DNA of 64,000 nucleotides from Candidatus Latescibacterota bacterium (GTDB lineage Bacteria; Latescibacterota; UBA2968; SICM01). The DNA is taken from assembly GCA_965217865.1 (NCBI GenBank), contig CBDCJO010000002.1, positions 96,001-160,000 on the forward strand, given 5' to 3'. The notes below the pieces were generated by a model that made no database searches, was not told the origin of the DNA, and saw only the letters and a program-made list of their open reading frames with translations. Positions 1 through 64,000 of the stretch are shown here, piece by piece; the first letter of the stretch is position 1; every line of letters starts with the position of its first letter. A program made the translations under genes and the position numbers.

Positions 1-114
1 ATTTTGAAAAGTGGTCGGATCATAATCTATGATGCAGATAGAAACCGATACGAGATTCCAGACTATAGAAAGCTTGATGATGTTAGCCGGGCTCTGGTTG
101 AGGCTCAAATCTGA
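1..114 (+). CDS. C-terminal end of a DUF1854-like protein (runs off the window)
   Basis: Frame 1 reads ILKSGRIIIYDADRNRYEIPDYRKLDDVSRALVEAQI*, resembling DUF1854 C-termini. Confidence 0.5.
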   Translation: MLKSGRIIIYDADRNRYEIPDYRKLDDVSRALVEAQI

Positions 115-243
115 TAACTCGGCTGATGACGAACTGTAGGGATAAGTGCCCAGCCTATCTCAGTATATTGATGAGAAGGCGGTGAATATGAATCGCTACT
201 ATTTAAAGAAGGTGAAGGGTAACCTTGGCCTTGTAGATGGGCG

Positions 244-1356
244 ATGCTTAAAAGAAGAAGATCCAGACGCAAGCGCCGAATCTTAAATTGGATCCTTGGG
301 ATCCTGTCTGGTGTCTTTTTTGTTTTGACGCTTCTCTGGTTTATCCCGATTAATGATGTGGTAATGGCAACCGGTGTGGTGGAGCCTGGAGGAAAGGTCT
401 TCATTGACTCTCCCTTAAGGGGCATTGTCAAGAAAGTATATGCTCATGAAGGCTCACAAGTAAAAGAGGGGCAGATTGTTGCTCAACTTAATGACAAAGG
501 CTTGAAATCCGAGGTGGTCATAGCGAAGGATGACTTCAATCATGCAAGTGCAAACTTGGACATGGCACGGGCCAAGCTTGACCAACTGAAGGAACAGCCT
601 TTTCCAGAAGATGTTCGCATGGCGGAAGTCCGCCTCAGGGCCGCACAAATTTACCTTGAAGCCGAACGCAAAAAGTTAGCCCGTGCTGACAGCTTGTGGG
701 TTCGAAATTTCATTACATTGTCTGATATGGAAACAGCAAGGACACATTATGAACTGGCAAGGTCCGATTTTGACATTACTGTCGAAAATCTAAAATCAAC
801 ACAACAAGGCCCATCGAGTTCCCAAATTCGAGGAGCTCAGGCCGAGGTTAAAGCTGCCGAGGCCTTTTTAGTTAAAGCCCAACATAACCTTGAAGTTGCT
901 CAGGAAATGCTCGCAAGCGCCACACTTCGGTCCCCAGAATACGGTGTTGTAATACGCGTCGATCTCCTTCCTGGAATGCTAGCAGATCAAGGAGATGTTG
1001 TCATGGTTATCGCTTCTGGCAATGAATCCTTTCTCAAAGGATGGGTCAAAGAGATTAATATTTGGAAGGTCAAAAAGGGACAACCCGTTGAGATTCTTAG
1101 CAATGTATTCTCAAACCGGGAGGCTTTTCTCTCAACAGGTGAAGTCGTTCAGGTATATCCCTATGGGGTAAGTGGAGGAGGGGAACGTGCCTTTGAGATT
1201 TTGATCAAGATTGAAGATGCAGTTATTCCTCCCCCTCTTGGGTCCACTGGCGATGCTAGGGTCATTGTAGGGAAGCGAGGTATCCTAAAGATATGGCTAG
1301 GTATTGAAAACGATATAGAAAAATTTGTTACGCAGGATGGATCGAATCTCCAATAA
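244..1356 (+). CDS. HlyD-family efflux/secretion membrane fusion protein
   Basis: N-terminal TM helix, ATGVVEP...SPLRGIVKKVYAHEGSQVKEGQ lipoyl half-motif, long coiled coil, second half-motif LRSPEYGVV. Confidence 0.85.
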   Translation: MLKRRRSRRKRRILNWILGILSGVFFVLTLLWFIPINDVVMATGVVEPGGKVFIDSPLRGIVKKVYAHEGSQVKEGQIVAQLNDKGLKSEVVIAKDDFNHASANLDMARAKLDQLKEQPFPEDVRMAEVRLRAAQIYLEAERKKLARADSLWVRNFITLSDMETARTHYELARSDFDITVENLKSTQQGPSSSQIRGAQAEVKAAEAFLVKAQHNLEVAQEMLASATLRSPEYGVVIRVDLLPGMLADQGDVVMVIASGNESFLKGWVKEINIWKVKKGQPVEILSNVFSNREAFLSTGEVVQVYPYGVSGGGERAFEILIKIEDAVIPPPLGSTGDARVIVGKRGILKIWLGIENDIEKFVTQDGSNLQ

Positions 1357-1407
1357 TGAATCACTTTTGAAAGATAACCTCTCTATATAGATTAAGGCAT
1401 AGCCATC

Positions 1408-2205
1408 ATGGTATTAAACAATAAGATACATCGGACAGAGGTTGAAATAACTCTTATTATTTGTTCGAACGATCCCCAGGAAATTGCATGCGGGATCGGA
1501 GAAATAACCCAGATCGCAAACTTCAAGTTATTCCCGCAACATCCCAGGAAGATCCATGATATTTACCTCGACACAGATTGCGGGGCGTTACAAAAACAAA
1601 AACTGAGTTTTAGACTTAGAGAAATAGATGAAACTTTTGCTCTTACTCTAAAAGATCGTCCCCAACTAAATTATTGGGGAGGCAAGGAACGGCTCGAAAT
1701 TGAAGGTTTTTGGTCTATAAATACAATGTTAGAGATTATCAAAGAACTAGAAGTTAGGGGCGTAAAAGTTAATCCGCCATATCAGGATTTAATTAAGGTT
1801 TACCCATTAGAAACTTTGCACAGTTTAGGGCTAAAGATTATACAAGATCGGGAGAATTATAGAAAAGTTAGAAATGTTATATCCCTTGGTGAAGATAATG
1901 GAAAAGTACTCGCGGAATTGACAGTCGATTCTGTGGTTTATCATTTCAACAATCAAGATGTCTGCCATTACGAAGTTGAAATCGAAGAAAAATCCAAAGA
2001 GAGCTCAAAAGTTCTTAAGAGTATATCTGAAAGTTTGATTGAAATTTATGGGCCTGTGCTTCGCAAATGGACTCCAGGTAAGTATGTCACTGGTAAAGCA
2101 ATTGAGAAACTACTTAGAAATAGAAGTTTGGAAGGGTTGCTTAATAAAAATAAACTGTACCCATCAGCCTATAATAAGTTAGACGAATTCTTAAAATACG
2201 ATTGA
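1408..2205 (+). CDS. CYTH-domain protein
   Basis: EVEI N-terminal motif, DIYLDT, FRLRE, TLK, RLEIE, TVDSV, YEVEIE. Confidence 0.8.
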   Translation: MVLNNKIHRTEVEITLIICSNDPQEIACGIGEITQIANFKLFPQHPRKIHDIYLDTDCGALQKQKLSFRLREIDETFALTLKDRPQLNYWGGKERLEIEGFWSINTMLEIIKELEVRGVKVNPPYQDLIKVYPLETLHSLGLKIIQDRENYRKVRNVISLGEDNGKVLAELTVDSVVYHFNNQDVCHYEVEIEEKSKESSKVLKSISESLIEIYGPVLRKWTPGKYVTGKAIEKLLRNRSLEGLLNKNKLYPSAYNKLDEFLKYD

Positions 2206-2255
2206 AGACTTTTAGAATTATGTAAAATTTAAAACGACTTTAATGAAGAGCAATA

Positions 2256-2334
2256 TTAGGGGCACCTGCCTTGTTCGCTCGAAATGGTGGGGCGGTGAAA
2301 CAAGGTTGCCGTCGTGGGGACGAGGTGCCCCTAA
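2256..2334. repeat. REP-like palindrome
   Basis: TTAGGGGCACCT...AGGTGCCCCTAA arms with internal CCTTGTT/AACAAGG pairing. Confidence 0.55.
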
Positions 2335-2504
2335 AATATTGAAACGAGAGGATCGGAAAACGGGAGAAACTCGCCAGAGCGTTAACAAAGGTGCTATCAT
2401 GAAATACGGAGCCAGCCGATGATCTTCTCTCCGGTTATCATTTGGCCTTACTGCGGCCTCTCAGACAGGTGCTAGGGGCTTATCTGGCCCGGACTTTACA
2501 AAGC

Positions 2505-3594
2505 AGGGGAGTTGCGTATCAGTTTCACGTAGAAGCGAAGGGTGTAACGCGATACGGCAGGAAGGAGTCACGCCGTATGAAGAAGATAGCTCCGAGTGAT
2601 AGATTGCGCAAGGAATTGAAGGAGTTCATCGAAGGACTCCAGGATGTCGAGAGCGCCCGGGACATCGAGGACGCCTTCACTGATGAGCAGGGGCGTTGCC
2701 TGCTTAGCCGCAGCAAGGTCAGCGAAGTCACCGAAGTCCTTTGGGAACAATACCAGGCCTTCCAGGAACGCGATCTCAGCGACTTTCCTCTCCTGTGCCT
2801 GTTCCTGGACGGCCTGTACGAGCCGCTTCGTACCCACGGCATCACCTGGGAGGCCGTGCTGTGCGCCTGGGGCATCACACTGGACGGCCGGAAAGTTCTG
2901 ATCTCCCTGGGTCTGGGCAGCAAAGAAAGCGGCGAGGCATGGCTTGAGTTCGTCCGGGATCTCGACCGGCGTGGTTTACCGGCACCCCTGTTCGTCACGA
3001 CCGGCGGAGCCGGTGGGCTTATCCAGACCATCGACCAGATGTGGCCGAAGAGTCTGCGCGGACGCTGCTGGGTGCATCGGATGCGCAACTTTGCGGCCAA
3101 GGTGCCCGATGCGCGCTGGCATGAGATCAAGCCGTATCTGGTGATGATTCGTGACGCCCCGGATCTTCAGGCCGGCCAAAGTGCGGTGCGAGAGTTTCTG
3201 GAGAAGTTCAGCAAGGAGTTCCCCGGTCTGTGCAAGTGTCTCACGGAGGACCTCGAAGCTCTCCTCGCACACCTCCAGCTTCCCTGGCGACTCCGGAAGT
3301 TCGCCCGCACCACCAACCTGATCGAACGCAGCATTTGTCGAGGAACGCCGCCGAACCAAAACATTGCCGCGATTCTTCTCCGAAAAGAGTTGCCTGAAGC
3401 TCGTCTATGCTGTTCTCATCCGTGCCGCTGCCAGGTGGCAGAATATCAACATCACGTCCACCGAACTGCTCCAGCTCCAGCTGCTCTATGAGGAACGACA
3501 GATCGCACCACCGGCTGAAATGGTAGCCGTTGCGTGAACCTCACTGGACCTCCAGTTGAAGGCTTGCATTTTGCACGACGCTTAAGACTTGACC
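2505..3594 (+). mobile_element. IS256-family element with degraded transposase (ATG 2577, stop 3537)
   Basis: LFLDGL, RGRCWVHRMRN, RTTNLIERS motifs; apparent internal deletion, TDG changed to TGG, frameshift near 3335; right end TTTTGCACGACGCTTAAGACTTGACC. Confidence 0.85.
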
Positions 3595-3599
3595 TCGCT

Positions 3600-4030
3600 G
3601 ACCTGAAGCCAGTGACAAAAAGGCTGATTCCCGCACCCTCGTGGGCGTCCATGTTCCACAACTTCCTCAAATACAAGGGGTTCTCTCTCTGGCGTGACGG
3701 TGAGCGGTTAGGAAAAGGGTGCAGATGGGGAGCCACATCTTCGACCGCCAACTTCGGCGGTCGTCCGTTAACGCAAGACCCCGTGGGGCAACCCTTTGGG
3801 GTCTTGTCGTTTCTGTCGTATTCACAAACACTTGTGCCACATCCTTCCCTCTCTGCCGATTCTCTGTTTCGAAGCGTTTCCCCCGGTGTCCGAGCACAAC
3901 CGTGGGGTTGCGTCCGCTGAGCAGAGATATCTCCTCCGGATTCTCTGATTCTCTGTTTTTCCCGTCGGCCTTATTTAACAGCCTGGTTCGACGTTTTGGA
4001 AGGTCCTCCGGTACGTATTCACTGGAAGCC
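3600..4030. repeat. Dispersed repeat: arm A + TGGGGAGCC core (3726-3734) + arm C
   Basis: Arm A recurs at about 19277-19414 and 20410-20549; arm C recurs at about 23740-24050 and 37479-37768. Confidence 0.85.
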
Positions 4031-4179
4031 GGACCCGATGGGTCCGGTCACCGGCCCCAGAAACACATACCGGATTTTGAAACGGATTCATTGGCTACAC
4101 GGGATTCAAGAGTTGACCGGATACGCCAATTCTCATATATTCTTTGTCGTGTTTGTCTGGTTTCCCTTGAAGAGAGATT

Positions 4180-4410
4180 GCGGTCTCTCAAGTGCAACCT
4201 GCGCATGCCACCGGTATCATATGTGTGAGCGATGGTTCTTTCCACCCGTTCTGCACGACTTCGGCGCAAGGCCTTGCCGCGATCTCCCTTGATCCGGCGT
4301 CGATTCGCATATACCGCGGCCTGCTCATCTCGTCGGCCGTTCCACTTGCGGCGTCCCCGATCCGGTTCTGAAATGTAACTCCGGATGCCGCCTTGCTTCA
4401 GACTGTACAA
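4180..4410 (-). pseudogene. IS1182/IS5-type DDE transposase, C-terminal fragment
   Basis: SYISEPDRGRRKW...AVYANRRRIKGDRGKALRRSRAERVERTIAHTYDTGGMRRLHLR. Confidence 0.75.
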
Positions 4411-5761
4411 TGCGCTGGTTGGTGGTCAACGCCTTGAAGACATTGAGCTGCGCCGGCAGGATGCCACGTTCCTGAACGCTTTGGGCGCTCAGCGTCTCCC
4501 GGATCCGACCACAGCAGGCGACTTTACACGTCGTTTCCGGCCATCGGATATCGAGACGTTGATGGATTGCATCAACCGGGTGCGCACCCGGATCTGGAAA
4601 AAGCGCGCCAGGGGCGAACTCAAAGAAGCCCTCATCGACATCGACGGCACCCTGGCCACCACTCTCGGAGAACGCAAGCAGGGCATGGCCCTGTCATACA
4701 ACGGTATCTGGGGATACCATCCTCTCGTGGTCTCTCTGGCGAACACCAGGGAGGTGTTGTTTCTTGTGAATCGACCCGGCAATGTGCCCAGCCACGACGG
4801 TGCCGTAAAGTGGATCGATCGCGCCATCGCGCTGGTCGCCCCTTTCGCCAAACGCATCTGCCTGCGCGGAGACACCGGCTTCTCACTCACCCGGCACTTC
4901 GATCGTTGGTCGGAAAAGGTCGACTTCGTCTTCGGCATGGATGCTTACAGAGGATTGGTCAAGATCGCCAAATCCCTGTCACAGAGCGATTGGGAGCCCT
5001 TTGAACGACAACCCAAATACCAGGTCAAAACCTCCCAGAGACAGAAACGCGAGAACGTGAAAGCCCGGATCATCCGGGAGCGCGGCTTCAAAAACATCCG
5101 ACTTGCCAGTGAACGTGTTGCCGGGGTTTCGTATCGTCCTGCTCGATGCAAGAAGACCTGTCGACTCGTGATCCTCGAAAAGAACCTGAGCGTCGAACGC
5201 GGCGAAAACGCCCTGTTCGATGACAAGCGCTATTTCTTCTACATTACCACCCGAAAAGATCTTACGGCCGCGGAAATCGTGAGGCTGGCCAATCGACGGT
5301 GCGATCAGGAAAACGTGATTGAACAACTCAAGAACGGGGTCAACGCCATGCGGATGCCCGTCGACAACCTGATGAGCAACTGGGCTTACATGGTCATGAC
5401 CGCCTTGGCGTGGAACCTCAAAGCCTGGTTCGCGTTGATGATCCGAAAGCGTGAGCGTCGCGATCAACTTCTGAGAATGGAGTTTCGCGCCTTCCTCCAG
5501 AATCTGATCTGGATCCCCTGCCAGATCGTGACCCGGGGAAGACAGATCATCTATCGTGTCTTGGGCTACAACCGGTGGATGACTGACTTCTTCCCGGCCT
5601 GGAACAGAATTAGATGGCTCAAACCGGCCTGACTGCCATGTCAGCACCTGTCGTCGTAACATCACAGGGACAAGTCCGTCCACCCCGGCTAAAACACGTC
5701 CGCAAACTCAGTTAATTAGACAATCGCATGCCGAAACAATCACAAAAACAGCCCAGACATC
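4408..5761 (+). mobile_element. IS1380-family element, 5'-truncated copy
   Basis: Near-identical to about 57204-58557; IDIDGT, RGDTGFS, ENVIEQLKNG motifs. Confidence 0.9.
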
Positions 5762-5879
5762 ATCTCGACCAAGTCACAAGTCTGAAATGCTCCAATGGGA
5801 AAGAGGGCCCGGATTGAATCCTCTTGACCTTTCTCGTGGCTAATGTACTCCCACGAGGCCTCCCCAGAAAAGAAGAGCC

Positions 5880-6680
5880 TTGCATGTTCAGGAGGTACTT
5901 GAGATGCGACGTACTACAGCACAGCTTGTTACATTGGCCAAGTATAACAGTCTAATTGCTGGAAGGACAACTAAGAGACGGTATCTATACGCGGCAGTAG
6001 TCTGGGGAGTAACTGTTGTTGCGCTTGTTCCTATCCTCGTAATTGCTAGCGGGCTAACGCCTTTTGAGTTCAGCCTGAAGGAACGATTGTACCTACACCA
6101 GTTGCTCTTTCTCCTTGTGCTCGTTCTGATGAATATGTTCTACTGGAGTCGGATTGGAGCGGATGCTTTTATAAAACCATATCATTTGATGTCATATCAG
6201 ATTCCACCTCTGAAGAGATTCATCCTGACGCTTGCCACAGGCCTAATTGAACCAAGGGTTGCTCCTTATATAGCCGTTGCTATCTTCCTTTCCCTATCAG
6301 CAATCCCTCTAGGTTTGGCTTCATCTGTTACAAGCTTAGCAGGATGTGTGCTCTATTTCTTGATCCTTGAGTTGATAGCAACTCACATCCAGTTCTTGTC
6401 CCCCCGAGTCATGCCTGAGTATCAGAAGCATTCTGCGCTCTTTGCATTTCTCCCATTCCTGATCACATTCACTTTGTTGCCCTTGAAGAAGCTACACATG
6501 CTCTTCGAGGTGCCGAATCCCATCACCTGGGTAGGCGATGCCACTACCTTAGCGATGGTCGGTCGCCAAAGCGAGGCATTACAGGACCTTGTTCTTCTCG
6601 GGCTATTTGCCGCAGGCTTGTTCTTCTTATCCAAACTCACGGCGCAGCAAGCAAATGATCTTCCTGCGGCACTTGAGTGA
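5880..6680 (+). CDS. Multi-pass membrane protein, probable ABC-2-type permease
   Basis: About 6 hydrophobic helices; lies upstream of an ABC ATPase. Confidence 0.6.
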   Translation: MHVQEVLEMRRTTAQLVTLAKYNSLIAGRTTKRRYLYAAVVWGVTVVALVPILVIASGLTPFEFSLKERLYLHQLLFLLVLVLMNMFYWSRIGADAFIKPYHLMSYQIPPLKRFILTLATGLIEPRVAPYIAVAIFLSLSAIPLGLASSVTSLAGCVLYFLILELIATHIQFLSPRVMPEYQKHSALFAFLPFLITFTLLPLKKLHMLFEVPNPITWVGDATTLAMVGRQSEALQDLVLLGLFAAGLFFLSKLTAQQANDLPAALE

Positions 6681-6780
6681 GAGCGCCGAGGTAAAGTAAT
6701 CTTGGATTAAACCCATTCACAACACCAAGAGTCAAATACACCGGCTTTCCATTTACTTCAAGTGGGATATCAAGTTCGTT

Positions 6781-7350
6781 GTGCGGCACGGAGCAGTCGT
6801 GTTCGGAACATCGCTCCTCATCTCCCTAGCCCTCTTGATTCTCGTTCAGCATAAGCTTCAATTTCACCCTGGGTTGATCGTTGTGTTGATCTATCTGTGG
6901 CTTGAACCATTCAGCGGTGATCTTAATCGGTTCCCCGGTGAGTTGTGGCGCTATCGGACTTTCGGGGTGAGAATCAATGAGGTAGTGTTTGCTAAGAGTG
7001 TGTCTTGGATTAGCTTGTCCGCCATGGCTGTGCTTTCCTACATCCTCTTGGGTGTGCTGTTTGATCGGAGCGGGGGCTCCACTGAGCTTCTTGAGTTTTG
7101 GGCTCTCACAATAACTCCGTTCATTACGTTCTGGGTCGCCTCGATTCACGTTTGGGGCATAGGCTGCTCACGAACGCTCTTCGCTCGATACACCATTCAT
7201 CTGATACTGATAGGATTGAGCGTGTTGCCATATGTGGTTGGCAAAACAATAGGGGGGTCGATCGCTCTTTCCTGGGGCATCGCGATCATGACTATGGTTC
7301 TGTGGCCACTTATATCACTTCGTGTTCCGGCAGAGGTAGACTTGCTCTAG
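6781..7350 (+). CDS. Multi-pass membrane protein, probable ABC permease
   Basis: Hydrophobic helices; operon context. Confidence 0.55.
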   Translation: MRHGAVVFGTSLLISLALLILVQHKLQFHPGLIVVLIYLWLEPFSGDLNRFPGELWRYRTFGVRINEVVFAKSVSWISLSAMAVLSYILLGVLFDRSGGSTELLEFWALTITPFITFWVASIHVWGIGCSRTLFARYTIHLILIGLSVLPYVVGKTIGGSIALSWGIAIMTMVLWPLISLRVPAEVDLL

Positions 7351-7436
7351 GCAGGGCGCTTCTTCTGTCCACTTTAGGGTAAGCACGGACGATCTGAGAC
7401 AGCTCGCCAGGACGCATTTCAGGGGGATTTACTCCG

Positions 7437-8216
7437 ATGAGGCCGATGGTATATGTGAACAATCTGCGAAAGGCATTTGGGAAAAATTTAGCGATAGATG
7501 GCCTCTCCCTATCTGTCTCAGAAGGCAGCATTTATGGCCTTGTGGGTCCTAATGGAGCTGGGAAGTCCACTCTCCTAAACATCATAGCAGGGGTCATGAA
7601 GCAAGACTCCGGCGACGTCAGAATAGGAGACTGCCGCACTCAACTTGGCGACCGCCTGGGAAATTCACTTGGTTTCGTACTTGATAGACCTTTCTACATC
7701 GGAAAACTAACAGCTTCGGAATTCTTAGACTTCTGTGGATCTATGCGCGGCCTTGAGCAAGAGGAACTGGAATCTAGGAAGAAGAGACTACTCTCATTTT
7801 TTGACATCTCAATGACAGATGATTCTTACATCGAGACTTTCTCAAAGGGTATACGTCAAAAGATCTCCATAGCTGCAGCGGTGATCCATAATCCAGACAT
7901 CTTGATTCTGGATGAGCCTTTTGATGGACTGGATGTGACTTCGACAGAATCCGTATGCAGGATTCTTAGACAGTCGAAGTTGACTGGAACTACAATCCTA
8001 GTCACTTCGCACATGCTAGAGTTAGTCCAGGGACATTGTGACTATTACGGGATATTGGATCGCGGAAAGCTCGTGTTCGAGTGCGAAGCCTCAAAGCTGG
8101 AAAGTCAGCTCGGAGATCGCGTGGCAGGCTCTCTCAGAGAGATTCTGCTTTCTGTGATCTCCACAGATACAGTCCGAGAGTCTCTTCCGTGGCTACAGAA
8201 TGGGGACTCTGAGTGA
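7437..8216 (+). CDS. ABC transporter ATP-binding protein
   Basis: GPNGAGKST Walker A, FSKGIRQK signature, ILDEP Walker B, TSH switch. Confidence 0.95.
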   Translation: MRPMVYVNNLRKAFGKNLAIDGLSLSVSEGSIYGLVGPNGAGKSTLLNIIAGVMKQDSGDVRIGDCRTQLGDRLGNSLGFVLDRPFYIGKLTASEFLDFCGSMRGLEQEELESRKKRLLSFFDISMTDDSYIETFSKGIRQKISIAAAVIHNPDILILDEPFDGLDVTSTESVCRILRQSKLTGTTILVTSHMLELVQGHCDYYGILDRGKLVFECEASKLESQLGDRVAGSLREILLSVISTDTVRESLPWLQNGDSE

Positions 8217-8462
8217 TGCTCTGGAGAAAGAGAGCTCATACAAGTACCAACGTGAATTAGGAGCTGAGAAATCGTGGCTCAGATTACGAGGCTCAAACCT
8301 GATACAGCTGGTCGTTGATGGCGCCCTGTTCGAAGATGGTGACCTGAAAAGGGCTGCCTGATCCATTCGGATACGCTCGCCCTCATCCACAACATTTGAC
8401 AATATCTCTGTCCGGACCTCAAATAATAACTTTTCCCGACAACGAGGGCCTTTAGATTAATA

Positions 8463-8621
8463 TCAACGCATTGCCACTTCGCTCCTCCCTTCAGTCGTCG
8501 CTCGGCCTTCGGCACACTTGCCTTTGTAACGGCAGTTGCTCGAAGGCGGGACTGGAGGCAACTGCCGCGCCAACTCCGGCTGCGCCGGGAAGGCAAGAGT
8601 CGGCAATGCCAAACGTTAAGT
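8463..8621 (+). repeat. attC-like long imperfect palindrome ending in core site GTTAAGT
   Basis: GCATTGCC/GGCAATGC, CTTGCCTT/AAGGCAAG and GGCAGTTGC/GCAACTGCC nested arms; GTTRRRY at 8615-8621 just before an ORF. Confidence 0.6.
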
Positions 8622-8674
8622 GCCATGCCGGGCCTGGGGGGTAGGCATTAACCTGTATCGCGGGAGCAAACAAC

Positions 8675-9400
8675 GTGATCGAAGACGAATCCAGGGCTAA
8701 TCTTGAAGTTGCACCCGTCCAGCAGGGCTACGCTCGCTGGTCTGAGACATACGATGTGCAGGACAATCCGCTGATCATCCTAGAAGAGCCCCTCGTGCGA
8801 TCCCTTCAAGGAGAGGTCCAGGGACTCAAGGTTGCCGACATTGGCTGCGGCACCGGGCGACATACGGTCCAACTGTCAGAAGCGGGAGCTCGGGTAACCG
8901 CAATCGACTTCGCACCAGAGATGATGGCACAAGCCATCGAGAAGACGAAAGACCAGGAAGTGCGATTCGTTACCCACGACCTGACGGAACGCTTCCCTTT
9001 CGATAGCGATGCCTTCGATCGCGTTCTCTGCTGTCTTGTCTTAGAACACATCCCTGATCTCGAACCCAGTGATTCGCGAGATGGCGAGGATCTGTCGGCC
9101 GGGTGGCTTCGTGCTCATTTCCGAGCTTCATCCTGCGATGTTCCTCCGCCGCGTTCAGGCCCGCTTTACGGATACAAAGACGGGTCTGAAGGTTAACGTC
9201 GAGAGCTATCGCCACCTGATTGCGGACTATGTCAATGCTGCCCTGAAGGCCAATCTCCAGATAGACCTCATCGAGGAGCATCTCGCTGACGAATGCCTGC
9301 TGGAGAAGTCTCCGAGAGCGAAGGAGTATTGGAATGAGTCCCGAGACGATTTCGATCTGGGGTGGCCGATGCTTCTACTCATGAAGCTTGGTAAACCTCT
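8675..9400 (+). pseudogene. Class I SAM-dependent methyltransferase cassette, frameshifted near 9065
   Basis: ADIGCGTGR motif I, FDRVLCCLVLEHI; continues in the second frame as IREMARICRPGG. Confidence 0.8.
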
Positions 9401-9404
9401 GTCC

Positions 9405-9449
9405 GGCCCGGCACATGGCGCTCAGGTTCGCAGCCGGCGAACGTTAGGT
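9405..9449 (+). repeat. Right half of an attC-like site (core GTTAGGT)
   Basis: ...GCCGGCGAACGTTAGGT followed by GGAGA RBS and GTG at 9480. Confidence 0.45.
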
Positions 9450-9479
9450 GCCACGTTGAAAAAGGCTGGAGATTCTCGA

Positions 9480-9980
9480 GTGCGTATCTGCACCTTCCAA
9501 ATCCCAATGGCTGCTGACGTTTCATCCAACGTCTCTACCATCTCGCGCTGCTTGTCCCTTGCCGCGCAGAGTCAGGCCGACCTTGCAGTATTCCCAGAGA
9601 TGGCTGTTGTCGGGTATGATTTCCACCTACATGGTTTGTTCCAACAAGAGGGTTGGTATTCTAAAGTTCAGGAAGGCATGGAAACACTCGCGGCGGACGC
9701 CAAAGAGCTTGGGCTGAAGGCATTTATCGGTACACCGTTTAGGATAAGTGGCGACTACCAGAATGCCATGGTACTGGTTGGTTCCGACAACGGCATTCGC
9801 TACGCAGGGGGGAGAAAGATCTGGTCGAAGGGATGGCAAAGATACGGATTCACGATGCCAGAAAGGAAAGATCCATTCCAAATTGCGGGGTATGATTTTG
9901 GCTTCGTGATCTGTGACGAAGTAAGTCATCTGGAGGAACTCAACGGCACTGGACTTGAGAAGAGCGATATTTCTTGCCCC
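9480..9980 (+). pseudogene. Carbon-nitrogen hydrolase (nitrilase family), truncated
   Basis: RICTFQ, ADLAVFPEM, K in GRKIW, FVICDE; reading degenerates after about 9975. Confidence 0.7.
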
Positions 9981-10319
9981 GCCACTTCGAGGATATTGAC
10001 ATCGAAGAGGAAGGCCGCCAGATCCATCGGATCTCACGAGGCAAATACGGGGTGGCAACGCTGCAAAAGCTAAAGGAGCTTATGGATTCTTGAGTAGGTC
10101 TGCTGGGCATTGAGGGTTCTTGGCTTCTGTGGACCCAATATCAACTCAAGCAAGCGGATGAGCAAAGACCAAGAGTGGAATTCATTTAAAATGTACGTCG
10201 AATGGAAATCTGAGGTCAAGTTGAATGATGAGTGGTTATAGGATCGGAGTGGGCTGAATCCGACCCCAGATTGGGTTGGTCAAGTTGCCATCATTTTTTT
10301 CTTGTTCTGTTAATCTATG

Positions 10320-13300
10320 TCATGCGTCCCCCGCCATCTCTACATAACGACAAAAGGCATTGGCCAAACGCATCTGTCTCGGGCTTCGGCACTCCGGTTC
10401 GAATATCCGCGGGTTCGCAACGAGGATGCAGGCACACCGCGCCCGCGAGGTAGCGACATTAAGCCGGTTGGGGCTGTACAGGAATTCCATCCCTCGAGGG
10501 GCCTCTTCCGGGGATGATGTCGTCATCGAGTAGATTACCACTGGGGCCTCCTGGCCCTGGAACTTATCCACGGTCCCCACCCGGAGGCTTGGTCCAAGCT
10601 CCCTCTGAAGGTCAAAGACCTGCGCGTTATAAGGCGCCACAACCAGGATATCCCGCTCTGTCAACGGCCTATCTTCCCCTTTGGGATTCGTCCATGTCAC
10701 ACCGGATTGCAACAGGTCTCCCACAACCATAGCAACCCGCTCTACCTCCTCTTCCGATGAGCTCTGATTCCCTTCGTGTTCCACCGGCTCCAGCCACAAT
10801 CCCGTACCGGCATATCGAGTCGGACCACTGATTACCTGGCCCTCCATCCCTTCGCGGGGCGCCAGCTTTCCGTCGTAGAACAGGGTTGAGGTAAACCCGC
10901 AGATATCGGGATGCAAACGCCACGTTTGCTCCAGGAAGAGCCCATTTTCAGCGGGCATCGTCTCCGCATCGCCCAGGACGTGCTGCAGGGCAGCCACTTC
11001 CGTCCCTTCCGGGTGGCTTCCCTTCTGCGGTTGTTCCAGCTGCTGCGGATCCCCCAGGAGCACGATGTTCTTCGCACATCGGGCAATAGCTACGACATTG
11101 GCCAGCGACATCTGGCCTGCCTCGTCCACGAACAGCACGTCCACAACCTCCTCGTACTCCGGCCGGGCCCACAACCAGGCTGTGCCGCCGGCCACCCGGG
11201 CTTCGCCGCTCTTCAGTAGTTCCAAAGGCTCGTGGTTTTTTGTCACCTCCAGGATGCCGTCAGGCTTCTCTTCGGATTGATGCTTCACCTTCTGCACACA
11301 TTGAAGCGAAACCTTCTCCTCCCCGGCGGCTTTCACGACCTCATCTAAAAGGTTGGCGATCACTTTGTGGCTTGCAGCCGTCACGCCCACCTTTCTTCCT
11401 GCGTTCACCAGATCAGTGACCATCCTTCCCCCCGCATAGGTCTTTCCGGATCCGGGGGGCCCTTGAATGGGGAGGAGACCCCCATTTAACTGCAAAGCCA
11501 GACGACGCGCGGCGTCGACGGGCTCTTCGGTTGGCAGACAAAGCCGTTGCGGTGACCCGTCTGCCAGTCCCGGAGGCCGATTCAGCAGCAGATCTCTTCC
11601 GGGACGATAAGGTCCGGGGGCGTCGATACCGTTCTCCGCCACCCATTCGGCTATTTTCATAATCGAGTCCGCCAGTACCCCGCTTCGGACGAGGTTGAAC
11701 TCGAAGACGCTGGTCGGATGAAGAGTCTTCTTTTTGACCAGCTTTTTGATATCGATCGTGCTTCTCACCTGGTCGATCGCTACTACGTAACCAAAGTCCT
11801 CCCCGTTCCCGTCCTTCAGTCCGGCATTTTCGCGAATCTCGGTGATCTGTTTCGGGAAGCGATAGCGGTGTCGGGGTGACTTCTCTTTCCCGGGGACAGG
11901 AAGTTCTTCAACGAATTTCAAGTCCGCAATTGCCGCTTTTTCCTCGAAAAGTTCCTCGTCGGTCAGGTCTTTCAGGCGGAAGTACTCCCACCATGCCGCT
12001 TTCTCCTCGCGCCAGTGCCAGTCCAGGATGTAGGCCAGCAGCCATCGGGCCTGAGCCTCGTCCGTTCGGTCCATCCGATGGTTCGAGATGCCTGCGATCA
12101 GCCGCTCACGCATTTCGTTTACCCGCTGTTCCCGCTCCTTCAAGGCTTCCGTGGGTTGACCCTCCAGCGGTTCGGGCCGTGGCACCTCTTTCCCCTCCAA
12201 AATCAGTTTAGCGCGAACCCCTTCCAGCCAGTCCCGCAGCTTCCACGTTGACCGGCAATCATCCTCGTTGTAGCGTTGAACCACGTCTTGCATATCAACC
12301 GGCAGATTCTCTTCCTCACCCAGTTCCAGCATCGCCTCCAACTTCCGCTTGTTCATTCCCAGCTCCTGCAGCTCTACTTCGCGTTTATAGCCGTAGAAGG
12401 CCTCGAGTTTTTTTATGGAGTAGCTCTCGACGCTCGCCCTCACGCCCTGGCGGGCAACGGCGTACAGATCAACGAACACCCGGGCTCGAAGCAGCTCATC
12501 CAGGGCGTTCTCACGCGTTGCGTAGCGGCTCGCAAGCCGCTTCAGGGCCGTGGGCTCATAGGATGCGAAGTGGTAGACGTGCATTTTCGGGAAACGGCGA
12601 CGTTGCTCCATCATAGCGTCTAAGAACGCTTCGAAAACCGCCTTCTCTTCCGTTCCATCGCGGGCCCATAACGCATTATACTGGGGGCAGTTCCGCTCTA
12701 TTGTGATCCATCCGAAGAGGTACTCCAAACCGCCCTCTCCGACGAAGGCGTCGCCTTCGATGTCGAAGAATACGTCTCCTTCGTCCAGCTTGGGCAGCCG
12801 CGACAATCCCTCCTCTGAGGTCACCTCGAGTGTCTCATAGTAAGGCTTTCCCTGATGCCTGCCGATAAGCTGGACCCGCGCCTGGTCTTGCATTCGGTCA
12901 AGCGCTTTTCGCGTACCCCGCTTCGGCCGCCTTTCCGGCTGAAGAGGCGACTCGCCCAGCGCCTTCAAAGTCCCGATTCCCCACTCACCGAGCTCAACCC
13001 GGTGAAAACTGGACATCCCCGCTACCAGGCTCAGATGGTCGTCGTCACGGCGTCGGCGGTCACACCGGGACCACCAGAGACACACATCGCAATGCGGCAC
13101 GGGTTCCGGATAAGTCTTTCTATCCACCGACCCGTCCACCGCTTCCTCCAATCTTCGCTTCACGAAGCCGTAGTAGGAGAAGTAGTGATCTACTCGAAAA
13201 CATTCGGGCTCGAAGTCCTTTCCCGGTGACACGACTTTCATCCACTCAGGTCTCCGCCCCTGCGCCATTCCAACGATCTCGGAATAAAGGCACAATTGGA

Positions 13301-13724
13301 GAATCGTCCCCGCACGGGTCTCTCGGGCCAGTTTCGTATCGACGACTTCGTAGTGCCAATCACCGACATCGCTCCCTCCATTCACTCGCAAAAGCACATC
13401 CGCCCGACCCACCCATCGGCCGTTCTCCAGCGCTGCCTGCACGATAACATCCGCTCCCTCTTGCATCGCGGCCAATGTCTCCTCATATTGGGAACCCTCC
13501 GACAGCTTAAAGATTTTCCTGCCTTGAGCACGGAGTTGATCCAGGTAGGCCTCTTCGTGCTGGAGTCCACGCTTCCGAAGCACCTTAAGCGAAGGGTCCT
13601 CGAATTTCGGGAGGGAAAGTTCGCCTTTTGCGGCGGAGAGATCCACCCGGGTCAGATGGCGACAGGCCAGATGGTTGGCCAGGTCGGTTGCAGACAACCG
13701 GGGATGGTTGTTGAGGATTTTCAA
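10320..13724 (-). CDS. TM0106-family RecB-like nuclease / RNase H-like / SF1 helicase fusion
   Basis: GRADVL...VVDTKL nuclease motif, FFDIEG exonuclease-like motif, QGPPGSGKT, DEAGQ, GDPQQL, PYNAQV, TVDKFQGQE, NRLNVATSRA. Confidence 0.9.
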   Translation of the reverse strand: MKILNNHPRLSATDLANHLACRHLTRVDLSAAKGELSLPKFEDPSLKVLRKRGLQHEEAYLDQLRAQGRKIFKLSEGSQYEETLAAMQEGADVIVQAALENGRWVGRADVLLRVNGGSDVGDWHYEVVDTKLARETRAGTILQLCLYSEIVGMAQGRRPEWMKVVSPGKDFEPECFRVDHYFSYYGFVKRRLEEAVDGSVDRKTYPEPVPHCDVCLWWSRCDRRRRDDDHLSLVAGMSSFHRVELGEWGIGTLKALGESPLQPERRPKRGTRKALDRMQDQARVQLIGRHQGKPYYETLEVTSEEGLSRLPKLDEGDVFFDIEGDAFVGEGGLEYLFGWITIERNCPQYNALWARDGTEEKAVFEAFLDAMMEQRRRFPKMHVYHFASYEPTALKRLASRYATRENALDELLRARVFVDLYAVARQGVRASVESYSIKKLEAFYGYKREVELQELGMNKRKLEAMLELGEEENLPVDMQDVVQRYNEDDCRSTWKLRDWLEGVRAKLILEGKEVPRPEPLEGQPTEALKEREQRVNEMRERLIAGISNHRMDRTDEAQARWLLAYILDWHWREEKAAWWEYFRLKDLTDEELFEEKAAIADLKFVEELPVPGKEKSPRHRYRFPKQITEIRENAGLKDGNGEDFGYVVAIDQVRSTIDIKKLVKKKTLHPTSVFEFNLVRSGVLADSIMKIAEWVAENGIDAPGPYRPGRDLLLNRPPGLADGSPQRLCLPTEEPVDAARRLALQLNGGLLPIQGPPGSGKTYAGGRMVTDLVNAGRKVGVTAASHKVIANLLDEVVKAAGEEKVSLQCVQKVKHQSEEKPDGILEVTKNHEPLELLKSGEARVAGGTAWLWARPEYEEVVDVLFVDEAGQMSLANVVAIARCAKNIVLLGDPQQLEQPQKGSHPEGTEVAALQHVLGDAETMPAENGLFLEQTWRLHPDICGFTSTLFYDGKLAPREGMEGQVISGPTRYAGTGLWLEPVEHEGNQSSSEEEVERVAMVVGDLLQSGVTWTNPKGEDRPLTERDILVVAPYNAQVFDLQRELGPSLRVGTVDKFQGQEAPVVIYSMTTSSPEEAPRGMEFLYSPNRLNVATSRARCACILVANPRIFEPECRSPRQMRLANAFCRYVEMAGDA

Positions 13725-13877
13725 GGTGCCACTGCAATTAAATGCGAAATAATAACTGGTGATGGATGGCGAGCTAAAGAAGATTAGTTCAAGTCCTTAA
13801 TTTTTTACTCAACTATCCAGACAAAATTCCTCTGATAAATTTTTAAACTCCTTGGATTGTTTATGAGATTCCTCCAC

Positions 13878-14265
13878 TTAGTGGATTCGAATGCATTCTT
13901 GCAGGACAGGATCGGTGGTAATGAAGTCGAATTCTCGCTGAACCCAAGGCCGTTCGGTGCCGCCGTAAAAGTCGGTGCAAACTAGCTTGAGGAGTTTCTG
14001 GAGGTTATGGCTAAGGTGCCTTACGTAAGCGTTGTCTGGATATGAACCATGCTGTCCGTCGTAGACCAGCAGGATGTAGCATTTCATAAATCGCTCCAGC
14101 CCGCTCGCCATTAGCTGGTGAGGCAAATGGTAAAACGAGTTGCTCATATCGATTTCTTGAAGGTGTCCAAAGCTATACTTGATCAGGTCACGAGACAATT
14201 CCAGTTCCTCTAAAAGACAAAAAAACTTCAGCTTCTTTTGGTTTTTGTTCAGTCCTGCCTTCATG
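13878..14265 (-). pseudogene. Hypothetical HEPN-like protein, truncated
   Basis: SGLERFMK...SHNLQKL pattern; lies immediately after the hsdS fragment. Confidence 0.35.
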
Positions 14266-14299
14266 GGGCTACCTCGTGGTCTGAACGTTTCGCCGGTGC

Positions 14300-14750
14300 G
14301 GTTCCGGGCGTCGACGCGCGTCACGGTCTTGCACGTTCACTCTCAACTCTCCGGAGACCAGCTTCGGGAGCAGCGTGTCACGTAGGACGGCAAGAGTGCG
14401 GACCTCGGTTAGATTGCGTTCCATGATCGGGGTCACGGTAGACTCAAATGCCTCTGCGACACTCACCGGCGGCAGGGCCAGATCGACAAGAGTGAAGGTC
14501 TGGCGCGTGATGGTGTCGAAAATCGTACCGTGCGTTCGGCTCCGCAGTTCCTCTATCGTGCGTCTGACGAGCCAATATATGAAGAACTCCTGATACCCGC
14601 TGGTGCCTCGTATGCCATAGCAGGTTTGGTTCATGGCCATCCGGCGTCCGAGACATGCAAGCCGCCCGAAGATCCGCACCAAAGGCAGTGGGCTCAGATG
14701 CGCTATCGCCGTCGCACGCAACGAAATTATACCCGTCCCTCATCAGTAGC
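14300..14750 (-). pseudogene. hsdS: Type I RM specificity subunit, C-terminal fragment
   Basis: AMNQTCYGI, HGTIFDTIT, RTLAVLRDTLLPKLVSGELRV conserved C-terminus. Confidence 0.8.
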
Positions 14751-14764
14751 CAAAGTTGATCCAG

Positions 14765-14885
14765 ATAGTAGCGTCCCAATCCTTCTCGCAGTATCCGTGA
14801 ATGCTGGACTTCCTCCGGCGTGAGCGGGCGGCCAAGAATATCGCATTCGCGATACGAGATACACGTCAAACGTGGTTGCACCAAG
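14765..14885 (-). pseudogene. C-terminal fragment of a type ISP-like RM enzyme
   Basis: TTFDVYL / SYRE..ILGRPLTPEEVQH / FTDTARRI across frames. Confidence 0.55.
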
Positions 14886-14936
14886 CACTGGCCGCGCGGC
14901 GTGAAGCGTCGCCATCTTGCCTTCCAAGCCCTCCCT

Positions 14937-15934
14937 TCACTGTGACCGGTATTCCCGAATGCGGGTTTGATCGATAAGGAGGTGCATTGTTGAGAGCGTG
15001 AACACCTTCCCATTGGTTGCCTGGAGGAGTCGCCGCATATCCCCGCGGCGCACCTTGAACCCACGCCCTGCGATACACGCGATCACGTCGTAGGTATGTC
15101 CGGTCTGGTCACGCAACGTCTGTAGGCGTTGAACACGCGCAACCTTATCGCGCGCCGTTCCGTCGTCTTCCGTAAGCTTCGCTTCGATCAGCGCGATCGG
15201 GTTGAATTCATCCGGGATGATGAAATCTGGGGCTTGGTCGAAGCCAGTGATACGTTCCGCTCGTTTCGTCTCCCTGAAACTAATCTTGGAGGCCGTCAAA
15301 ACATCCTTGATTGCTCCCTCAACCACTTCGCCGACCAGCTCGCTCACTGAATCCCGGTGAGACGCAAAAGGACGCCCAAGAAATCGCTCATAGAGCAATA
15401 CAGGATATGGGATGCCGAGGTCAGCGACCGGTTGAAGGCTCTTGACTCCTTCCTTCGTGTCGGACTTGTCAAGCCGATGCAGGACTGTCTCGACTTCGGT
15501 GTTGGCACCCGTGGTAAGTACTTCTACGCCCACCTCGATCATCGCGTGGACACGAGACGACGTTCCCTCAAAGGCTGCACCCGCATGTTCCGGTCTATCG
15601 ACCGTGCAGCACCCTGATCGATAGTCACGCCAGTGATTTCCGACGTTACATAGGCCCACTCCGGCGGCGTAAAACCCAGAATCGCCCTAAACACGATAAA
15701 GGCTATCGGCGCAGCTTCCACGGCAGCCACAACGGTCGCCGTCGTCACATTGCTGAAAGCGGCTGTCTCACGCTTCAACTCCTGATAGCCCTTCTCGAAT
15801 GTCTCGTAATCGACAAACCCGTCGCCGCGCGGCATCTCCAGAAATGTGGACTTCAACTCGCCGAACACTTCATCGACAAGAGGGTCAAACGAAAGCGCGG
15901 GATCGCCGTAGTCAGCATCAAAACGCAACGGCAT
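14937..15934 (-). pseudogene. PD-(D/E)xK restriction endonuclease partner of the DUF1156 methylase, frameshifted near 15570
   Basis: QAPDFIIP...IEAKLTEDDGTARDK; start overlaps the methylase stop. Confidence 0.7.
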
Positions 15935-18107
15935 CGGCCAGTTCCCTCTCTTCTTGTTCGGCAAAAAGACCGCCAATCATGGCGAATTGAAGGACCTTCA
16001 TGCCTTCTAGCCGTGCGGCTACGTCATCCACAGTCGCGATGGCATCCATCTCTTCCCGGAAGGCAGATAGCTTTTTCTCCGCAGGCAGCGTCGCATCCCA
16101 CGACGGCCGTAGTCGCCAGATCGTCATCCGCGTAATGTGCCCAAGCGCAGTGCACCGGATATCCCCCGCTGTCGGCTTCATGCCGGCCGCACGAAGATCC
16201 GCCAAGTCCTTTGCCATGACGCCGGCGAGCCCGTCGGCATCTTCAAAGAGCCCCGCCCGCGACGCCGTCCCGCGGTCGCGGCAAACAAAAACCGTATCCA
16301 CGATAGATGAAGCCGTCCCGTGGATATGGATCGAGCCGCCCATCTCCGCCGGGCATGGCAGCGATGCCGAGCACGTGAGGCCGGCATCGAGAATCGCCAT
16401 TCCCACCGCCAGGTAAGCCTCCTGCTTGTTATGGTGATAAGTGAACACGAGAGGCGCGCCCGGTTTGAGCGCCCGTGCCATGCGCGTATACGCGACCGCG
16501 AGCCCTTCCGCAAAATGCGCCAGGTCCCGCTCCTCCGTCTCATTGCCAGTAAGCTCATCCGAGTGCTTTGTCGTCTCCTGTTCGAGCCCAGGGAAGTCTT
16601 TCCCCATGAGCTTTCGGAGCCAGGCATAGCAGAAGTGCATGAGCTCGCCGTACTGGACCATGCCGTAATATGGCGGGTCAGTGAACACTCCATCGAGGCT
16701 TGACGGCTTAAGCTTCACCGTCATCGCTGAGGCGCAACGGATGTCAATACGCCGCGCGTGCGCCTCCGGGTTATTCCCCCCGATCCACTCTCCCCGAATG
16801 GGAACCGTCACTTTATTCTTTCCCTCAAAAGCGACCTCGAAAGGTGCCGTGCAATAGCGTTTCGCTTTCGTGTACTTCGCGATGATGTTGATCCAGCCAC
16901 CGGAACCTACCGGGAGCGCGTTGGCGTTGCGGATACCGAGCAGATTCGATTCGACCTGCACGTACCCGACTGGAAAGCCGTGGATCGAGAACACGTCCAG
17001 TGACTTCAGCGCCATTTTGTCGTACCGGCACAGCATGTTCTGGTATCGCAGGAGATCCGATAGATTCGTTGCAAGTGCCCGGCGCAAGCGGAGGTCCTCC
17101 ACTCTTGCGATTATCTGCGCGCTTGTTTCAAGGCCAAAAAGCTGACGTGCGTTGAAGAGCTCGCGGAACCGCTCGTAACCCCAGCGATGCAGCCGGGACG
17201 ATTCATCACCCTCGGGAATTACATCATCCGGTACAAACCGCGCCGTTAAACCCTGCCATGCTGCTTCTGCTTCTTTGGCCCGCGCCAAGTCGTCCTTGTC
17301 AGGCTTCTTGAACAGGCGGCCAAGCCGGCCCTTGAGATCCGGATTATAGTATTCGATCGCGAACAAACGATGAGATGGTGGGCCGGCTCCGTGAAAAGGC
17401 GCACTGTTGACGTGCTCACAGCGTGGACATGCACATCTGTTACGGGAAACGGGCCCTTTCCTTGTCAACGCCCGTCCACACTGGCAGGCACCGGGATGGT
17501 CTGGATCATCAACCTCGTTGAGATCACCGCAGCACGGGCAGACGAGAACATAGGACGTATGCCGGGCATCCTCCGCCAGCACGTAGCCCGGAAAGAGATC
17601 AAAGGCTTTCCGGCACATCGCGCACGTTCCCGTCTTGACCCACAGGAAATACTTGACGTGGGCGGCCTTTCGGCCAGTGATAGGGCATCGCGTCTTGTAG
17701 AGGTGTCCGATTTCCTCCGAGAGGCGATCGAGCAACTCGCCCGCCTTTTTCGTATAAACCTTCAGATCGATCGTGTCGATTTCTTCCCGCACAATCCATG
17801 CCGCCATCGGGTTGATATCCGTCCCGATGATATTGCAGCCGATTCTGTTGGCTTCGAGCAACGGCGTACCGCCGCCCATGAATGGATCGGCAATCGTGAC
17901 ACCTTCGAAGTTGTTGGCTCGATAGTAGGTATCTTCCACGGGATTGTTCCCAAACTCCGACAGCAGAAGACCGCGGAACAACGTCCCCGGCCGACGTGCG
18001 AACCATTTGTGCACTGCGATGATCGGACGGTAGTTCTGTTGAATCTGCTTTTCACGGAGTGCTAGCGACGCAATGAACCGAATGCTGTAGTTTTCTTCAA
18101 TTGACAT
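15918..18107 (-). CDS. DUF1156-family adenine DNA methyltransferase
   Basis: VHKWFARRP, DPFMGGGT, TDPPYY, multiple CxxC zinc ribbons. Confidence 0.85.
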   Translation of the reverse strand: MSIEENYSIRFIASLALREKQIQQNYRPIIAVHKWFARRPGTLFRGLLLSEFGNNPVEDTYYRANNFEGVTIADPFMGGGTPLLEANRIGCNIIGTDINPMAAWIVREEIDTIDLKVYTKKAGELLDRLSEEIGHLYKTRCPITGRKAAHVKYFLWVKTGTCAMCRKAFDLFPGYVLAEDARHTSYVLVCPCCGDLNEVDDPDHPGACQCGRALTRKGPVSRNRCACPRCEHVNSAPFHGAGPPSHRLFAIEYYNPDLKGRLGRLFKKPDKDDLARAKEAEAAWQGLTARFVPDDVIPEGDESSRLHRWGYERFRELFNARQLFGLETSAQIIARVEDLRLRRALATNLSDLLRYQNMLCRYDKMALKSLDVFSIHGFPVGYVQVESNLLGIRNANALPVGSGGWINIIAKYTKAKRYCTAPFEVAFEGKNKVTVPIRGEWIGGNNPEAHARRIDIRCASAMTVKLKPSSLDGVFTDPPYYGMVQYGELMHFCYAWLRKLMGKDFPGLEQETTKHSDELTGNETEERDLAHFAEGLAVAYTRMARALKPGAPLVFTYHHNKQEAYLAVGMAILDAGLTCSASLPCPAEMGGSIHIHGTASSIVDTVFVCRDRGTASRAGLFEDADGLAGVMAKDLADLRAAGMKPTAGDIRCTALGHITRMTIWRLRPSWDATLPAEKKLSAFREEMDAIATVDDVAARLEGMKVLQFAMIGGLFAEQEERELADAVAF

Positions 18108-19167
18108 CCGGGGTCCTCACTCTTGCTTTCCGAACAGCGGCCACTTGTCCGCGATGTACTTTTCCGCTGCCTTCGGTTGAGCTGGCAACCGTTATCGGGC
18201 TGTTCGGTTGATTGCGAATCTTGCTTGCTACGAACTGCGGGCCAAGCGCAGACAGTACCAGGATTCGTCGGACAGACGGAACTGCGCCTGCCGCAAGAAG
18301 ACGTTCTTCGTGTTCAGTCCGGACGTTACACCGTAGAACCAGCCCCCTTGGGAGAAGTAGCAGAGAACTCTTCGAGCGGTGGTATTCCGCCTGCGATGGC
18401 GGGGGCAATAGCGAAGCCCCAGAAGGTCAGTTGACGCCGGAAGGGGGTGACCTGCCCCCACCTATGTATCCACATCCAGAGTTAGGATGCGGTCGCGATT
18501 AGCGGCCCTGAGACCGCTTCGGCCGCAGGTGGCGATTCGTTGCACCTCGTACATATGAGACGGACGATAAATTTTCATTTAACATGCTGGGAACATGCTG
18601 GCATGGTCAGAATCCATGATAAGATACCATACCTGTCCAAAATCGGTTTTTTCTTTGGACAGCATTTGGATCAGATAGACGATTAAAGACCGTGCCCGAA
18701 CCGCTAGGTCCTCTTCGAATCGCCTGAATCCCAGCCTTTCGGGATGTGTTGTGCAATGAAAGGTCCGATCTTCCGGATCATCCAGCTTTTGGACAGCATC
18801 TTTGGCCAGTGCAACCTGGATTTCAGTCTGCCAGAGGGCATTGTGTAAAAACAGTCACTTACTTGTCCAAAAAAGACCCATTCTGATTTATCTTGGACAG
18901 CAGTGAGATGATACAAGAAATTGGTGCTCAAAAAAGAGGTGGCCGGCACGGCGTCCCGCTTCTCGTCCGGGCCCCGCATCGCGGGCTCCGGTGCATGGAC
19001 AATCTGCTTTGCACAGGGTTGTTCTTCTAATTTCGATCAATTCCCACCCGGGTGCAGGAATATAGCCGTTTGGCCGGAAGCTGTCAACCAGAGAGACTTC
19101 AGATCCGAGCGATCAGAAGCGGCGCCAGCATCTACATGGTGTGTCTCATTCCTGTTGACACACGTTC

Positions 19168-19414
19168 CGGTCGCGGCCTGTTGGATGACGGCGAGGTTCG
19201 AAGGCCTTGAGATCCGCATTAGCTTTTTTCAGGGACTGCACAAACTGCATGAATTTCCGGACTTCGCCGTCACGCAGACCTGAAGCCAGTGACAAAAAAT
19301 CGACTGATTCCCGCACCCTCCAGGCGTCCATGTTCCACAACTTCCTCAAACACAAGAGGTTTCTCTCTCTGGCGTGAGGGTGAGCGGTCAGGAAAAGGGT
19401 GCAGTTGGGGAGCC
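19168..19414. repeat. Dispersed repeat arm A (extended) ending at core TGGGGAGCC
   Basis: Matches 3600-3734 and 20301-20549. Confidence 0.85.
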
Positions 19415-19479
19415 GGTCTCAATGGGGAAGAAACGACTGATATGACTGGAAAAACGGGAATCGATCTTGATGTCTTGAC

Positions 19480-19586
19480 ATGGTTTCCGCCTAGACGGTG
19501 TGGGTGTAATTACGATATATTCTTTCAATACAGCATGTTACGTCTGACAAACAGAGAATGGTTCCGGGGAAAGGATCATATGGGGA
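19480..19586. repeat. Dispersed repeat arm B ending at core TGGGGA
   Basis: Matches 37369-37478 and 23687-23739. Confidence 0.85.
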
Positions 19587-20190
19587 CCCGAGCACTGCTG
19601 CCCATAGCCCGCAGCCAGAAGCTGCGAGGAACCGACAGGGGGTTTCGTGGGATCGGGCGCTTGTCTGGACTCGCCTTCGCCGAGTCGGTCACATTCCTGA
19701 CGCGCACCCGGAACGACCGACCAGTCACCCGCATCGTTTGGAATGGTCCTAAGCTCCGCAACCGCATCCATATCGTCGAAACCGAACGCGCGATTCGGGA
19801 GTGCGTTGTCGTCGAGACTTTGCCCGGGTCGGAATACCCCGCCCACTTCTTCGAAGTTGAGGTTGGCGGCGTCGGGCGACACGCCGCAGGGCTGATATTG
19901 AACCGGGAAGCAGTCCGAACTTACATCGGTGAAGTTTGTCCCGTTCCGATGCCGTCGACTTTCCCATTTGCTTCGGAAGTCGAAACTCTCTTCGGAGAGA
20001 ATGAGTCGCCGCTGGCGCTGAAGGTCATCATGGACGGCGAACTCGCGCCCATGACGAGACGATATGGCGAGACGATTCGATTTTCGGAGGACCGGAAGGA
20101 TCGCTTCACCGGACTCGAAGCGATCCACATCCCCTCCGCGGACGGAAACCGAAGCGCCGCCCTCGGCTGGATCGCCCATTCCTTCATCCT
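19587..20190 (+). pseudogene. Internal fragment of a GHKL/HSP90-like ATPase
   Basis: RGFRGIGRLSGLAF glycine-rich lid motif; VCPVP; no native start or end. Confidence 0.7.
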
Positions 20191-20300
20191 TGTCGCGATA
20201 GGCCCCCAGTAGCCTTGTGCAAGGGGAGCCCGGCGGCTTTTCCCACGATGTCCCAGACCGGATTCTGCCGGACGCGCTCTTTGATCGTGACTCTTGGCTC

Positions 20301-20549
20301 GGTCGCGGCCCGTTGGATGACGGCGAGGTTCGAGACACCGAGCTTCGCCCCGCCCTTTTTTAGGGACTCCAAAAATTCCAGAAATCGCTCCGACTTCGCT
20401 GTCTCGCCGACTTGAAGCCAGTGACAAAAAGTCGACTGGCTGATTCCCGCACTCTCCAGGCGTCATTGTTCCACAACTTCCCCAAATACAAGTGGTTCTC
20501 TCTCTGGCGTGACGGTGAGCGGTTAAGAAAAAGGTGCAGTTGGGGAACC
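20301..20549. repeat. Dispersed repeat arm A ending at core variant TGGGGAACC
   Basis: Matches 19168-19414. Confidence 0.8.
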
Positions 20550-20592
20550 GCATGTCCGCCTTTTAGTTTGCAAGCAATTTCCGCAGGCTGAA

Positions 20593-20612
20593 AACCACAA
20601 TATGTTGTGGTT
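20593..20612. promoter_or_regulatory. NrdR-box-like palindrome
   Basis: AACCACAA-TATG-TTGTGGTT, fits the CACwATATwGTG-type consensus. Confidence 0.45.
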
Positions 20613-20624
20613 ATTGGCGGATGG

Positions 20625-20905
20625 GCATGGAGCGCACCGACCCCATAGAGGTGGCCCAGGCGATGAGTTTACGGTGCCCGGCTGCATCGTTGCTAAAGGT
20701 GGCCTGTAGCAACTGTCCGCGGTGGCCTAAGCGCGCCGCTTTTAAGGTCTTGGAACCGACATCGACCCCGATGTGATGGAGGGTGTGCATGAGCGCCTCC
20801 GGATGTATATTGAGGATGCTGGTCGCCCGCCTGCGTACCGGGTTTACCGAGCTTGTATAGATACAGACTCGCAGGTCTTGGATACTGTTCGGTATTGACG
20901 ACGGA
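20625..20905 (-). mobile_element. IS110-family left end plus transposase N-terminal fragment (ATG 20790)
   Basis: MHTLHHIGVDVGSKTL...FSNDAAGHRKL, a DEDD RuvC-like N-terminus. Confidence 0.65.
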
Positions 20906-21121
20906 AGCGGGGGGCCTATCTAACGTATGAGGTCCAAGCCTCTAACCGCATGCGGCCTCCCCAGCAAGTAAAGAGGATCTCAAGATAAGAAATAGGGATT
21001 AAGTAAGGGCCGTTTTCAAGATACTAGACGGCATTTGCCCTCACGAACAAGCGGAGATTACTGTAAGAATCCTTCCTCGGTGTTACCTTCCTCTTTCCTG
21101 AGGTGTCGTAATGGTAGAGCG

Positions 21122-22486
21122 ATGGAAAGCCTATCCACAGATGCCCAGCTAGTCGCCGCCGCACTCTCTGGCAGCCTTTATGCATTCGAAGCCTTGGTGG
21201 TACGCCATCAGGACCGCCTCTACTTGCAGGCGCTGAGTTATGTGCACACTAAGGAAGAGGCACAGGATGCTCTTCAGGACGCATTCTTGAAGGCCTTAAA
21301 CCAGCTTGAGACTCTGAAGGAGCACTCTCGATTCTCATCCTGGGTGGGGCAGATACTTCGCAACATCTGCCTCAACAGGTTGAGGGACAATCGCCGCCAC
21401 CAAGCCGTGGCGAAGTCGGTTGTCGAGGTGACGGATCTCGGAGAACATCCAGAGCAGCCCGTTATCCGGAATGCAGTGTTCCAGAAACTGTTTTCAAGGC
21501 TTTCTGTGAAAAGCGTCCAGGCACTTACACTGCATTATCTGGAAGGGTATTCGATTCAGGATGTGGCTCTTCTGGTACGAACGACCCCTGCAAGTGTGAA
21601 ACAGCGGCTATACAGGGCGCGCAGGCAGCTTCAGGAGGAGGTCACTCGCATGGCAAGAGATGACAAGAGCAAGCATGATCTGCCCGAAGGATTCACAGCA
21701 CGGACCATTGTCCGACTCTTGGAACAGGGCAAGAGGGATCGATTGTATATGAGGATGGATGAGGCGCGCGCACGCTTCAGAGAAGCACTGGAGGTGTCCC
21801 CGGACTATCCTGAGGCATTGATGGAGCTCGGACGGACATATGACCCGATAAAGGGCCCCTCCGAGGAAGAGGCGGCAACCCTTCAACGAGCCGCGAAAGC
21901 GGCGCCGGACTCCATCGATGTTGCGTTCGAGCTTACCGCTGTATGGGCGGGCGACCAGCAAAAGCAGGCCACGGCAATCGAGAAATGCCTGGAGCTGTGT
22001 AGTCTGCGGCTTGCGAAGGACCCCGATGACATGGTTGCCCTCACTGCCAAGGCGCAGATGTTTTTGTGGAAACGCGACTTTTTTGAAGAGATGGAGAAAG
22101 TTGCCCGCCATGCCGTCACTGTGGCCCCTAAAGACCAGCAGTGCCTGAACTACCTCGCTTTGTCACTGGCTCGACAGAACCGGTGGGATGAGGCCTATCC
22201 GGTGTATGAGACCATGTACGGACTAGACCAAAAGACCGTATGGGCCTATGTCGCACTTCGGCAAATGGGGTCCTATCTGGCATTCCACAGGGGTGATTGG
22301 GACAGGGCCGTGGGCGTGCAGGAGAAGGTGTGGGACCTCACTGGGAGACCAAACGAGGCTGGCAACCTTATCTATTTCTATGGACGGGCCGGGATGCTGG
22401 AAAAGGCCGAAGCGCTATTTAATAAGGTCAAAGATCACCGCCATCCGGCGAGGGTTTACGAGGTCGTTGGGAAAGAGGCATTTTGA
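21122..22486 (+). CDS. ECF sigma-70 factor with TPR-repeat C-terminal extension
   Basis: AQDALQDAFLKA, FSSWVGQILRN (region 2), YSIQDVA...SVKQRLYRAR (region 4), then TPR-like helices. Confidence 0.85.
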   Translation: MESLSTDAQLVAAALSGSLYAFEALVVRHQDRLYLQALSYVHTKEEAQDALQDAFLKALNQLETLKEHSRFSSWVGQILRNICLNRLRDNRRHQAVAKSVVEVTDLGEHPEQPVIRNAVFQKLFSRLSVKSVQALTLHYLEGYSIQDVALLVRTTPASVKQRLYRARRQLQEEVTRMARDDKSKHDLPEGFTARTIVRLLEQGKRDRLYMRMDEARARFREALEVSPDYPEALMELGRTYDPIKGPSEEEAATLQRAAKAAPDSIDVAFELTAVWAGDQQKQATAIEKCLELCSLRLAKDPDDMVALTAKAQMFLWKRDFFEEMEKVARHAVTVAPKDQQCLNYLALSLARQNRWDEAYPVYETMYGLDQKTVWAYVALRQMGSYLAFHRGDWDRAVGVQEKVWDLTGRPNEAGNLIYFYGRAGMLEKAEALFNKVKDHRHPARVYEVVGKEAF

Positions 22487-22556
22487 ATGCTCCGCAACCG
22501 TGTGCCTAAAAATTTCTTCTGTGGTTACGATTTGGCCAACGCCGTCTAACACATCC

Positions 22557-22735
22557 TGACCTGTTTGGGGATTGTGGACACACCAAGAGGTAGTATATTT
22601 TGTAGGTATAGGAGGTGTGTCTATGAAAGGTCAAGGAGCTTCACATCCGGGAAAGCGGTATGATTCTGAGTTCAAGAGAGAGTCGGTGCGTCTGGCTGAC
22701 ACCAGTGGAAAGACGGACCGGCAGATAGAACGGGA
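22557..22735 (+). mobile_element. IS3-family left end plus orfA start
   Basis: TGACCTG...GTGGACAC IRL; KRYDSEFKRESVRL. Confidence 0.7.
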
Positions 22736-23039
22736 CCAGGAATCGGCTAGGCGCCACGAACGCGCCTAGACCGAACCGCCATCGGCGGATTGCTCCCGGA
22801 CTCCCTGGGTCATATCAATATCTGCGTGGTCTGGATGGGCCGGCAAGGGGAAAGGGCTACCTGTGGGAAGCGTTCTTCTCTGCATGGGATAGCTACCTGG
22901 AGGACGACTCGGACGATGTTTCCAAGCCGAACGCGCACATATCTCCCCCTTCAAAGCGTGACATGGATGGTACGATGTCACGCTTTGAACGTCATGTAAG
23001 TCCTTGTAAACAAAAGAATGTCACGGTGTCACGCTTTGA

Positions 23040-23184
23040 TCCCCCCAACACTGCGGCGACATCTACGGAGGATGACATCGAGGCGTTCGATGAACGCGCG
23101 GGGATCATGGAGCATGAGGGTGGAATGACTCGCGAGGAAGCCGAAGCTCGGGCTCTCGAGATGCTCGACCCCGATCACGAGTGA
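23040..23184 (+). pseudogene. Phage-like small protein C-terminal fragment
   Basis: EAFDERAGIMEHEGGMTREEAE motif common in prophage proteins. Confidence 0.45.
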
Positions 23185-23686
23185 GGTCCCGGGCCGCAAA
23201 TCCACGGGACCGGGACCTTCTCACTTCGCCCACGTGCCGTCTGTGCCGTGCCGCCCGTTTTGTGGAGGTCGCGTCCCCCTTTTCCCGGATTCAGAAAGAA
23301 TAGTCGCATAACGGGCCGGATCTGTGCCCTCAACGCTGTCTCGAGCTCGCCACTGACCCACGCCAGAAATCTCCCAACGGAATCAAATTCCACAAGTTGT
23401 CATCCCTCAATCGCCATGAGACACCCTGCGCCCTCAAAATCTGGCGATCTGTTTCCCGGAGAAGGACTTGAAAGGCCGGAGGCGGTCGCCACTGTCCCAA
23501 CGCCATAGTCCCACACGGACAGACGGCAAATTGGGGGCGACAGCCGAGCCCCCACTGGAGTTCGGGGTTCCATGCCCAGGCGCATATCTTGAACTGCTGC
23601 GCGTTCACAACCCCGCGCCGCCACACCGATGATTTCATCAAGCAACCCTCCCTCTCCCGCTCCAGGGCCAGGACATCGGCGCGGAA

Positions 23687-24050
23687 GTTATGACTGACGA
23701 ACAGAGAATGGTTCCGGGGAGAGGATCATATGGGGAGCCAGATTCCCATCCGCCAACTTCGGCGGTCGTCCGTTAACGCAAGACCCCGTGGGGCAACCCT
23801 CCGGGGTCTTGTCGTTTCTGCCGTATTTACAAACACTTGGGCCACCTCCCCCTCTCTCTGCCGGTTCTCTGTTTCGAAGCGTTCCCCCGGTATTCGAGTA
23901 CAACCGTGGGGACTGCATCCGCTGAGCAGAGATATCTCCTCTGGATTCTCTGATTCTCTGTTTTTCCCGTCGGCCTTGTTTAACAGCCCGGTTGCATCCG
24001 GGCGGACGGTTTCGACGTTTTGGAAGGTCCTCCGGTACGTATCTGCTGGA
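23687..24050. repeat. Dispersed repeat: partial arm B + core (23731-23739) + arm C
   Basis: Matches 37425-37768 and 3735-4030. Confidence 0.85.
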
Positions 24051-24504
24051 AGTCGGGGGTCGGCCCGGTGGGTCCGGTCACAGCTTACGGCAACTCACCG
24101 GACAGCGAAGCGGCCATGCGCCCGGAATCGTAGCCAGCGCAAGCCCCCCAGTCCACCTGCCCAGGGCGATGCCTTTCAAGCAGCGGTGGTGGCGATTTTC
24201 GCAAGGCCTGTTAAAAGGCGCGTCGGTTCCTCCCGTCAACAGGAAATACGGGCGACCCTGGCAAGGGGGGGGGGGGTAAAAGTGTTCAGTGATCGACTTT
24301 GTGAAACCGCAAGATCGGTTCGAGTCCGTTCGGATGAGAGGATGGGAGAATGTACACAGGCGTCTGACCGAGATGGGAAATTCTGCGGACACGATCCTGC
24401 GTTCCAACTTTCTCAAGGAGGAGATAAAACGCCTGCGTCGGTGGTCGACGATTCGTCCCGACGACTGTTCTGCGATTGATGAAGATGGGCAAAGGGAGGA
24501 TCTC

Positions 24505-24692
24505 GTTTAACAGCCCGGTTGCATCCGGGCGGCCGGTTTCGACGTTTGGGAACGTCTTCCGGTATCCGCTGGAAGCGGCCCGTGCGCCCAGAGTCCGTTG
24601 TGGATGCCGCCGCGGGATTCAAGAGTTGACCGGATACGCCAATTGTCATATATTTTCCGCAGTGTCTGTCTGGTTTCCCTTGAAGAGAGATT
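24505..24692. repeat. Distal arm C remnant plus satellite block
   Basis: TTTAACAGCCCGGTTGCATCC... and CGGGATTCAAGAGTTGACCGGATACGCC...GAAGAGAGATTG, also at about 4100-4180. Confidence 0.75.
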
Positions 24693-24910
24693 GGTCGAAG
24701 GCGGCTGCTGAAGAAGGTCGGGCCGGTATCGTTGGAGGTCGCTGCCGTCACGCGCAACGAGATTCTGTACTCCCTGAACAAGCCCGAGGACTTCATCCTC
24801 GGGATCGTGGAGTTTCTGGACGACGGCCGGCATCAGGTCCACTACGTTCGTGAACCCTTTCAGCGCGAGCCGGATTTTGGAGTGACAAGCGTCAACTACG
24901 ATTTATTACG
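24693..24910 (+). pseudogene. DUF3883 C-terminal fragment of an SNF2-type defence helicase
   Basis: VTRNEILYSLNKPEDFILGIVEF...PFQREPDFGVTSVNY. Confidence 0.7.
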
Positions 24911-25028
24911 CAAGACGACGAACGGCTGTTGTACGTCGAGGTGCGTCGACTGGCGCAGGTAATGACCCCGAACAAAAAGTAGTGGAGGGGGGGTCATCCA
25001 CGCGACGTGATCTATTGCTCGGAGATCT

Positions 25029-26291
25029 ATGAGACCCGGCGACGCTGCCGGTCTTGTTGGTGGGGAGGTTATGGACGAGACACGCGGCGATCTGCCGCGA
25101 CCCGAGACGCCTAAGGACGGAGAAGACTGGCTCACTCTCCGAGAACGGGAAACGGCCGGGGAGCTTCGGCTCCTAGATCCCCACCTCGCGGGCCTATACG
25201 AACGCGGGCTCGCGCTGGCACGTCAGATCGATCAGCCTGGAAACGCCTATCTAGTCGCTCACGCTGGGCGTGAGCTTTCACGCGGGGTCCTGCAACTCCT
25301 GTTGAGGGATGAGGGTCTGGAGGTTGCTGCCGAAGACCTTGAGAGCGTGTCTTCGAACGAACGCAACCGACCGCGCATCGCAGAGGCTCTGGGGCTGGAG
25401 ACTGATGACCCGCGTGTTGATGAGTGGTTGCACCTCGTAAGACAATTCTCAAGTGCTGCCCACTGGCGATTCGGTGGCCCGCAGGCGATCGCTGTGCGCG
25501 AAGCTATTGAGAGATTCACCAGCTTGTTGTACGGCCGCGTGGCGCCGTACTACGTAACCGAGGCCGAGTTGGACGAGCTACTCAAGGTCGAGACCCCCAA
25601 CAGTCAACACGCGAAGCGACTCCGTGACCTTCAGCTCCGTCATGGACAGCGGAACTACTTCTTCCAACAGCTAAGAAATCCGGGGTGGGTGAAGTACCTC
25701 GCGGCCGAGGGCTTCTTCACGAGCCCGCCAGGCCGGCAGCAGAACGCTGATGGCTCGTGGAGCCCCAAGCCATGGCCTGAAGGCAATTACCTCGTGTTAG
25801 CTGCAGCTGATGAACCGGCGGCAGTGCTGGAAACTTTGAATTCAATTCCTTTGACGAACGATAACCCCTTCGTGTGGGATGTCGTGGCTAAGGCCAGCCG
25901 CCATCTTCCTCCCGGTCTGGCCGCATGCATTGTTCCAACTCTAACGAACGCCCTCAAGACTGTACCGGCAACATCGGCGAGGATCTTCAGTGAGAGCGTG
26001 GTGGATCTTCTGGTCTGGCTCGCCGAGACGGAACAGATAGAGGCGGCATTCGACCTCGCAACTTATCTCCTCCGAGTCGCGTGTCCGAGTGAGACGGAGG
26101 AAATGGAAGGACTATCCTTCCGTGTGCGGACCCACTGGGTTTTCCCGCGTTTCGGCTGGCACGACTACGCTGAGCTCCTAGGACGCCTCGTGGATGCGCT
26201 CGAAGCTCTAGATGCTACAAGAACTCTGGCGTTCCTGCTATCGAAGGTCCGGGGCGTGCAAAGGCTTACTGACCAGCTAGCAGCCTGTTGA
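25029..26291 (+). CDS. Hypothetical helical protein, truncated by an IS end
   Basis: Long ORF with YFFQQLRNPGW...EGFF, WPEGNYL; stop supplied by the IS at 26281. Confidence 0.55.
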   Translation: MRPGDAAGLVGGEVMDETRGDLPRPETPKDGEDWLTLRERETAGELRLLDPHLAGLYERGLALARQIDQPGNAYLVAHAGRELSRGVLQLLLRDEGLEVAAEDLESVSSNERNRPRIAEALGLETDDPRVDEWLHLVRQFSSAAHWRFGGPQAIAVREAIERFTSLLYGRVAPYYVTEAELDELLKVETPNSQHAKRLRDLQLRHGQRNYFFQQLRNPGWVKYLAAEGFFTSPPGRQQNADGSWSPKPWPEGNYLVLAAADEPAAVLETLNSIPLTNDNPFVWDVVAKASRHLPPGLAACIVPTLTNALKTVPATSARIFSESVVDLLVWLAETEQIEAAFDLATYLLRVACPSETEEMEGLSFRVRTHWVFPRFGWHDYAELLGRLVDALEALDATRTLAFLLSKVRGVQRLTDQLAAC

Positions 26292-26582
26292 AAAAGTGCA
26301 TTTATGCCAAGATGACTGTTGTCTTTCCTTGTGGTTTGGTCCTATGATATATCAGGTTCAAACTGAGAAGGGAGGACGAGCAAATGGCAATGGGAAAACG
26401 AGGCCGACAGAGACAGGAAAACCTGTTCATCGCATCGAACACTTTGGTGAAATCTCCGGGTCATCCGTTCTACGAGAAGCTGAATCAGGTATTGGGGGCG
26501 AACGGGTTCGACGAGTTCGTCGAAGGGCTTTGCCAGCGGTATTACGCTCCTCATATGGGTCGCAAGGGCATTCCGCCCGGGT
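26281..26582 (+). mobile_element. IS1182/IS5-type left end plus transposase N-terminus
   Basis: CAGCCTGTTGAAAAAG end; MAMGKR...RQENLFI...PGHPFYEKLN...GRKGIPPG. Confidence 0.75.
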
Positions 26583-26654
26583 CCACTTCCTCTCTCCCCT
26601 ACAGTCAAAACTGTGCCCTACAAGAGACCACAGCATCCCATTTTAGGAGAGGTC

Positions 26655-26808
26655 GATGGCTAATCGCGGTCTGGTACAACCCCCATCGGCGACACTCAGC
26701 ACTCGGATATCTCTCTCAAATGAACTTCGAGAAGACCTCCAGCGCTGTCGCCCTTGCAGCCGACTGAATCGCAACTGATAAACCGTCCGCTAAACCGGGG
26801 TAACTCCA
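26655..26808 (+). mobile_element. IS3-family right-end fragment
   Basis: WYNPHRRHSALGYLS; IRR CCGTCCGCTAAACCGGGGTAACTCCA. Confidence 0.75.
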
Positions 26809-26870
26809 TGAGAGAGGCGAACGCCAATGGCGTTGAAACTGCGGCGACAGCCTGAGGGATTACGAAGTAA

Positions 26871-28484
<1,614 letters not shown>

Positions 28485-28559
28485 GAAAACAAGCAGTATC
28501 CACCTTAGGATCAACAACCGTATGTGGTGTAGCAAAATGATTGCTGAGGGTCACTACCT

Positions 28560-29576
28560 GTGAACACTGCAACGCAGAAATATCTTGCCGCCCTGAAGGC
28601 CGACTACAAGTCGGTCACCGGCCAAACTTGGAGTCATTTCTTTTGTCCGATTCTCCATCAAGACGAGGACACAGAATTGTGTCGCGCCCACGTGATTAAT
28701 AAATCTTTCCGGAATTCCGACCGTGCGTGGACCATCCAGCGGGCGGATGTCGATTCTTTTTACGGCACCTTGATGGAAGAAGAATTCTCGGCCCTGCAGG
28801 AGAAAGACCATCAACAACATCATGGTGAGTTGGGCGTAGTGGTTGACCAGAATCTTCATCGAAAACTCAACCCGGTGATCAAACGGGATGGTGAAGTCGT
28901 AGGTCACTACATACCCCAAGGCCCAGTCCCGAAAGAGCACTCAGAGATTTGGCTGGTTAGCCCGGACAAACTTAGCCGCTTGGCACTGAAGATTTCTCCA
29001 GACCAAATCCAAGAGGCCAGCAACTGGGAGGTAGGCATTAATAAGATGTTTCCTCTGCAGGCACTCGCGTCACTACTCAAAGCCGCACACCTAACGCTAT
29101 TTCACCTCCTTGGATACCGATATGCCTTATCAGGTAGTGGTTTCTTTCTCGGCATGGACGTGTTGGGTCGTTTCTTTCTTGATTCTCGTCATATGGAACG
29201 GAAGCGTGCCCTTGAGCGTGCATATTCCCACTTCGGGAAATTCGCAAACTTGGTTCGTCCAATCCTCTCAAGGCCGTTGACTTTCCAAGGCACGTTGACG
29301 GATGACCTTCTCTATCTTTGCATGAGCGGCGATGAGCCGTGGGCCTGTATAGTTTTTGTCCGCACCGGAAACCACATGCACGGAGTTGTTGTACCTACCT
29401 TGGACAACAGCAGAAATTCCGACCGATTCGTTCATTTTTGCAGGACGCCACATCAGACGCTGAAGGTGAGACTTGCTCGATGGATGGGAGGTGTCTGGGA
29501 GATTTCCCCCAATTGTAAAATTCTTGAATGGCCCGAGGCGCAGCTTGATGCCGCCATCAGTTTGGGAGCCAAGTAG
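28560..29576 (+). CDS. Hypothetical protein with degenerate HNH-like N-terminus
   Basis: FFCPIL...ELCRAHVINKSF...QRADVDSFYG. Confidence 0.55.
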   Translation: MNTATQKYLAALKADYKSVTGQTWSHFFCPILHQDEDTELCRAHVINKSFRNSDRAWTIQRADVDSFYGTLMEEEFSALQEKDHQQHHGELGVVVDQNLHRKLNPVIKRDGEVVGHYIPQGPVPKEHSEIWLVSPDKLSRLALKISPDQIQEASNWEVGINKMFPLQALASLLKAAHLTLFHLLGYRYALSGSGFFLGMDVLGRFFLDSRHMERKRALERAYSHFGKFANLVRPILSRPLTFQGTLTDDLLYLCMSGDEPWACIVFVRTGNHMHGVVVPTLDNSRNSDRFVHFCRTPHQTLKVRLARWMGGVWEISPNCKILEWPEAQLDAAISLGAK

Positions 29577-29577
29577 C

Positions 29578-30000
29578 ATGAGCATTAATACGGATTTCCT
29601 CAGACGTTGCCTAGACACGCTGGAACGCGCCTTGAGTGAACTCAAGCGTAGCGACCCGGATAGCATTGCCTATGACATCTACCGAGCGGCCTGCGTCAAA
29701 GAGTTTGAAATCGTCCTGGAGCAGAGCGGTAAGTTGCTGAGGAAGCGACTCGGCGCCTATTTCGCCAGCAACCGTCAGGCGGATCGTCTGGCCTTCAAGG
29801 ATCTTTTCCGGCACACCGCCAAACATGGCCTGATCGACCCGGACACATGCGAGCGCTGGCTGAAGTACCGCGACAATCGCAACGACACCGCACACGACTA
29901 TGGCGAAGGCTTCGCTGAAACCACGCTCAAGCTGTTGCCCGACTTTATCGCCGATGCCGAGGCGCTTGCCGGGGTGATCGAAGAGGCGGACGATGACTGA
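29578..30000 (+). CDS. HEPN RNase (HI0074 / HepT-like)
   Basis: ACVKEFEIVLEQSGKLL helix and intact R-X4-H-X-Y motif RNDTAHDY; ATG 1 nt after the upstream stop. Confidence 0.85.
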   Translation: MSINTDFLRRCLDTLERALSELKRSDPDSIAYDIYRAACVKEFEIVLEQSGKLLRKRLGAYFASNRQADRLAFKDLFRHTAKHGLIDPDTCERWLKYRDNRNDTAHDYGEGFAETTLKLLPDFIADAEALAGVIEEADDD

Positions 30001-31642
30001 AGGGCTGCATCTTTCGCTGAGGCACCGCGAGAAGATCAAGGCGTTGTTGCGCAAGCATCTGCCTGGCGTCGAAGTGTGGGCTTATGGCAGCCGCGTCAAT
30101 GGCCGAAGCCATGACGGCAGCGATCTCGACTTGGTGCTGCGCGACCCAGAACTTGCCGAGATCGACGCATCGCGGCTGGCCGAGTTCACGAAAGCGCTTC
30201 GGGAATCCACCGTTCCCTTTCTGATAGAAGCGCGCGACTGGGCGCGCCTGCCGGAGAGTTTCCGCCGGGAGATCGAGCGCGAACATGTGGTAATGGTGGG
30301 GGCTGAACAGGACAGCGGGCCAGAAGAGATTGAAAAGAAGGACGCAGTCGGTGATTGGTCCAATATGCCATTCAGTGATGCGGTGCTGGTCAATCCGCCT
30401 GTGCCCCTCGAACGTGGCAAGACCTATCCGTTTGTTGAGATGGTTGCCGTAAATGCGGAATCTCGGTCTGCATATTCATCGGATAAACGCGACTTTCGCG
30501 GTGGAGGGTCCAGATTCGAAAACGGCGACACACTCATGGCGCGTATTACGCCTTGCCTTGAGAACGGGAAGGTAGCCCGCTACCGCACATGTAGCAGTCC
30601 CGGAAGCGCCGCACACGGCTCGACGGAATTCATCGTTATCCGCGGACGTCCGGGCGTCACAGATCCAGCGTTCTCCTACTATCTGACGCAGTGGGAGGAA
30701 GTGCGCAACTACGCAATTGGTCAGATGACTGGTACATCTGGGCGTCAAAGAGTCCCAACAGAGTCTCTGGACCACCTCACGGTCTCGATACCGTCCCTCC
30801 CCGAGCAATGCGCCATCGCGCACATCCTGGGCACGCTGGACGACAAGATCGAGTTGAACCGGCGCATGAACGAGACGCTGGAGGCGATGGCCCGGGCGCT
30901 GTTCAAGTCCTGGTTCGTCGATTTCGACCCCGTTCGGGCGAAGATGAAAGGCCATGATACGGGGCTGCCGCAAGAGATCGCCGACCTTTTTGCCGATCGG
31001 ATGGTGGAGTCCGAGTTAGGTGAGATTCCGGAGGGGTGGAGGGTTGCCGATATCGAGAGCCTCTGCGTATCAATCACAAGCGGGGGGACGCCCGCTCGAA
31101 AGGATCCAATCTTTTGGAAGCGCGGTGCGATTCCTTGGTACAAAACAGGCGAACTCCTTGATGGCCCACTCATTGACTCCGAGGAATATATCACTGAGAC
31201 AGCAATCAGCAACTCGTCAACCAAGCTGTGGCCTGCTGGGACAATTTTGTTTGCTCTGTACGCATCGCCAACAGTGGGGAGGCTGGGAGTGCTTGCAAAG
31301 CCAGGAACAGCAAACCAAGCAGTGGCTGGCCTTATCGTAAAGTCGGCGTATGGTGTGCCTTTTCTCAGACGCATGCTTATTGAGGCAAGAGGTTTCTTAA
31401 GGGCTATTGCGGTTGGAGCAGCACAGCAGAACATCAACCAGAGGATCCTCAAAACGCATCGGCTCATTGTCCCCAAAATTGCCGTCGCTGGGGCATATTC
31501 TCGATTGATGGCAACGTGCGACGAACAGCAAGTCGTAATAGCGGAAGAATCCCGCACCCTAGCCGGCCTGCGAGATGCACTGCTGCCGAAGTTAGTTTCG
31601 GGTGAGTTGCGAATGGACGAAGAAAATGCCAAGGACATATAA
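29993..31642 (+). CDS. hsdS: MNT nucleotidyltransferase fused to type I RM specificity subunit
   Basis: N-terminal about 100 aa with YGSRVNGRSHDGSDLDL (GS-X10-DXD), acidic linker, TRD1, LDDKIELNRRMNETLE spacer, TRD2 (SGGTP), LRDALLPKLVSGEL. Confidence 0.9.
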   Translation: MTEGLHLSLRHREKIKALLRKHLPGVEVWAYGSRVNGRSHDGSDLDLVLRDPELAEIDASRLAEFTKALRESTVPFLIEARDWARLPESFRREIEREHVVMVGAEQDSGPEEIEKKDAVGDWSNMPFSDAVLVNPPVPLERGKTYPFVEMVAVNAESRSAYSSDKRDFRGGGSRFENGDTLMARITPCLENGKVARYRTCSSPGSAAHGSTEFIVIRGRPGVTDPAFSYYLTQWEEVRNYAIGQMTGTSGRQRVPTESLDHLTVSIPSLPEQCAIAHILGTLDDKIELNRRMNETLEAMARALFKSWFVDFDPVRAKMKGHDTGLPQEIADLFADRMVESELGEIPEGWRVADIESLCVSITSGGTPARKDPIFWKRGAIPWYKTGELLDGPLIDSEEYITETAISNSSTKLWPAGTILFALYASPTVGRLGVLAKPGTANQAVAGLIVKSAYGVPFLRRMLIEARGFLRAIAVGAAQQNINQRILKTHRLIVPKIAVAGAYSRLMATCDEQQVVIAEESRTLAGLRDALLPKLVSGELRMDEENAKDI

Positions 31643-32870
31643 ACCGCAAGGCCGCCGCGAGGTTAAGCCGCACTGTGCTCTCTGCAATACTCCACTTAAC
31701 GAGGCTAATGGAAGTAAAGAACACGTCATTCCAAACGCCCTTGGCGGACGCAAAGCGATCCGAAAATTTATATGTAAACAGTGCAACAATACTACCGGAG
31801 CAACTTGGGATAATGAGCTTGCCGCCCAGCTACAACCCCTATGCACTATGTTGAATATCCGGAGATTTCGAGGAAGAAATCAGCCAGTTACAATCGAAAC
31901 TGTCAAGAATGAGAAATTTTTGATGCGTCCTGATGGATCACTGACGATACCAAAAACAGTTTTATCGGAACAAAATCTCGGTGATGATCTAACTCAATTA
32001 AAAATTCGAGTCAGATCAATTCAAGAACTTAAAAAAATGATGCCCGGCTTAAAGAGAAAATACCCGAAACTTGACATCAACAAAGTCATAGGGCAAGCGG
32101 CCTCAGGATTGTCAGAAAAAGAGTATTCTCAAGATCCCTGGTCTGTGTCACTTCAAATCGGAGGAAATCTGGCCGGTCGGTCAATCGTCAAATCGTGTCT
32201 TGCGCTTGCGTATGAGGCTGGTCTCCACGTTAAAGACTGCGAACATGCAAAAAGCTATCTTGTGTCGAACGGAGAACCTTGTTTCGGATACTACAATGAA
32301 ACGGATGTCGTTACTAACCGTCCCGCAAGAGTATTCTTCCATTGCATTTTCGTCTGCGGTGATCCGTCGTCCAGGCAGATATTAGGTTATGCGGAGTATT
32401 TTGGTTATCAAAGAATAGTAGCTTGCCTATCAAGTAACTACGATGGTGATCGATTTTCCTGCTGCTACGCAATTGATCCTGTCACGGGCCGGAAACTAAA
32501 TATTGATGTTCACTTGAATTTTACGCCGGAAGATATCAGCGCAATATATGCCTATGAGAAGGTGGGCAATGACAAGACGCGGACGGCCTTATCTTCTTTG
32601 CTGAGAACCTGCAGGGAACGCTCGACGAAGGCTTCGATCGCTCATGCCGTCGAAGACGCGATGGAGTTCGCCTCATCGAATTGTGGCGTTCAGCCGGGGG
32701 AGATGCTTTCTGACGAACAAGTAGAGAACCTAATTGGCTTGGTGCAGAGTCGACTTGAACCTTTTATGCGTCATCTTTATTTCAGCCGTACATTCAGCCC
32801 CGAGGACTTGCAGAACATCGCGATCAAATCGGGATATTTGAGCCGAAGTAATGAGATCAAAGGCGGCTGA
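31626..32870 (+). CDS. HNH endonuclease-domain protein
   Basis: CALC...SKEHVIPNALGG...ICKQCNN; overlaps the hsdS stop; lower GC than its neighbours. Confidence 0.8.
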   Translation: MPRTYKPQGRREVKPHCALCNTPLNEANGSKEHVIPNALGGRKAIRKFICKQCNNTTGATWDNELAAQLQPLCTMLNIRRFRGRNQPVTIETVKNEKFLMRPDGSLTIPKTVLSEQNLGDDLTQLKIRVRSIQELKKMMPGLKRKYPKLDINKVIGQAASGLSEKEYSQDPWSVSLQIGGNLAGRSIVKSCLALAYEAGLHVKDCEHAKSYLVSNGEPCFGYYNETDVVTNRPARVFFHCIFVCGDPSSRQILGYAEYFGYQRIVACLSSNYDGDRFSCCYAIDPVTGRKLNIDVHLNFTPEDISAIYAYEKVGNDKTRTALSSLLRTCRERSTKASIAHAVEDAMEFASSNCGVQPGEMLSDEQVENLIGLVQSRLEPFMRHLYFSRTFSPEDLQNIAIKSGYLSRSNEIKGG

Positions 32871-32908
32871 TACACACGGCACATTCGATCTCTTATCGAG
32901 GGCAGTGA

Positions 32909-35900
32909 ATGAACGGCTTGTGTGAATCCACCGTTGAAGACGCCGCCCTTGCTTGGCTGGAGAGAGTCGGCTGGCAGGTCGCGCATGGTCCCGACATCGC
33001 CCCGGATACGCCGGGCGCTGAGCGCTCCGACTATGGGCAAGTAATTCTGGTGCAACGTGTGCGTGATGCACTCGCACGGCTCAACCCCGACCTTCCCGCC
33101 GACGCGCTGGACGACGCCTTCCGTAGGCTAACTCGCCCGGAAGGTTCGACGCTGGAGGCCTGCAACCGCGCCTTTCACAGGATGCTGGTAGAAGGCGTGA
33201 CGGTGGAGTACCGGACCGACGACGGAGCGATACGCGGCGCACAGGCCCGCGTGATCGATTTCGACGATCCTGCCAACAACGACTGGCTTGCGGTCAACCA
33301 GTTCACCGTGGTCGAGAACAAGCACGAGCGCCGCCCGGACGTGGTGCTGTTCGTCAACGGCCTGCCGCTAGGCGTAATCGAGCTCAAGAACCCGGCGGAT
33401 GAGGACGCGACGACCTGGTCCGCTTGGCGGCAGCTCCAGACCTACAAGGCGGAAATTCCCTCGCTGTTCGCCTTCAACGCGGCGCTCGTCGTGTCGGACG
33501 GGCTGGAAGCGCGGATCGGCACGCTTACCGCTGGGCGGGAATGGTTCAAGCCCTGGCGCACGATATCGGGCGAGGCGCTGGCCGATCCGCAGATGCCGCA
33601 ATTGCAGGTGATGCTCGAAGGCGTCTGCGCTCCGGAACGCTTTCCATCGCTGGTTCGCGACTTCATCGTCTTCGAGGATGACGGCGGCCGGACGTTGGTC
33701 AAGAAGATGGCGGGGTATCATCAATTCCACGCCGTTGGCACGGCCGTTGCCGAAACGTTGCGGGCAACCGAGTTGCAACGGGCCACCGGCTTAGGCAAGG
33801 AACCAGGAAGCAACAAGTCGGGCCGTAGGCCGGGCGGCGATCGGGGTGACCGGCGCATCGGCGTGGTCTGGCATACCCAGGGTTCGGGAAAGAGCCTGAC
33901 CATGGCCTTCTATGCCGGGCGAATCATTCGCGAACCGGCGATGGAAAACCCCACTATCGTCGTGTTGACCGACCGAAACGATCTTGACGATCAGCTCTTC
34001 GGTATTTTCGCCCGTTGCCAGGATCTGCTACGGCAACCTCCGGTTCAGGCCGAGAACCGGGCCGACCTGCGCGCCAGGCTTGCGGTCGCATCAGGCGGCG
34101 TGGTGTTTACCACCATCCAGAAGTTCTTCCCCGAAGAGAAGGGAGACCGGCATCCCATCTTATCCGACCGGCGCAACATCGTGGTCATCGCCGACGAGGC
34201 GCACCGCAGTCAGTATGACTTCATTGACGGCTTCGCCCGCCACATGCGCGATGCGCTTCCCAACGCTTCGTTCATCGGTTTCACCGGCACGCCGATAGAG
34301 CTGGAGGATGCCAACACGCGCGCGGTGTTCGGCGATTACATCAGCATCTATGACATCCAGCGCGCGGTCGAGGATGGCGCGACCGTGCCGATCTACTACG
34401 AGAGTCGGCTTGCTCGACTGGTACTGGACGAAAGCGAGAAGCCGAAGATCGATCCCGACTTCGAGGAGGCAACCGAAGGCGAGGAGATCGAACGCAAGGA
34501 GAAACTCAAGACGAAATGGGCACAGCTTGAAGCGATCGTCGGCTCCAGGCACCGCCTTGCGCTGGTCGCCCGGGACATCGTTTCGCATTTCGAGCGGCGC
34601 ATCGAGGCCATGGACGGAAAGGCGATGGTCGTCTGCATGAGCCGGCGCATCTGCATCGACCTCTACCGCGAGTTGGCTCGTTTTCGCCTGAATTGGCATC
34701 ACGAGGACGACGACAAGGGACGAATCAAGGTCGTGATGACCGGTGCCGCCTCCGACCCGCCCGACTGGCAGCCCCATATCCGCAACAAGCCACGCCGCGA
34801 GGCGTTGGCAAACCGGTTCCGCGACGCCGGTGATCCGCTTCAGATCGTGCTCGTACGCGACATGTGGCTGACCGGCTTCGATGCGCCGAGCCTGCATACC
34901 ATGTATGTCGACAAGCCGATGCGTGGCCACGGGCTGATGCAGGCGATCGCGCGGGTGAACCGCGTCTTCCGGGACAAGCCGGGCGGCTTGGTCGTGGATT
35001 ACCTCGGGCTGGCGCATGAGCTCAAACGAGCGCTTGCGACCTACACCGAGAGCGGCGGCACGGGGAAGACCGCACTCGATCAGGCGGAAGCGGTGGCGGT
35101 GATGTCGGAGAAATACGAGATTTGTCGTGGATTGTTCCACGGCTTCGACTATTATCGGTGGATCGACGGGACACCGGCGAGACGTGTCAGCCTGCTGCCG
35201 GCGGCGCAGGAACACATTCTGTCGCAGGAGAACGGCAAGGATCGCTGCCTGCAGGCCGTGCGTGAACTCTCCCAAGCTTTCGCACTTGCTGTACCGCACG
35301 AGGAGGCGCTTCGCATCCGCGACGATGTGGCGTTCTTTCAGGCCGTCCGGTCCGTGCTGGCGAAGAGAGCTGAGGGGGAGATACGTCCTGAGGAAGAACT
35401 AGACTATGCCGTTCGCCAGATCGTCTCAAGGGCGGTTGCACCGGAAGGGGTTATCGACATCTTCGCCGATGCTGGCCTGGAGAAGCCCGATATTTCGATC
35501 CTGTCTGAGGAGTTCCTGGCCGAGGTGCGGGGCATGAAACAGCGCAACCTTGCGGTCGAGTTGTTGCAGAAGCTGTTGAAGGGAGAATTAGCCGTTCGTG
35601 GGCGAAAGAACGTCGTTCAGGCGCGATCCTTCGCCGAGATGCTGGAGCAGACCATCCACCGTTACCAGAACCGCGCCGTTGAGGCCGCGCAAGTCATCGA
35701 GGAATTAATCCAACTCGCCCGCGATATGCGCGAAGCGAACGCGCGCGGCGAGAAGCTCGGGCTGTCGGACGATGAGCTCGCCTTCTACGACGCGCTTGAG
35801 ACCAACGACAGCGCCGTGCAGGTACTCGGAGACGAGACCCTGCGCGAGATTGCTCGCGAATTGGTCGAGACTGTGCGGAACAACGTCACGATCGACTGGA

Positions 35901-36046
35901 CAGTGCGCGAGAACGTTCGTGCCAACCTCCGCCGGTTGGTCAAGCGCATTCTGCGCAAGTACGGATACCCGCCCGACAAACAGGAAAAGGCGACGCAGAC
36001 GGTGCTTGAACAAGCGGCGGTGCTCTCTCTCGGCTGGGCGACTTGA
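32909..36046 (+). CDS. hsdR: Type I RM restriction subunit
   Basis: [56 protein letters not shown]. Confidence 0.95.
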
Positions 36047-36279
36047 GCTCGGGCACTGGACCCAGTCGACGCGGATTGGAACGTCCGGACGTTTATTGGA
36101 CTCGACCAAATCGCCGACGCGACTCCCGCCATTGGAAAAGGCTGACCGCATGGGATGGAGCAATGGGTTGAATATCTCCCGTCATTCACCGATCTGACTG
36201 TATTCGAAATTGTATATGTGTGAAGTTGTTCAATTTTCAAGTCATTTTATATCAATACTAGCCATTCGATATACGGAGC

Positions 36280-36800
36280 TATGACTTTGTTAGCGCGAGA
36301 ACCCACGACGGAAGAGTGCTGCGGTTGCTGACGCTGCTGGACGAGTATACACGGGAATGCCTGGCGATCCGAGTGGAACGGAGGCTGGGTAGTCCGGAAG
36401 TGATCGAAACGTTGTCGGACGTAATGCTGTGGCGAGGGATCTCGGAACATTTTCGGTCCAACAACGGCCCGGGAGTTGCGGCAGTGGCTGGGGAAGCTCG
36501 GGACGGGAACGTTATACATCGAACCAGGCAGTCCGTGGGAGAACGGATACTGCGAGAGTTTCAATGAGAAGCTGAGAGACCAATGCCTGAACGGAGAGAT
36601 CTTCTACCCGTTGTAGGAGACCCAGATTGTGATTGAGCAATGGCGCGAGGAACACAACACCCGGAGGCCACACTCGGCGTTGGATTACAGGCCCCCGGCG
36701 CCGTGGGGCCTGTAATCCTGTTCTAAACCTAGTTTCACAACTCCAAGTGGTAATGTAATATGCCTCACATCTACTGGTGCAAAAACTTCGGTCTGGTCAG
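36280..36800 (+). mobile_element. IS3-family orfB remnant with right end
   Basis: LDEYTRECLAI, PGSPWENGYCESFN, RPHSAL; frameshifts; ends ...GGTCTGGTCA. Confidence 0.8.
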
Positions 36801-36809
36801 GTCGAGGGA

Positions 36810-36975
36810 AGTGAATGAAGCTTGCTGGCATTTGCGTGATGGGTGCCCTGAGCTCATCGCAACATAGACGGACGATGTACTTCCTGTTGGGCATGCCGAT
36901 CCTCCTCCCACAGCGAACGGATCGGGGAGATAACAAACATTCGGCACGCTCGTTTTAAATGTCAATAGGTACTAG
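36810..36975 (-). mobile_element. IS630-like left end plus transposase start
   Basis: MPNRKYIVRL. Confidence 0.5.
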
Positions 36976-37003
36976 CGGAGATCTAAAACCCGAGACAACC
37001 ACG

Positions 37004-37032
37004 AATCGCACCCCCCCACGGGTGCGATTTTT
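37004..37032 (+). terminator. Intrinsic terminator-like hairpin
   Basis: AATCGCACCC-loop-GGGTGCGATT followed by a T run. Confidence 0.5.
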
Positions 37033-37368
37033 GTGTTCAGTCGAAGGCAGTTACGACCGGTGAAGGTCCCGGGCCAAAATCCTGCCTCGAGGTCCAGACT
37101 GCAAATTCCCCCCAGTTGGAGAAATTCGAATCCCAAAAACGGCTCCTAAGGCCCGATCGCCCGAAGGCGCATCCAACCCCACCCTCCCGGAGTCGGAGAT
37201 GATTACACCGTGCCCATTCCTGTCGGTGTGTGCGCCTTCCAGAGCGAAGGCCGAGGGGGTCCCGGCGCCGTTGACCAGGCGGACGGCTTCGGCCAGGCTG
37301 TTCCACTTTCTCATGTGTTCCATTTTCTCGGCCTTCGCCCTCCATTCCAGGCTGTACCGGTCCTTCAT

Positions 37369-37768
37369 ATGGTTTTCGCCTCGACGGTGCGGGCGTAATT
37401 ACGATATATCCTTTCAATACGGCATGTTACGTCTGACGAACAGAGAATGGTTCCGGGGAAAGGATCATATGGGGAGCCATATTCCCATCCGCCAACTTCG
37501 GCGGTCGTCCGTTAACGCCAGACCCCGTGGGGCAACCCCTTCGGGGTCTTGTCGTTTCTGCCGTATTCACAAACGCTTGTGCCATCTTCCCCCCTCTCTG
37601 CAAATTCTCTGTTTCGAAGCGCTCCACCCGGGATTGCAAGCGCAACCGTGGGGGCTGCATCCGTTGAGCAGAGATATCTCCTCCGGATTCTCTGATTCTC
37701 TGTTTTTTCAGTCGGCCTTGTTTAACAGCCCGGTTGCATCCGGACGGCCGGTTTCGACGTTTCGGAAC
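37369..37768. repeat. Dispersed repeat: full arm B + core (37470-37478) + arm C
   Basis: Most complete copy; about 270 bp upstream of the DUF2924/recombinase operon. Confidence 0.85.
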
Positions 37769-38034
37769 CTGCGAGTATCCCCTTGGAGCCTGACCTCGAC
37801 CCCCTTCCTGACTCGCTCGACGTGACTCTCCCTTGCCTCGCTCATGGCGCAGGGCTTCCCGCGTTTCCGAAACGGCCGCCGTCTCGCCCCTGATTCCGGG
37901 AGCACCCAATAACGAGTAGCCGTCCGAAGAATCTGGGACGTTTGGGCAGAAACGACTTGACATGCCGGCCACACAAGTCGTTCATATTGAAAATGTTAAC
38001 GGCTTGATATCCCCAAGGGAAGGGAGGATTCCGT

Positions 38035-38571
38035 ATGGAAGCCGGCACGGTTCAACAGATTCAGGGGCTCTCCCGGATGACGGTGGGTGAACTGCGGGAG
38101 AAGTACATCAAGGTCTTCGGGGAGGAGACCCGCTCGTACCACAAGGCGTTCCTGCGCAAGCGTATCGCCTGGCGTCTGCAGGCCCTGGCCGAGGGCAGCC
38201 TCTCGGAGCGGGCCCGGCGGCGCGCCGGGGAACTGGCCAACGATGCGGACCTGAGACTGCGCGCCCCGCGGGATCAGAGCATGCCGGGCTCGGCGGCGGA
38301 GCAGGCGCGGACGACGGCCGGTCGCCTCCCGACCTCGCGGGACCGGCGGCTGCCCCTGCCGGGGACGCTTCTGGTGCGCACCTTCCAGGGCCGCGACCTG
38401 GTGGTGCAGGTGCTCGATGACGGCTTCGCGTTCGAGGGACGCCGCTACCGGTCTCTCTCCGCCATCGCCCGGCAGGTCACCGGCAGCCAATGGAACGGCT
38501 TTGCCTTCTTCGGGCTTACCCGGGGAAAGAGGCGGAACCACAGCCGTGGATCCGGAAGGGGCAACGCATGA
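38035..38571 (+). CDS. DUF2924-domain protein
   Basis: FLRKRIAWRLQ, PGTLLVR, FEGRRYRSLSAIARQVTGSQWNGFAFFGL. Confidence 0.85.
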   Translation: MEAGTVQQIQGLSRMTVGELREKYIKVFGEETRSYHKAFLRKRIAWRLQALAEGSLSERARRRAGELANDADLRLRAPRDQSMPGSAAEQARTTAGRLPTSRDRRLPLPGTLLVRTFQGRDLVVQVLDDGFAFEGRRYRSLSAIARQVTGSQWNGFAFFGLTRGKRRNHSRGSGRGNA

Positions 38572-39983
38572 GCGGAACCATCCCGGCATCGTCCTCCAAT
38601 GGAATCGGAACCCTCCGCTGCGCCATCTACACGCGCAAGTCCACCGGTGAGGGACTCGAGCAGGCCTTCAACAGCCTGGACGCCCAACGGGAATCGGCCG
38701 AGGCCTGCATCGCCAGCCGGCGGCAGGAGGGCTGGGTCTGCCTTCCCGGACGCTACGACGACGGCGGCTTCACCGGCGGGAACATGGAGCGGCCCGCACT
38801 CGAACGGCTCCTGACCGGCGTCGAGGCCGGCGCGATCGACTGCGTGGTGGTCTACAAGGTGGACCGGCTGAGCCGGTCGCTGCTGGACTTCGCCCGCATC
38901 ATGGAGCGGTTCGACCGGCACGGGGTGAGCTTCGTCTCAGTCACGCAGCAGTTCAACACGACTAGTTCGATGGGGCGGCTCACCTTGAACATCCTGCTGT
39001 CGTTCGCCCAGTTCGAGCGGGAGATCATCTCCGAGCGCACCCGGGACAAGATGTCGGCGGCGCGGCGCAAGGGAAAGTGGGTCGGGGGTCTGCCGGTGCT
39101 GGGGTATGACGTGGCCCCTGGGGGCGGGCGGCTGATCGTCAACGCGGAGGAAGCGGCGCGGGTCCGGGCGATCCATCACCTCTACCTGGACCATAAGGCC
39201 TTGATCCCGGTCGTCCGGGAGATCGACCGCCGCGGGTGGCTCACGAAACGCTGGATCACCCGGAAAGGCATCGAGCGAGGCGGCAAGCCCTTCACGAAGA
39301 ACAGCCTGCACCGGCTGCTGACCAACGTCATCTATGCGGGGAAGGTCCGGTACAAGTGCGCCCTCTATGAGGGGGAACACGACGCCCTGGTTGACGCCGG
39401 CCTGTGGCAGCGGATCCAGGACGCGCTCCGCACGAACGCCCGCACCGGAGGCAGGGAGGTGCGCAACAAATACGAAGCGTTGCTCAAGGGGTTGCTGTCC
39501 TGCACACCGTGCGGGACGGGCATGGCGCACGTCTGTACCGGCAGGAACGGAAAACGCTACCGTTATTACGTCTGCCGGAATGCCCGGCAGCGGGGCCGGT
39601 CGTCGTGTCCGGGCAGGTCCCTCAACGCCCACCAGATCGAAACCGCGGTGGTGGAGCACGTCCGCGGCATCGGGATGAACCAACAGGCCGTGGCGGCCAC
39701 GGTGGCCAAAGCGCGGGAACAGCGGCTGACCGCTCTCCGGGAAGAGGCTCCCGCTCTCGAGCGGGAAGCCGTGGATGAAAGCGACCTGGCCCGGGCCCTG
39801 GCGGTCTTCGACCCGGTCTGGACGGCGCTGGCCCCGCGGGAGCAGGCCCGGAGACTCCGGCTGCTCATCGAGCGGGTCGGCTACGACGGACGGGACGGCA
39901 CGGTGACCGTCACCTTTCGCCCACCCGGCATCGAGACGCTGTGCCGGAAGGCGGGTCTCGACGGACAGGAGGTCATGCGATGA
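38568..39983 (+). CDS. Large serine recombinase
   Basis: CAIYTRKST catalytic Ser, VYKVDRLSRS, FEREIISER, Zn ribbon CxxC...YYVC; ATGA overlaps at both ends. Confidence 0.92.
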   Translation: MSGTIPASSSNGIGTLRCAIYTRKSTGEGLEQAFNSLDAQRESAEACIASRRQEGWVCLPGRYDDGGFTGGNMERPALERLLTGVEAGAIDCVVVYKVDRLSRSLLDFARIMERFDRHGVSFVSVTQQFNTTSSMGRLTLNILLSFAQFEREIISERTRDKMSAARRKGKWVGGLPVLGYDVAPGGGRLIVNAEEAARVRAIHHLYLDHKALIPVVREIDRRGWLTKRWITRKGIERGGKPFTKNSLHRLLTNVIYAGKVRYKCALYEGEHDALVDAGLWQRIQDALRTNARTGGREVRNKYEALLKGLLSCTPCGTGMAHVCTGRNGKRYRYYVCRNARQRGRSSCPGRSLNAHQIETAVVEHVRGIGMNQQAVAATVAKAREQRLTALREEAPALEREAVDESDLARALAVFDPVWTALAPREQARRLRLLIERVGYDGRDGTVTVTFRPPGIETLCRKAGLDGQEVMR

Positions 39984-40450
39984 GCGGTCGCGCATCCGAT
40001 GCGACCCGGGCCGGACCCGGACCCCTGGAAGTATCCTTCACGTTCCAGCCCGGAAACGGCCGGAACAACGGTTGCCGCCACACGGATCAGGACCGGAATG
40101 TCGAGCCGGGGAATATACCTCGCATATCGAGACTGACGGCCCTGGCGATACGGTTCGAGGGGCTGGTCCGGCGGGGCGACGTGTGGGACTATGCGGACCT
40201 GGCGCGCCTCGGCTGCGTGACCCGGGCGAGGATCACGCAGATCATGAACCTGCTCCACCTGGCGCCCGACATTCAGGAAGCGCTCCTGTTCCTGCCGCGC
40301 ACCCTCCGGGGCCGCGATCCGGTTTGCGAGAAGGACGTCCGTCCCATCGCCGCCGTCCCCCACTGGCCCCGCCAGCGCAAAATGTGGGCCACGCTCGCCG
40401 AAGAACGCTTGCCCTGCAGTATTCTGACGGCAATCACCACAAAGGAATAG
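39980..40450 (+). CDS. Small HTH protein typical downstream of DUF2924-LSR
   Basis: DYADLARLGCVTRARITQIMNLLHLAPDIQEAL. Confidence 0.75.
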   Translation: MSGRASDATRAGPGPLEVSFTFQPGNGRNNGCRHTDQDRNVEPGNIPRISRLTALAIRFEGLVRRGDVWDYADLARLGCVTRARITQIMNLLHLAPDIQEALLFLPRTLRGRDPVCEKDVRPIAAVPHWPRQRKMWATLAEERLPCSILTAITTKE

Positions 40451-40561
40451 CCGGGCCTGCGCAAGTGCGTCTCCAAGGATCCGGATGCTCTCCCGGCTCT
40501 GGCGACTCAGGAAATACGTGCCACGACACACATTATCGCACGCAGCTTCGTCGAGGAGCGA

Positions 40562-40636
40562 CGCTGAACCGGTTGCGTGAAACTCACAGGACCTCCGGTT
40601 CCTCCATCCATTTTGCAGGACGCTCAGGACTTGACC
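40562..40636 (+). mobile_element. IS256 right-end remnant
   Basis: Similar to 3520-3594 and 42430-42510. Confidence 0.65.
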
Positions 40637-40724
40637 TTTCCCCTGATTTGTCATATGCTCTTCATACCCTTGGCCAGAGGCATCGATGTTTCGGAACGTC
40701 CTTCGGTACGTATTCAGCGGAAGC

Positions 40725-40878
40725 GGCCGTGCGCCCGGAGCCCAAGATCATCGACCTCGGAGCCGGACATTCCAGCGCCGGCGAAACGCTCTGCGGGCGG
40801 ATCATCGGCGCGTTGAAGGCGGAGGCCCTGCTCAACGAGAACGTGGGCACCGGTTACATTGACCGCCATTGGCCGCTC
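40725..40878 (+). pseudogene. Internal fragment of a DUF499-type ATPase
   Basis: IDLGAGHSSAGETLCGRIIGALKAEALLNENVG..YIDRHWP. Confidence 0.55.
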
Positions 40879-40884
40879 ACGAGT

Positions 40885-41090
40885 CTGGACCCTGCCCTCG
40901 TTCGCTGCGTTGTACGAAAGAGGGCGTGCTGGATCTTTTCATCGGTCCAGCGTTTGCCCTCCGGACCCTGATCGGTCTTCAAAAGGATCCGCGCGTGCCT
41001 CTGCTTCAGAGCTGCTGTCTTGCCTTTGCTGATCCCACGCAGATATGACCGCTCCTCAGCCGTCAGCGTCACGATGTATCTCTTCTTTCG
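40885..41090 (-). pseudogene. IS630-family transposase N-terminal fragment
   Basis: KKRYIVTLTAEER...HARILLKTD...WTDEKI. Confidence 0.7.
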
Positions 41091-41160
41091 CTCTCCTTGT
41101 TCCTTTTGAGGGGAGCTACGGAGAGTATACGTCTTTTGGCTCCACAACGGAAGATCAACA

Positions 41161-42310
41161 TTGCATGCATCAACACCCCGGCTTGTTGTAATAGACTGCG
41201 AGACCACCGGCCTGGGCCAACATGATCGTATTGTAGAGATCACCGCGCTCACACTCAACCCGCAGACATGGGAACCGGTAGACGAGTACGATACGCTGAT
41301 TAACCCTGAACGCGACGTCGGCCCCGTGGGTCTGCACGGCATCACAGCATCGATGGTCGAGGCAGCGCCCACCTTCTCCGAGGTTGCCGTTGCACTGGCC
41401 CGCCGACTCCATGGTTCGATCCTGATAGCGCACAATCTTTCCTTCGACACCCGAATGCTGGCTTACGAGTTCGACCGGCTCGGAGTGCCTTTCAACGCCG
41501 GCTCAGGTCTGTGCACCTTCAGAGCCACCGGCGAGAAACTCATTGCCGCGTGCCACAAGTTCGGGATCGCGCTGAACGTCCAGCACCGAGCGCTCGCCGA
41601 CGCACGCGCCACCGCTGACCTTGCACGAGAGGTCCTGGCCGACGACGAAGCTGACTCCGAAGCGGCGACGGTCTGTTGCGTCTCCGAGGCCGTCAATCCA
41701 AGGACCTTGCGACGGGAGAGCACGGATGCCGGGATCAGCGAGCTAGCACGCATCGTGTCGCTCGCTTATTACCCAAGATCGGATGAGGTATTACTCCAGT
41801 ACTTTGACGCCCTGGACTGGGTGCTTGACGACAACCATATCAACGATCAGGAACGCGCAGCCATTGAAAAGTTGGCCGTGACTCTCGGCCTTTCCAACGA
41901 GGTTCGCCAGGAGACGCACCTCACCTATCTGGCGTCGATCATCGCTGCCGCCAAACGCGATGGCGTCGTCACCGAAGCCGAGCAACACCTCATCAGTCAG
42001 ATCGCGGACGCGCTGGGATCACTGGAGTGATCATCCCCGAGGCAACAGACCTTCCGAACACGACCAGTCTCCGAGGTGGGATGCGTGTCTGCTTCACCGG
42101 CGAGGCCGTCGTCGAAGAAACCCAAGTCCACAGGTCGAAATTGGAGGAATACACGGCGCTCGTTGGAATGCAGCCCGTCAAGTCGGTCACAAAGAAAGGC
42201 TGCGATTTGCTGGTAGCATTTGACACTTTTAGTCATTCAGGTAAAGACACGTAAGGCGCACAGCTACGGCATTCCAGTGATGGGGTGGTGGACTTTCTCA
42301 GTGAGATCGG
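41161..42310 (+). pseudogene. DEDDh 3'-5' exonuclease with TerB-like and BRCT domains, frameshifted near 42025 and 42250
   Basis: IDCETTG, AHNLSFD, HRALADA; AKRDGVVTEAE; RVCFTG...SVTKKGCDLLV...KAHSYGIPV. Confidence 0.8.
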
Positions 42311-42324
42311 GCCCGAATACGCTC

Positions 42325-42510
42325 CCTCGCTTCTTCACGGAGAAAATCTTCCTTATATTCGTTCACGCCGTTCTCATTCGCGTAGTAGCCAGATGGCAGA
42401 ACATCAACATCACGTCCACTGAACTCCCCAGGCTGAAATGGTAGCCGTTGCGTGAAACTCACAGGATCTCCGGTTCACTCCATCCATTTTGCAGAACGAT
42501 CAGGATTGAC
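42325..42510 (+). mobile_element. IS256 3' remnant with right end
   Basis: PRFFTEK...RWQNINITSTEL matches 3365-3594. Confidence 0.75.
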
Positions 42511-42648
42511 CATCGCCCTCTTGCGATGTCGCGAGCGGGCCCCAACGGCTCCTGACGACCGTTCCGTTCTACGCGGCATCCACGAACTTTCTTCCGCACT
42601 ATAGTCCAAAAGTTGGCCATTCCCGTAGCGATGAGGTAACTACCCCTC

Positions 42649-44250
42649 ATGGTACGCCAAGCCTGGGGCAAGACCGACATGGAGGGCAACGGCGTTCACC
42701 CTCTCGCCCATCATTCCATGGACGTAGCGGCGGTGTTTACACGAATGTCGAAACTGCCGATCATCCGCGACCGGCTGGAAACAGCGGCGGAATCCGCACT
42801 GACGGATTTGGGTTGCCAGCGGCTGGCGGCCCTGGTGTTTCTGCATGATATCGGAAAACTGCATCCGGGGTTTCAGGCGAAGGGCTGGCCGTCCGGATCA
42901 TGGCACGGGCCGGTGCGCGGCCACGGAAAGGAAGGCTGGGCGTTCCTCATACTCGCCTCGAAATGGCCGGATCACCCATTCCACGAGACGATGCAGTGGA
43001 TCATGGGATGGGGCAAGGCGGTCGACCCGCTCTTCGCGGCGATGATCGCGCATCATGGACGGCCCGTGGAGCGACCGTCGGCTCCGACATTCAATGATTG
43101 GCCGGTCCTGCCACATTATGATTGGCGGGTGGAAGCGTGCGTCATGGATGATGCCCTGCATCGCTGGTTCGGCGGAGCTTTCGAATCCGGAGGCTCGCCA
43201 TTGTCCGACAGGCCGCAATTCCATCACGCGGTTGCCGGGCTGGTAGCGCTGGCGGACTGGATCGGTTCGGATACAAGGTTTTTCCCTTTCACGGAACCTC
43301 CTGACTCCAGCTACGACTCTACGGCGTACAATGCCACAGCGCTGGCGTTGGCGACGATCGGTTTGGATCCAGGCAAACTCGCCGCCCGTCCTGCGCCGGA
43401 ATTTTCGGAGTTGACCGGTTTTTCCAAGCCTAAACCGGCGCAGGACACGGTGGGACGGGTGGGACAGGAGGCGCGACTCCTGATTCTCGAAGCCGAAACC
43501 GGGTCGGGCAAGACCGAAGCCGCGCTGTGGCGCTTCACCCAACTATTGGCTGCAGGAGCGGTTTCGGGCCTCTACTTCGCCGTGCCGACGCGCGCTGCGG
43601 CTAGGCAGCTTCATGGCCGCGTCAATAACGCGTTGCGTCGGGTGTTCAGTGAGAACGCACCGGAGGCCGTGCTGGCTATCCCAGGCATGCTGAAGGCGGG
43701 AGAATTCGAAGGCCAACGTCTGCCTCATTGGCAGGTAAGATGGGACGACGACACAAAATCGGCCCCGCAACGATGGGCCGCCGAGCACGCAACGCGGTTT
43801 CTGTCGGCGTCCGTAGCAGTCGGCACGGTGGATCAGGCGATGCTCGCCGGCCTTCAGGTGAAGCATGCCCATCTGCGGGGCAGCGCTCTGAGCCGCAGCC
43901 TCTTGGTGATCGACGAGGTTCATGCTTCCGACGCCTACATGACCGAGATTCTGAAACGACTTCTGGATGGGCATCTCGCCACCGGGGGATACGCGATGTT
44001 GATGTCCGCGACGCTGGGCGCTCGGGCGCGGGTGCGCTGGACCGGCGAAACGTTGCCGAAGTTCGGAGTCGCAAGGGAGGTACCCTATCCGGCGGTCTGG
44101 GTTAAGGGAAAGAACGAACCGCGCACCGCGACGGACGCGGTACACCCTGAGACTAAAGCTGTGTATCTCGAGACCGTGCCGACGATGGACCCGGCGTGGA
44201 GCGGTTCCCCCGCACACGCGGGGATAGACCCCCCTCTGGAGAGTCGTTGA
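42649..44250 (+). pseudogene. cas3: Cas3 (HD nuclease + RecA1), C-terminally truncated, reading into the CRISPR array
   Basis: LAHHSMDV, LHDIGK, AHHG, LADWIGS, AETGSGKT, GTVDQ, DEVH, MSATL; helicase motifs IV-VI absent; last residues are encoded by repeat 1 and spacer 1. Confidence 0.9.
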
Positions 44251-45024
44251 GCGTGTCGTCCACGGTTCCCCCGCACACGCGGGGATAGACCCAGTTGCGG
44301 CTTGTCGTGGAGTTCACGGACGAGGGTTCCCCCGCACACGCGGGGATAGACCCTATAAGGAGGATTAATGGGAACGATCGTGGCAGGTTCCCCCGCACAC
44401 GCGGGGATAGACCCTCACGGCCAGGTCGATCTCAGCCACCTTTGCGGGTTCCCCCGCACACGCGGGGATAGACCCCTCAGAAACCCACGCAGGGTTTTGG
44501 TTGTATGGGTTCCCCCGCACAGGCGGGGATAGACCGTAAAAGGTTTCCAGGTGTTCCCGCACCACCAGGGTTCCCCCGCACACGCGGGGATAGACCCGAC
44601 CTGGAATGGCTCACCCACGGAGCGGATCGGGTTCCCCCGCACACGCGGGGATAGACCGTTTTCATATTGATTGCCTGATTCCGCCATTGGGGTTCCCCCG
44701 CACACGCGGGGATAGACCCCTCACGAGCCATGCTTCAAGCTCTCGCTGCCAGGTTCCCCCGCACACGCGGGGATAGACCCTGGACGGAGGCTTTGTCTTC
44801 CAACCCGGCGTCGGTTCCCCCGCACACGCGGGGATAGACCCGATCCTCCCCGCTCAGAAAATCCCTCCCGGATGGTTCCCCCGCACACGCGGGGATAGAC
44901 CCGACGATCGCGCGGACTGGCGGGAGGCTTACGCGGTTCCCCCGCACACGCGGGGATAGACCCGGTATAGCTGTCATCGGTAGTCAAGGTCTCGCGGTTC
45001 CCCCGCACACGCGGGGATAGACCC
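44203..45024 (+). CRISPR. Type I-E CRISPR array, 14 repeats / 13 spacers
   Basis: 29-bp repeat GGTTCCCCCGCACACGCGGGGATAGACCC, 32-bp spacers, exact 61-bp period from 44203 to 44996. Confidence 0.98.
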
Positions 45025-45041
45025 GGTAGCCACAGACGTCC

Positions 45042-47168
45042 AGGCACGCACTCAATTGGGAAACTGAGGAAAAGGTTGCCAAGAAACGGGGAGTGGACAA
45101 ACGAGGACCCAAGAGCGACGAAGCCTACGTCCGCGAGGTCCTGGGCGACATGGCGAATGCCCGGAATGTCCTGATCATCAACGATGAAGCACATCATGCG
45201 TGGCGCGTTCCTGCTGGATCCAAGGTCAAAGGCATCGCCAAGGATGAGATAGAGGAAGCTACCAAGTGGGTCGGCGGCCTGGATCGAATCCATAAGGCGC
45301 GGAGCATTCTCGCTTGCTACGACTTCTCCGCCACGCCCTTCGCGCCGTCAGGCAAACGGAGTTCCGAGGAGGCGTTGTTCGGCTGGATCGTGAGTGATTT
45401 CGGCCTGAACGACGCCATCGAGTCCGGTTTGGTCAAGACCCCGCGCGTCGTGATTCGCGACGACGCGGTGCCCAACGCCAAAACCTACAAATCCCGCCTC
45501 TACCACATCTACAACGATGTCGAGGTCAAGGACGACCTGAACCGGCGGGCCAAACCCGAGGAACCCCTGCCGGACTTGGTCATGAACGGCTATTACCTTC
45601 TCGGCTACGATTGGCGCGAAACCGCCGAGGATTGGGCGGCACGACCGGACAGCACCCCGCCGGTAATGATCACCGTCGCCAACCGCACCGAGACGGCGGC
45701 CCGGATCAAGTATGCGTTCGACCATAGAAAGGTGCGTATCAGTGAACTATGCGACCCTAAGCGGACCCTCCACATTGATTCGAGGGTTCTGGGCGAGGCC
45801 GAGGCCGCCGAGGAACCGATCGCGGAGGTCGGTGCTGGCGAGAGCGAGGAAAACGAGGGCAGCAGCCACACACGCAAACTGACCAGGAAACAGCAGGCCG
45901 AGTCGCTGCGCCGGCAAGTGGATACCGTGGGCCGGCCCGGCAGGGAGGGCGAGCAGATCCAGAACGTGATCTCCGTCGGAATGCTGTCCGAGGGTTGGGA
46001 CGCGAAAACCGTGACACACATCATGGGTCTGCGCGCATTCAGCAGCCAGCTTCTTTGCGAGCAGGTCGTCGGACGCGGCCTGCGTCGCACGACTTATGAT
46101 GTGAACGCGGACGGTCTATTCGAAGCTGAGCACGTCAACATATTCGGGGTACCCTTCACCTTCCTGCCACACGAGGGCGGGGAAGATGGTCCGCCGCCAC
46201 CACCAAAGCCGAAGACCGCCATCGAGCCGGTCTCGGACAAGGTGGCTTTTGAAATTTCCTGGCCGAATGTGCTCCGTGTAGAGCATACCTACCGCCCGCG
46301 CTTGTCACTGGAATGGGAAAAAGTGAAGCCCCTTGAGCTGGATGCCTCTCAGACGGCCAAAGTCGCCGAGCTTGCCCCAATCGTCGAAGGCAAGCCCGAT
46401 ATGACGAAGATCAATGCCATCGACTTGCAGAAGCTGGCACAGAAGTTCCGTACGCAGCGAATCATCTTCGAGACCTCTCGGGATGTTTACGATCAGATGC
46501 GACAGAATTGGTCGGGCAAGAAAGCCTCCTTGTTGGCCCAGTTAGTACGGCTGGTCGAGCAATTCATATGTTCGGACAGGATCCGCATCACTCCCGCGCT
46601 ATTCCTCCACGACGATCTCACGCGCCGGCTTATCATCACACTCAACATGAACAAGGTCGTCCAACATATCTCGGAGGCAATCCGCTTCGAGAACACCCAG
46701 AGCCTGGATCTCGTGTTCGATCAGGATCGACCCATTCGTTCAACCAACGACATGGGGACGTGGTTCACCGGCAAGCCTTGCGAGCGCACGGCGCGCAGCC
46801 ATATCAATTTCTGTGTCTATGACAGCACTTGGGAAGCATCGGAAGCCTTTGTGCTGGATCACAGCCCCGAGGTGGCCGCTTGGGTGAAAAACGATCATCT
46901 GGGCTTCGAAGTGTTCTATGTCTATCGCGGCGTGGTACGGAAGTACCGTCCGGATTTCCTTATCCGGCTAAAGTCCGGTGACATGCTGGTATTGGAAACC
47001 AAGGGGGAGGACGACGAACAGAACCAAACCAAACGCCGGTTCCTCGACGAATGGGTCACCGCCGTCAACGCGCATGGGGGCTTCGGCCGTTGGGTGTGGG
47101 ATGTATCTCGAGCCCCCAGTGAGGTTCATGGCATTCTTGCGCACCATGCGGGCGCCAGCCCCGCTTGA
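45042..47168 (+). pseudogene. Type III restriction endonuclease Res subunit lacking its N-terminus
   Basis: INDEAHH, FSATP, MLSEGWD, EQVVGRGLRR, YRPDF...LETKG; no Walker A and no native start. Confidence 0.85.
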
Positions 47169-47565
47169 AAGTGTACCTCTGGGAAGGCAACGTTCATGAC
47201 TGCTCGATTGAGGATAGCGTCCAAGCGTGGTGCCCCGCGCCCGTCCTATTCAAGGCGGGGGAACTCAGCTGGATTCCAGGCACTCGCGAATGGTGCATGC
47301 CGGATGACACGTCGGTGGCTCAGCATCGTGAGGGGATTGGTCACAGCGCCTTGCTCGCCCGCGAGGATTGGCTGAAGCGGACTCTTCGAAAGACCGGTCA
47401 CTCGATCGTGTTTAGATGGTTCGGCAAATCCGCCCTTAACATCCTGTTTTTGCTAGGAAATCAGATTACGCGAATTTTCGCAGGTTGGTACTAGGTCACC
47501 AAGGAACCTCTCAGTGGAAATTTGCAGATTCTAAGTAGCGATGATGAATGGCCTTACAAATGAAA

Positions 47566-47587
47566 GCCTCTAACAATCGCATGCACT
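47566..47587 (+). repeat. Left half of an attC-like site
   Basis: GCCTCTAACAATCGCATGCACT just after a TGA stop. Confidence 0.4.
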
Positions 47588-47629
47588 AAAACTGGTAAGG
47601 GCCTGTATCCCCAAAAACTGTCCAAAATA

Positions 47630-48598
47630 TTGAAAGAGCACAAACCGATGAAAAAATCAGTTGTTCGTTTCCCCTCCCCAAGTGTGTTGCGCACATGCCT
47701 GTTCGCGTTGGCCTGTCTCACCTTCTCGTCTGTCGGATATGCTTCTCCTCAACCATCGGAAGCCGACAACGTGCATTTTTGCCTGCCTATCGATTTTGAA
47801 GAAATGAGAGAGAGCGATAGCTCCTATGCCGCTCGCAAGCAGGCGTTTGACTTGAATGTTGGCGAACCCCGCACCGTGCGGCTGATCTACTTCCTGCCCA
47901 ATGACCGTCCGTTTCGCGCAGAAGTGGTTGATTCGATGAAAGTTGCGATTCGCCGGATTCAGACCTTCTACGGCGATCAGATGCAAGTGCACGGATACGG
48001 GAACAAAACCTTCCGCTTTGAAACCGATGTGCAGGGCGAGCCGATGGTTCATCGCGTGGACGGTCAACACCCCGATAGTCACTATTTTGATAACACATTT
48101 CAAGCTATGAATGACGAGATTGAACAGGTGTTTGATCTCTATGCGAACGTTTACCTCCTTGTCATTGACAATAGTATATATGCAATTGTTACTCGTTCTC
48201 GGGGTGCGGGAGGAAGAGGAGGCCGGCAGGGAAAAAATGCTGGCTATGCGTTGGTTCATGGGGGATTTAGCTTCAGAACAGCGGCACATGAACTTGGACA
48301 CGCCTTCGGATTGCGGCACGATTTCAACGATGATGCGTACATCATGTCGTATGGCGGCGGCCAACGACGCTCTCTATCTGCGTGCAATGCCGAATTTTTG
48401 GCTGTGCATCCCTACTTCGATCCCAGTGTTGAAGCACAAGAAGCACCGCCGCCGACAATCGAACTCATTTCACAGACTGCCTATCCGGCAGGCTCAAGAA
48501 GCGTCTCCGTTCAACTCGAAGTCAGCGACCCAGAGGGACTTCACCAAGTGCTCCTGCTCGTTGTCGGTGAAGTGAAGGCGTGTCGTGGATTGGCGGGC
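47630..48598 (+). pseudogene. Secreted zinc metallopeptidase, C-terminally truncated
   Basis: Signal peptide; HELGHAFGLRH plus IMSY Met-turn. Confidence 0.8.
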
Positions 48599-48599
48599 G

Positions 48600-48925
48600 T
48601 ACCAGGCCAGCAAGAGACGGGGCAGGTTGCCGTAGGGGAGCTTATTATTGACCCCGGCGGTCACCACCCCCAACGTGTACGGGCCATTGCGCCAGACGTA
48701 CTGGTTCCGGCGGCCGGGGTTGGTGCGGGGCAGTGAGCACAACGCCATCATCCGCGCCATGAAACCGAGGTCCGGGTCCGCTTCTCGGGCCGTCACCAAC
48801 TGGTCGACTTGGCGGGCGAGGGTCCAGTGGTGGAACTTCTGTGGACTGGGCACGGGCCAGTCGTTCCACTCGAAGGCGCGCCGCATCTTCTCGTACTCTC
48901 GCCGCCGTCGCTCCTTCTCGCTCAT
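48600..48925 (-). pseudogene. Plasmid replication initiator (RepA_C type), N-terminal fragment
   Basis: FMARMMALCSLPRTNPG...NGPYTL...LPYGNLPRLLLAW. Confidence 0.7.
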
Positions 48926-48962
48926 GGCTTCAGTTTCCCACTGTGGCGGCGGCAGATCCGCC

Positions 48963-49898
48963 TCACTGATCTGATCCTCTCATCAGATTAAGGCGGTGTC
49001 TCTGCCGAGTATTCACAGGAGATCGAATATAGGTCGTGTCGGCTCCGCCAATCAGCGCCACTAACAATCGGCAGACAAGCGCCTTTATCTCAAGCGTAAG
49101 ATACCGATTGGTGGGGGTGCCTCCGAGCCCTGCAAAACCAAGCGGTTCGCTCACGAACAGAGCCTCGTGCAATGTGTCGTTCCGAATCGCAGCAACGGAA
49201 TCAACCCAAGGGGGCGTTTTAATGCTGAACTGACAGCACATCCACTTGATCCGACGAGCATGGCTGGGATAATTCGATGGTTGGCGTAACTCTTGGGCCA
49301 ACTTGTAGCAGGCGTCAATCGCCATATAGAAGTACACGAACCTCTCGAAACCTAGATTCTGCGGGTTCTGGCCGAGGAACAGTGCGTGTACTGCTGCCGC
49401 GAAACGTTTCGCCTGCCGGCGCTTAGCGCAGTTCGTGGTCCAGAAGACCTCGGCCAACTTAACTGCATGGGTGAGGCTTGACCCATGCAAGATGAAGTCG
49501 ACAAGCATGCCGGGTTTGAGCGGAGTAGCGTCAAGAAAACCCGCCTCAGTCGCGGTCAGCCGCATGCCGACGAAGAACGACAGCGCCCAGAGATGGAAAT
49601 CGAGGTGATCCCCGCTCGTGGCCTCCGCGTGTTCGATCAAATGCGTCTTTGGCAACCCGAACACGCGGGAGGCGTACGGGAGTTCCCGGATTTTTCCGCT
49701 CACAAACTCACGATGCTGTTGAGGTGGCGCGTAGACCCAGTTGTTTTCAATGCCATCGTCGGTGAGCATGTCGCTAGCGGTCCGCTCGATATTCGGGAGC
49801 GAACTGACTGTGACTGGTCCCGCTTTGATCTCTAGCGGCTGCGGGTAGAACCCGAACTCCTTACGCATACTCTTTAGTCTCCCATGCTGGGCAGGCAC
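48963..49898 (-). CDS. Hypothetical protein with C-terminal HEPN-like motif
   Basis: FVYFYMAIDA helix and RNDTLHE (R-X4-H). Confidence 0.55.
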   Translation of the reverse strand: MPAQHGRLKSMRKEFGFYPQPLEIKAGPVTVSSLPNIERTASDMLTDDGIENNWVYAPPQQHREFVSGKIRELPYASRVFGLPKTHLIEHAEATSGDHLDFHLWALSFFVGMRLTATEAGFLDATPLKPGMLVDFILHGSSLTHAVKLAEVFWTTNCAKRRQAKRFAAAVHALFLGQNPQNLGFERFVYFYMAIDACYKLAQELRQPSNYPSHARRIKWMCCQFSIKTPPWVDSVAAIRNDTLHEALFVSEPLGFAGLGGTPTNRYLTLEIKALVCRLLVALIGGADTTYIRSPVNTRQRHRLNLMRGSDQ

Positions 49899-49937
49899 CC
49901 ACAGAGCGTGTCACTTTTCGTTTGTTCCTTGGGGACT

Positions 49938-50155
49938 TCAATCGGGCTTCACCGGCAGGTGATTCTGCTTCTTCGACGACGCAGATCTTACCCGCTGCGC
50001 TCTCTTGAAAGTCACGTCGGCAGCCTGGGGGTAGTCCACGCCTTTCCCACCCAAGAGTTCCTCAATCGTGAGCAGCTGAATACAAGGGTGATTCCCCCAG
50101 GGAGACTTGTAGAAGCCCGCTGAGGCCGCTTCTCGACGCATCGGTGCGGTCGGAG
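49938..50155 (-). pseudogene. C-terminus of a DNA methylase/restriction fusion
   Basis: PTAPMRREAASAGFY...IQLLTIEELLGG. Confidence 0.6.
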
Positions 50156-50739
50156 GGTTTGTGGCTGTGGATACTTGAGCTTTTTTATGCCCTTCCCTCG
50201 ATCCGGCCAGTTGAATCCTTTGTTAACAGCGAGATCACTTGGTTGGTCTACCCCTTCACCCGGAAAGAGGATCAGGCTCCTTATATGATGTAACCCGAAG
50301 ATTCTTTTCAGCGAGTGGAGTGATGTCGAGGACGCCCTTCGAGAAGGCGAACCCCCCAAACCCGACGAAATCCTAACAGACGTTCAAACCCAAGAAAAAC
50401 AAGACCGGGCTATTAACATACTTCTTTAATGCTCGATTTTTGGCTTTCTTTATGCGGTTCGCAGCTTTCTCTTAATAAAAAAGGGACTGTAGTGGGTCAA
50501 TCGCCTGGCGATAGGAACTGCTGCCCCTCGGCGCTGGTGCTGTGTCCCGGTGGCTCGGATCCGTAGAGGGGCTTCCAGAAATAACCCAACGGTTCCAGCG
50601 CGTCCAGATTGCGAATTCTCTGCTCTTGATGTTATTGGTCGATACGATACGGGCGAAACCGTCATTCTTTCCGGCTATAGAACGCCGCTCCATGACCTAC
50701 GCCGGGATCGGTGAGGTGCGGCTATGCGTCTCAAAGGCC

Positions 50740-50940
50740 CTAAGAATTCCGGCCTCGGCTTGACAACTTCGACGGCCCCAGTGCCCACACCCAGTCCGAG
50801 ATCCTTCAGAAGAATGCAAAGATCGATACCGTCGACCAGATCAATCGCTGGCGTCCCGTCCCTCACGGCCTCGCGCTCCGCATCCTTGGTGAACCCTCCT
50901 GTGGTGATGAACAGCCCCTTATCTGCGACGCCCGCCAGCG
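50740..50940 (-). pseudogene. mrr: Mrr endonuclease C-terminal fragment
   Basis: ADKGLFITTGGFTKDAEREA...IDLVDG..LC.LLKDLGLGV. Confidence 0.75.
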
Positions 50941-50986
50941 TATGTTGATTCCCTCGCTGCTCCATGCTTCCTCCAAAATCACCGGT

Positions 50987-51400
50987 CTATTCTCCGGTTC
51001 GCTTTTGAGCTTCCTCCAGCATGCCAGGCAGTGTGAACAAGTAGAGGAAAACAAGCCTGGTAAATTTGGATAATTCCGCCGCATCATTTTTAGAAATTGG
51101 CTCTTCCTCATGTGCGGCGTCATTGCCGCCAAGCCGTATCTGATGCGCCCATTCGGCCAAAGCGGGCGTCAAATCCTGTTTCTTGGCAGCCTCCTCTATA
51201 CGATTGTACAATGTGCCTTTCATCTCGGGAAACTTGCTTTTCAAGCCAGTATCCAGCGCCTTACGGAACATACTGGCGGCGGCGTCCCAGTTTTTAGGCA
51301 GGTTATCAATAGCTTGCTCGAAGAAGCGCGCGACATTTTCAGGAGTATAGTCCGGCGCACCACCCGTAAACAGTAATCTGAAATAGTTCAGCCTAGAGGG
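50987..51400 (-). pseudogene. DUF4145-domain protein, 3' part
   Basis: AAASMFRKALD, LYNRIE, WAHQIRLGGNDAAHE. Confidence 0.7.
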
Positions 51401-51474
51401 AATTGACGAGGCGATTACGCGCGTAGTGGTGCCTGGGAAAGAGGCCATGCGGTCAAGGGAACTGAAGATTGACC

Positions 51475-51800
51475 ATGTCGGTACCCGCCGATCCGAAGAT
51501 TTACCACATCGTCCATGTAGACCGTTTACCATCGCATTACGGACAACGGTCTACTATGTGACGCGGTGATTGCGAAACGTCCACCAGATGGCACTGTGAT
51601 TGGCATGAGCAGCATCAAGAAGCGGCGATTGAAGTTGCCCCTGACGAGCCACCCCAATCTCTTTGTCGGTGAATGCGTGCCGTTTTACTTCTGTCCCCGC
51701 TCGGTCATGCTCTGCATGATCTACCGGGCGAACCACACGGAGTTGCCCTATCCGGTGGGCAAGACCTTATTGTTCATCTGGAAGCGGATTTGCGGGGCCG
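51475..51800 (+). pseudogene. darT: DarT (DUF4433) DNA ADP-ribosyltransferase remnant
   Basis: KIYHIVHVDRLPS, IGMSSIKKRRL, VPFYFCPRSVML; frameshifted and truncated. Confidence 0.8.
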
Positions 51801-51814
51801 TGCAGCGTGAACTC

Positions 51815-52266
51815 CGCTCCAAAAACTCCCCCAATGGATCATTCTTCCATGTCGTTGCCGCGAGTTCCAGGTTGGGGTAGTTTGCGAGGGAAACATGCAG
51901 TTGAGCGAAAGCCTTACCATACGAACGTATAAGATCCTCCGGCTTCCCAGGCTTTGGATCGTCATCAGAGATAAGACACGGTGAAAGGGTGAATCGCGTT
52001 CCTTCAATATCCACAGTCTGCTGACCATCTCTGGCTCGAAGAGGAACAGCAACCGGAACTCCCTGTGAGGCGAGATGACGTAGCAGGTCGAACTGAAGGT
52101 CGAGCCTTTCGTGCGCTCCCTCGCCGACGAGTTTGAGAATAAGATCATCGCCGTTGGCACGTCTGACTCTGAACACCTTTTCCGGGCTCAGTTCCTCCAG
52201 AGAATGGGCCTGCGATATGCCCCATGCCTGGAGAGCCGCTAATGCTTTTTCACGAATAATCATCAT
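51815..52266 (-). pseudogene. Phosphotransferase (APH/homoserine kinase II-like) N-terminal half, cassette-like
   Basis: LILK, LLRHLASQGVPVAVP, AFAQLH; preceded on the minus strand by CGTTAGCGGC at 52290-52281. Confidence 0.6.
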
Positions 52267-52361
52267 CAGAGAGGGGCATAGCCGCTAACGTTCCCGGCAC
52301 CCACGAACCTGCCAAAGGCAGGCTTGCGACCAAAGTAGTCCATCCAGACGTACCGCCAGTC

Positions 52362-52742
52362 ATGAAAACCTCCGCGGGATTTCCGGTCTTCGAGGTCCCG
52401 GACGAGGACATCCTTGCCTACTGCACCGCCAATCATCTGGCTGATGTAGCCACACAGGCGGGGCTGTCCGATTGGGTGGGGTCAGACTCCCGACCGGCGC
52501 CCGAATGCGCCACAACGGGCGCCTGGGGCGCCGTGTACGGGGAGCTGCTCACCTTCGACGACCCTGAACTCCCGCCTGCCCGCCATCGACCGCCTGGGTT
52601 CCGCCCGGGCGCTTCCAGCCTCTATCGGCGGGTGCTTGTCCTGGTCGCGGTGAATGGAGCCCACGAGCTCGCCTGGGTCTACACGGTCGAAACAACTGGC
52701 ATCAAGCGGCGCAGGATCGTGTCGGGATGCTGGCCAGAGTAG
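52362..52742 (+). pseudogene. Gamma-glutamylcyclotransferase-like fragment
   Basis: VYGELLTFDDP...GFRPG..SLYRRVLV...AWVY. Confidence 0.55.
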
Positions 52743-52915
52743 CGGCAGGCCCAGAATTCATCGGCGGTGGTGCTGAAGTTGTCAGCGCAACATCCGTCCC
52801 AGTCGTGATGTGGGTCTGATCTCGTCGATGAAGTTTCCTTGACGCTTTCCCGTATTTTCCATATTTTGCTAGAATATGGGCATGTCTTCCCAAGAATCGT
52901 TCCGGTGGGGTAGCT

Positions 52916-53152
52916 ATGACGAGCCAAGATGATGTCCTCACCATCCCCGATGTCGCCAGCCTCCTCAAGGTGACAGAGAAGACCGTGTACAGCCTCGTCC
53001 GAAAGGGCGACTTGCCTGCCTTCAAGGTCGGCGGCCAGTGGCGGTTCCGTCGAACGGCAATCGACTCCTGGATCGAGGTGAAGACCAATGCTGCTGGCGC
53101 ACAGCCCGCCAACGATAGCGCGAAACCGTCGGCCATCAGTCGGGAGGACTGA
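52916..53152 (+). CDS. Excisionase-type HTH protein (MAD1-like defence regulator)
   Basis: LTIPDVASLLKVTEKTVYSLVRKGDLPAFKVGGQWRF. Confidence 0.85.
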   Translation: MTSQDDVLTIPDVASLLKVTEKTVYSLVRKGDLPAFKVGGQWRFRRTAIDSWIEVKTNAAGAQPANDSAKPSAISRED

Positions 53153-53155
53153 CCA

Positions 53156-53290
53156 ATGTTGAAACTTACACTGCGACAGGAGTTTCAAAGTCGCCGCCTA
53201 AAAAGCACCGCTATCGAGCTGGCGAATTCGAGTAATACAGGCGCCACGCAGATCTCGGCATCGGACTTTCTGGAGATCACTTATCCGAGA
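53156..53290 (+). pseudogene. N-terminal fragment of a DUF499-type defence ATPase
   Basis: MLKLTLRQEF..RRLK.TAIELAN...GATQI.A.DFLEITYP. Confidence 0.5.
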
Positions 53291-53339
53291 TGGCAAGATC
53301 ATAGTCCTGGACAACCTATCCGAACAGACCATTGATCAT

Positions 53340-54914
53340 GTGATTTTGGCGATGGAACATTTCGATCAGGTCATCGTGGTGCTTTCTACAGATAAGTTCT
53401 ATGCATACTACAAAGACGATGATAGGCTTGCGGAATTTAAAGTAATCGAAATTTTACCGCTCACACACAGTAGCCAAGAACAGCTAATCCGAAAGAGAAC
53501 CGAATTATCAGGCCAAGGTAAACCGGCATTAGACGGCCACATTGACCAAATAGAAAATCAAGTTAACGCGATCATCATCAACAATAGAATCCTTCCAAGA
53601 TACCCATTCTATGTTCTATCGATATTACAAACTTATGAAGGATTTATGCCCACCGATTTATCCATTACTTCATATGGCCATTGCTACTATGTCCTGATCA
53701 TTGCCCATCTTTTAAAGTCCGGCATTGCAAAATCTGAAGATGAGATAAACGCTTGTCTGAATTTTTCCGAAAACCTAGCGTTCACGATATACCACAGCGA
53801 TACTGCCCAGCATTGTCTCGACCAGGATTCGTTTGGCGAATTTGTTGAGGAATACAAGAGAAATTACGTCATTAAGGATTCAACGTTGAACAGGCTGTCT
53901 CATCAGAATTACGGAATTGTTGTAAGGAACGGTCAGTTCAGGACTCCCTACATGTACTACTACTTCCTAGGGAAATATTTGGCTAGGAACAGCGATAAAC
54001 ACGAGGACGTCATAGAAAGGATGTGCGACAGAAGTTACATTACAGCGAATTGTCTAACGCTGATATTCACGATTCATCACACAAGTGATTGTCGGATCAT
54101 CGACGACATTGTGCTTCGTACTATGTGTGCCTTAGGTGACGTGAAACCATCAGTGCTGGACCGCAAGGAGTCCCAGATATTCGGGGATATTGTAGCGGCC
54201 ATACCGCCAGAAATACTCTCCGGCGATACTGTCGAAGCCGAAAGGGAAAAGGTGAGGAAAGGAAGGGATCACCGCGAGCATGAGGGTTGCAATGAGTTGG
54301 ATGAAAACGACGATGAATCGGTTCATGTTGTGAATGATGCCTACAGAATTATGAAGAATAGTGAGATCTTAGGACAAATTTTGAGAAACAAGTATGGAAG
54401 TTTAGAACGTGAGAAGATCGTAGAAATTATTGAGACTATTGCAGACGGAAGGTTGCGGCTAGTTCGGTTGATTTTGGGAAGTCAGAAAGAAATGAATGAT
54501 TTTGCGACCTTCATCCACAAAAGGAGTCCGAAGTTTAGTCTTGATGAGATAAAACAGGCTCTTCGGTTCCTGTCTTTTTCTTGGACGATTTACAATGTTA
54601 AGAGAACTGTTGGCGAATTGAATAAACCTGAGATTCGGTCGCTTGTTGAAGACGTCGTAACGCAGAGGAACACGCCGGCCTACGACTTGATTGGATACTT
54701 TTTCAGGTTGGATACTATTGAGGAGTTTTCAAAGAACGAACAGAAACAGCTCAAAGATCTGTTGAACAGACATCGTTATGATTTTTTTAGGAAAATGGTC
54801 TCGATCAGGACGCAACACTACCTAAATACTCATAAAGTTGACACCCCGGTGGAACAGGCAGTTTGTTCATCGTTGGGAATTAAGTATAAGGCAAGACCGA
54901 AAAGGCTGAGCTAG
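53340..54914 (+). CDS. Hypothetical low-GC protein, probably the 3' part of a larger NTPase-type defence protein
   Basis: Long ORF with no clear native start; YPFYVLSILQ and YYYFLGKY motifs. Confidence 0.5.
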   Translation: MILAMEHFDQVIVVLSTDKFYAYYKDDDRLAEFKVIEILPLTHSSQEQLIRKRTELSGQGKPALDGHIDQIENQVNAIIINNRILPRYPFYVLSILQTYEGFMPTDLSITSYGHCYYVLIIAHLLKSGIAKSEDEINACLNFSENLAFTIYHSDTAQHCLDQDSFGEFVEEYKRNYVIKDSTLNRLSHQNYGIVVRNGQFRTPYMYYYFLGKYLARNSDKHEDVIERMCDRSYITANCLTLIFTIHHTSDCRIIDDIVLRTMCALGDVKPSVLDRKESQIFGDIVAAIPPEILSGDTVEAEREKVRKGRDHREHEGCNELDENDDESVHVVNDAYRIMKNSEILGQILRNKYGSLEREKIVEIIETIADGRLRLVRLILGSQKEMNDFATFIHKRSPKFSLDEIKQALRFLSFSWTIYNVKRTVGELNKPEIRSLVEDVVTQRNTPAYDLIGYFFRLDTIEEFSKNEQKQLKDLLNRHRYDFFRKMVSIRTQHYLNTHKVDTPVEQAVCSSLGIKYKARPKRLS

Positions 54915-55029
54915 ACCTTATGTATTGACGAGTATATGAAAGACCTCCTCCGATCTCGGTGATCGGGGGTTATCTTTGGGAAAACGGAAGTTCATCCAAA
55001 GACCTATCCCCAGCGAGAAGGAGAAGGCC

Positions 55030-55100
55030 ATGCGTAAATCTACGAAAGTTGTGGCGTTGGACATACACAAAGATTCGATCACCGTTGCGCTTGCCGGTCT
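55030..55100 (+). pseudogene. IS110 transposase start
   Basis: MRKSTKVVALDIHKDSITVA after an AGAAGGAG RBS. Confidence 0.6.
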
Positions 55101-55249
55101 GAACTGATTTCGGCAAGGGTAGAATCAGCTGCGCACCTCTTGGCGGCACACGGATACACTGTTTTGCTGCCAAACTTCAGAGGCAGTAGTGGCTATGGAG
55201 CCGAATTCTTGGAGCAGCTCCAGAACTATAAGATGATGTCAATCCCCTC

Positions 55250-56453
55250 CCTCCGCACCCAACTCAGGCGACTCATCAGCAACGAACCACGCCTGGCGGA
55301 ACGACTGGAAGTCCATTCGATCAACGCTGCCGGAGAGCACCTCTACAAGTCCCACTTCGGGCAGATCAATCTGGCGCCGCCAGAGTTTGTCCAAGAGTTG
55401 TTACGGGCCGCCAGCGAACGCGGAGAGAACCACAAGTTCAGTGGGCGATTCTTGCTGACCGAGTGGGAGCAGGTCGTTGATGCGTGGCAGTTGGACACCT
55501 GGGAGGCATATCGAGATGTCGTGCGCCTCGGCAGAAAAACGCGGCTCCCAGAGGCCCGGCGGGCAATCCTCTGGTCGATGTTCGAGCAGGTCCGCGCGGG
55601 CCTCGCCTCGCGGAACATGATCACGCGCTCCGAGATGTTCACGAAGTTGGCGAAAGCCGTTACAGAAAGTAGGAACCCGCCGTTTGACTTCACCGTGGTC
55701 GATGAGGCGCAAGATTTCGGCGTGTCCCACCTCCGGTTCTTTGCGGGGCTCTGCCGGCAACAGCCTGACGCGCTCTTCTTCGCTGGCGATCTCGGCCAGC
55801 GCATCTTCCAGCAGCCGTTCTCGTGGCTGGCCTTAGGCGTGGATATTCGAGGACGGTCGAAGACGCTACGGGTCAATTACCGCACTTCACATCAGATCCG
55901 GATGCAGGCGGACCGACTGCTCGGTCCCGAGGTGTCCGATGCCGATGGCAACAGGGAGGAGCGGCGCCATACCGTCTCCGTCTTCAATGGGCCGGTGCCG
56001 GAGATTCGAGTGCTGAGCAGCCAGGAAGAAGAAGTTGAACAAATTGGCCAGTGGTTGTCAGGACGTGAGAAAGACGGTGTAGCGCCCCACGAGTTTGGTG
56101 TCTTTGTGCGATCCGCCGCAGAACTGGACCGCGCGCGGTCGGCTGTGCAGCTCTCTGGACTCCCATTCAGTGTTCTAGATGAAAACGTCGCGACCACCAG
56201 CGGTCACGTCTCGATCAGCACCATGCATCTTGCCAAGGGGCTGGAATTCCGGGCCGTCGTTGTGATGGCCTGCGATGATGAAATCATCCCGTTGCAGGAG
56301 CGCATCGAAACTGTGGGCGACGACGCCGATCTGCAAGAGGTGTACGACACCGAGCGTCACTTGCTGTACGTCGCGTGCACACGAGCGAGAGATCATCTGC
56401 TTGTCACGAGCGTTGCCCCAGCATCGGAGTTTCTTGATGATCTGCGGGGGTGA
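55250..56453 (+). pseudogene. UvrD-like SF1 helicase lacking its N-terminus
   Basis: VDEAQD, GDLGQRI, NYRTS, TMHLAKGLEF, LLYVACTRAR; the ORF 5' end is an unrelated S9-peptidase fragment (PNFRGSSGYG). Confidence 0.8.
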
Positions 56454-56806
56454 ACCGTCGCGCTGCCGATGAAACCAATCCGGTGAAGCAGGTACTGGGT
56501 GGCCTCCTGTTCGGATACGTTAGGACCACGGATCAGTGGTGAGAGAGGCGTGGTTGCAAGCTGGGTTGGCGAAATTACCGAACTCCTTATTGTGGACGCG
56601 GTCAAGAGCCATTGTCTTTGAATGTTCCACCATCGGCAACCGGACGCATACCATGTCCGCATTTGTCCCGGCATCCGTCGAGCAAGCCGGGAAGCCGGGA
56701 AACTGTCTCACTATTATAGACACGGAGGGGAAGGTCGACTTTGAAAGTCACTAAAAAGACGTTGTGCGCCATGCCAGCCTTATCCACCGGAAAAGGATAG
56801 GCTAGT

Positions 56807-58557
56807 CCCTATACAAGCGTGAATTTTTCTTGGTTTTAGTAGAAAAAAGTTGAAATGCCCCAGTTTTCAGGCCTATAGTTGTAGTGTGAAAGACAAAAAG
56901 AGGCCATCAAAAAGGGGCATTTCAGATGAGAGAATACAGGAAGATTCTTCGGAACAGGGAAGCACGAATTGTCCGTCGTTTGCGTCGGAAGCAGTGGTGC
57001 AGTCAGGTCAAGCCTATGATGTCTGGGGGAAACATCCACTACGAGATAAGTGGGAAGGCCGAGGCGATCACGTGTGGGGAGATCGGCGCGTTTCACCACC
57101 TGGTCCGCAGGGTTGGGCTGGTGAAAGAGATTGACCGTCATCTTCATCTTTTGAAAGTGCATTTGCCCTGTCACGAATCAGACCACGTTCTGAACATCGC
57201 CTGCAATGCGCTGGTTGGTGGTCAACGCCTTGAAGACATTGAGCTGCGCCGGCAGGATGCCACGTTCCTGAACGCTTTGGGCGCTCAGCGTCTCCCGGAT
57301 CCGACCACAGCAGGCGACTTTACACGTCGTTTCCGGCCATCGGATATCGAGACGTTGATGGATTGCATCAACCGGGTGCGCACCCGGATCTGGAAAAAGC
57401 GCGCCAGGGGCGAACTCAAAGAAGCCCTCATCGACATCGACGGCACCCTGGCCACCACCCTCGGAGAACGCAAGCAGGGCATGGCCCTGTCATACAACGG
57501 TATCTGGGGATACCATCCTCTCGTGGTCTCTCTGGCGAACACCAGGGAGGTGTTGTTTCTTGTGAATCGACCCGGCAATGTGCCCAGCCACGACGGTGCC
57601 GTAAAGTGGATCGATCGCGCCATCGCGCTGGTCGCCCCTTTCGCCAAACGCATCTGCCTGCGCGCAGACACCGGCTTCTCACTCACCCGGCACTTCGATC
57701 GTTGGTCGGAAAAGGTCGACTTCGTCTTCGGCATGGATGCTTACAGAGGATTGGTCAAGATCGCCAAATCCCTGTCACAGAGCGATTGGGAGCCCTTTGA
57801 ACGACAACCCAAATACCAGGTCAAGACCTCCCAGAGACAGAAACGCGAGAACGTGAAAGCCCGGATCATCCGGGAGCGCGGCTTCAAAAACATCCGACTT
57901 GCCAGTGAACGTGTTGCCGGGGTTTCGTATCGTCCTGCTCGATGCAGGAAGACCTGTCGACTCGTGATCCTCGAAAAGAACCTGAGCGTCGAACGCGGCG
58001 AAAACGCCCTGTTCGATGACAAGCGCTATTTCTTCTACATTACCACCCGCAAAGATCTTACGGCCGCGGAAATCGTGAGGCTGGCCAATGGACGGTGCGA
58101 TCAGGAAAACGTGATTGAACAACTCAAGAACGGGGTCAACGCCATGCGGATGCCCGTCGACAACCTGATGAGCAACTGGGCTTACATGATCATGACCGCC
58201 CTGGCGTGGAACCTCAAAGCCTGGTTCGCGTTGATGATCCGAAAGCGTGAGCGTCGCGATCAACTTCTGAGAATGGAGTTTCGCGCCTTCCTCCAGAATC
58301 TGATCTGGATCCCTTGCCAGATCGTGACCCGGGGAAGACAGATCATCTATCGTGTCTTGGGCTACAACCGGTGGATGACTGACTTCTTCCCGGTCTGGAA
58401 CAGAATCAGATGGCTCAAACCGGCCTGACTGCCATGTCAGCACCTGTCGTCGTAACATCACAGGGACAAGTCCGTCCACCCCGGCTAAAACACGTCCGCA
58501 AACTCAGTTAATTAGACAATCGCATGCCGAAACAATCACAAAAACAGCCCAGACATC
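56807..58557 (+). mobile_element. IS1380-family element with full transposase ORF (56926-58428)
   Basis: Left end CCCTATACAAGCG; 500-aa DDE ORF; no matching right inverted repeat seen. Confidence 0.9.
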
Positions 58558-58572
58558 TGATGCCGAGTGAAC

Positions 58573-58660
58573 GAAAGGTGACGGTCACCGTGCCGTCCGT
58601 CGTAGCCGATCCGCTCGATGAGCAGTCGGAGGCTCCGCTCCTGCTCACGCGGGGCCGGTG
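58573..58660 (-). pseudogene. Fragment of a second serine recombinase C-terminus
   Basis: Reverse complement resembles 39830-39920 (LLIER.GYD..GTVTVTF). Confidence 0.7.
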
Positions 58661-58685
58661 CCGCCCGGCAGGGACAAGCGGAACA

Positions 58686-60302
58686 TGTCAACAATTTTGA
58701 GACACTGAAAGTTGGAATTCAGTGAAGTCTCCGGCCGTCTCCATAAGAGGTGTCATCGGCACCGTGGACCCCCGTGCAGGTATCGGGACCGAGTTCGATT
58801 TGGTATCACCTGGCGTAATAACGATTGGATCCTGCTGGGACTTATCCGAGATCCGGGGTGGATTGATCCAGACCTCGGAAGGCAGGTCGGTTGGGCAGCG
58901 GGGGACCCTGCACAAAACGTTCGGGGTGGGCGATATAGGCACGCCACAGGGTCTGTTCACGGGCGGCAAGGATTTCCTTGGCGTAGCCATAGTGCACAGA
59001 TTCCGGGGTCAGCAAACCCAGGCCTGAGTGGCGATGCCCTGTGTTGTAACAGGTGAAGAACTCATGGCAAAATGAACGGGCGTGTGCAAGCCCCCCGAAG
59101 CGTTCCGGGAAGTCCGGGCGATACTTCAAGGTCTTGAACTGCGCCTCGGAGTAGGGGTTGTCGTTCGACACGTGCGGTCGTGAGTGCGATTTGGTCAGCC
59201 CCAGATCGGCCAGCAGGAGTGCCACGGGTTTGCTGGTCATCGAAGCGCCTCGGTCAGTGTGTAGGGTCAATTGCCTTGGCACAACGCCTTGCTTTTTACA
59301 ACTCTCCTCGATGAGGCGCCTGGCCAGCGCCTCTTTTTCCAGGCGCGCGACCATCCAGCCGACGACGTAGCGGCTGTAGATGTCCAGGAGCACGTAGAGA
59401 TAGTAGAATGTCCACTTGACAGGCCCCAGCAGCTTCGTGATATCCCAGTACCACACTTGGTTGGGTGCCGTTGCCACCAGGCGAGGTACTGGATGGTTCG
59501 GATGTCTCAGCTGGTTGCGGCGTTCCCGGACTTCCTCGTGTGCCTTCAGGATGCGATACATCGTGCTGAGTGAGCAGAAATACAGACCTTCATCCAGCAA
59601 CTCGGCCCAGACCTGAGGAGGGGCTTTATCCATAAGCCGTTTGCAGTGCAACAGATCCATGACGACCTGCTGTTCGGGAGGGGCCAGGGCCCGATGTGAC
59701 CTGCGCTTTACCCGTGTGGTGGGGGCCTGCCGCCAACGATACAGGCTTGTCCGAGACACCGACAGCGTATCACAGGCAGGCGCCACCCAACTTTTCGGAG
59801 AGATCCTCTGCGGCCTGTATCAACCTCTGTCGTCTTGGTCGAGCTGGCTCAGGGGGATCCCCAGGAGCTCGGAGACTTTTTTTTGGATCTCCAGCATCGC
59901 CTCCGCACGCTGTAAGCGCCGCTTCAGGCGGGCGTCTTCCCGCTCCAGTTCTTTAACCCTGGGATCTTCCGGCTTTGCCTTGGGACCTCGCTTCTTTTTG
60001 GCAAGGCCTTCGAAGGTCAGGTTTGAGGAATACAGGCCTTCCCGTCTGAGAATAGCCCCAACCTCGCCGGAGGCCTTGCACTGATCGACTTCTTGGAGAA
60101 TGTGCAGCTTGTATTCTGTCGTGAAGCGGCGGCGCTTCGCCTTCTCCGAAACAGCCGGGTCCGGCACCGAACCGTCGGCGCCTGTGGCAGGATCTCCAGT
60201 CGCCCTACGGGCTCCTTCCGCACCGAGGAGGACCTGCCGCCCCTGCCTGGTGGAAAGCATGGAGGCCGGGAACGGCTTGGGTCGGGTCGTGCAACGGATC
60301 AT
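58686..60302 (-). mobile_element. IS3-family element (orfA 59820-60302, orfB 58842-59786), degraded
   Basis: RRRFTTEYK..ILRREGLYSS; WDITKL, HTDRG, NDNPYSEAQFKTLK; IRR TGTCTCAAAATTGTTGACA. Confidence 0.85.
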
Positions 60303-60334
60303 CCTACCGATTCACGGGGAAAGGAGAGCGAATC

Positions 60335-60706
60335 ATGTTTCAGAAGCTTGCGGTGTTGTTGGTTTATATGGTCTTGTCCGCATTATCCGGCCAGGCGTTG
60401 GCTCAGGACGGTTTGTACATGGGGATGGACCTGGGAGTCGCAATAGCTCCAGGCATGAGTGTGAGCGGTACGGATAATGACTGGAGCACCAAATGCGACA
60501 AAATCATCAACCCGACTCAGGCGGAAACCGGTGATGGCTGTTTTTTCCCGCCACCTCCATCGGCATGGGTGGATCAGGTGGGCGAAGGCAGTGGGGTTCT
60601 GACGGGACTCGCCCGCGGATATCGCCGGGGGAACTTGAGAGTCGAGGGGGAGTATTTCCTTCGAACCACGACCTATGATGATCGCTCCAGGACGCGTATC
60701 GGCGTT
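60335..60706 (+). pseudogene. Truncated paralogue of the downstream outer-membrane beta-barrel
   Basis: AQDGLYMGMDLGVAIAPGM...RVEGEYF.R.TTYDD parallels the 61216 ORF. Confidence 0.75.
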
Positions 60707-61215
60707 ATAGTATTTTACCCATTGTCATCATCACATGCAAGAGCCCGCCTGGTCGGGTCACCTGCTGAATACAAGAGCCATTTCCTACAGGGTATGGGGT
60801 AGCTGGGTGAACAGGCAGGACTTTCCCGCATCTCTCTTGCGTGATGGTGACGTGGCCCGGCATCCCCACCCAAAGGGTGTCAAAGGAAGTCACGTCGCGC
60901 CCACGGGGAGGGATGCCAATATGCAATCCTGGGGGTTAGCCTTAATCCGGCAAAAAAGCACCACAGATAATACCACATTATCACAGATCGGAGGACATAA
61001 ATACCCATGAATTGTAGGTAGAGACGAATCTGTTCAAGAGCGAAGACCCGAATGAAGGCCTATTTTTCACCTCATAGAATGTGGACTGGAGATTCCGCGG
61101 TCATATGTCCACTGAGCCCTGGAAAACACGTGTCATAAAGTGCCTAGACTTAGCCTGGGAATGCCGGATTGAGGTTAGCCCCTGTCTTCTAAACCAGCAA
61201 CCAGGAGGTGACATC

Positions 61216-62178
61216 ATGAAAAAAAACTTACTCGTGCTGATGGTGCTAGCGTTGGTGGTCTCCTCCGGCCCGGTATGGGCCAAGGACGGATTTTACATGG
61301 GAATGGACTTGGGCATTGCGGTGGCTCCGGGCATGGACATGGAGAGCTGGGATAATGATGTTCCAACTCAATGCGACGGGTTCATTAATAATGACGGGTC
61401 AGGGAATTATCTGGTGCCGCCGAGGAGAGATTGTACCCAGTCTAGTAGAGACGATTTCTCCTGGATTCAGCAGTTTGATGGAGGCACTGGCCTCTTGGCA
61501 GGGGTGGCCCTGGGGTATCGCCTGGGGAGTTTCAGGGTCGAGGGGGAATATTTCTATCGCGGCACGACCTATGATGACACGATCGATAACGTCCAGCTAC
61601 TACCGTCGGGGGAGCCGTTCCAGGGTGGTAAAGAAGGCGAACTCAGCTATACAGAAGCCGGGGTCGATGACGTGCTGTCGCACAACTTCTTCGCCAACCT
61701 GTACTACGACTACCGCTCGGACTCGAAGTTTATACCGTACGTGGGGTTTGGAGTCGGGGTTGGGCAGGTTTCCTTGGACTTCTTTAACCGATGGACGAGG
61801 AACTATGATGACCGCGACATCCCGACATTCACAAATGACAAGGATATTGAAGGTATTTCGGAGGCAGAACTTGAAGACCGCGAGCTTCTGAACCAGCGGG
61901 TCGCCGGGACGACTACCATCGGCAGGGCCAAGCTCTCGGATACGCTGTTCGGGTATCAGGCGATCGCCGGGGTGGATTATCGGGTCAGTGAGCCGGTCAC
62001 CATCGGGCTCAAGTTCCAGTGGGCGGATTTCGGTGAATTCGAGGATGGGGAAGAGTGGGATCAGCTCCGCAGTCATGAGTCCACTGTTAGACCGGGCGGT
62101 GCGCGGGTGCGATACACAGCGATGACGGAGGACATTCAATTCTGGGGCGTCAGCCTCAACATGAAGTATCAGTTCTGA
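61216..62178 (+). CDS. Outer-membrane beta-barrel protein (Opa/P44-like)
   Basis: AGGAGG RBS, signal peptide, FRVEGEY, ANLYYD, PYVGFGVG, YQAIAGVDY, terminal Phe. Confidence 0.85.
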   Translation: MKKNLLVLMVLALVVSSGPVWAKDGFYMGMDLGIAVAPGMDMESWDNDVPTQCDGFINNDGSGNYLVPPRRDCTQSSRDDFSWIQQFDGGTGLLAGVALGYRLGSFRVEGEYFYRGTTYDDTIDNVQLLPSGEPFQGGKEGELSYTEAGVDDVLSHNFFANLYYDYRSDSKFIPYVGFGVGVGQVSLDFFNRWTRNYDDRDIPTFTNDKDIEGISEAELEDRELLNQRVAGTTTIGRAKLSDTLFGYQAIAGVDYRVSEPVTIGLKFQWADFGEFEDGEEWDQLRSHESTVRPGGARVRYTAMTEDIQFWGVSLNMKYQF

Positions 62179-62207
62179 CCGGTAACTATGGAAAGGGTAT
62201 TCCCAGT

Positions 62208-62486
62208 ATGAGACACGTGTTGAGAGATGCCACAGGTGGATTTAAGTGCTTTCGCCGAGAGGCCTTGGTGGCTATTGATCTTGAAAGTCTTCATGCATCT
62301 GGCTATGCATTTCAGATTGAAGTTACAATGCGAATATGGAAGAAGGGATTCAGGATAAAAGAAATTCCTATCATATTTTATGATCGCACAGCAGGTGATT
62401 CAAAGATGTCAAAAAGAATCATGGGTGAAGCCATTTGGACAGTATGGTTGTTGCGCATCAAATCGATCTTTGGATTGTTGACTTAA
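62208..62486 (+). pseudogene. Polyprenol-phosphate mannose synthase (GT2) C-terminal fragment
   Basis: DATGGFKCFRRE, GYAFQIE, EIPIIFYDR..G.SKMS. Confidence 0.75.
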
Positions 62487-62811
62487 CAATGACATGCTCA
62501 ACCGGCCTCTAAAAATTGGTATGTCAATACAGAGGAATCCCTCGACATCAGTTCCATTTATCCCTGAAGGAAATAGAGTTCAGATTTAACCACGAAGACG
62601 AGGATCTCTTACCAACGTAAAGGACGAACTGTCTTTGAGGCCCATGGAAGACGATCAATGAGGATCCCTCTGCTGCCTCTTTGACGAGATCTATCCATTC
62701 TCCCGTATTGTGGTCTGTAATCGCAATGCCACAGCCTGGATTAAGATATGATCAGAAAAAATTGGCGATTGATTGGCTTAATAATTCTATTGATGGTTGT
62801 GCTTGCCATTC

Positions 62812-63630
62812 TTATACCACTTTGGACTGTCGGAAAGGTGATGCCTTTTTTCCACCAGATGATGGGCGTATTCCGGGTTTTGCTCCACTGGATAACCTGT
62901 TATCTTTAATTTGAGGTCGATTTTTGGGAACTACACACCCATCAGAATAAATCATAATTTCATGCCCAACAGAATGAGAATGAGCAAAATAGTTTATGCG
63001 AAATGTAGTTCTTACTTGATCTTTATATAGTTTAAGTATTTCTTGAGAGTTGTTATAAGAAATAATCCATTTGTAACCTAGCTGTCCTTTGATGAATTCC
63101 GCCAGCCTTGAATGGTCTTCCTTTTTATAGAAGTTAAGATATAGCGGGCTGCCTCTTCTGTAGTAAGGTGGGTCAAGGTAAACAAGAATCTTTGGATAGG
63201 ATTTGGCAAGTCGGCTTACCTTTTGCGTTAGAAATTCAATGGCGTCATTATTGTGAATTGATATTCTTGATTTATACAATGCGATTTTTTCTATTCTTTC
63301 AATGAGATCTATCTTATTGAATCTTGCTCCTAATTTCCATTCGCCAGATTGATTTTGACCCCCGATTGGTCCCGAATACAAAATACTTGATCGATTACAT
63401 CTATTTAAGAAAAAGGTGGCAAATCCAACTTGTAGTGAAGAAAATGATGATCTGTGAAAGAAAATATATTTTTGCTTACGCCATTCATCAATTGTAACAG
63501 GAGTATCATAGATCAATCTAACAAAATTATCTGTATTGCGAAGAATTGACTTCCAAAAGAGATAAATCGACCTATCAGCATCGTTAAGAATTATCTTTTC
63601 GACGTGTTCCGAATATAATAAATTAAGGTG
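62812..63630 (-). pseudogene. dam: Dam/D12-class adenine methyltransferase lacking its N-terminus
   Basis: ILNDAD, FFLNRCNRS, YLDPPYY, WIISY; SAM-binding motif region missing. Confidence 0.75.
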
Positions 63631-63679
63631 ATTGAGTAGATATTGGCACCAGCGTATATTAATAATATGCTGGTAATTA

Positions 63680-64000
63680 ATCCACTTAAGTTAGCAAATG
63701 ACTGCAAGATAAGTAGGGCCTATTTTCGTGCAGCCCGTTGGGGTGGAAAAAGGCGATGTCCAAGCTGCGATTATCAGCGCAGGTTGCCCTTATTAAAAGA
63801 CGATCGGTTCAGGTGTTCACGGTGTGGATATCGGTTTAAAGATTTCACGGGCACTTATCTTGAAAGGCTTCGAATTTCATTTGACGAGCTTGCCCATTTA
63901 CTTTATCTGTTTGTATTGGGAGTGCCCTCTTACCGATCCAGGCACTACCTGTCCGTATCGCTGAAAACGGCTCAGCGGATTTATACCACGTTTCGCCAGG
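63680..64000 (+). mobile_element. IS1595-like transposase 5' part (runs off the window)
   Basis: RW..RCPSC...RFRCSRCGYRFKDFTGT zinc ribbon. Confidence 0.6.

Follow-up and report, generated by a model that had tools for sequence, protein, structure and literature searches.

What joined the dispersed repeat arms of this locus, and which enzyme carried it out? In the window (the whole 64-kb stretch of DNA analysed, whose positions are used below), six junctions had been described in a sequence-only reading as att-like products that share a 9-bp core and differ in their arm pairs. All six lie where they had been placed, with the arm pairs named (Table 1). The core is shorter than was proposed: the 9-mer is exact at four of the six (0.72 expected; none of 100 shuffles reaches four), whereas the junctions at 19581 and 20541 differ from it by one base directly after GA, and the crossover common to all six is the GA dinucleotide. 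Neither of the two arms taken to be unique is so: the one at 19406 also recurs and makes up a fourth arm, G, present at nine junctions in the genome, and the right side at 20541 matches a segment found at four other places. The motif quoted for the minus strand fits fully at 3726, 23731 and 37470 and partially at the other three, while the fullest copy does lie about 270 bp from the DUF2924 operon (37768 to 38035, 267 bp). The ATPase fragment at 19581 is a gene cut at GA; compared with it, an intact homologue in G055 is longer by about 130 residues at the N-terminus. The gene cut at 19585 is presumably of the GHKL type, a label that we take from its DNGPGL motif. Insertion sequences (ISs) adjoin some arms, at 3594 and 4181. 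IS ends were considered as an identity for the arms and rejected, no inverted arm pair being present among the 25 longest inverted repeats and the ends enclosing the recombinase operon. A search of the window against Rfam gave no match.

Table 1. Arms, crossovers, cargo and recombinase operon along the 64-kb window.
Feature	Position	Strand	Remark
Mutator-family IS cutting arm A	2442-3594		
Arm A, right end (P half-site) of upstream unit	3596..3729	+	outer part removed by Mutator-family IS
GA crossover, attP-like A/C junction	3730..3731	+	
Arm C (left end, P' half-site plus hairpins), then element-start segments D and E	3732..4180	+	
A0+A right end of 15.7-kb unit	19168..19409	+	cargo: helicase, DNA methylase
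GA crossover, arm G and arm B	19410..19584	+	175-bp composite right end; 9 genome copies
GA crossover and 5'-truncated ATPase gene	19585..20212	+	secondary target
Second A0+A right end	20300..20544	+	
GA crossover into element-start pseudo-site	20545..20620	+	intact copies read AA at this register
Arm B, short form	23687..23734	+	right-end family matches other copies leftwards up to 901 bp
GA crossover (attP-like B/C), arm C and D	23735..24081	+	
Cargo of recombinase-less 13.7-kb unit	26871..36046	+	type I restriction-modification operon, nucleotidyltransferase/HEPN-like pair, HNH gene
B0+B right end	37200..37473	+	
GA crossover (attP-like B/C), arm C and D	37474..37830	+	
DUF2924 gene	38035..38571	+	PF11149, E 1.5e-45
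Large serine recombinase (LSR), 471 aa	38568..39983	+	intact catalytic Ser25; in-frame loss of 59 coiled-coil residues between 39716 and 39717
Conserved third gene (orf3), 156 aa	39980..40450	+	no Pfam match; weak hint of an HTH; contains a GA pseudo-site (40103) that is used at other places in the genome

That these junctions are att sites, as had been claimed, we hold with very little doubt. C is the left end of an element whose right end occurs in the variants A and B, so that units run C, cargo, P (P being arm A or B), attP reads P/GA/C and attL reads tRNA-Asn/C. At one junction of G000, the genome that holds the window, C is joined to the sole tRNA-Asn gene. A complete C-DUF2924-LSR-B element of 11,032 bp (G000:C2:811314-822346, C1 and C2 being contigs of this genome), bounded by attL and attR, splits a response regulator-GGDEF gene; in G001 the orthologue is intact and has GA at the insertion spot, the two flanks correspond to its residues 1-32 and 34 onward, and there is no target duplication beyond GA. 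A junction in cas1 likewise has only GA in common with an intact cas1 copy, and the joints share with the tRNA only GA plus GCC(A). Secondary GA sites are used in five genes or segments of G000, and P arms also abut pseudo-sites that lie within genes of the elements themselves. In a junction search of G000, no joint between C and the 5' half of either split gene, cas1 or the ATPase, turned up, both halves being present for one event only. C2:574649 is tentatively the native attR, as suggested by its GCCA start, its hairpin and tRNA-end repeats; an empty tRNA-Asn site matching the distal flank of G000 was not found in the loci of four relatives. By eye, a GGTT motif is shifted by 5-6 bp between the P and tRNA half-sites.

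The same organization recurs in other genomes. Arm C is conserved upstream of DUF2924-LSR loci in other phyla, which also supports the att assignment, and in 34 of the 64 related loci with room for one, a tRNA-Asn gene is found no more than 2.5 kb upstream of DUF2924; the family targets tRNA-Asn across phyla. Of 115 occurrences of the family P arm in metagenomes, 24 continue into C, and 72 of the other 91 into GA and then a CCA-restoring GCCA. The exact B-arm motif had no match in metagenome and viral contigs, and the family P-arm motif none in viral contigs. Across the class, a C-arm search in which five candidates per genome were scored, and which bears on presence rather than copy number, gave a match in 12 of 132 genomes.

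Within G000, the survey of the assembled contigs found 55 junctions, all with GA and 36 of them attP-like (A/C or B/C). Most units have lost the DUF2924-LSR operon (26 of 38 C left ends have no operon sequence within 4 kb), and unit sizes range from 0.2 to tens of kb. No pair of attP-like junctions has both sides in common (0/630), and Mantel tests of arm linkage gave r=0.25 (p=0.028) for B versus C, r=0.48 (p=0.0005) for the two halves of C and r=0.11 (p=0.17) for positions 1-60 of C versus the rest. PADLOC gave hits for 13 of the 68 ORFs in the array and for 1 of the 94 in the control, pointing to a defence-rich cargo. We read the junctions as the joints of a chain of mobile, defence-rich cassettes that starts at tRNA-Asn. 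The join between C1 and C2 is ambiguous, a 6.3-kb overlap recurring at C2:3.29 Mb.

The enzyme encoded next to the fullest arms has the domains of a serine integrase (PF00239, PF07508 and PF13408, all above cut-off) and an invariant S25, with no match to DUF4368, but it lacks the direction-enforcing coiled coil of the zinc-ribbon domain. The 59 residues are absent from all 10 genome copies that span the region versus none of 60 measurable related loci, and of 120 database clusters five carry the same deletion, the most distant at 86% identity. The deleted stretch maps to a predicted helical hairpin, of which a stump of two helices remains. Fold matches of a relative's structure model are serine integrases, with low TM-scores (0.2); for the window enzyme itself, the predicted structure was of low quality (pLDDT 57) and was left out of the analysis. 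DUF2924 and orf3 are candidate directionality factors. Two comparisons favour a link between the deletion and the large array: a sister DUF2924-LSR system at tmRNA in G000, with an intact coiled coil, has two units, and five checked genomes with intact enzymes have one or two C arms each. The tRNA-Asn target, the genome-wide scale and this deletion are all additions to the sequence-only reading.

Taken as a whole, the locus is probably best explained as a set of GA joints between tandem, tRNA-Asn-targeting units, whose recombinase-less cassettes were likely mobilized in trans by the coil-less integrase. Loss of the coiled coil would have removed one-way control, and a few enzyme copies could then mobilize many cassettes. 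A circle closed at P/C would enter at an existing junction, that of the tRNA or another one, and each new joint would thereby unite the right end of a later unit with the left end of an earlier one. Any attP-like joints that stay in the chromosome may also react with pseudo-sites in their vicinity, so that parts are lost or displaced, and IS activity and homologous recombination may later have inverted and scattered the chain. Remobilization in trans within the cell is, we think, quite likely. That the deletion enzyme caused the expansion has somewhat less than an even chance: relatives also have tandem P/C joints and recombinase-less units, and in G036 three C junctions lie at secondary sites, accompanied by no more than a fragment of an LSR. 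The deletion is thus required for neither trait, and its apparent link with the large array comes from one genome. Somewhat less probable again is the boldest form of the idea, in which a natural coil-less integrase would have turned a tRNA-Asn island into an integron-like, actively reshuffled defence bank of dozens of multi-kilobase cassettes over several hundred kb, in which the DNA between any two joints could be cut out, relocated or copied with no need for a directionality factor.

The same att junctions could also have been left by full-length enzymes of passing elements, the coil-less enzyme being dead or nearly so and the chain having multiplied later through homologous recombination between arms and IS activity. 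The reported inactivity of phiC31 integrase without its coil (PMC10754689), the C-terminal remnant of a coil-bearing paralogue behind two copies, the weak purifying selection among the three full copies (dN/dS 0.28-0.45, on few changes), the mosaic arms, with 30-49% of the array DNA repeated elsewhere, and the approximately 100 IS1380-type copies would all suit such a history. We nonetheless consider it unlikely, as the G000 assembly holds no full-length coil-bearing member of the family, the deletion is kept in open frames across five clusters at 86-98% identity, a deletion-bearing element is precisely inserted in a host gene, both halves of which are free of decay at the junction, and the side switches are located at GA. 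Ordinary tandem accretion, in which each unit came once from another cell and entered at the tRNA-Asn junction without reshuffling within the lineage, is very improbable. Mixed arm pairs follow from accretion alone, the tandem joints of relatives agree with it, as do 12 consecutive same-strand junctions (C2:7607-219621), but near-identical unit ends recur with different partners (in one junction pair, the right sides are 99.8% identical over 1875 bp while the left sides are A versus B; another case reaches 99.9% over 1200 bp), P arms are joined to the elements' own pseudo-sites, and junctions occur in both orientations in four distant regions. An origin of the arms as IS ends, as fragments of a decayed gene or through misassembly can be dismissed as wildly improbable, since, for all the ISs next to some arms (3594, 4181) and a contamination of G000 of 9.3% by marker count, the complete element in a gene intact in G001 rules it out, breakpoints are unscattered (GA at 55/55) with no target duplication beyond GA, C arms differ (median 8.4%; 2 of 435 pairs identical), an independent contig bridges the 20545 junction with 0 differences, both C and P arms are kept beside the LSR operon in other phyla, and Rfam gave no match.

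The proposed mobilization by the coil-less integrase bears on a wider question: the coiled-coil model of directionality rests on conflicting laboratory mutants, LI Int being active and promiscuous and phiC31 dead. LI integrase without its coil is reported to be promiscuous and to perform intramolecular excision efficiently in vivo (PMC5499577) and to integrate poorly (PMC10754689, PMC5499577). Because the locus combines a naturally occurring deletion with close relatives that keep the coil, exactly defined att sites and a control within the same genome, the question of directionality becomes directly testable. If the enzyme is active, one deletion would convert a one-way integrase into a cassette shuffler and show how integron-like defence banks could arise by means of a serine enzyme. 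For a widespread DUF2924-LSR family, the locus moreover establishes target (tRNA-Asn), ends and crossover, of which the literature searched gave no description.

Several known systems share parts of this organization. Phage serine integrases, as described in PMC5499577 and PMC10754689, have the same catalytic, recombinase and zinc-ribbon domains, 2-bp crossover and attP/attB/attL/attR geometry, but no phage genes were noted in the G000 units examined, and the coil deletion, a constructed mutant for LI Int (PMC5499577), is here natural and fixed in the lineage, with a stump of two helices left. In the Wolbachia phage WO module (PMC11376236), a DUF2924 gene also adjoins a large serine recombinase; there it lies downstream of the recombinase, in a prophage, and the accessible part of the source describes no att array. 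Multi-targeting LSRs (PMC10083194) are alike in that one enzyme cluster uses several target genes with a dinucleotide core. They differ by DUF4368, unmatched here, and by the preferred tRNA site that remains here, the word 'tRNA' being absent from the main text of that source as far as accessible. Tycheposons (10.1101/2020.12.28.424599) share tRNA entry, degenerate units that grow the island, tandem junctions and defence cargo, but 910 of 937 are reported to use tyrosine recombinases with ~40-nt partial-tRNA repeats, whereas the G000 joints exchange only GA and are marked by no tRNA fragment. Sedentary chromosomal integrons, as presented in 10.1101/2024.07.02.601686, are also long mobilizable arrays of defence cassettes served by one recombinase; they rely on a tyrosine integrase and small attC cassettes, while units here reach tens of kb, and integron identity was rejected because the adjoining enzyme is a serine recombinase and not IntI.

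The SCC/SCCmec elements, moved by the Ccr large serine recombinases, offer a further parallel: according to PMC11470126, they have one chromosomal entry site, tandem att-bounded cassettes, anti-phage cargo (RM, CRISPR) and cassettes without their own recombinase moved in trans, as is proposed here. SCC cassettes excise as circles, singly or linked, as the G000 units may also do. They target the 3' end of rlmH, in contrast to the tRNA-Asn 3' end, and 15 putative att sites are given for S. epidermidis RP62a versus the 55 junctions of G000, whose operon, DUF2924-LSR-orf3, is unlike that of SCC and bears the natural coiled-coil deletion. By analogy, the array may work like SCC tandem cassettes but is not SCC.

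The six junctions that the sequence-only reading placed in the window (C2:96001-160000 of the source genome, which comprises 6.43 Mb on two contigs and is 96% complete and 9.3% contaminated) are all present with the arm pairs claimed, and the 9-mer core that they were said to share is exact at four of them (0.72 expected) and inexact at the other two. A genome-wide arm search yielded 45 matches to C, the left end of the element, and 39 and 26 to the right-end variants B and A, which align with the right arm of relatives as a single half-site family (P). Extrapolation from arm ends gave 56 sites, or 55 junctions once a truncated, core-less A arm had been removed: 30 B-C, 6 A-C, 8 A-G (G being a fourth repeated arm), 1 B-G, 7 B-other, 1 A-other and 2 other-C. 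GA is present at all 55, which is partly built in, since sites were chosen by the best 9-mer fit near arm ends. A separate repeat family at window positions 3300-3598, 40572-40644 and 42316-42519 (a Mutator-type IS end and relatives) is unrelated to the att arms; an IS1380-type element lies at 4181-5761 and 56980-58557, with about 100 near-identical copies in the genome.

Evidence that does not depend on this choice of sites places the crossover at GA. At the non-C junctions, the sequences part immediately right of GA. The intact cas1 copy and three B-cas1 junctions have GA alone in common, and the left boundary at GA is also seen from intact orf3 copies; at junction 20541, the target reads AA in the GA register. 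The complete element is flanked on its left by the first 32 codons of a response regulator-GGDEF gene and on its right by the remainder, where the Pfam match begins at profile position 34, while the orthologue in a relative (G001) is uninterrupted and syntenic, with GA at the corresponding position. This split gene, intact in G001, shows that attP is P-GA-C, with C as left end and A and B as right ends, and thereby supports the att-like interpretation of the junctions in the earlier reading. The cargo of this complete 11-kb element includes a reverse transcriptase gene and an adjoining HATPase_c_4 gene (L003:6302-8322), possibly an RT-based defence module.

Features of the element and its relatives in the source genome (contig C2)
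Feature	Location	Details
B right end joined at GA into cas4-cas1-like gene	252266, 377105, 3312908	three copies; intact copy at 607801
Complete element, 11,032 bp	811314-822346	order C, DUF2924, LSR, orf3, cargo, B
Second DUF2924-LSR family, coil intact, ~47% identical	1831053-1884620 (L007, L006)	tmRNA 3' end; two tandem units 50.7 kb apart
orf3 start fused in frame to last 110 residues of coil-bearing paralogue	819482-819814, 3487272-3487604	behind two LSR copies

Twelve successive junctions occupy C2:7607-219621 on one strand, and others, in both orientations, extend to 822 kb and lie near 1.4, 2.4-2.5 and 3.2-3.8 Mb. That such joints were created by the assembly appears unlikely, since C arms differ by a median of 8.4%. 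One independent contig crosses 20545 without differences and another crosses A-G with 16; near 19585, a contig extends 28 bases to the left, the spanning rule being 31. When attP-like junctions are compared two by two (630 pairs), the left side is shared (at least 95%) in 28 pairs, the right (at least 97%) in 5 and both sides in none. The full operon (DUF2924, the large serine recombinase LSR and orf3) accompanies 2 of the 38 C junctions, remnants lie within 4 kb of 10, and 26 have neither; a third full LSR copy is found at C2:3485713. The unit at window positions 23735-37473 has a type I RM operon as cargo and no recombinase. Beyond the window, 13 of 68 ORFs along 140 kb of array DNA match PADLOC at 1e-30, compared with 1 of 94 along a control stretch of 140 kb. 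Window positions 42649-45027 hold a truncated type I-E-like cas3 (533 aa) leading into a CRISPR array (61-bp period, 13 repeat-spacer units), near which no further cas genes are named.

The sole tRNA-Asn of the genome (C1:619978-620053) is joined to C. Among related LSR loci (the best 80 of 296), a tRNA-Asn lies within 2.5 kb of DUF2924 in 34 of the 64 with at least 1.5 kb upstream, in several phyla. In metagenomes, 120 loci carry the family right-end motif, 115 with enough flank. The motif is followed by C in 24 of them, an attP-like arrangement, and in 72 of the remaining 91 the flank opens with GCCA, as expected of attR at a tRNA end. These continuations, together with operon genes in only one of eight C-type loci having 1.2 kb of flank, show that tandem joints and recombinase-less units are a family trait. 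In the source genome, non-C partners are of about eight different kinds and a single one starts with GCCA, so that site choice looks relaxed there. In relatives (L010, L012, L016, L021, L136), C-like arms come after tRNA-Met, tRNA-Val and tRNA-Lys, so that sister families share this left-end design and target the 3' ends of other tRNA genes. Partial tRNA-Asn 3' repeats left behind by other islands are a further entry site of the element, at L028, L035, L056 and L068.

In the LSR, the catalytic serine and all three of the Pfam domains are retained, but 59 residues after the zinc ribbon are missing. This in-frame deletion is common to all 10 copies in the genome that span the spot and was seen in none of the 60 measurable related loci (of 79); of 120 database clusters, 111 are full length, 4 measured short, 4 more were not measurable and one further cluster has, on visual inspection, the same join. 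Modelling of a full-length relative places the absent residues, about 392-450, in the distal portion of a helical hairpin whose helices span 380-426 and 433-466, the coil linked to integrase directionality. The coil of LI integrase blocks attL x attR recombination and the enzyme without it is a promiscuous, poor integrator (PMC5499577), and phiC31 integrase without its coil is inactive (PMC10754689). As controls, the coil-intact system at tmRNA in the source genome comprises just two units, and C-arm matches number 2, 1, 2, 1 and 1 in five genomes whose enzymes are intact; a further genome (G036), with an LSR fragment only, has about five.

At the level of sequence, these comparisons establish the ends, crossover and target of the element, operon loss from most units, end mixing at GA and use of secondary sites. 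Mechanistically, circles closed at P-C may integrate again, whether into the tRNA junction or into another joint, with the three deletion-bearing enzymes working in trans, and IS elements would have scattered the chain. Chromosomal attP-like joints may also react with pseudo-sites, which would explain the excess of P-other over other-C joints (17 versus 2). Against this mechanism count its basis in a single genome, the weak selection signal (dN/dS 0.28-0.45 among the three full LSR copies), the short tandems that the family forms regardless, and the remnant of a coil-bearing paralogue. That remnant, fused to the start of orf3, is either a relic or a possible source, in trans, of some of the lost helix. 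That this is an active, direction-free cassette shuffler is a tentative and somewhat doubtful proposal.

In the literature searched, DUF2924 appears in three papers, all on Wolbachia, and neither an account of the array of the tRNA-Asn family (PMC10083194 supplements may list members) nor a description of a natural coil-less integrase was found, subscription papers being thinly covered. The array works like tandem SCC cassettes moved by Ccr (PMC11470126), but its sites are not those that define SCC. Similarly, it grows like tycheposon islands, but does not show the repeats by which tycheposons are recognized (10.1101/2020.12.28.424599).
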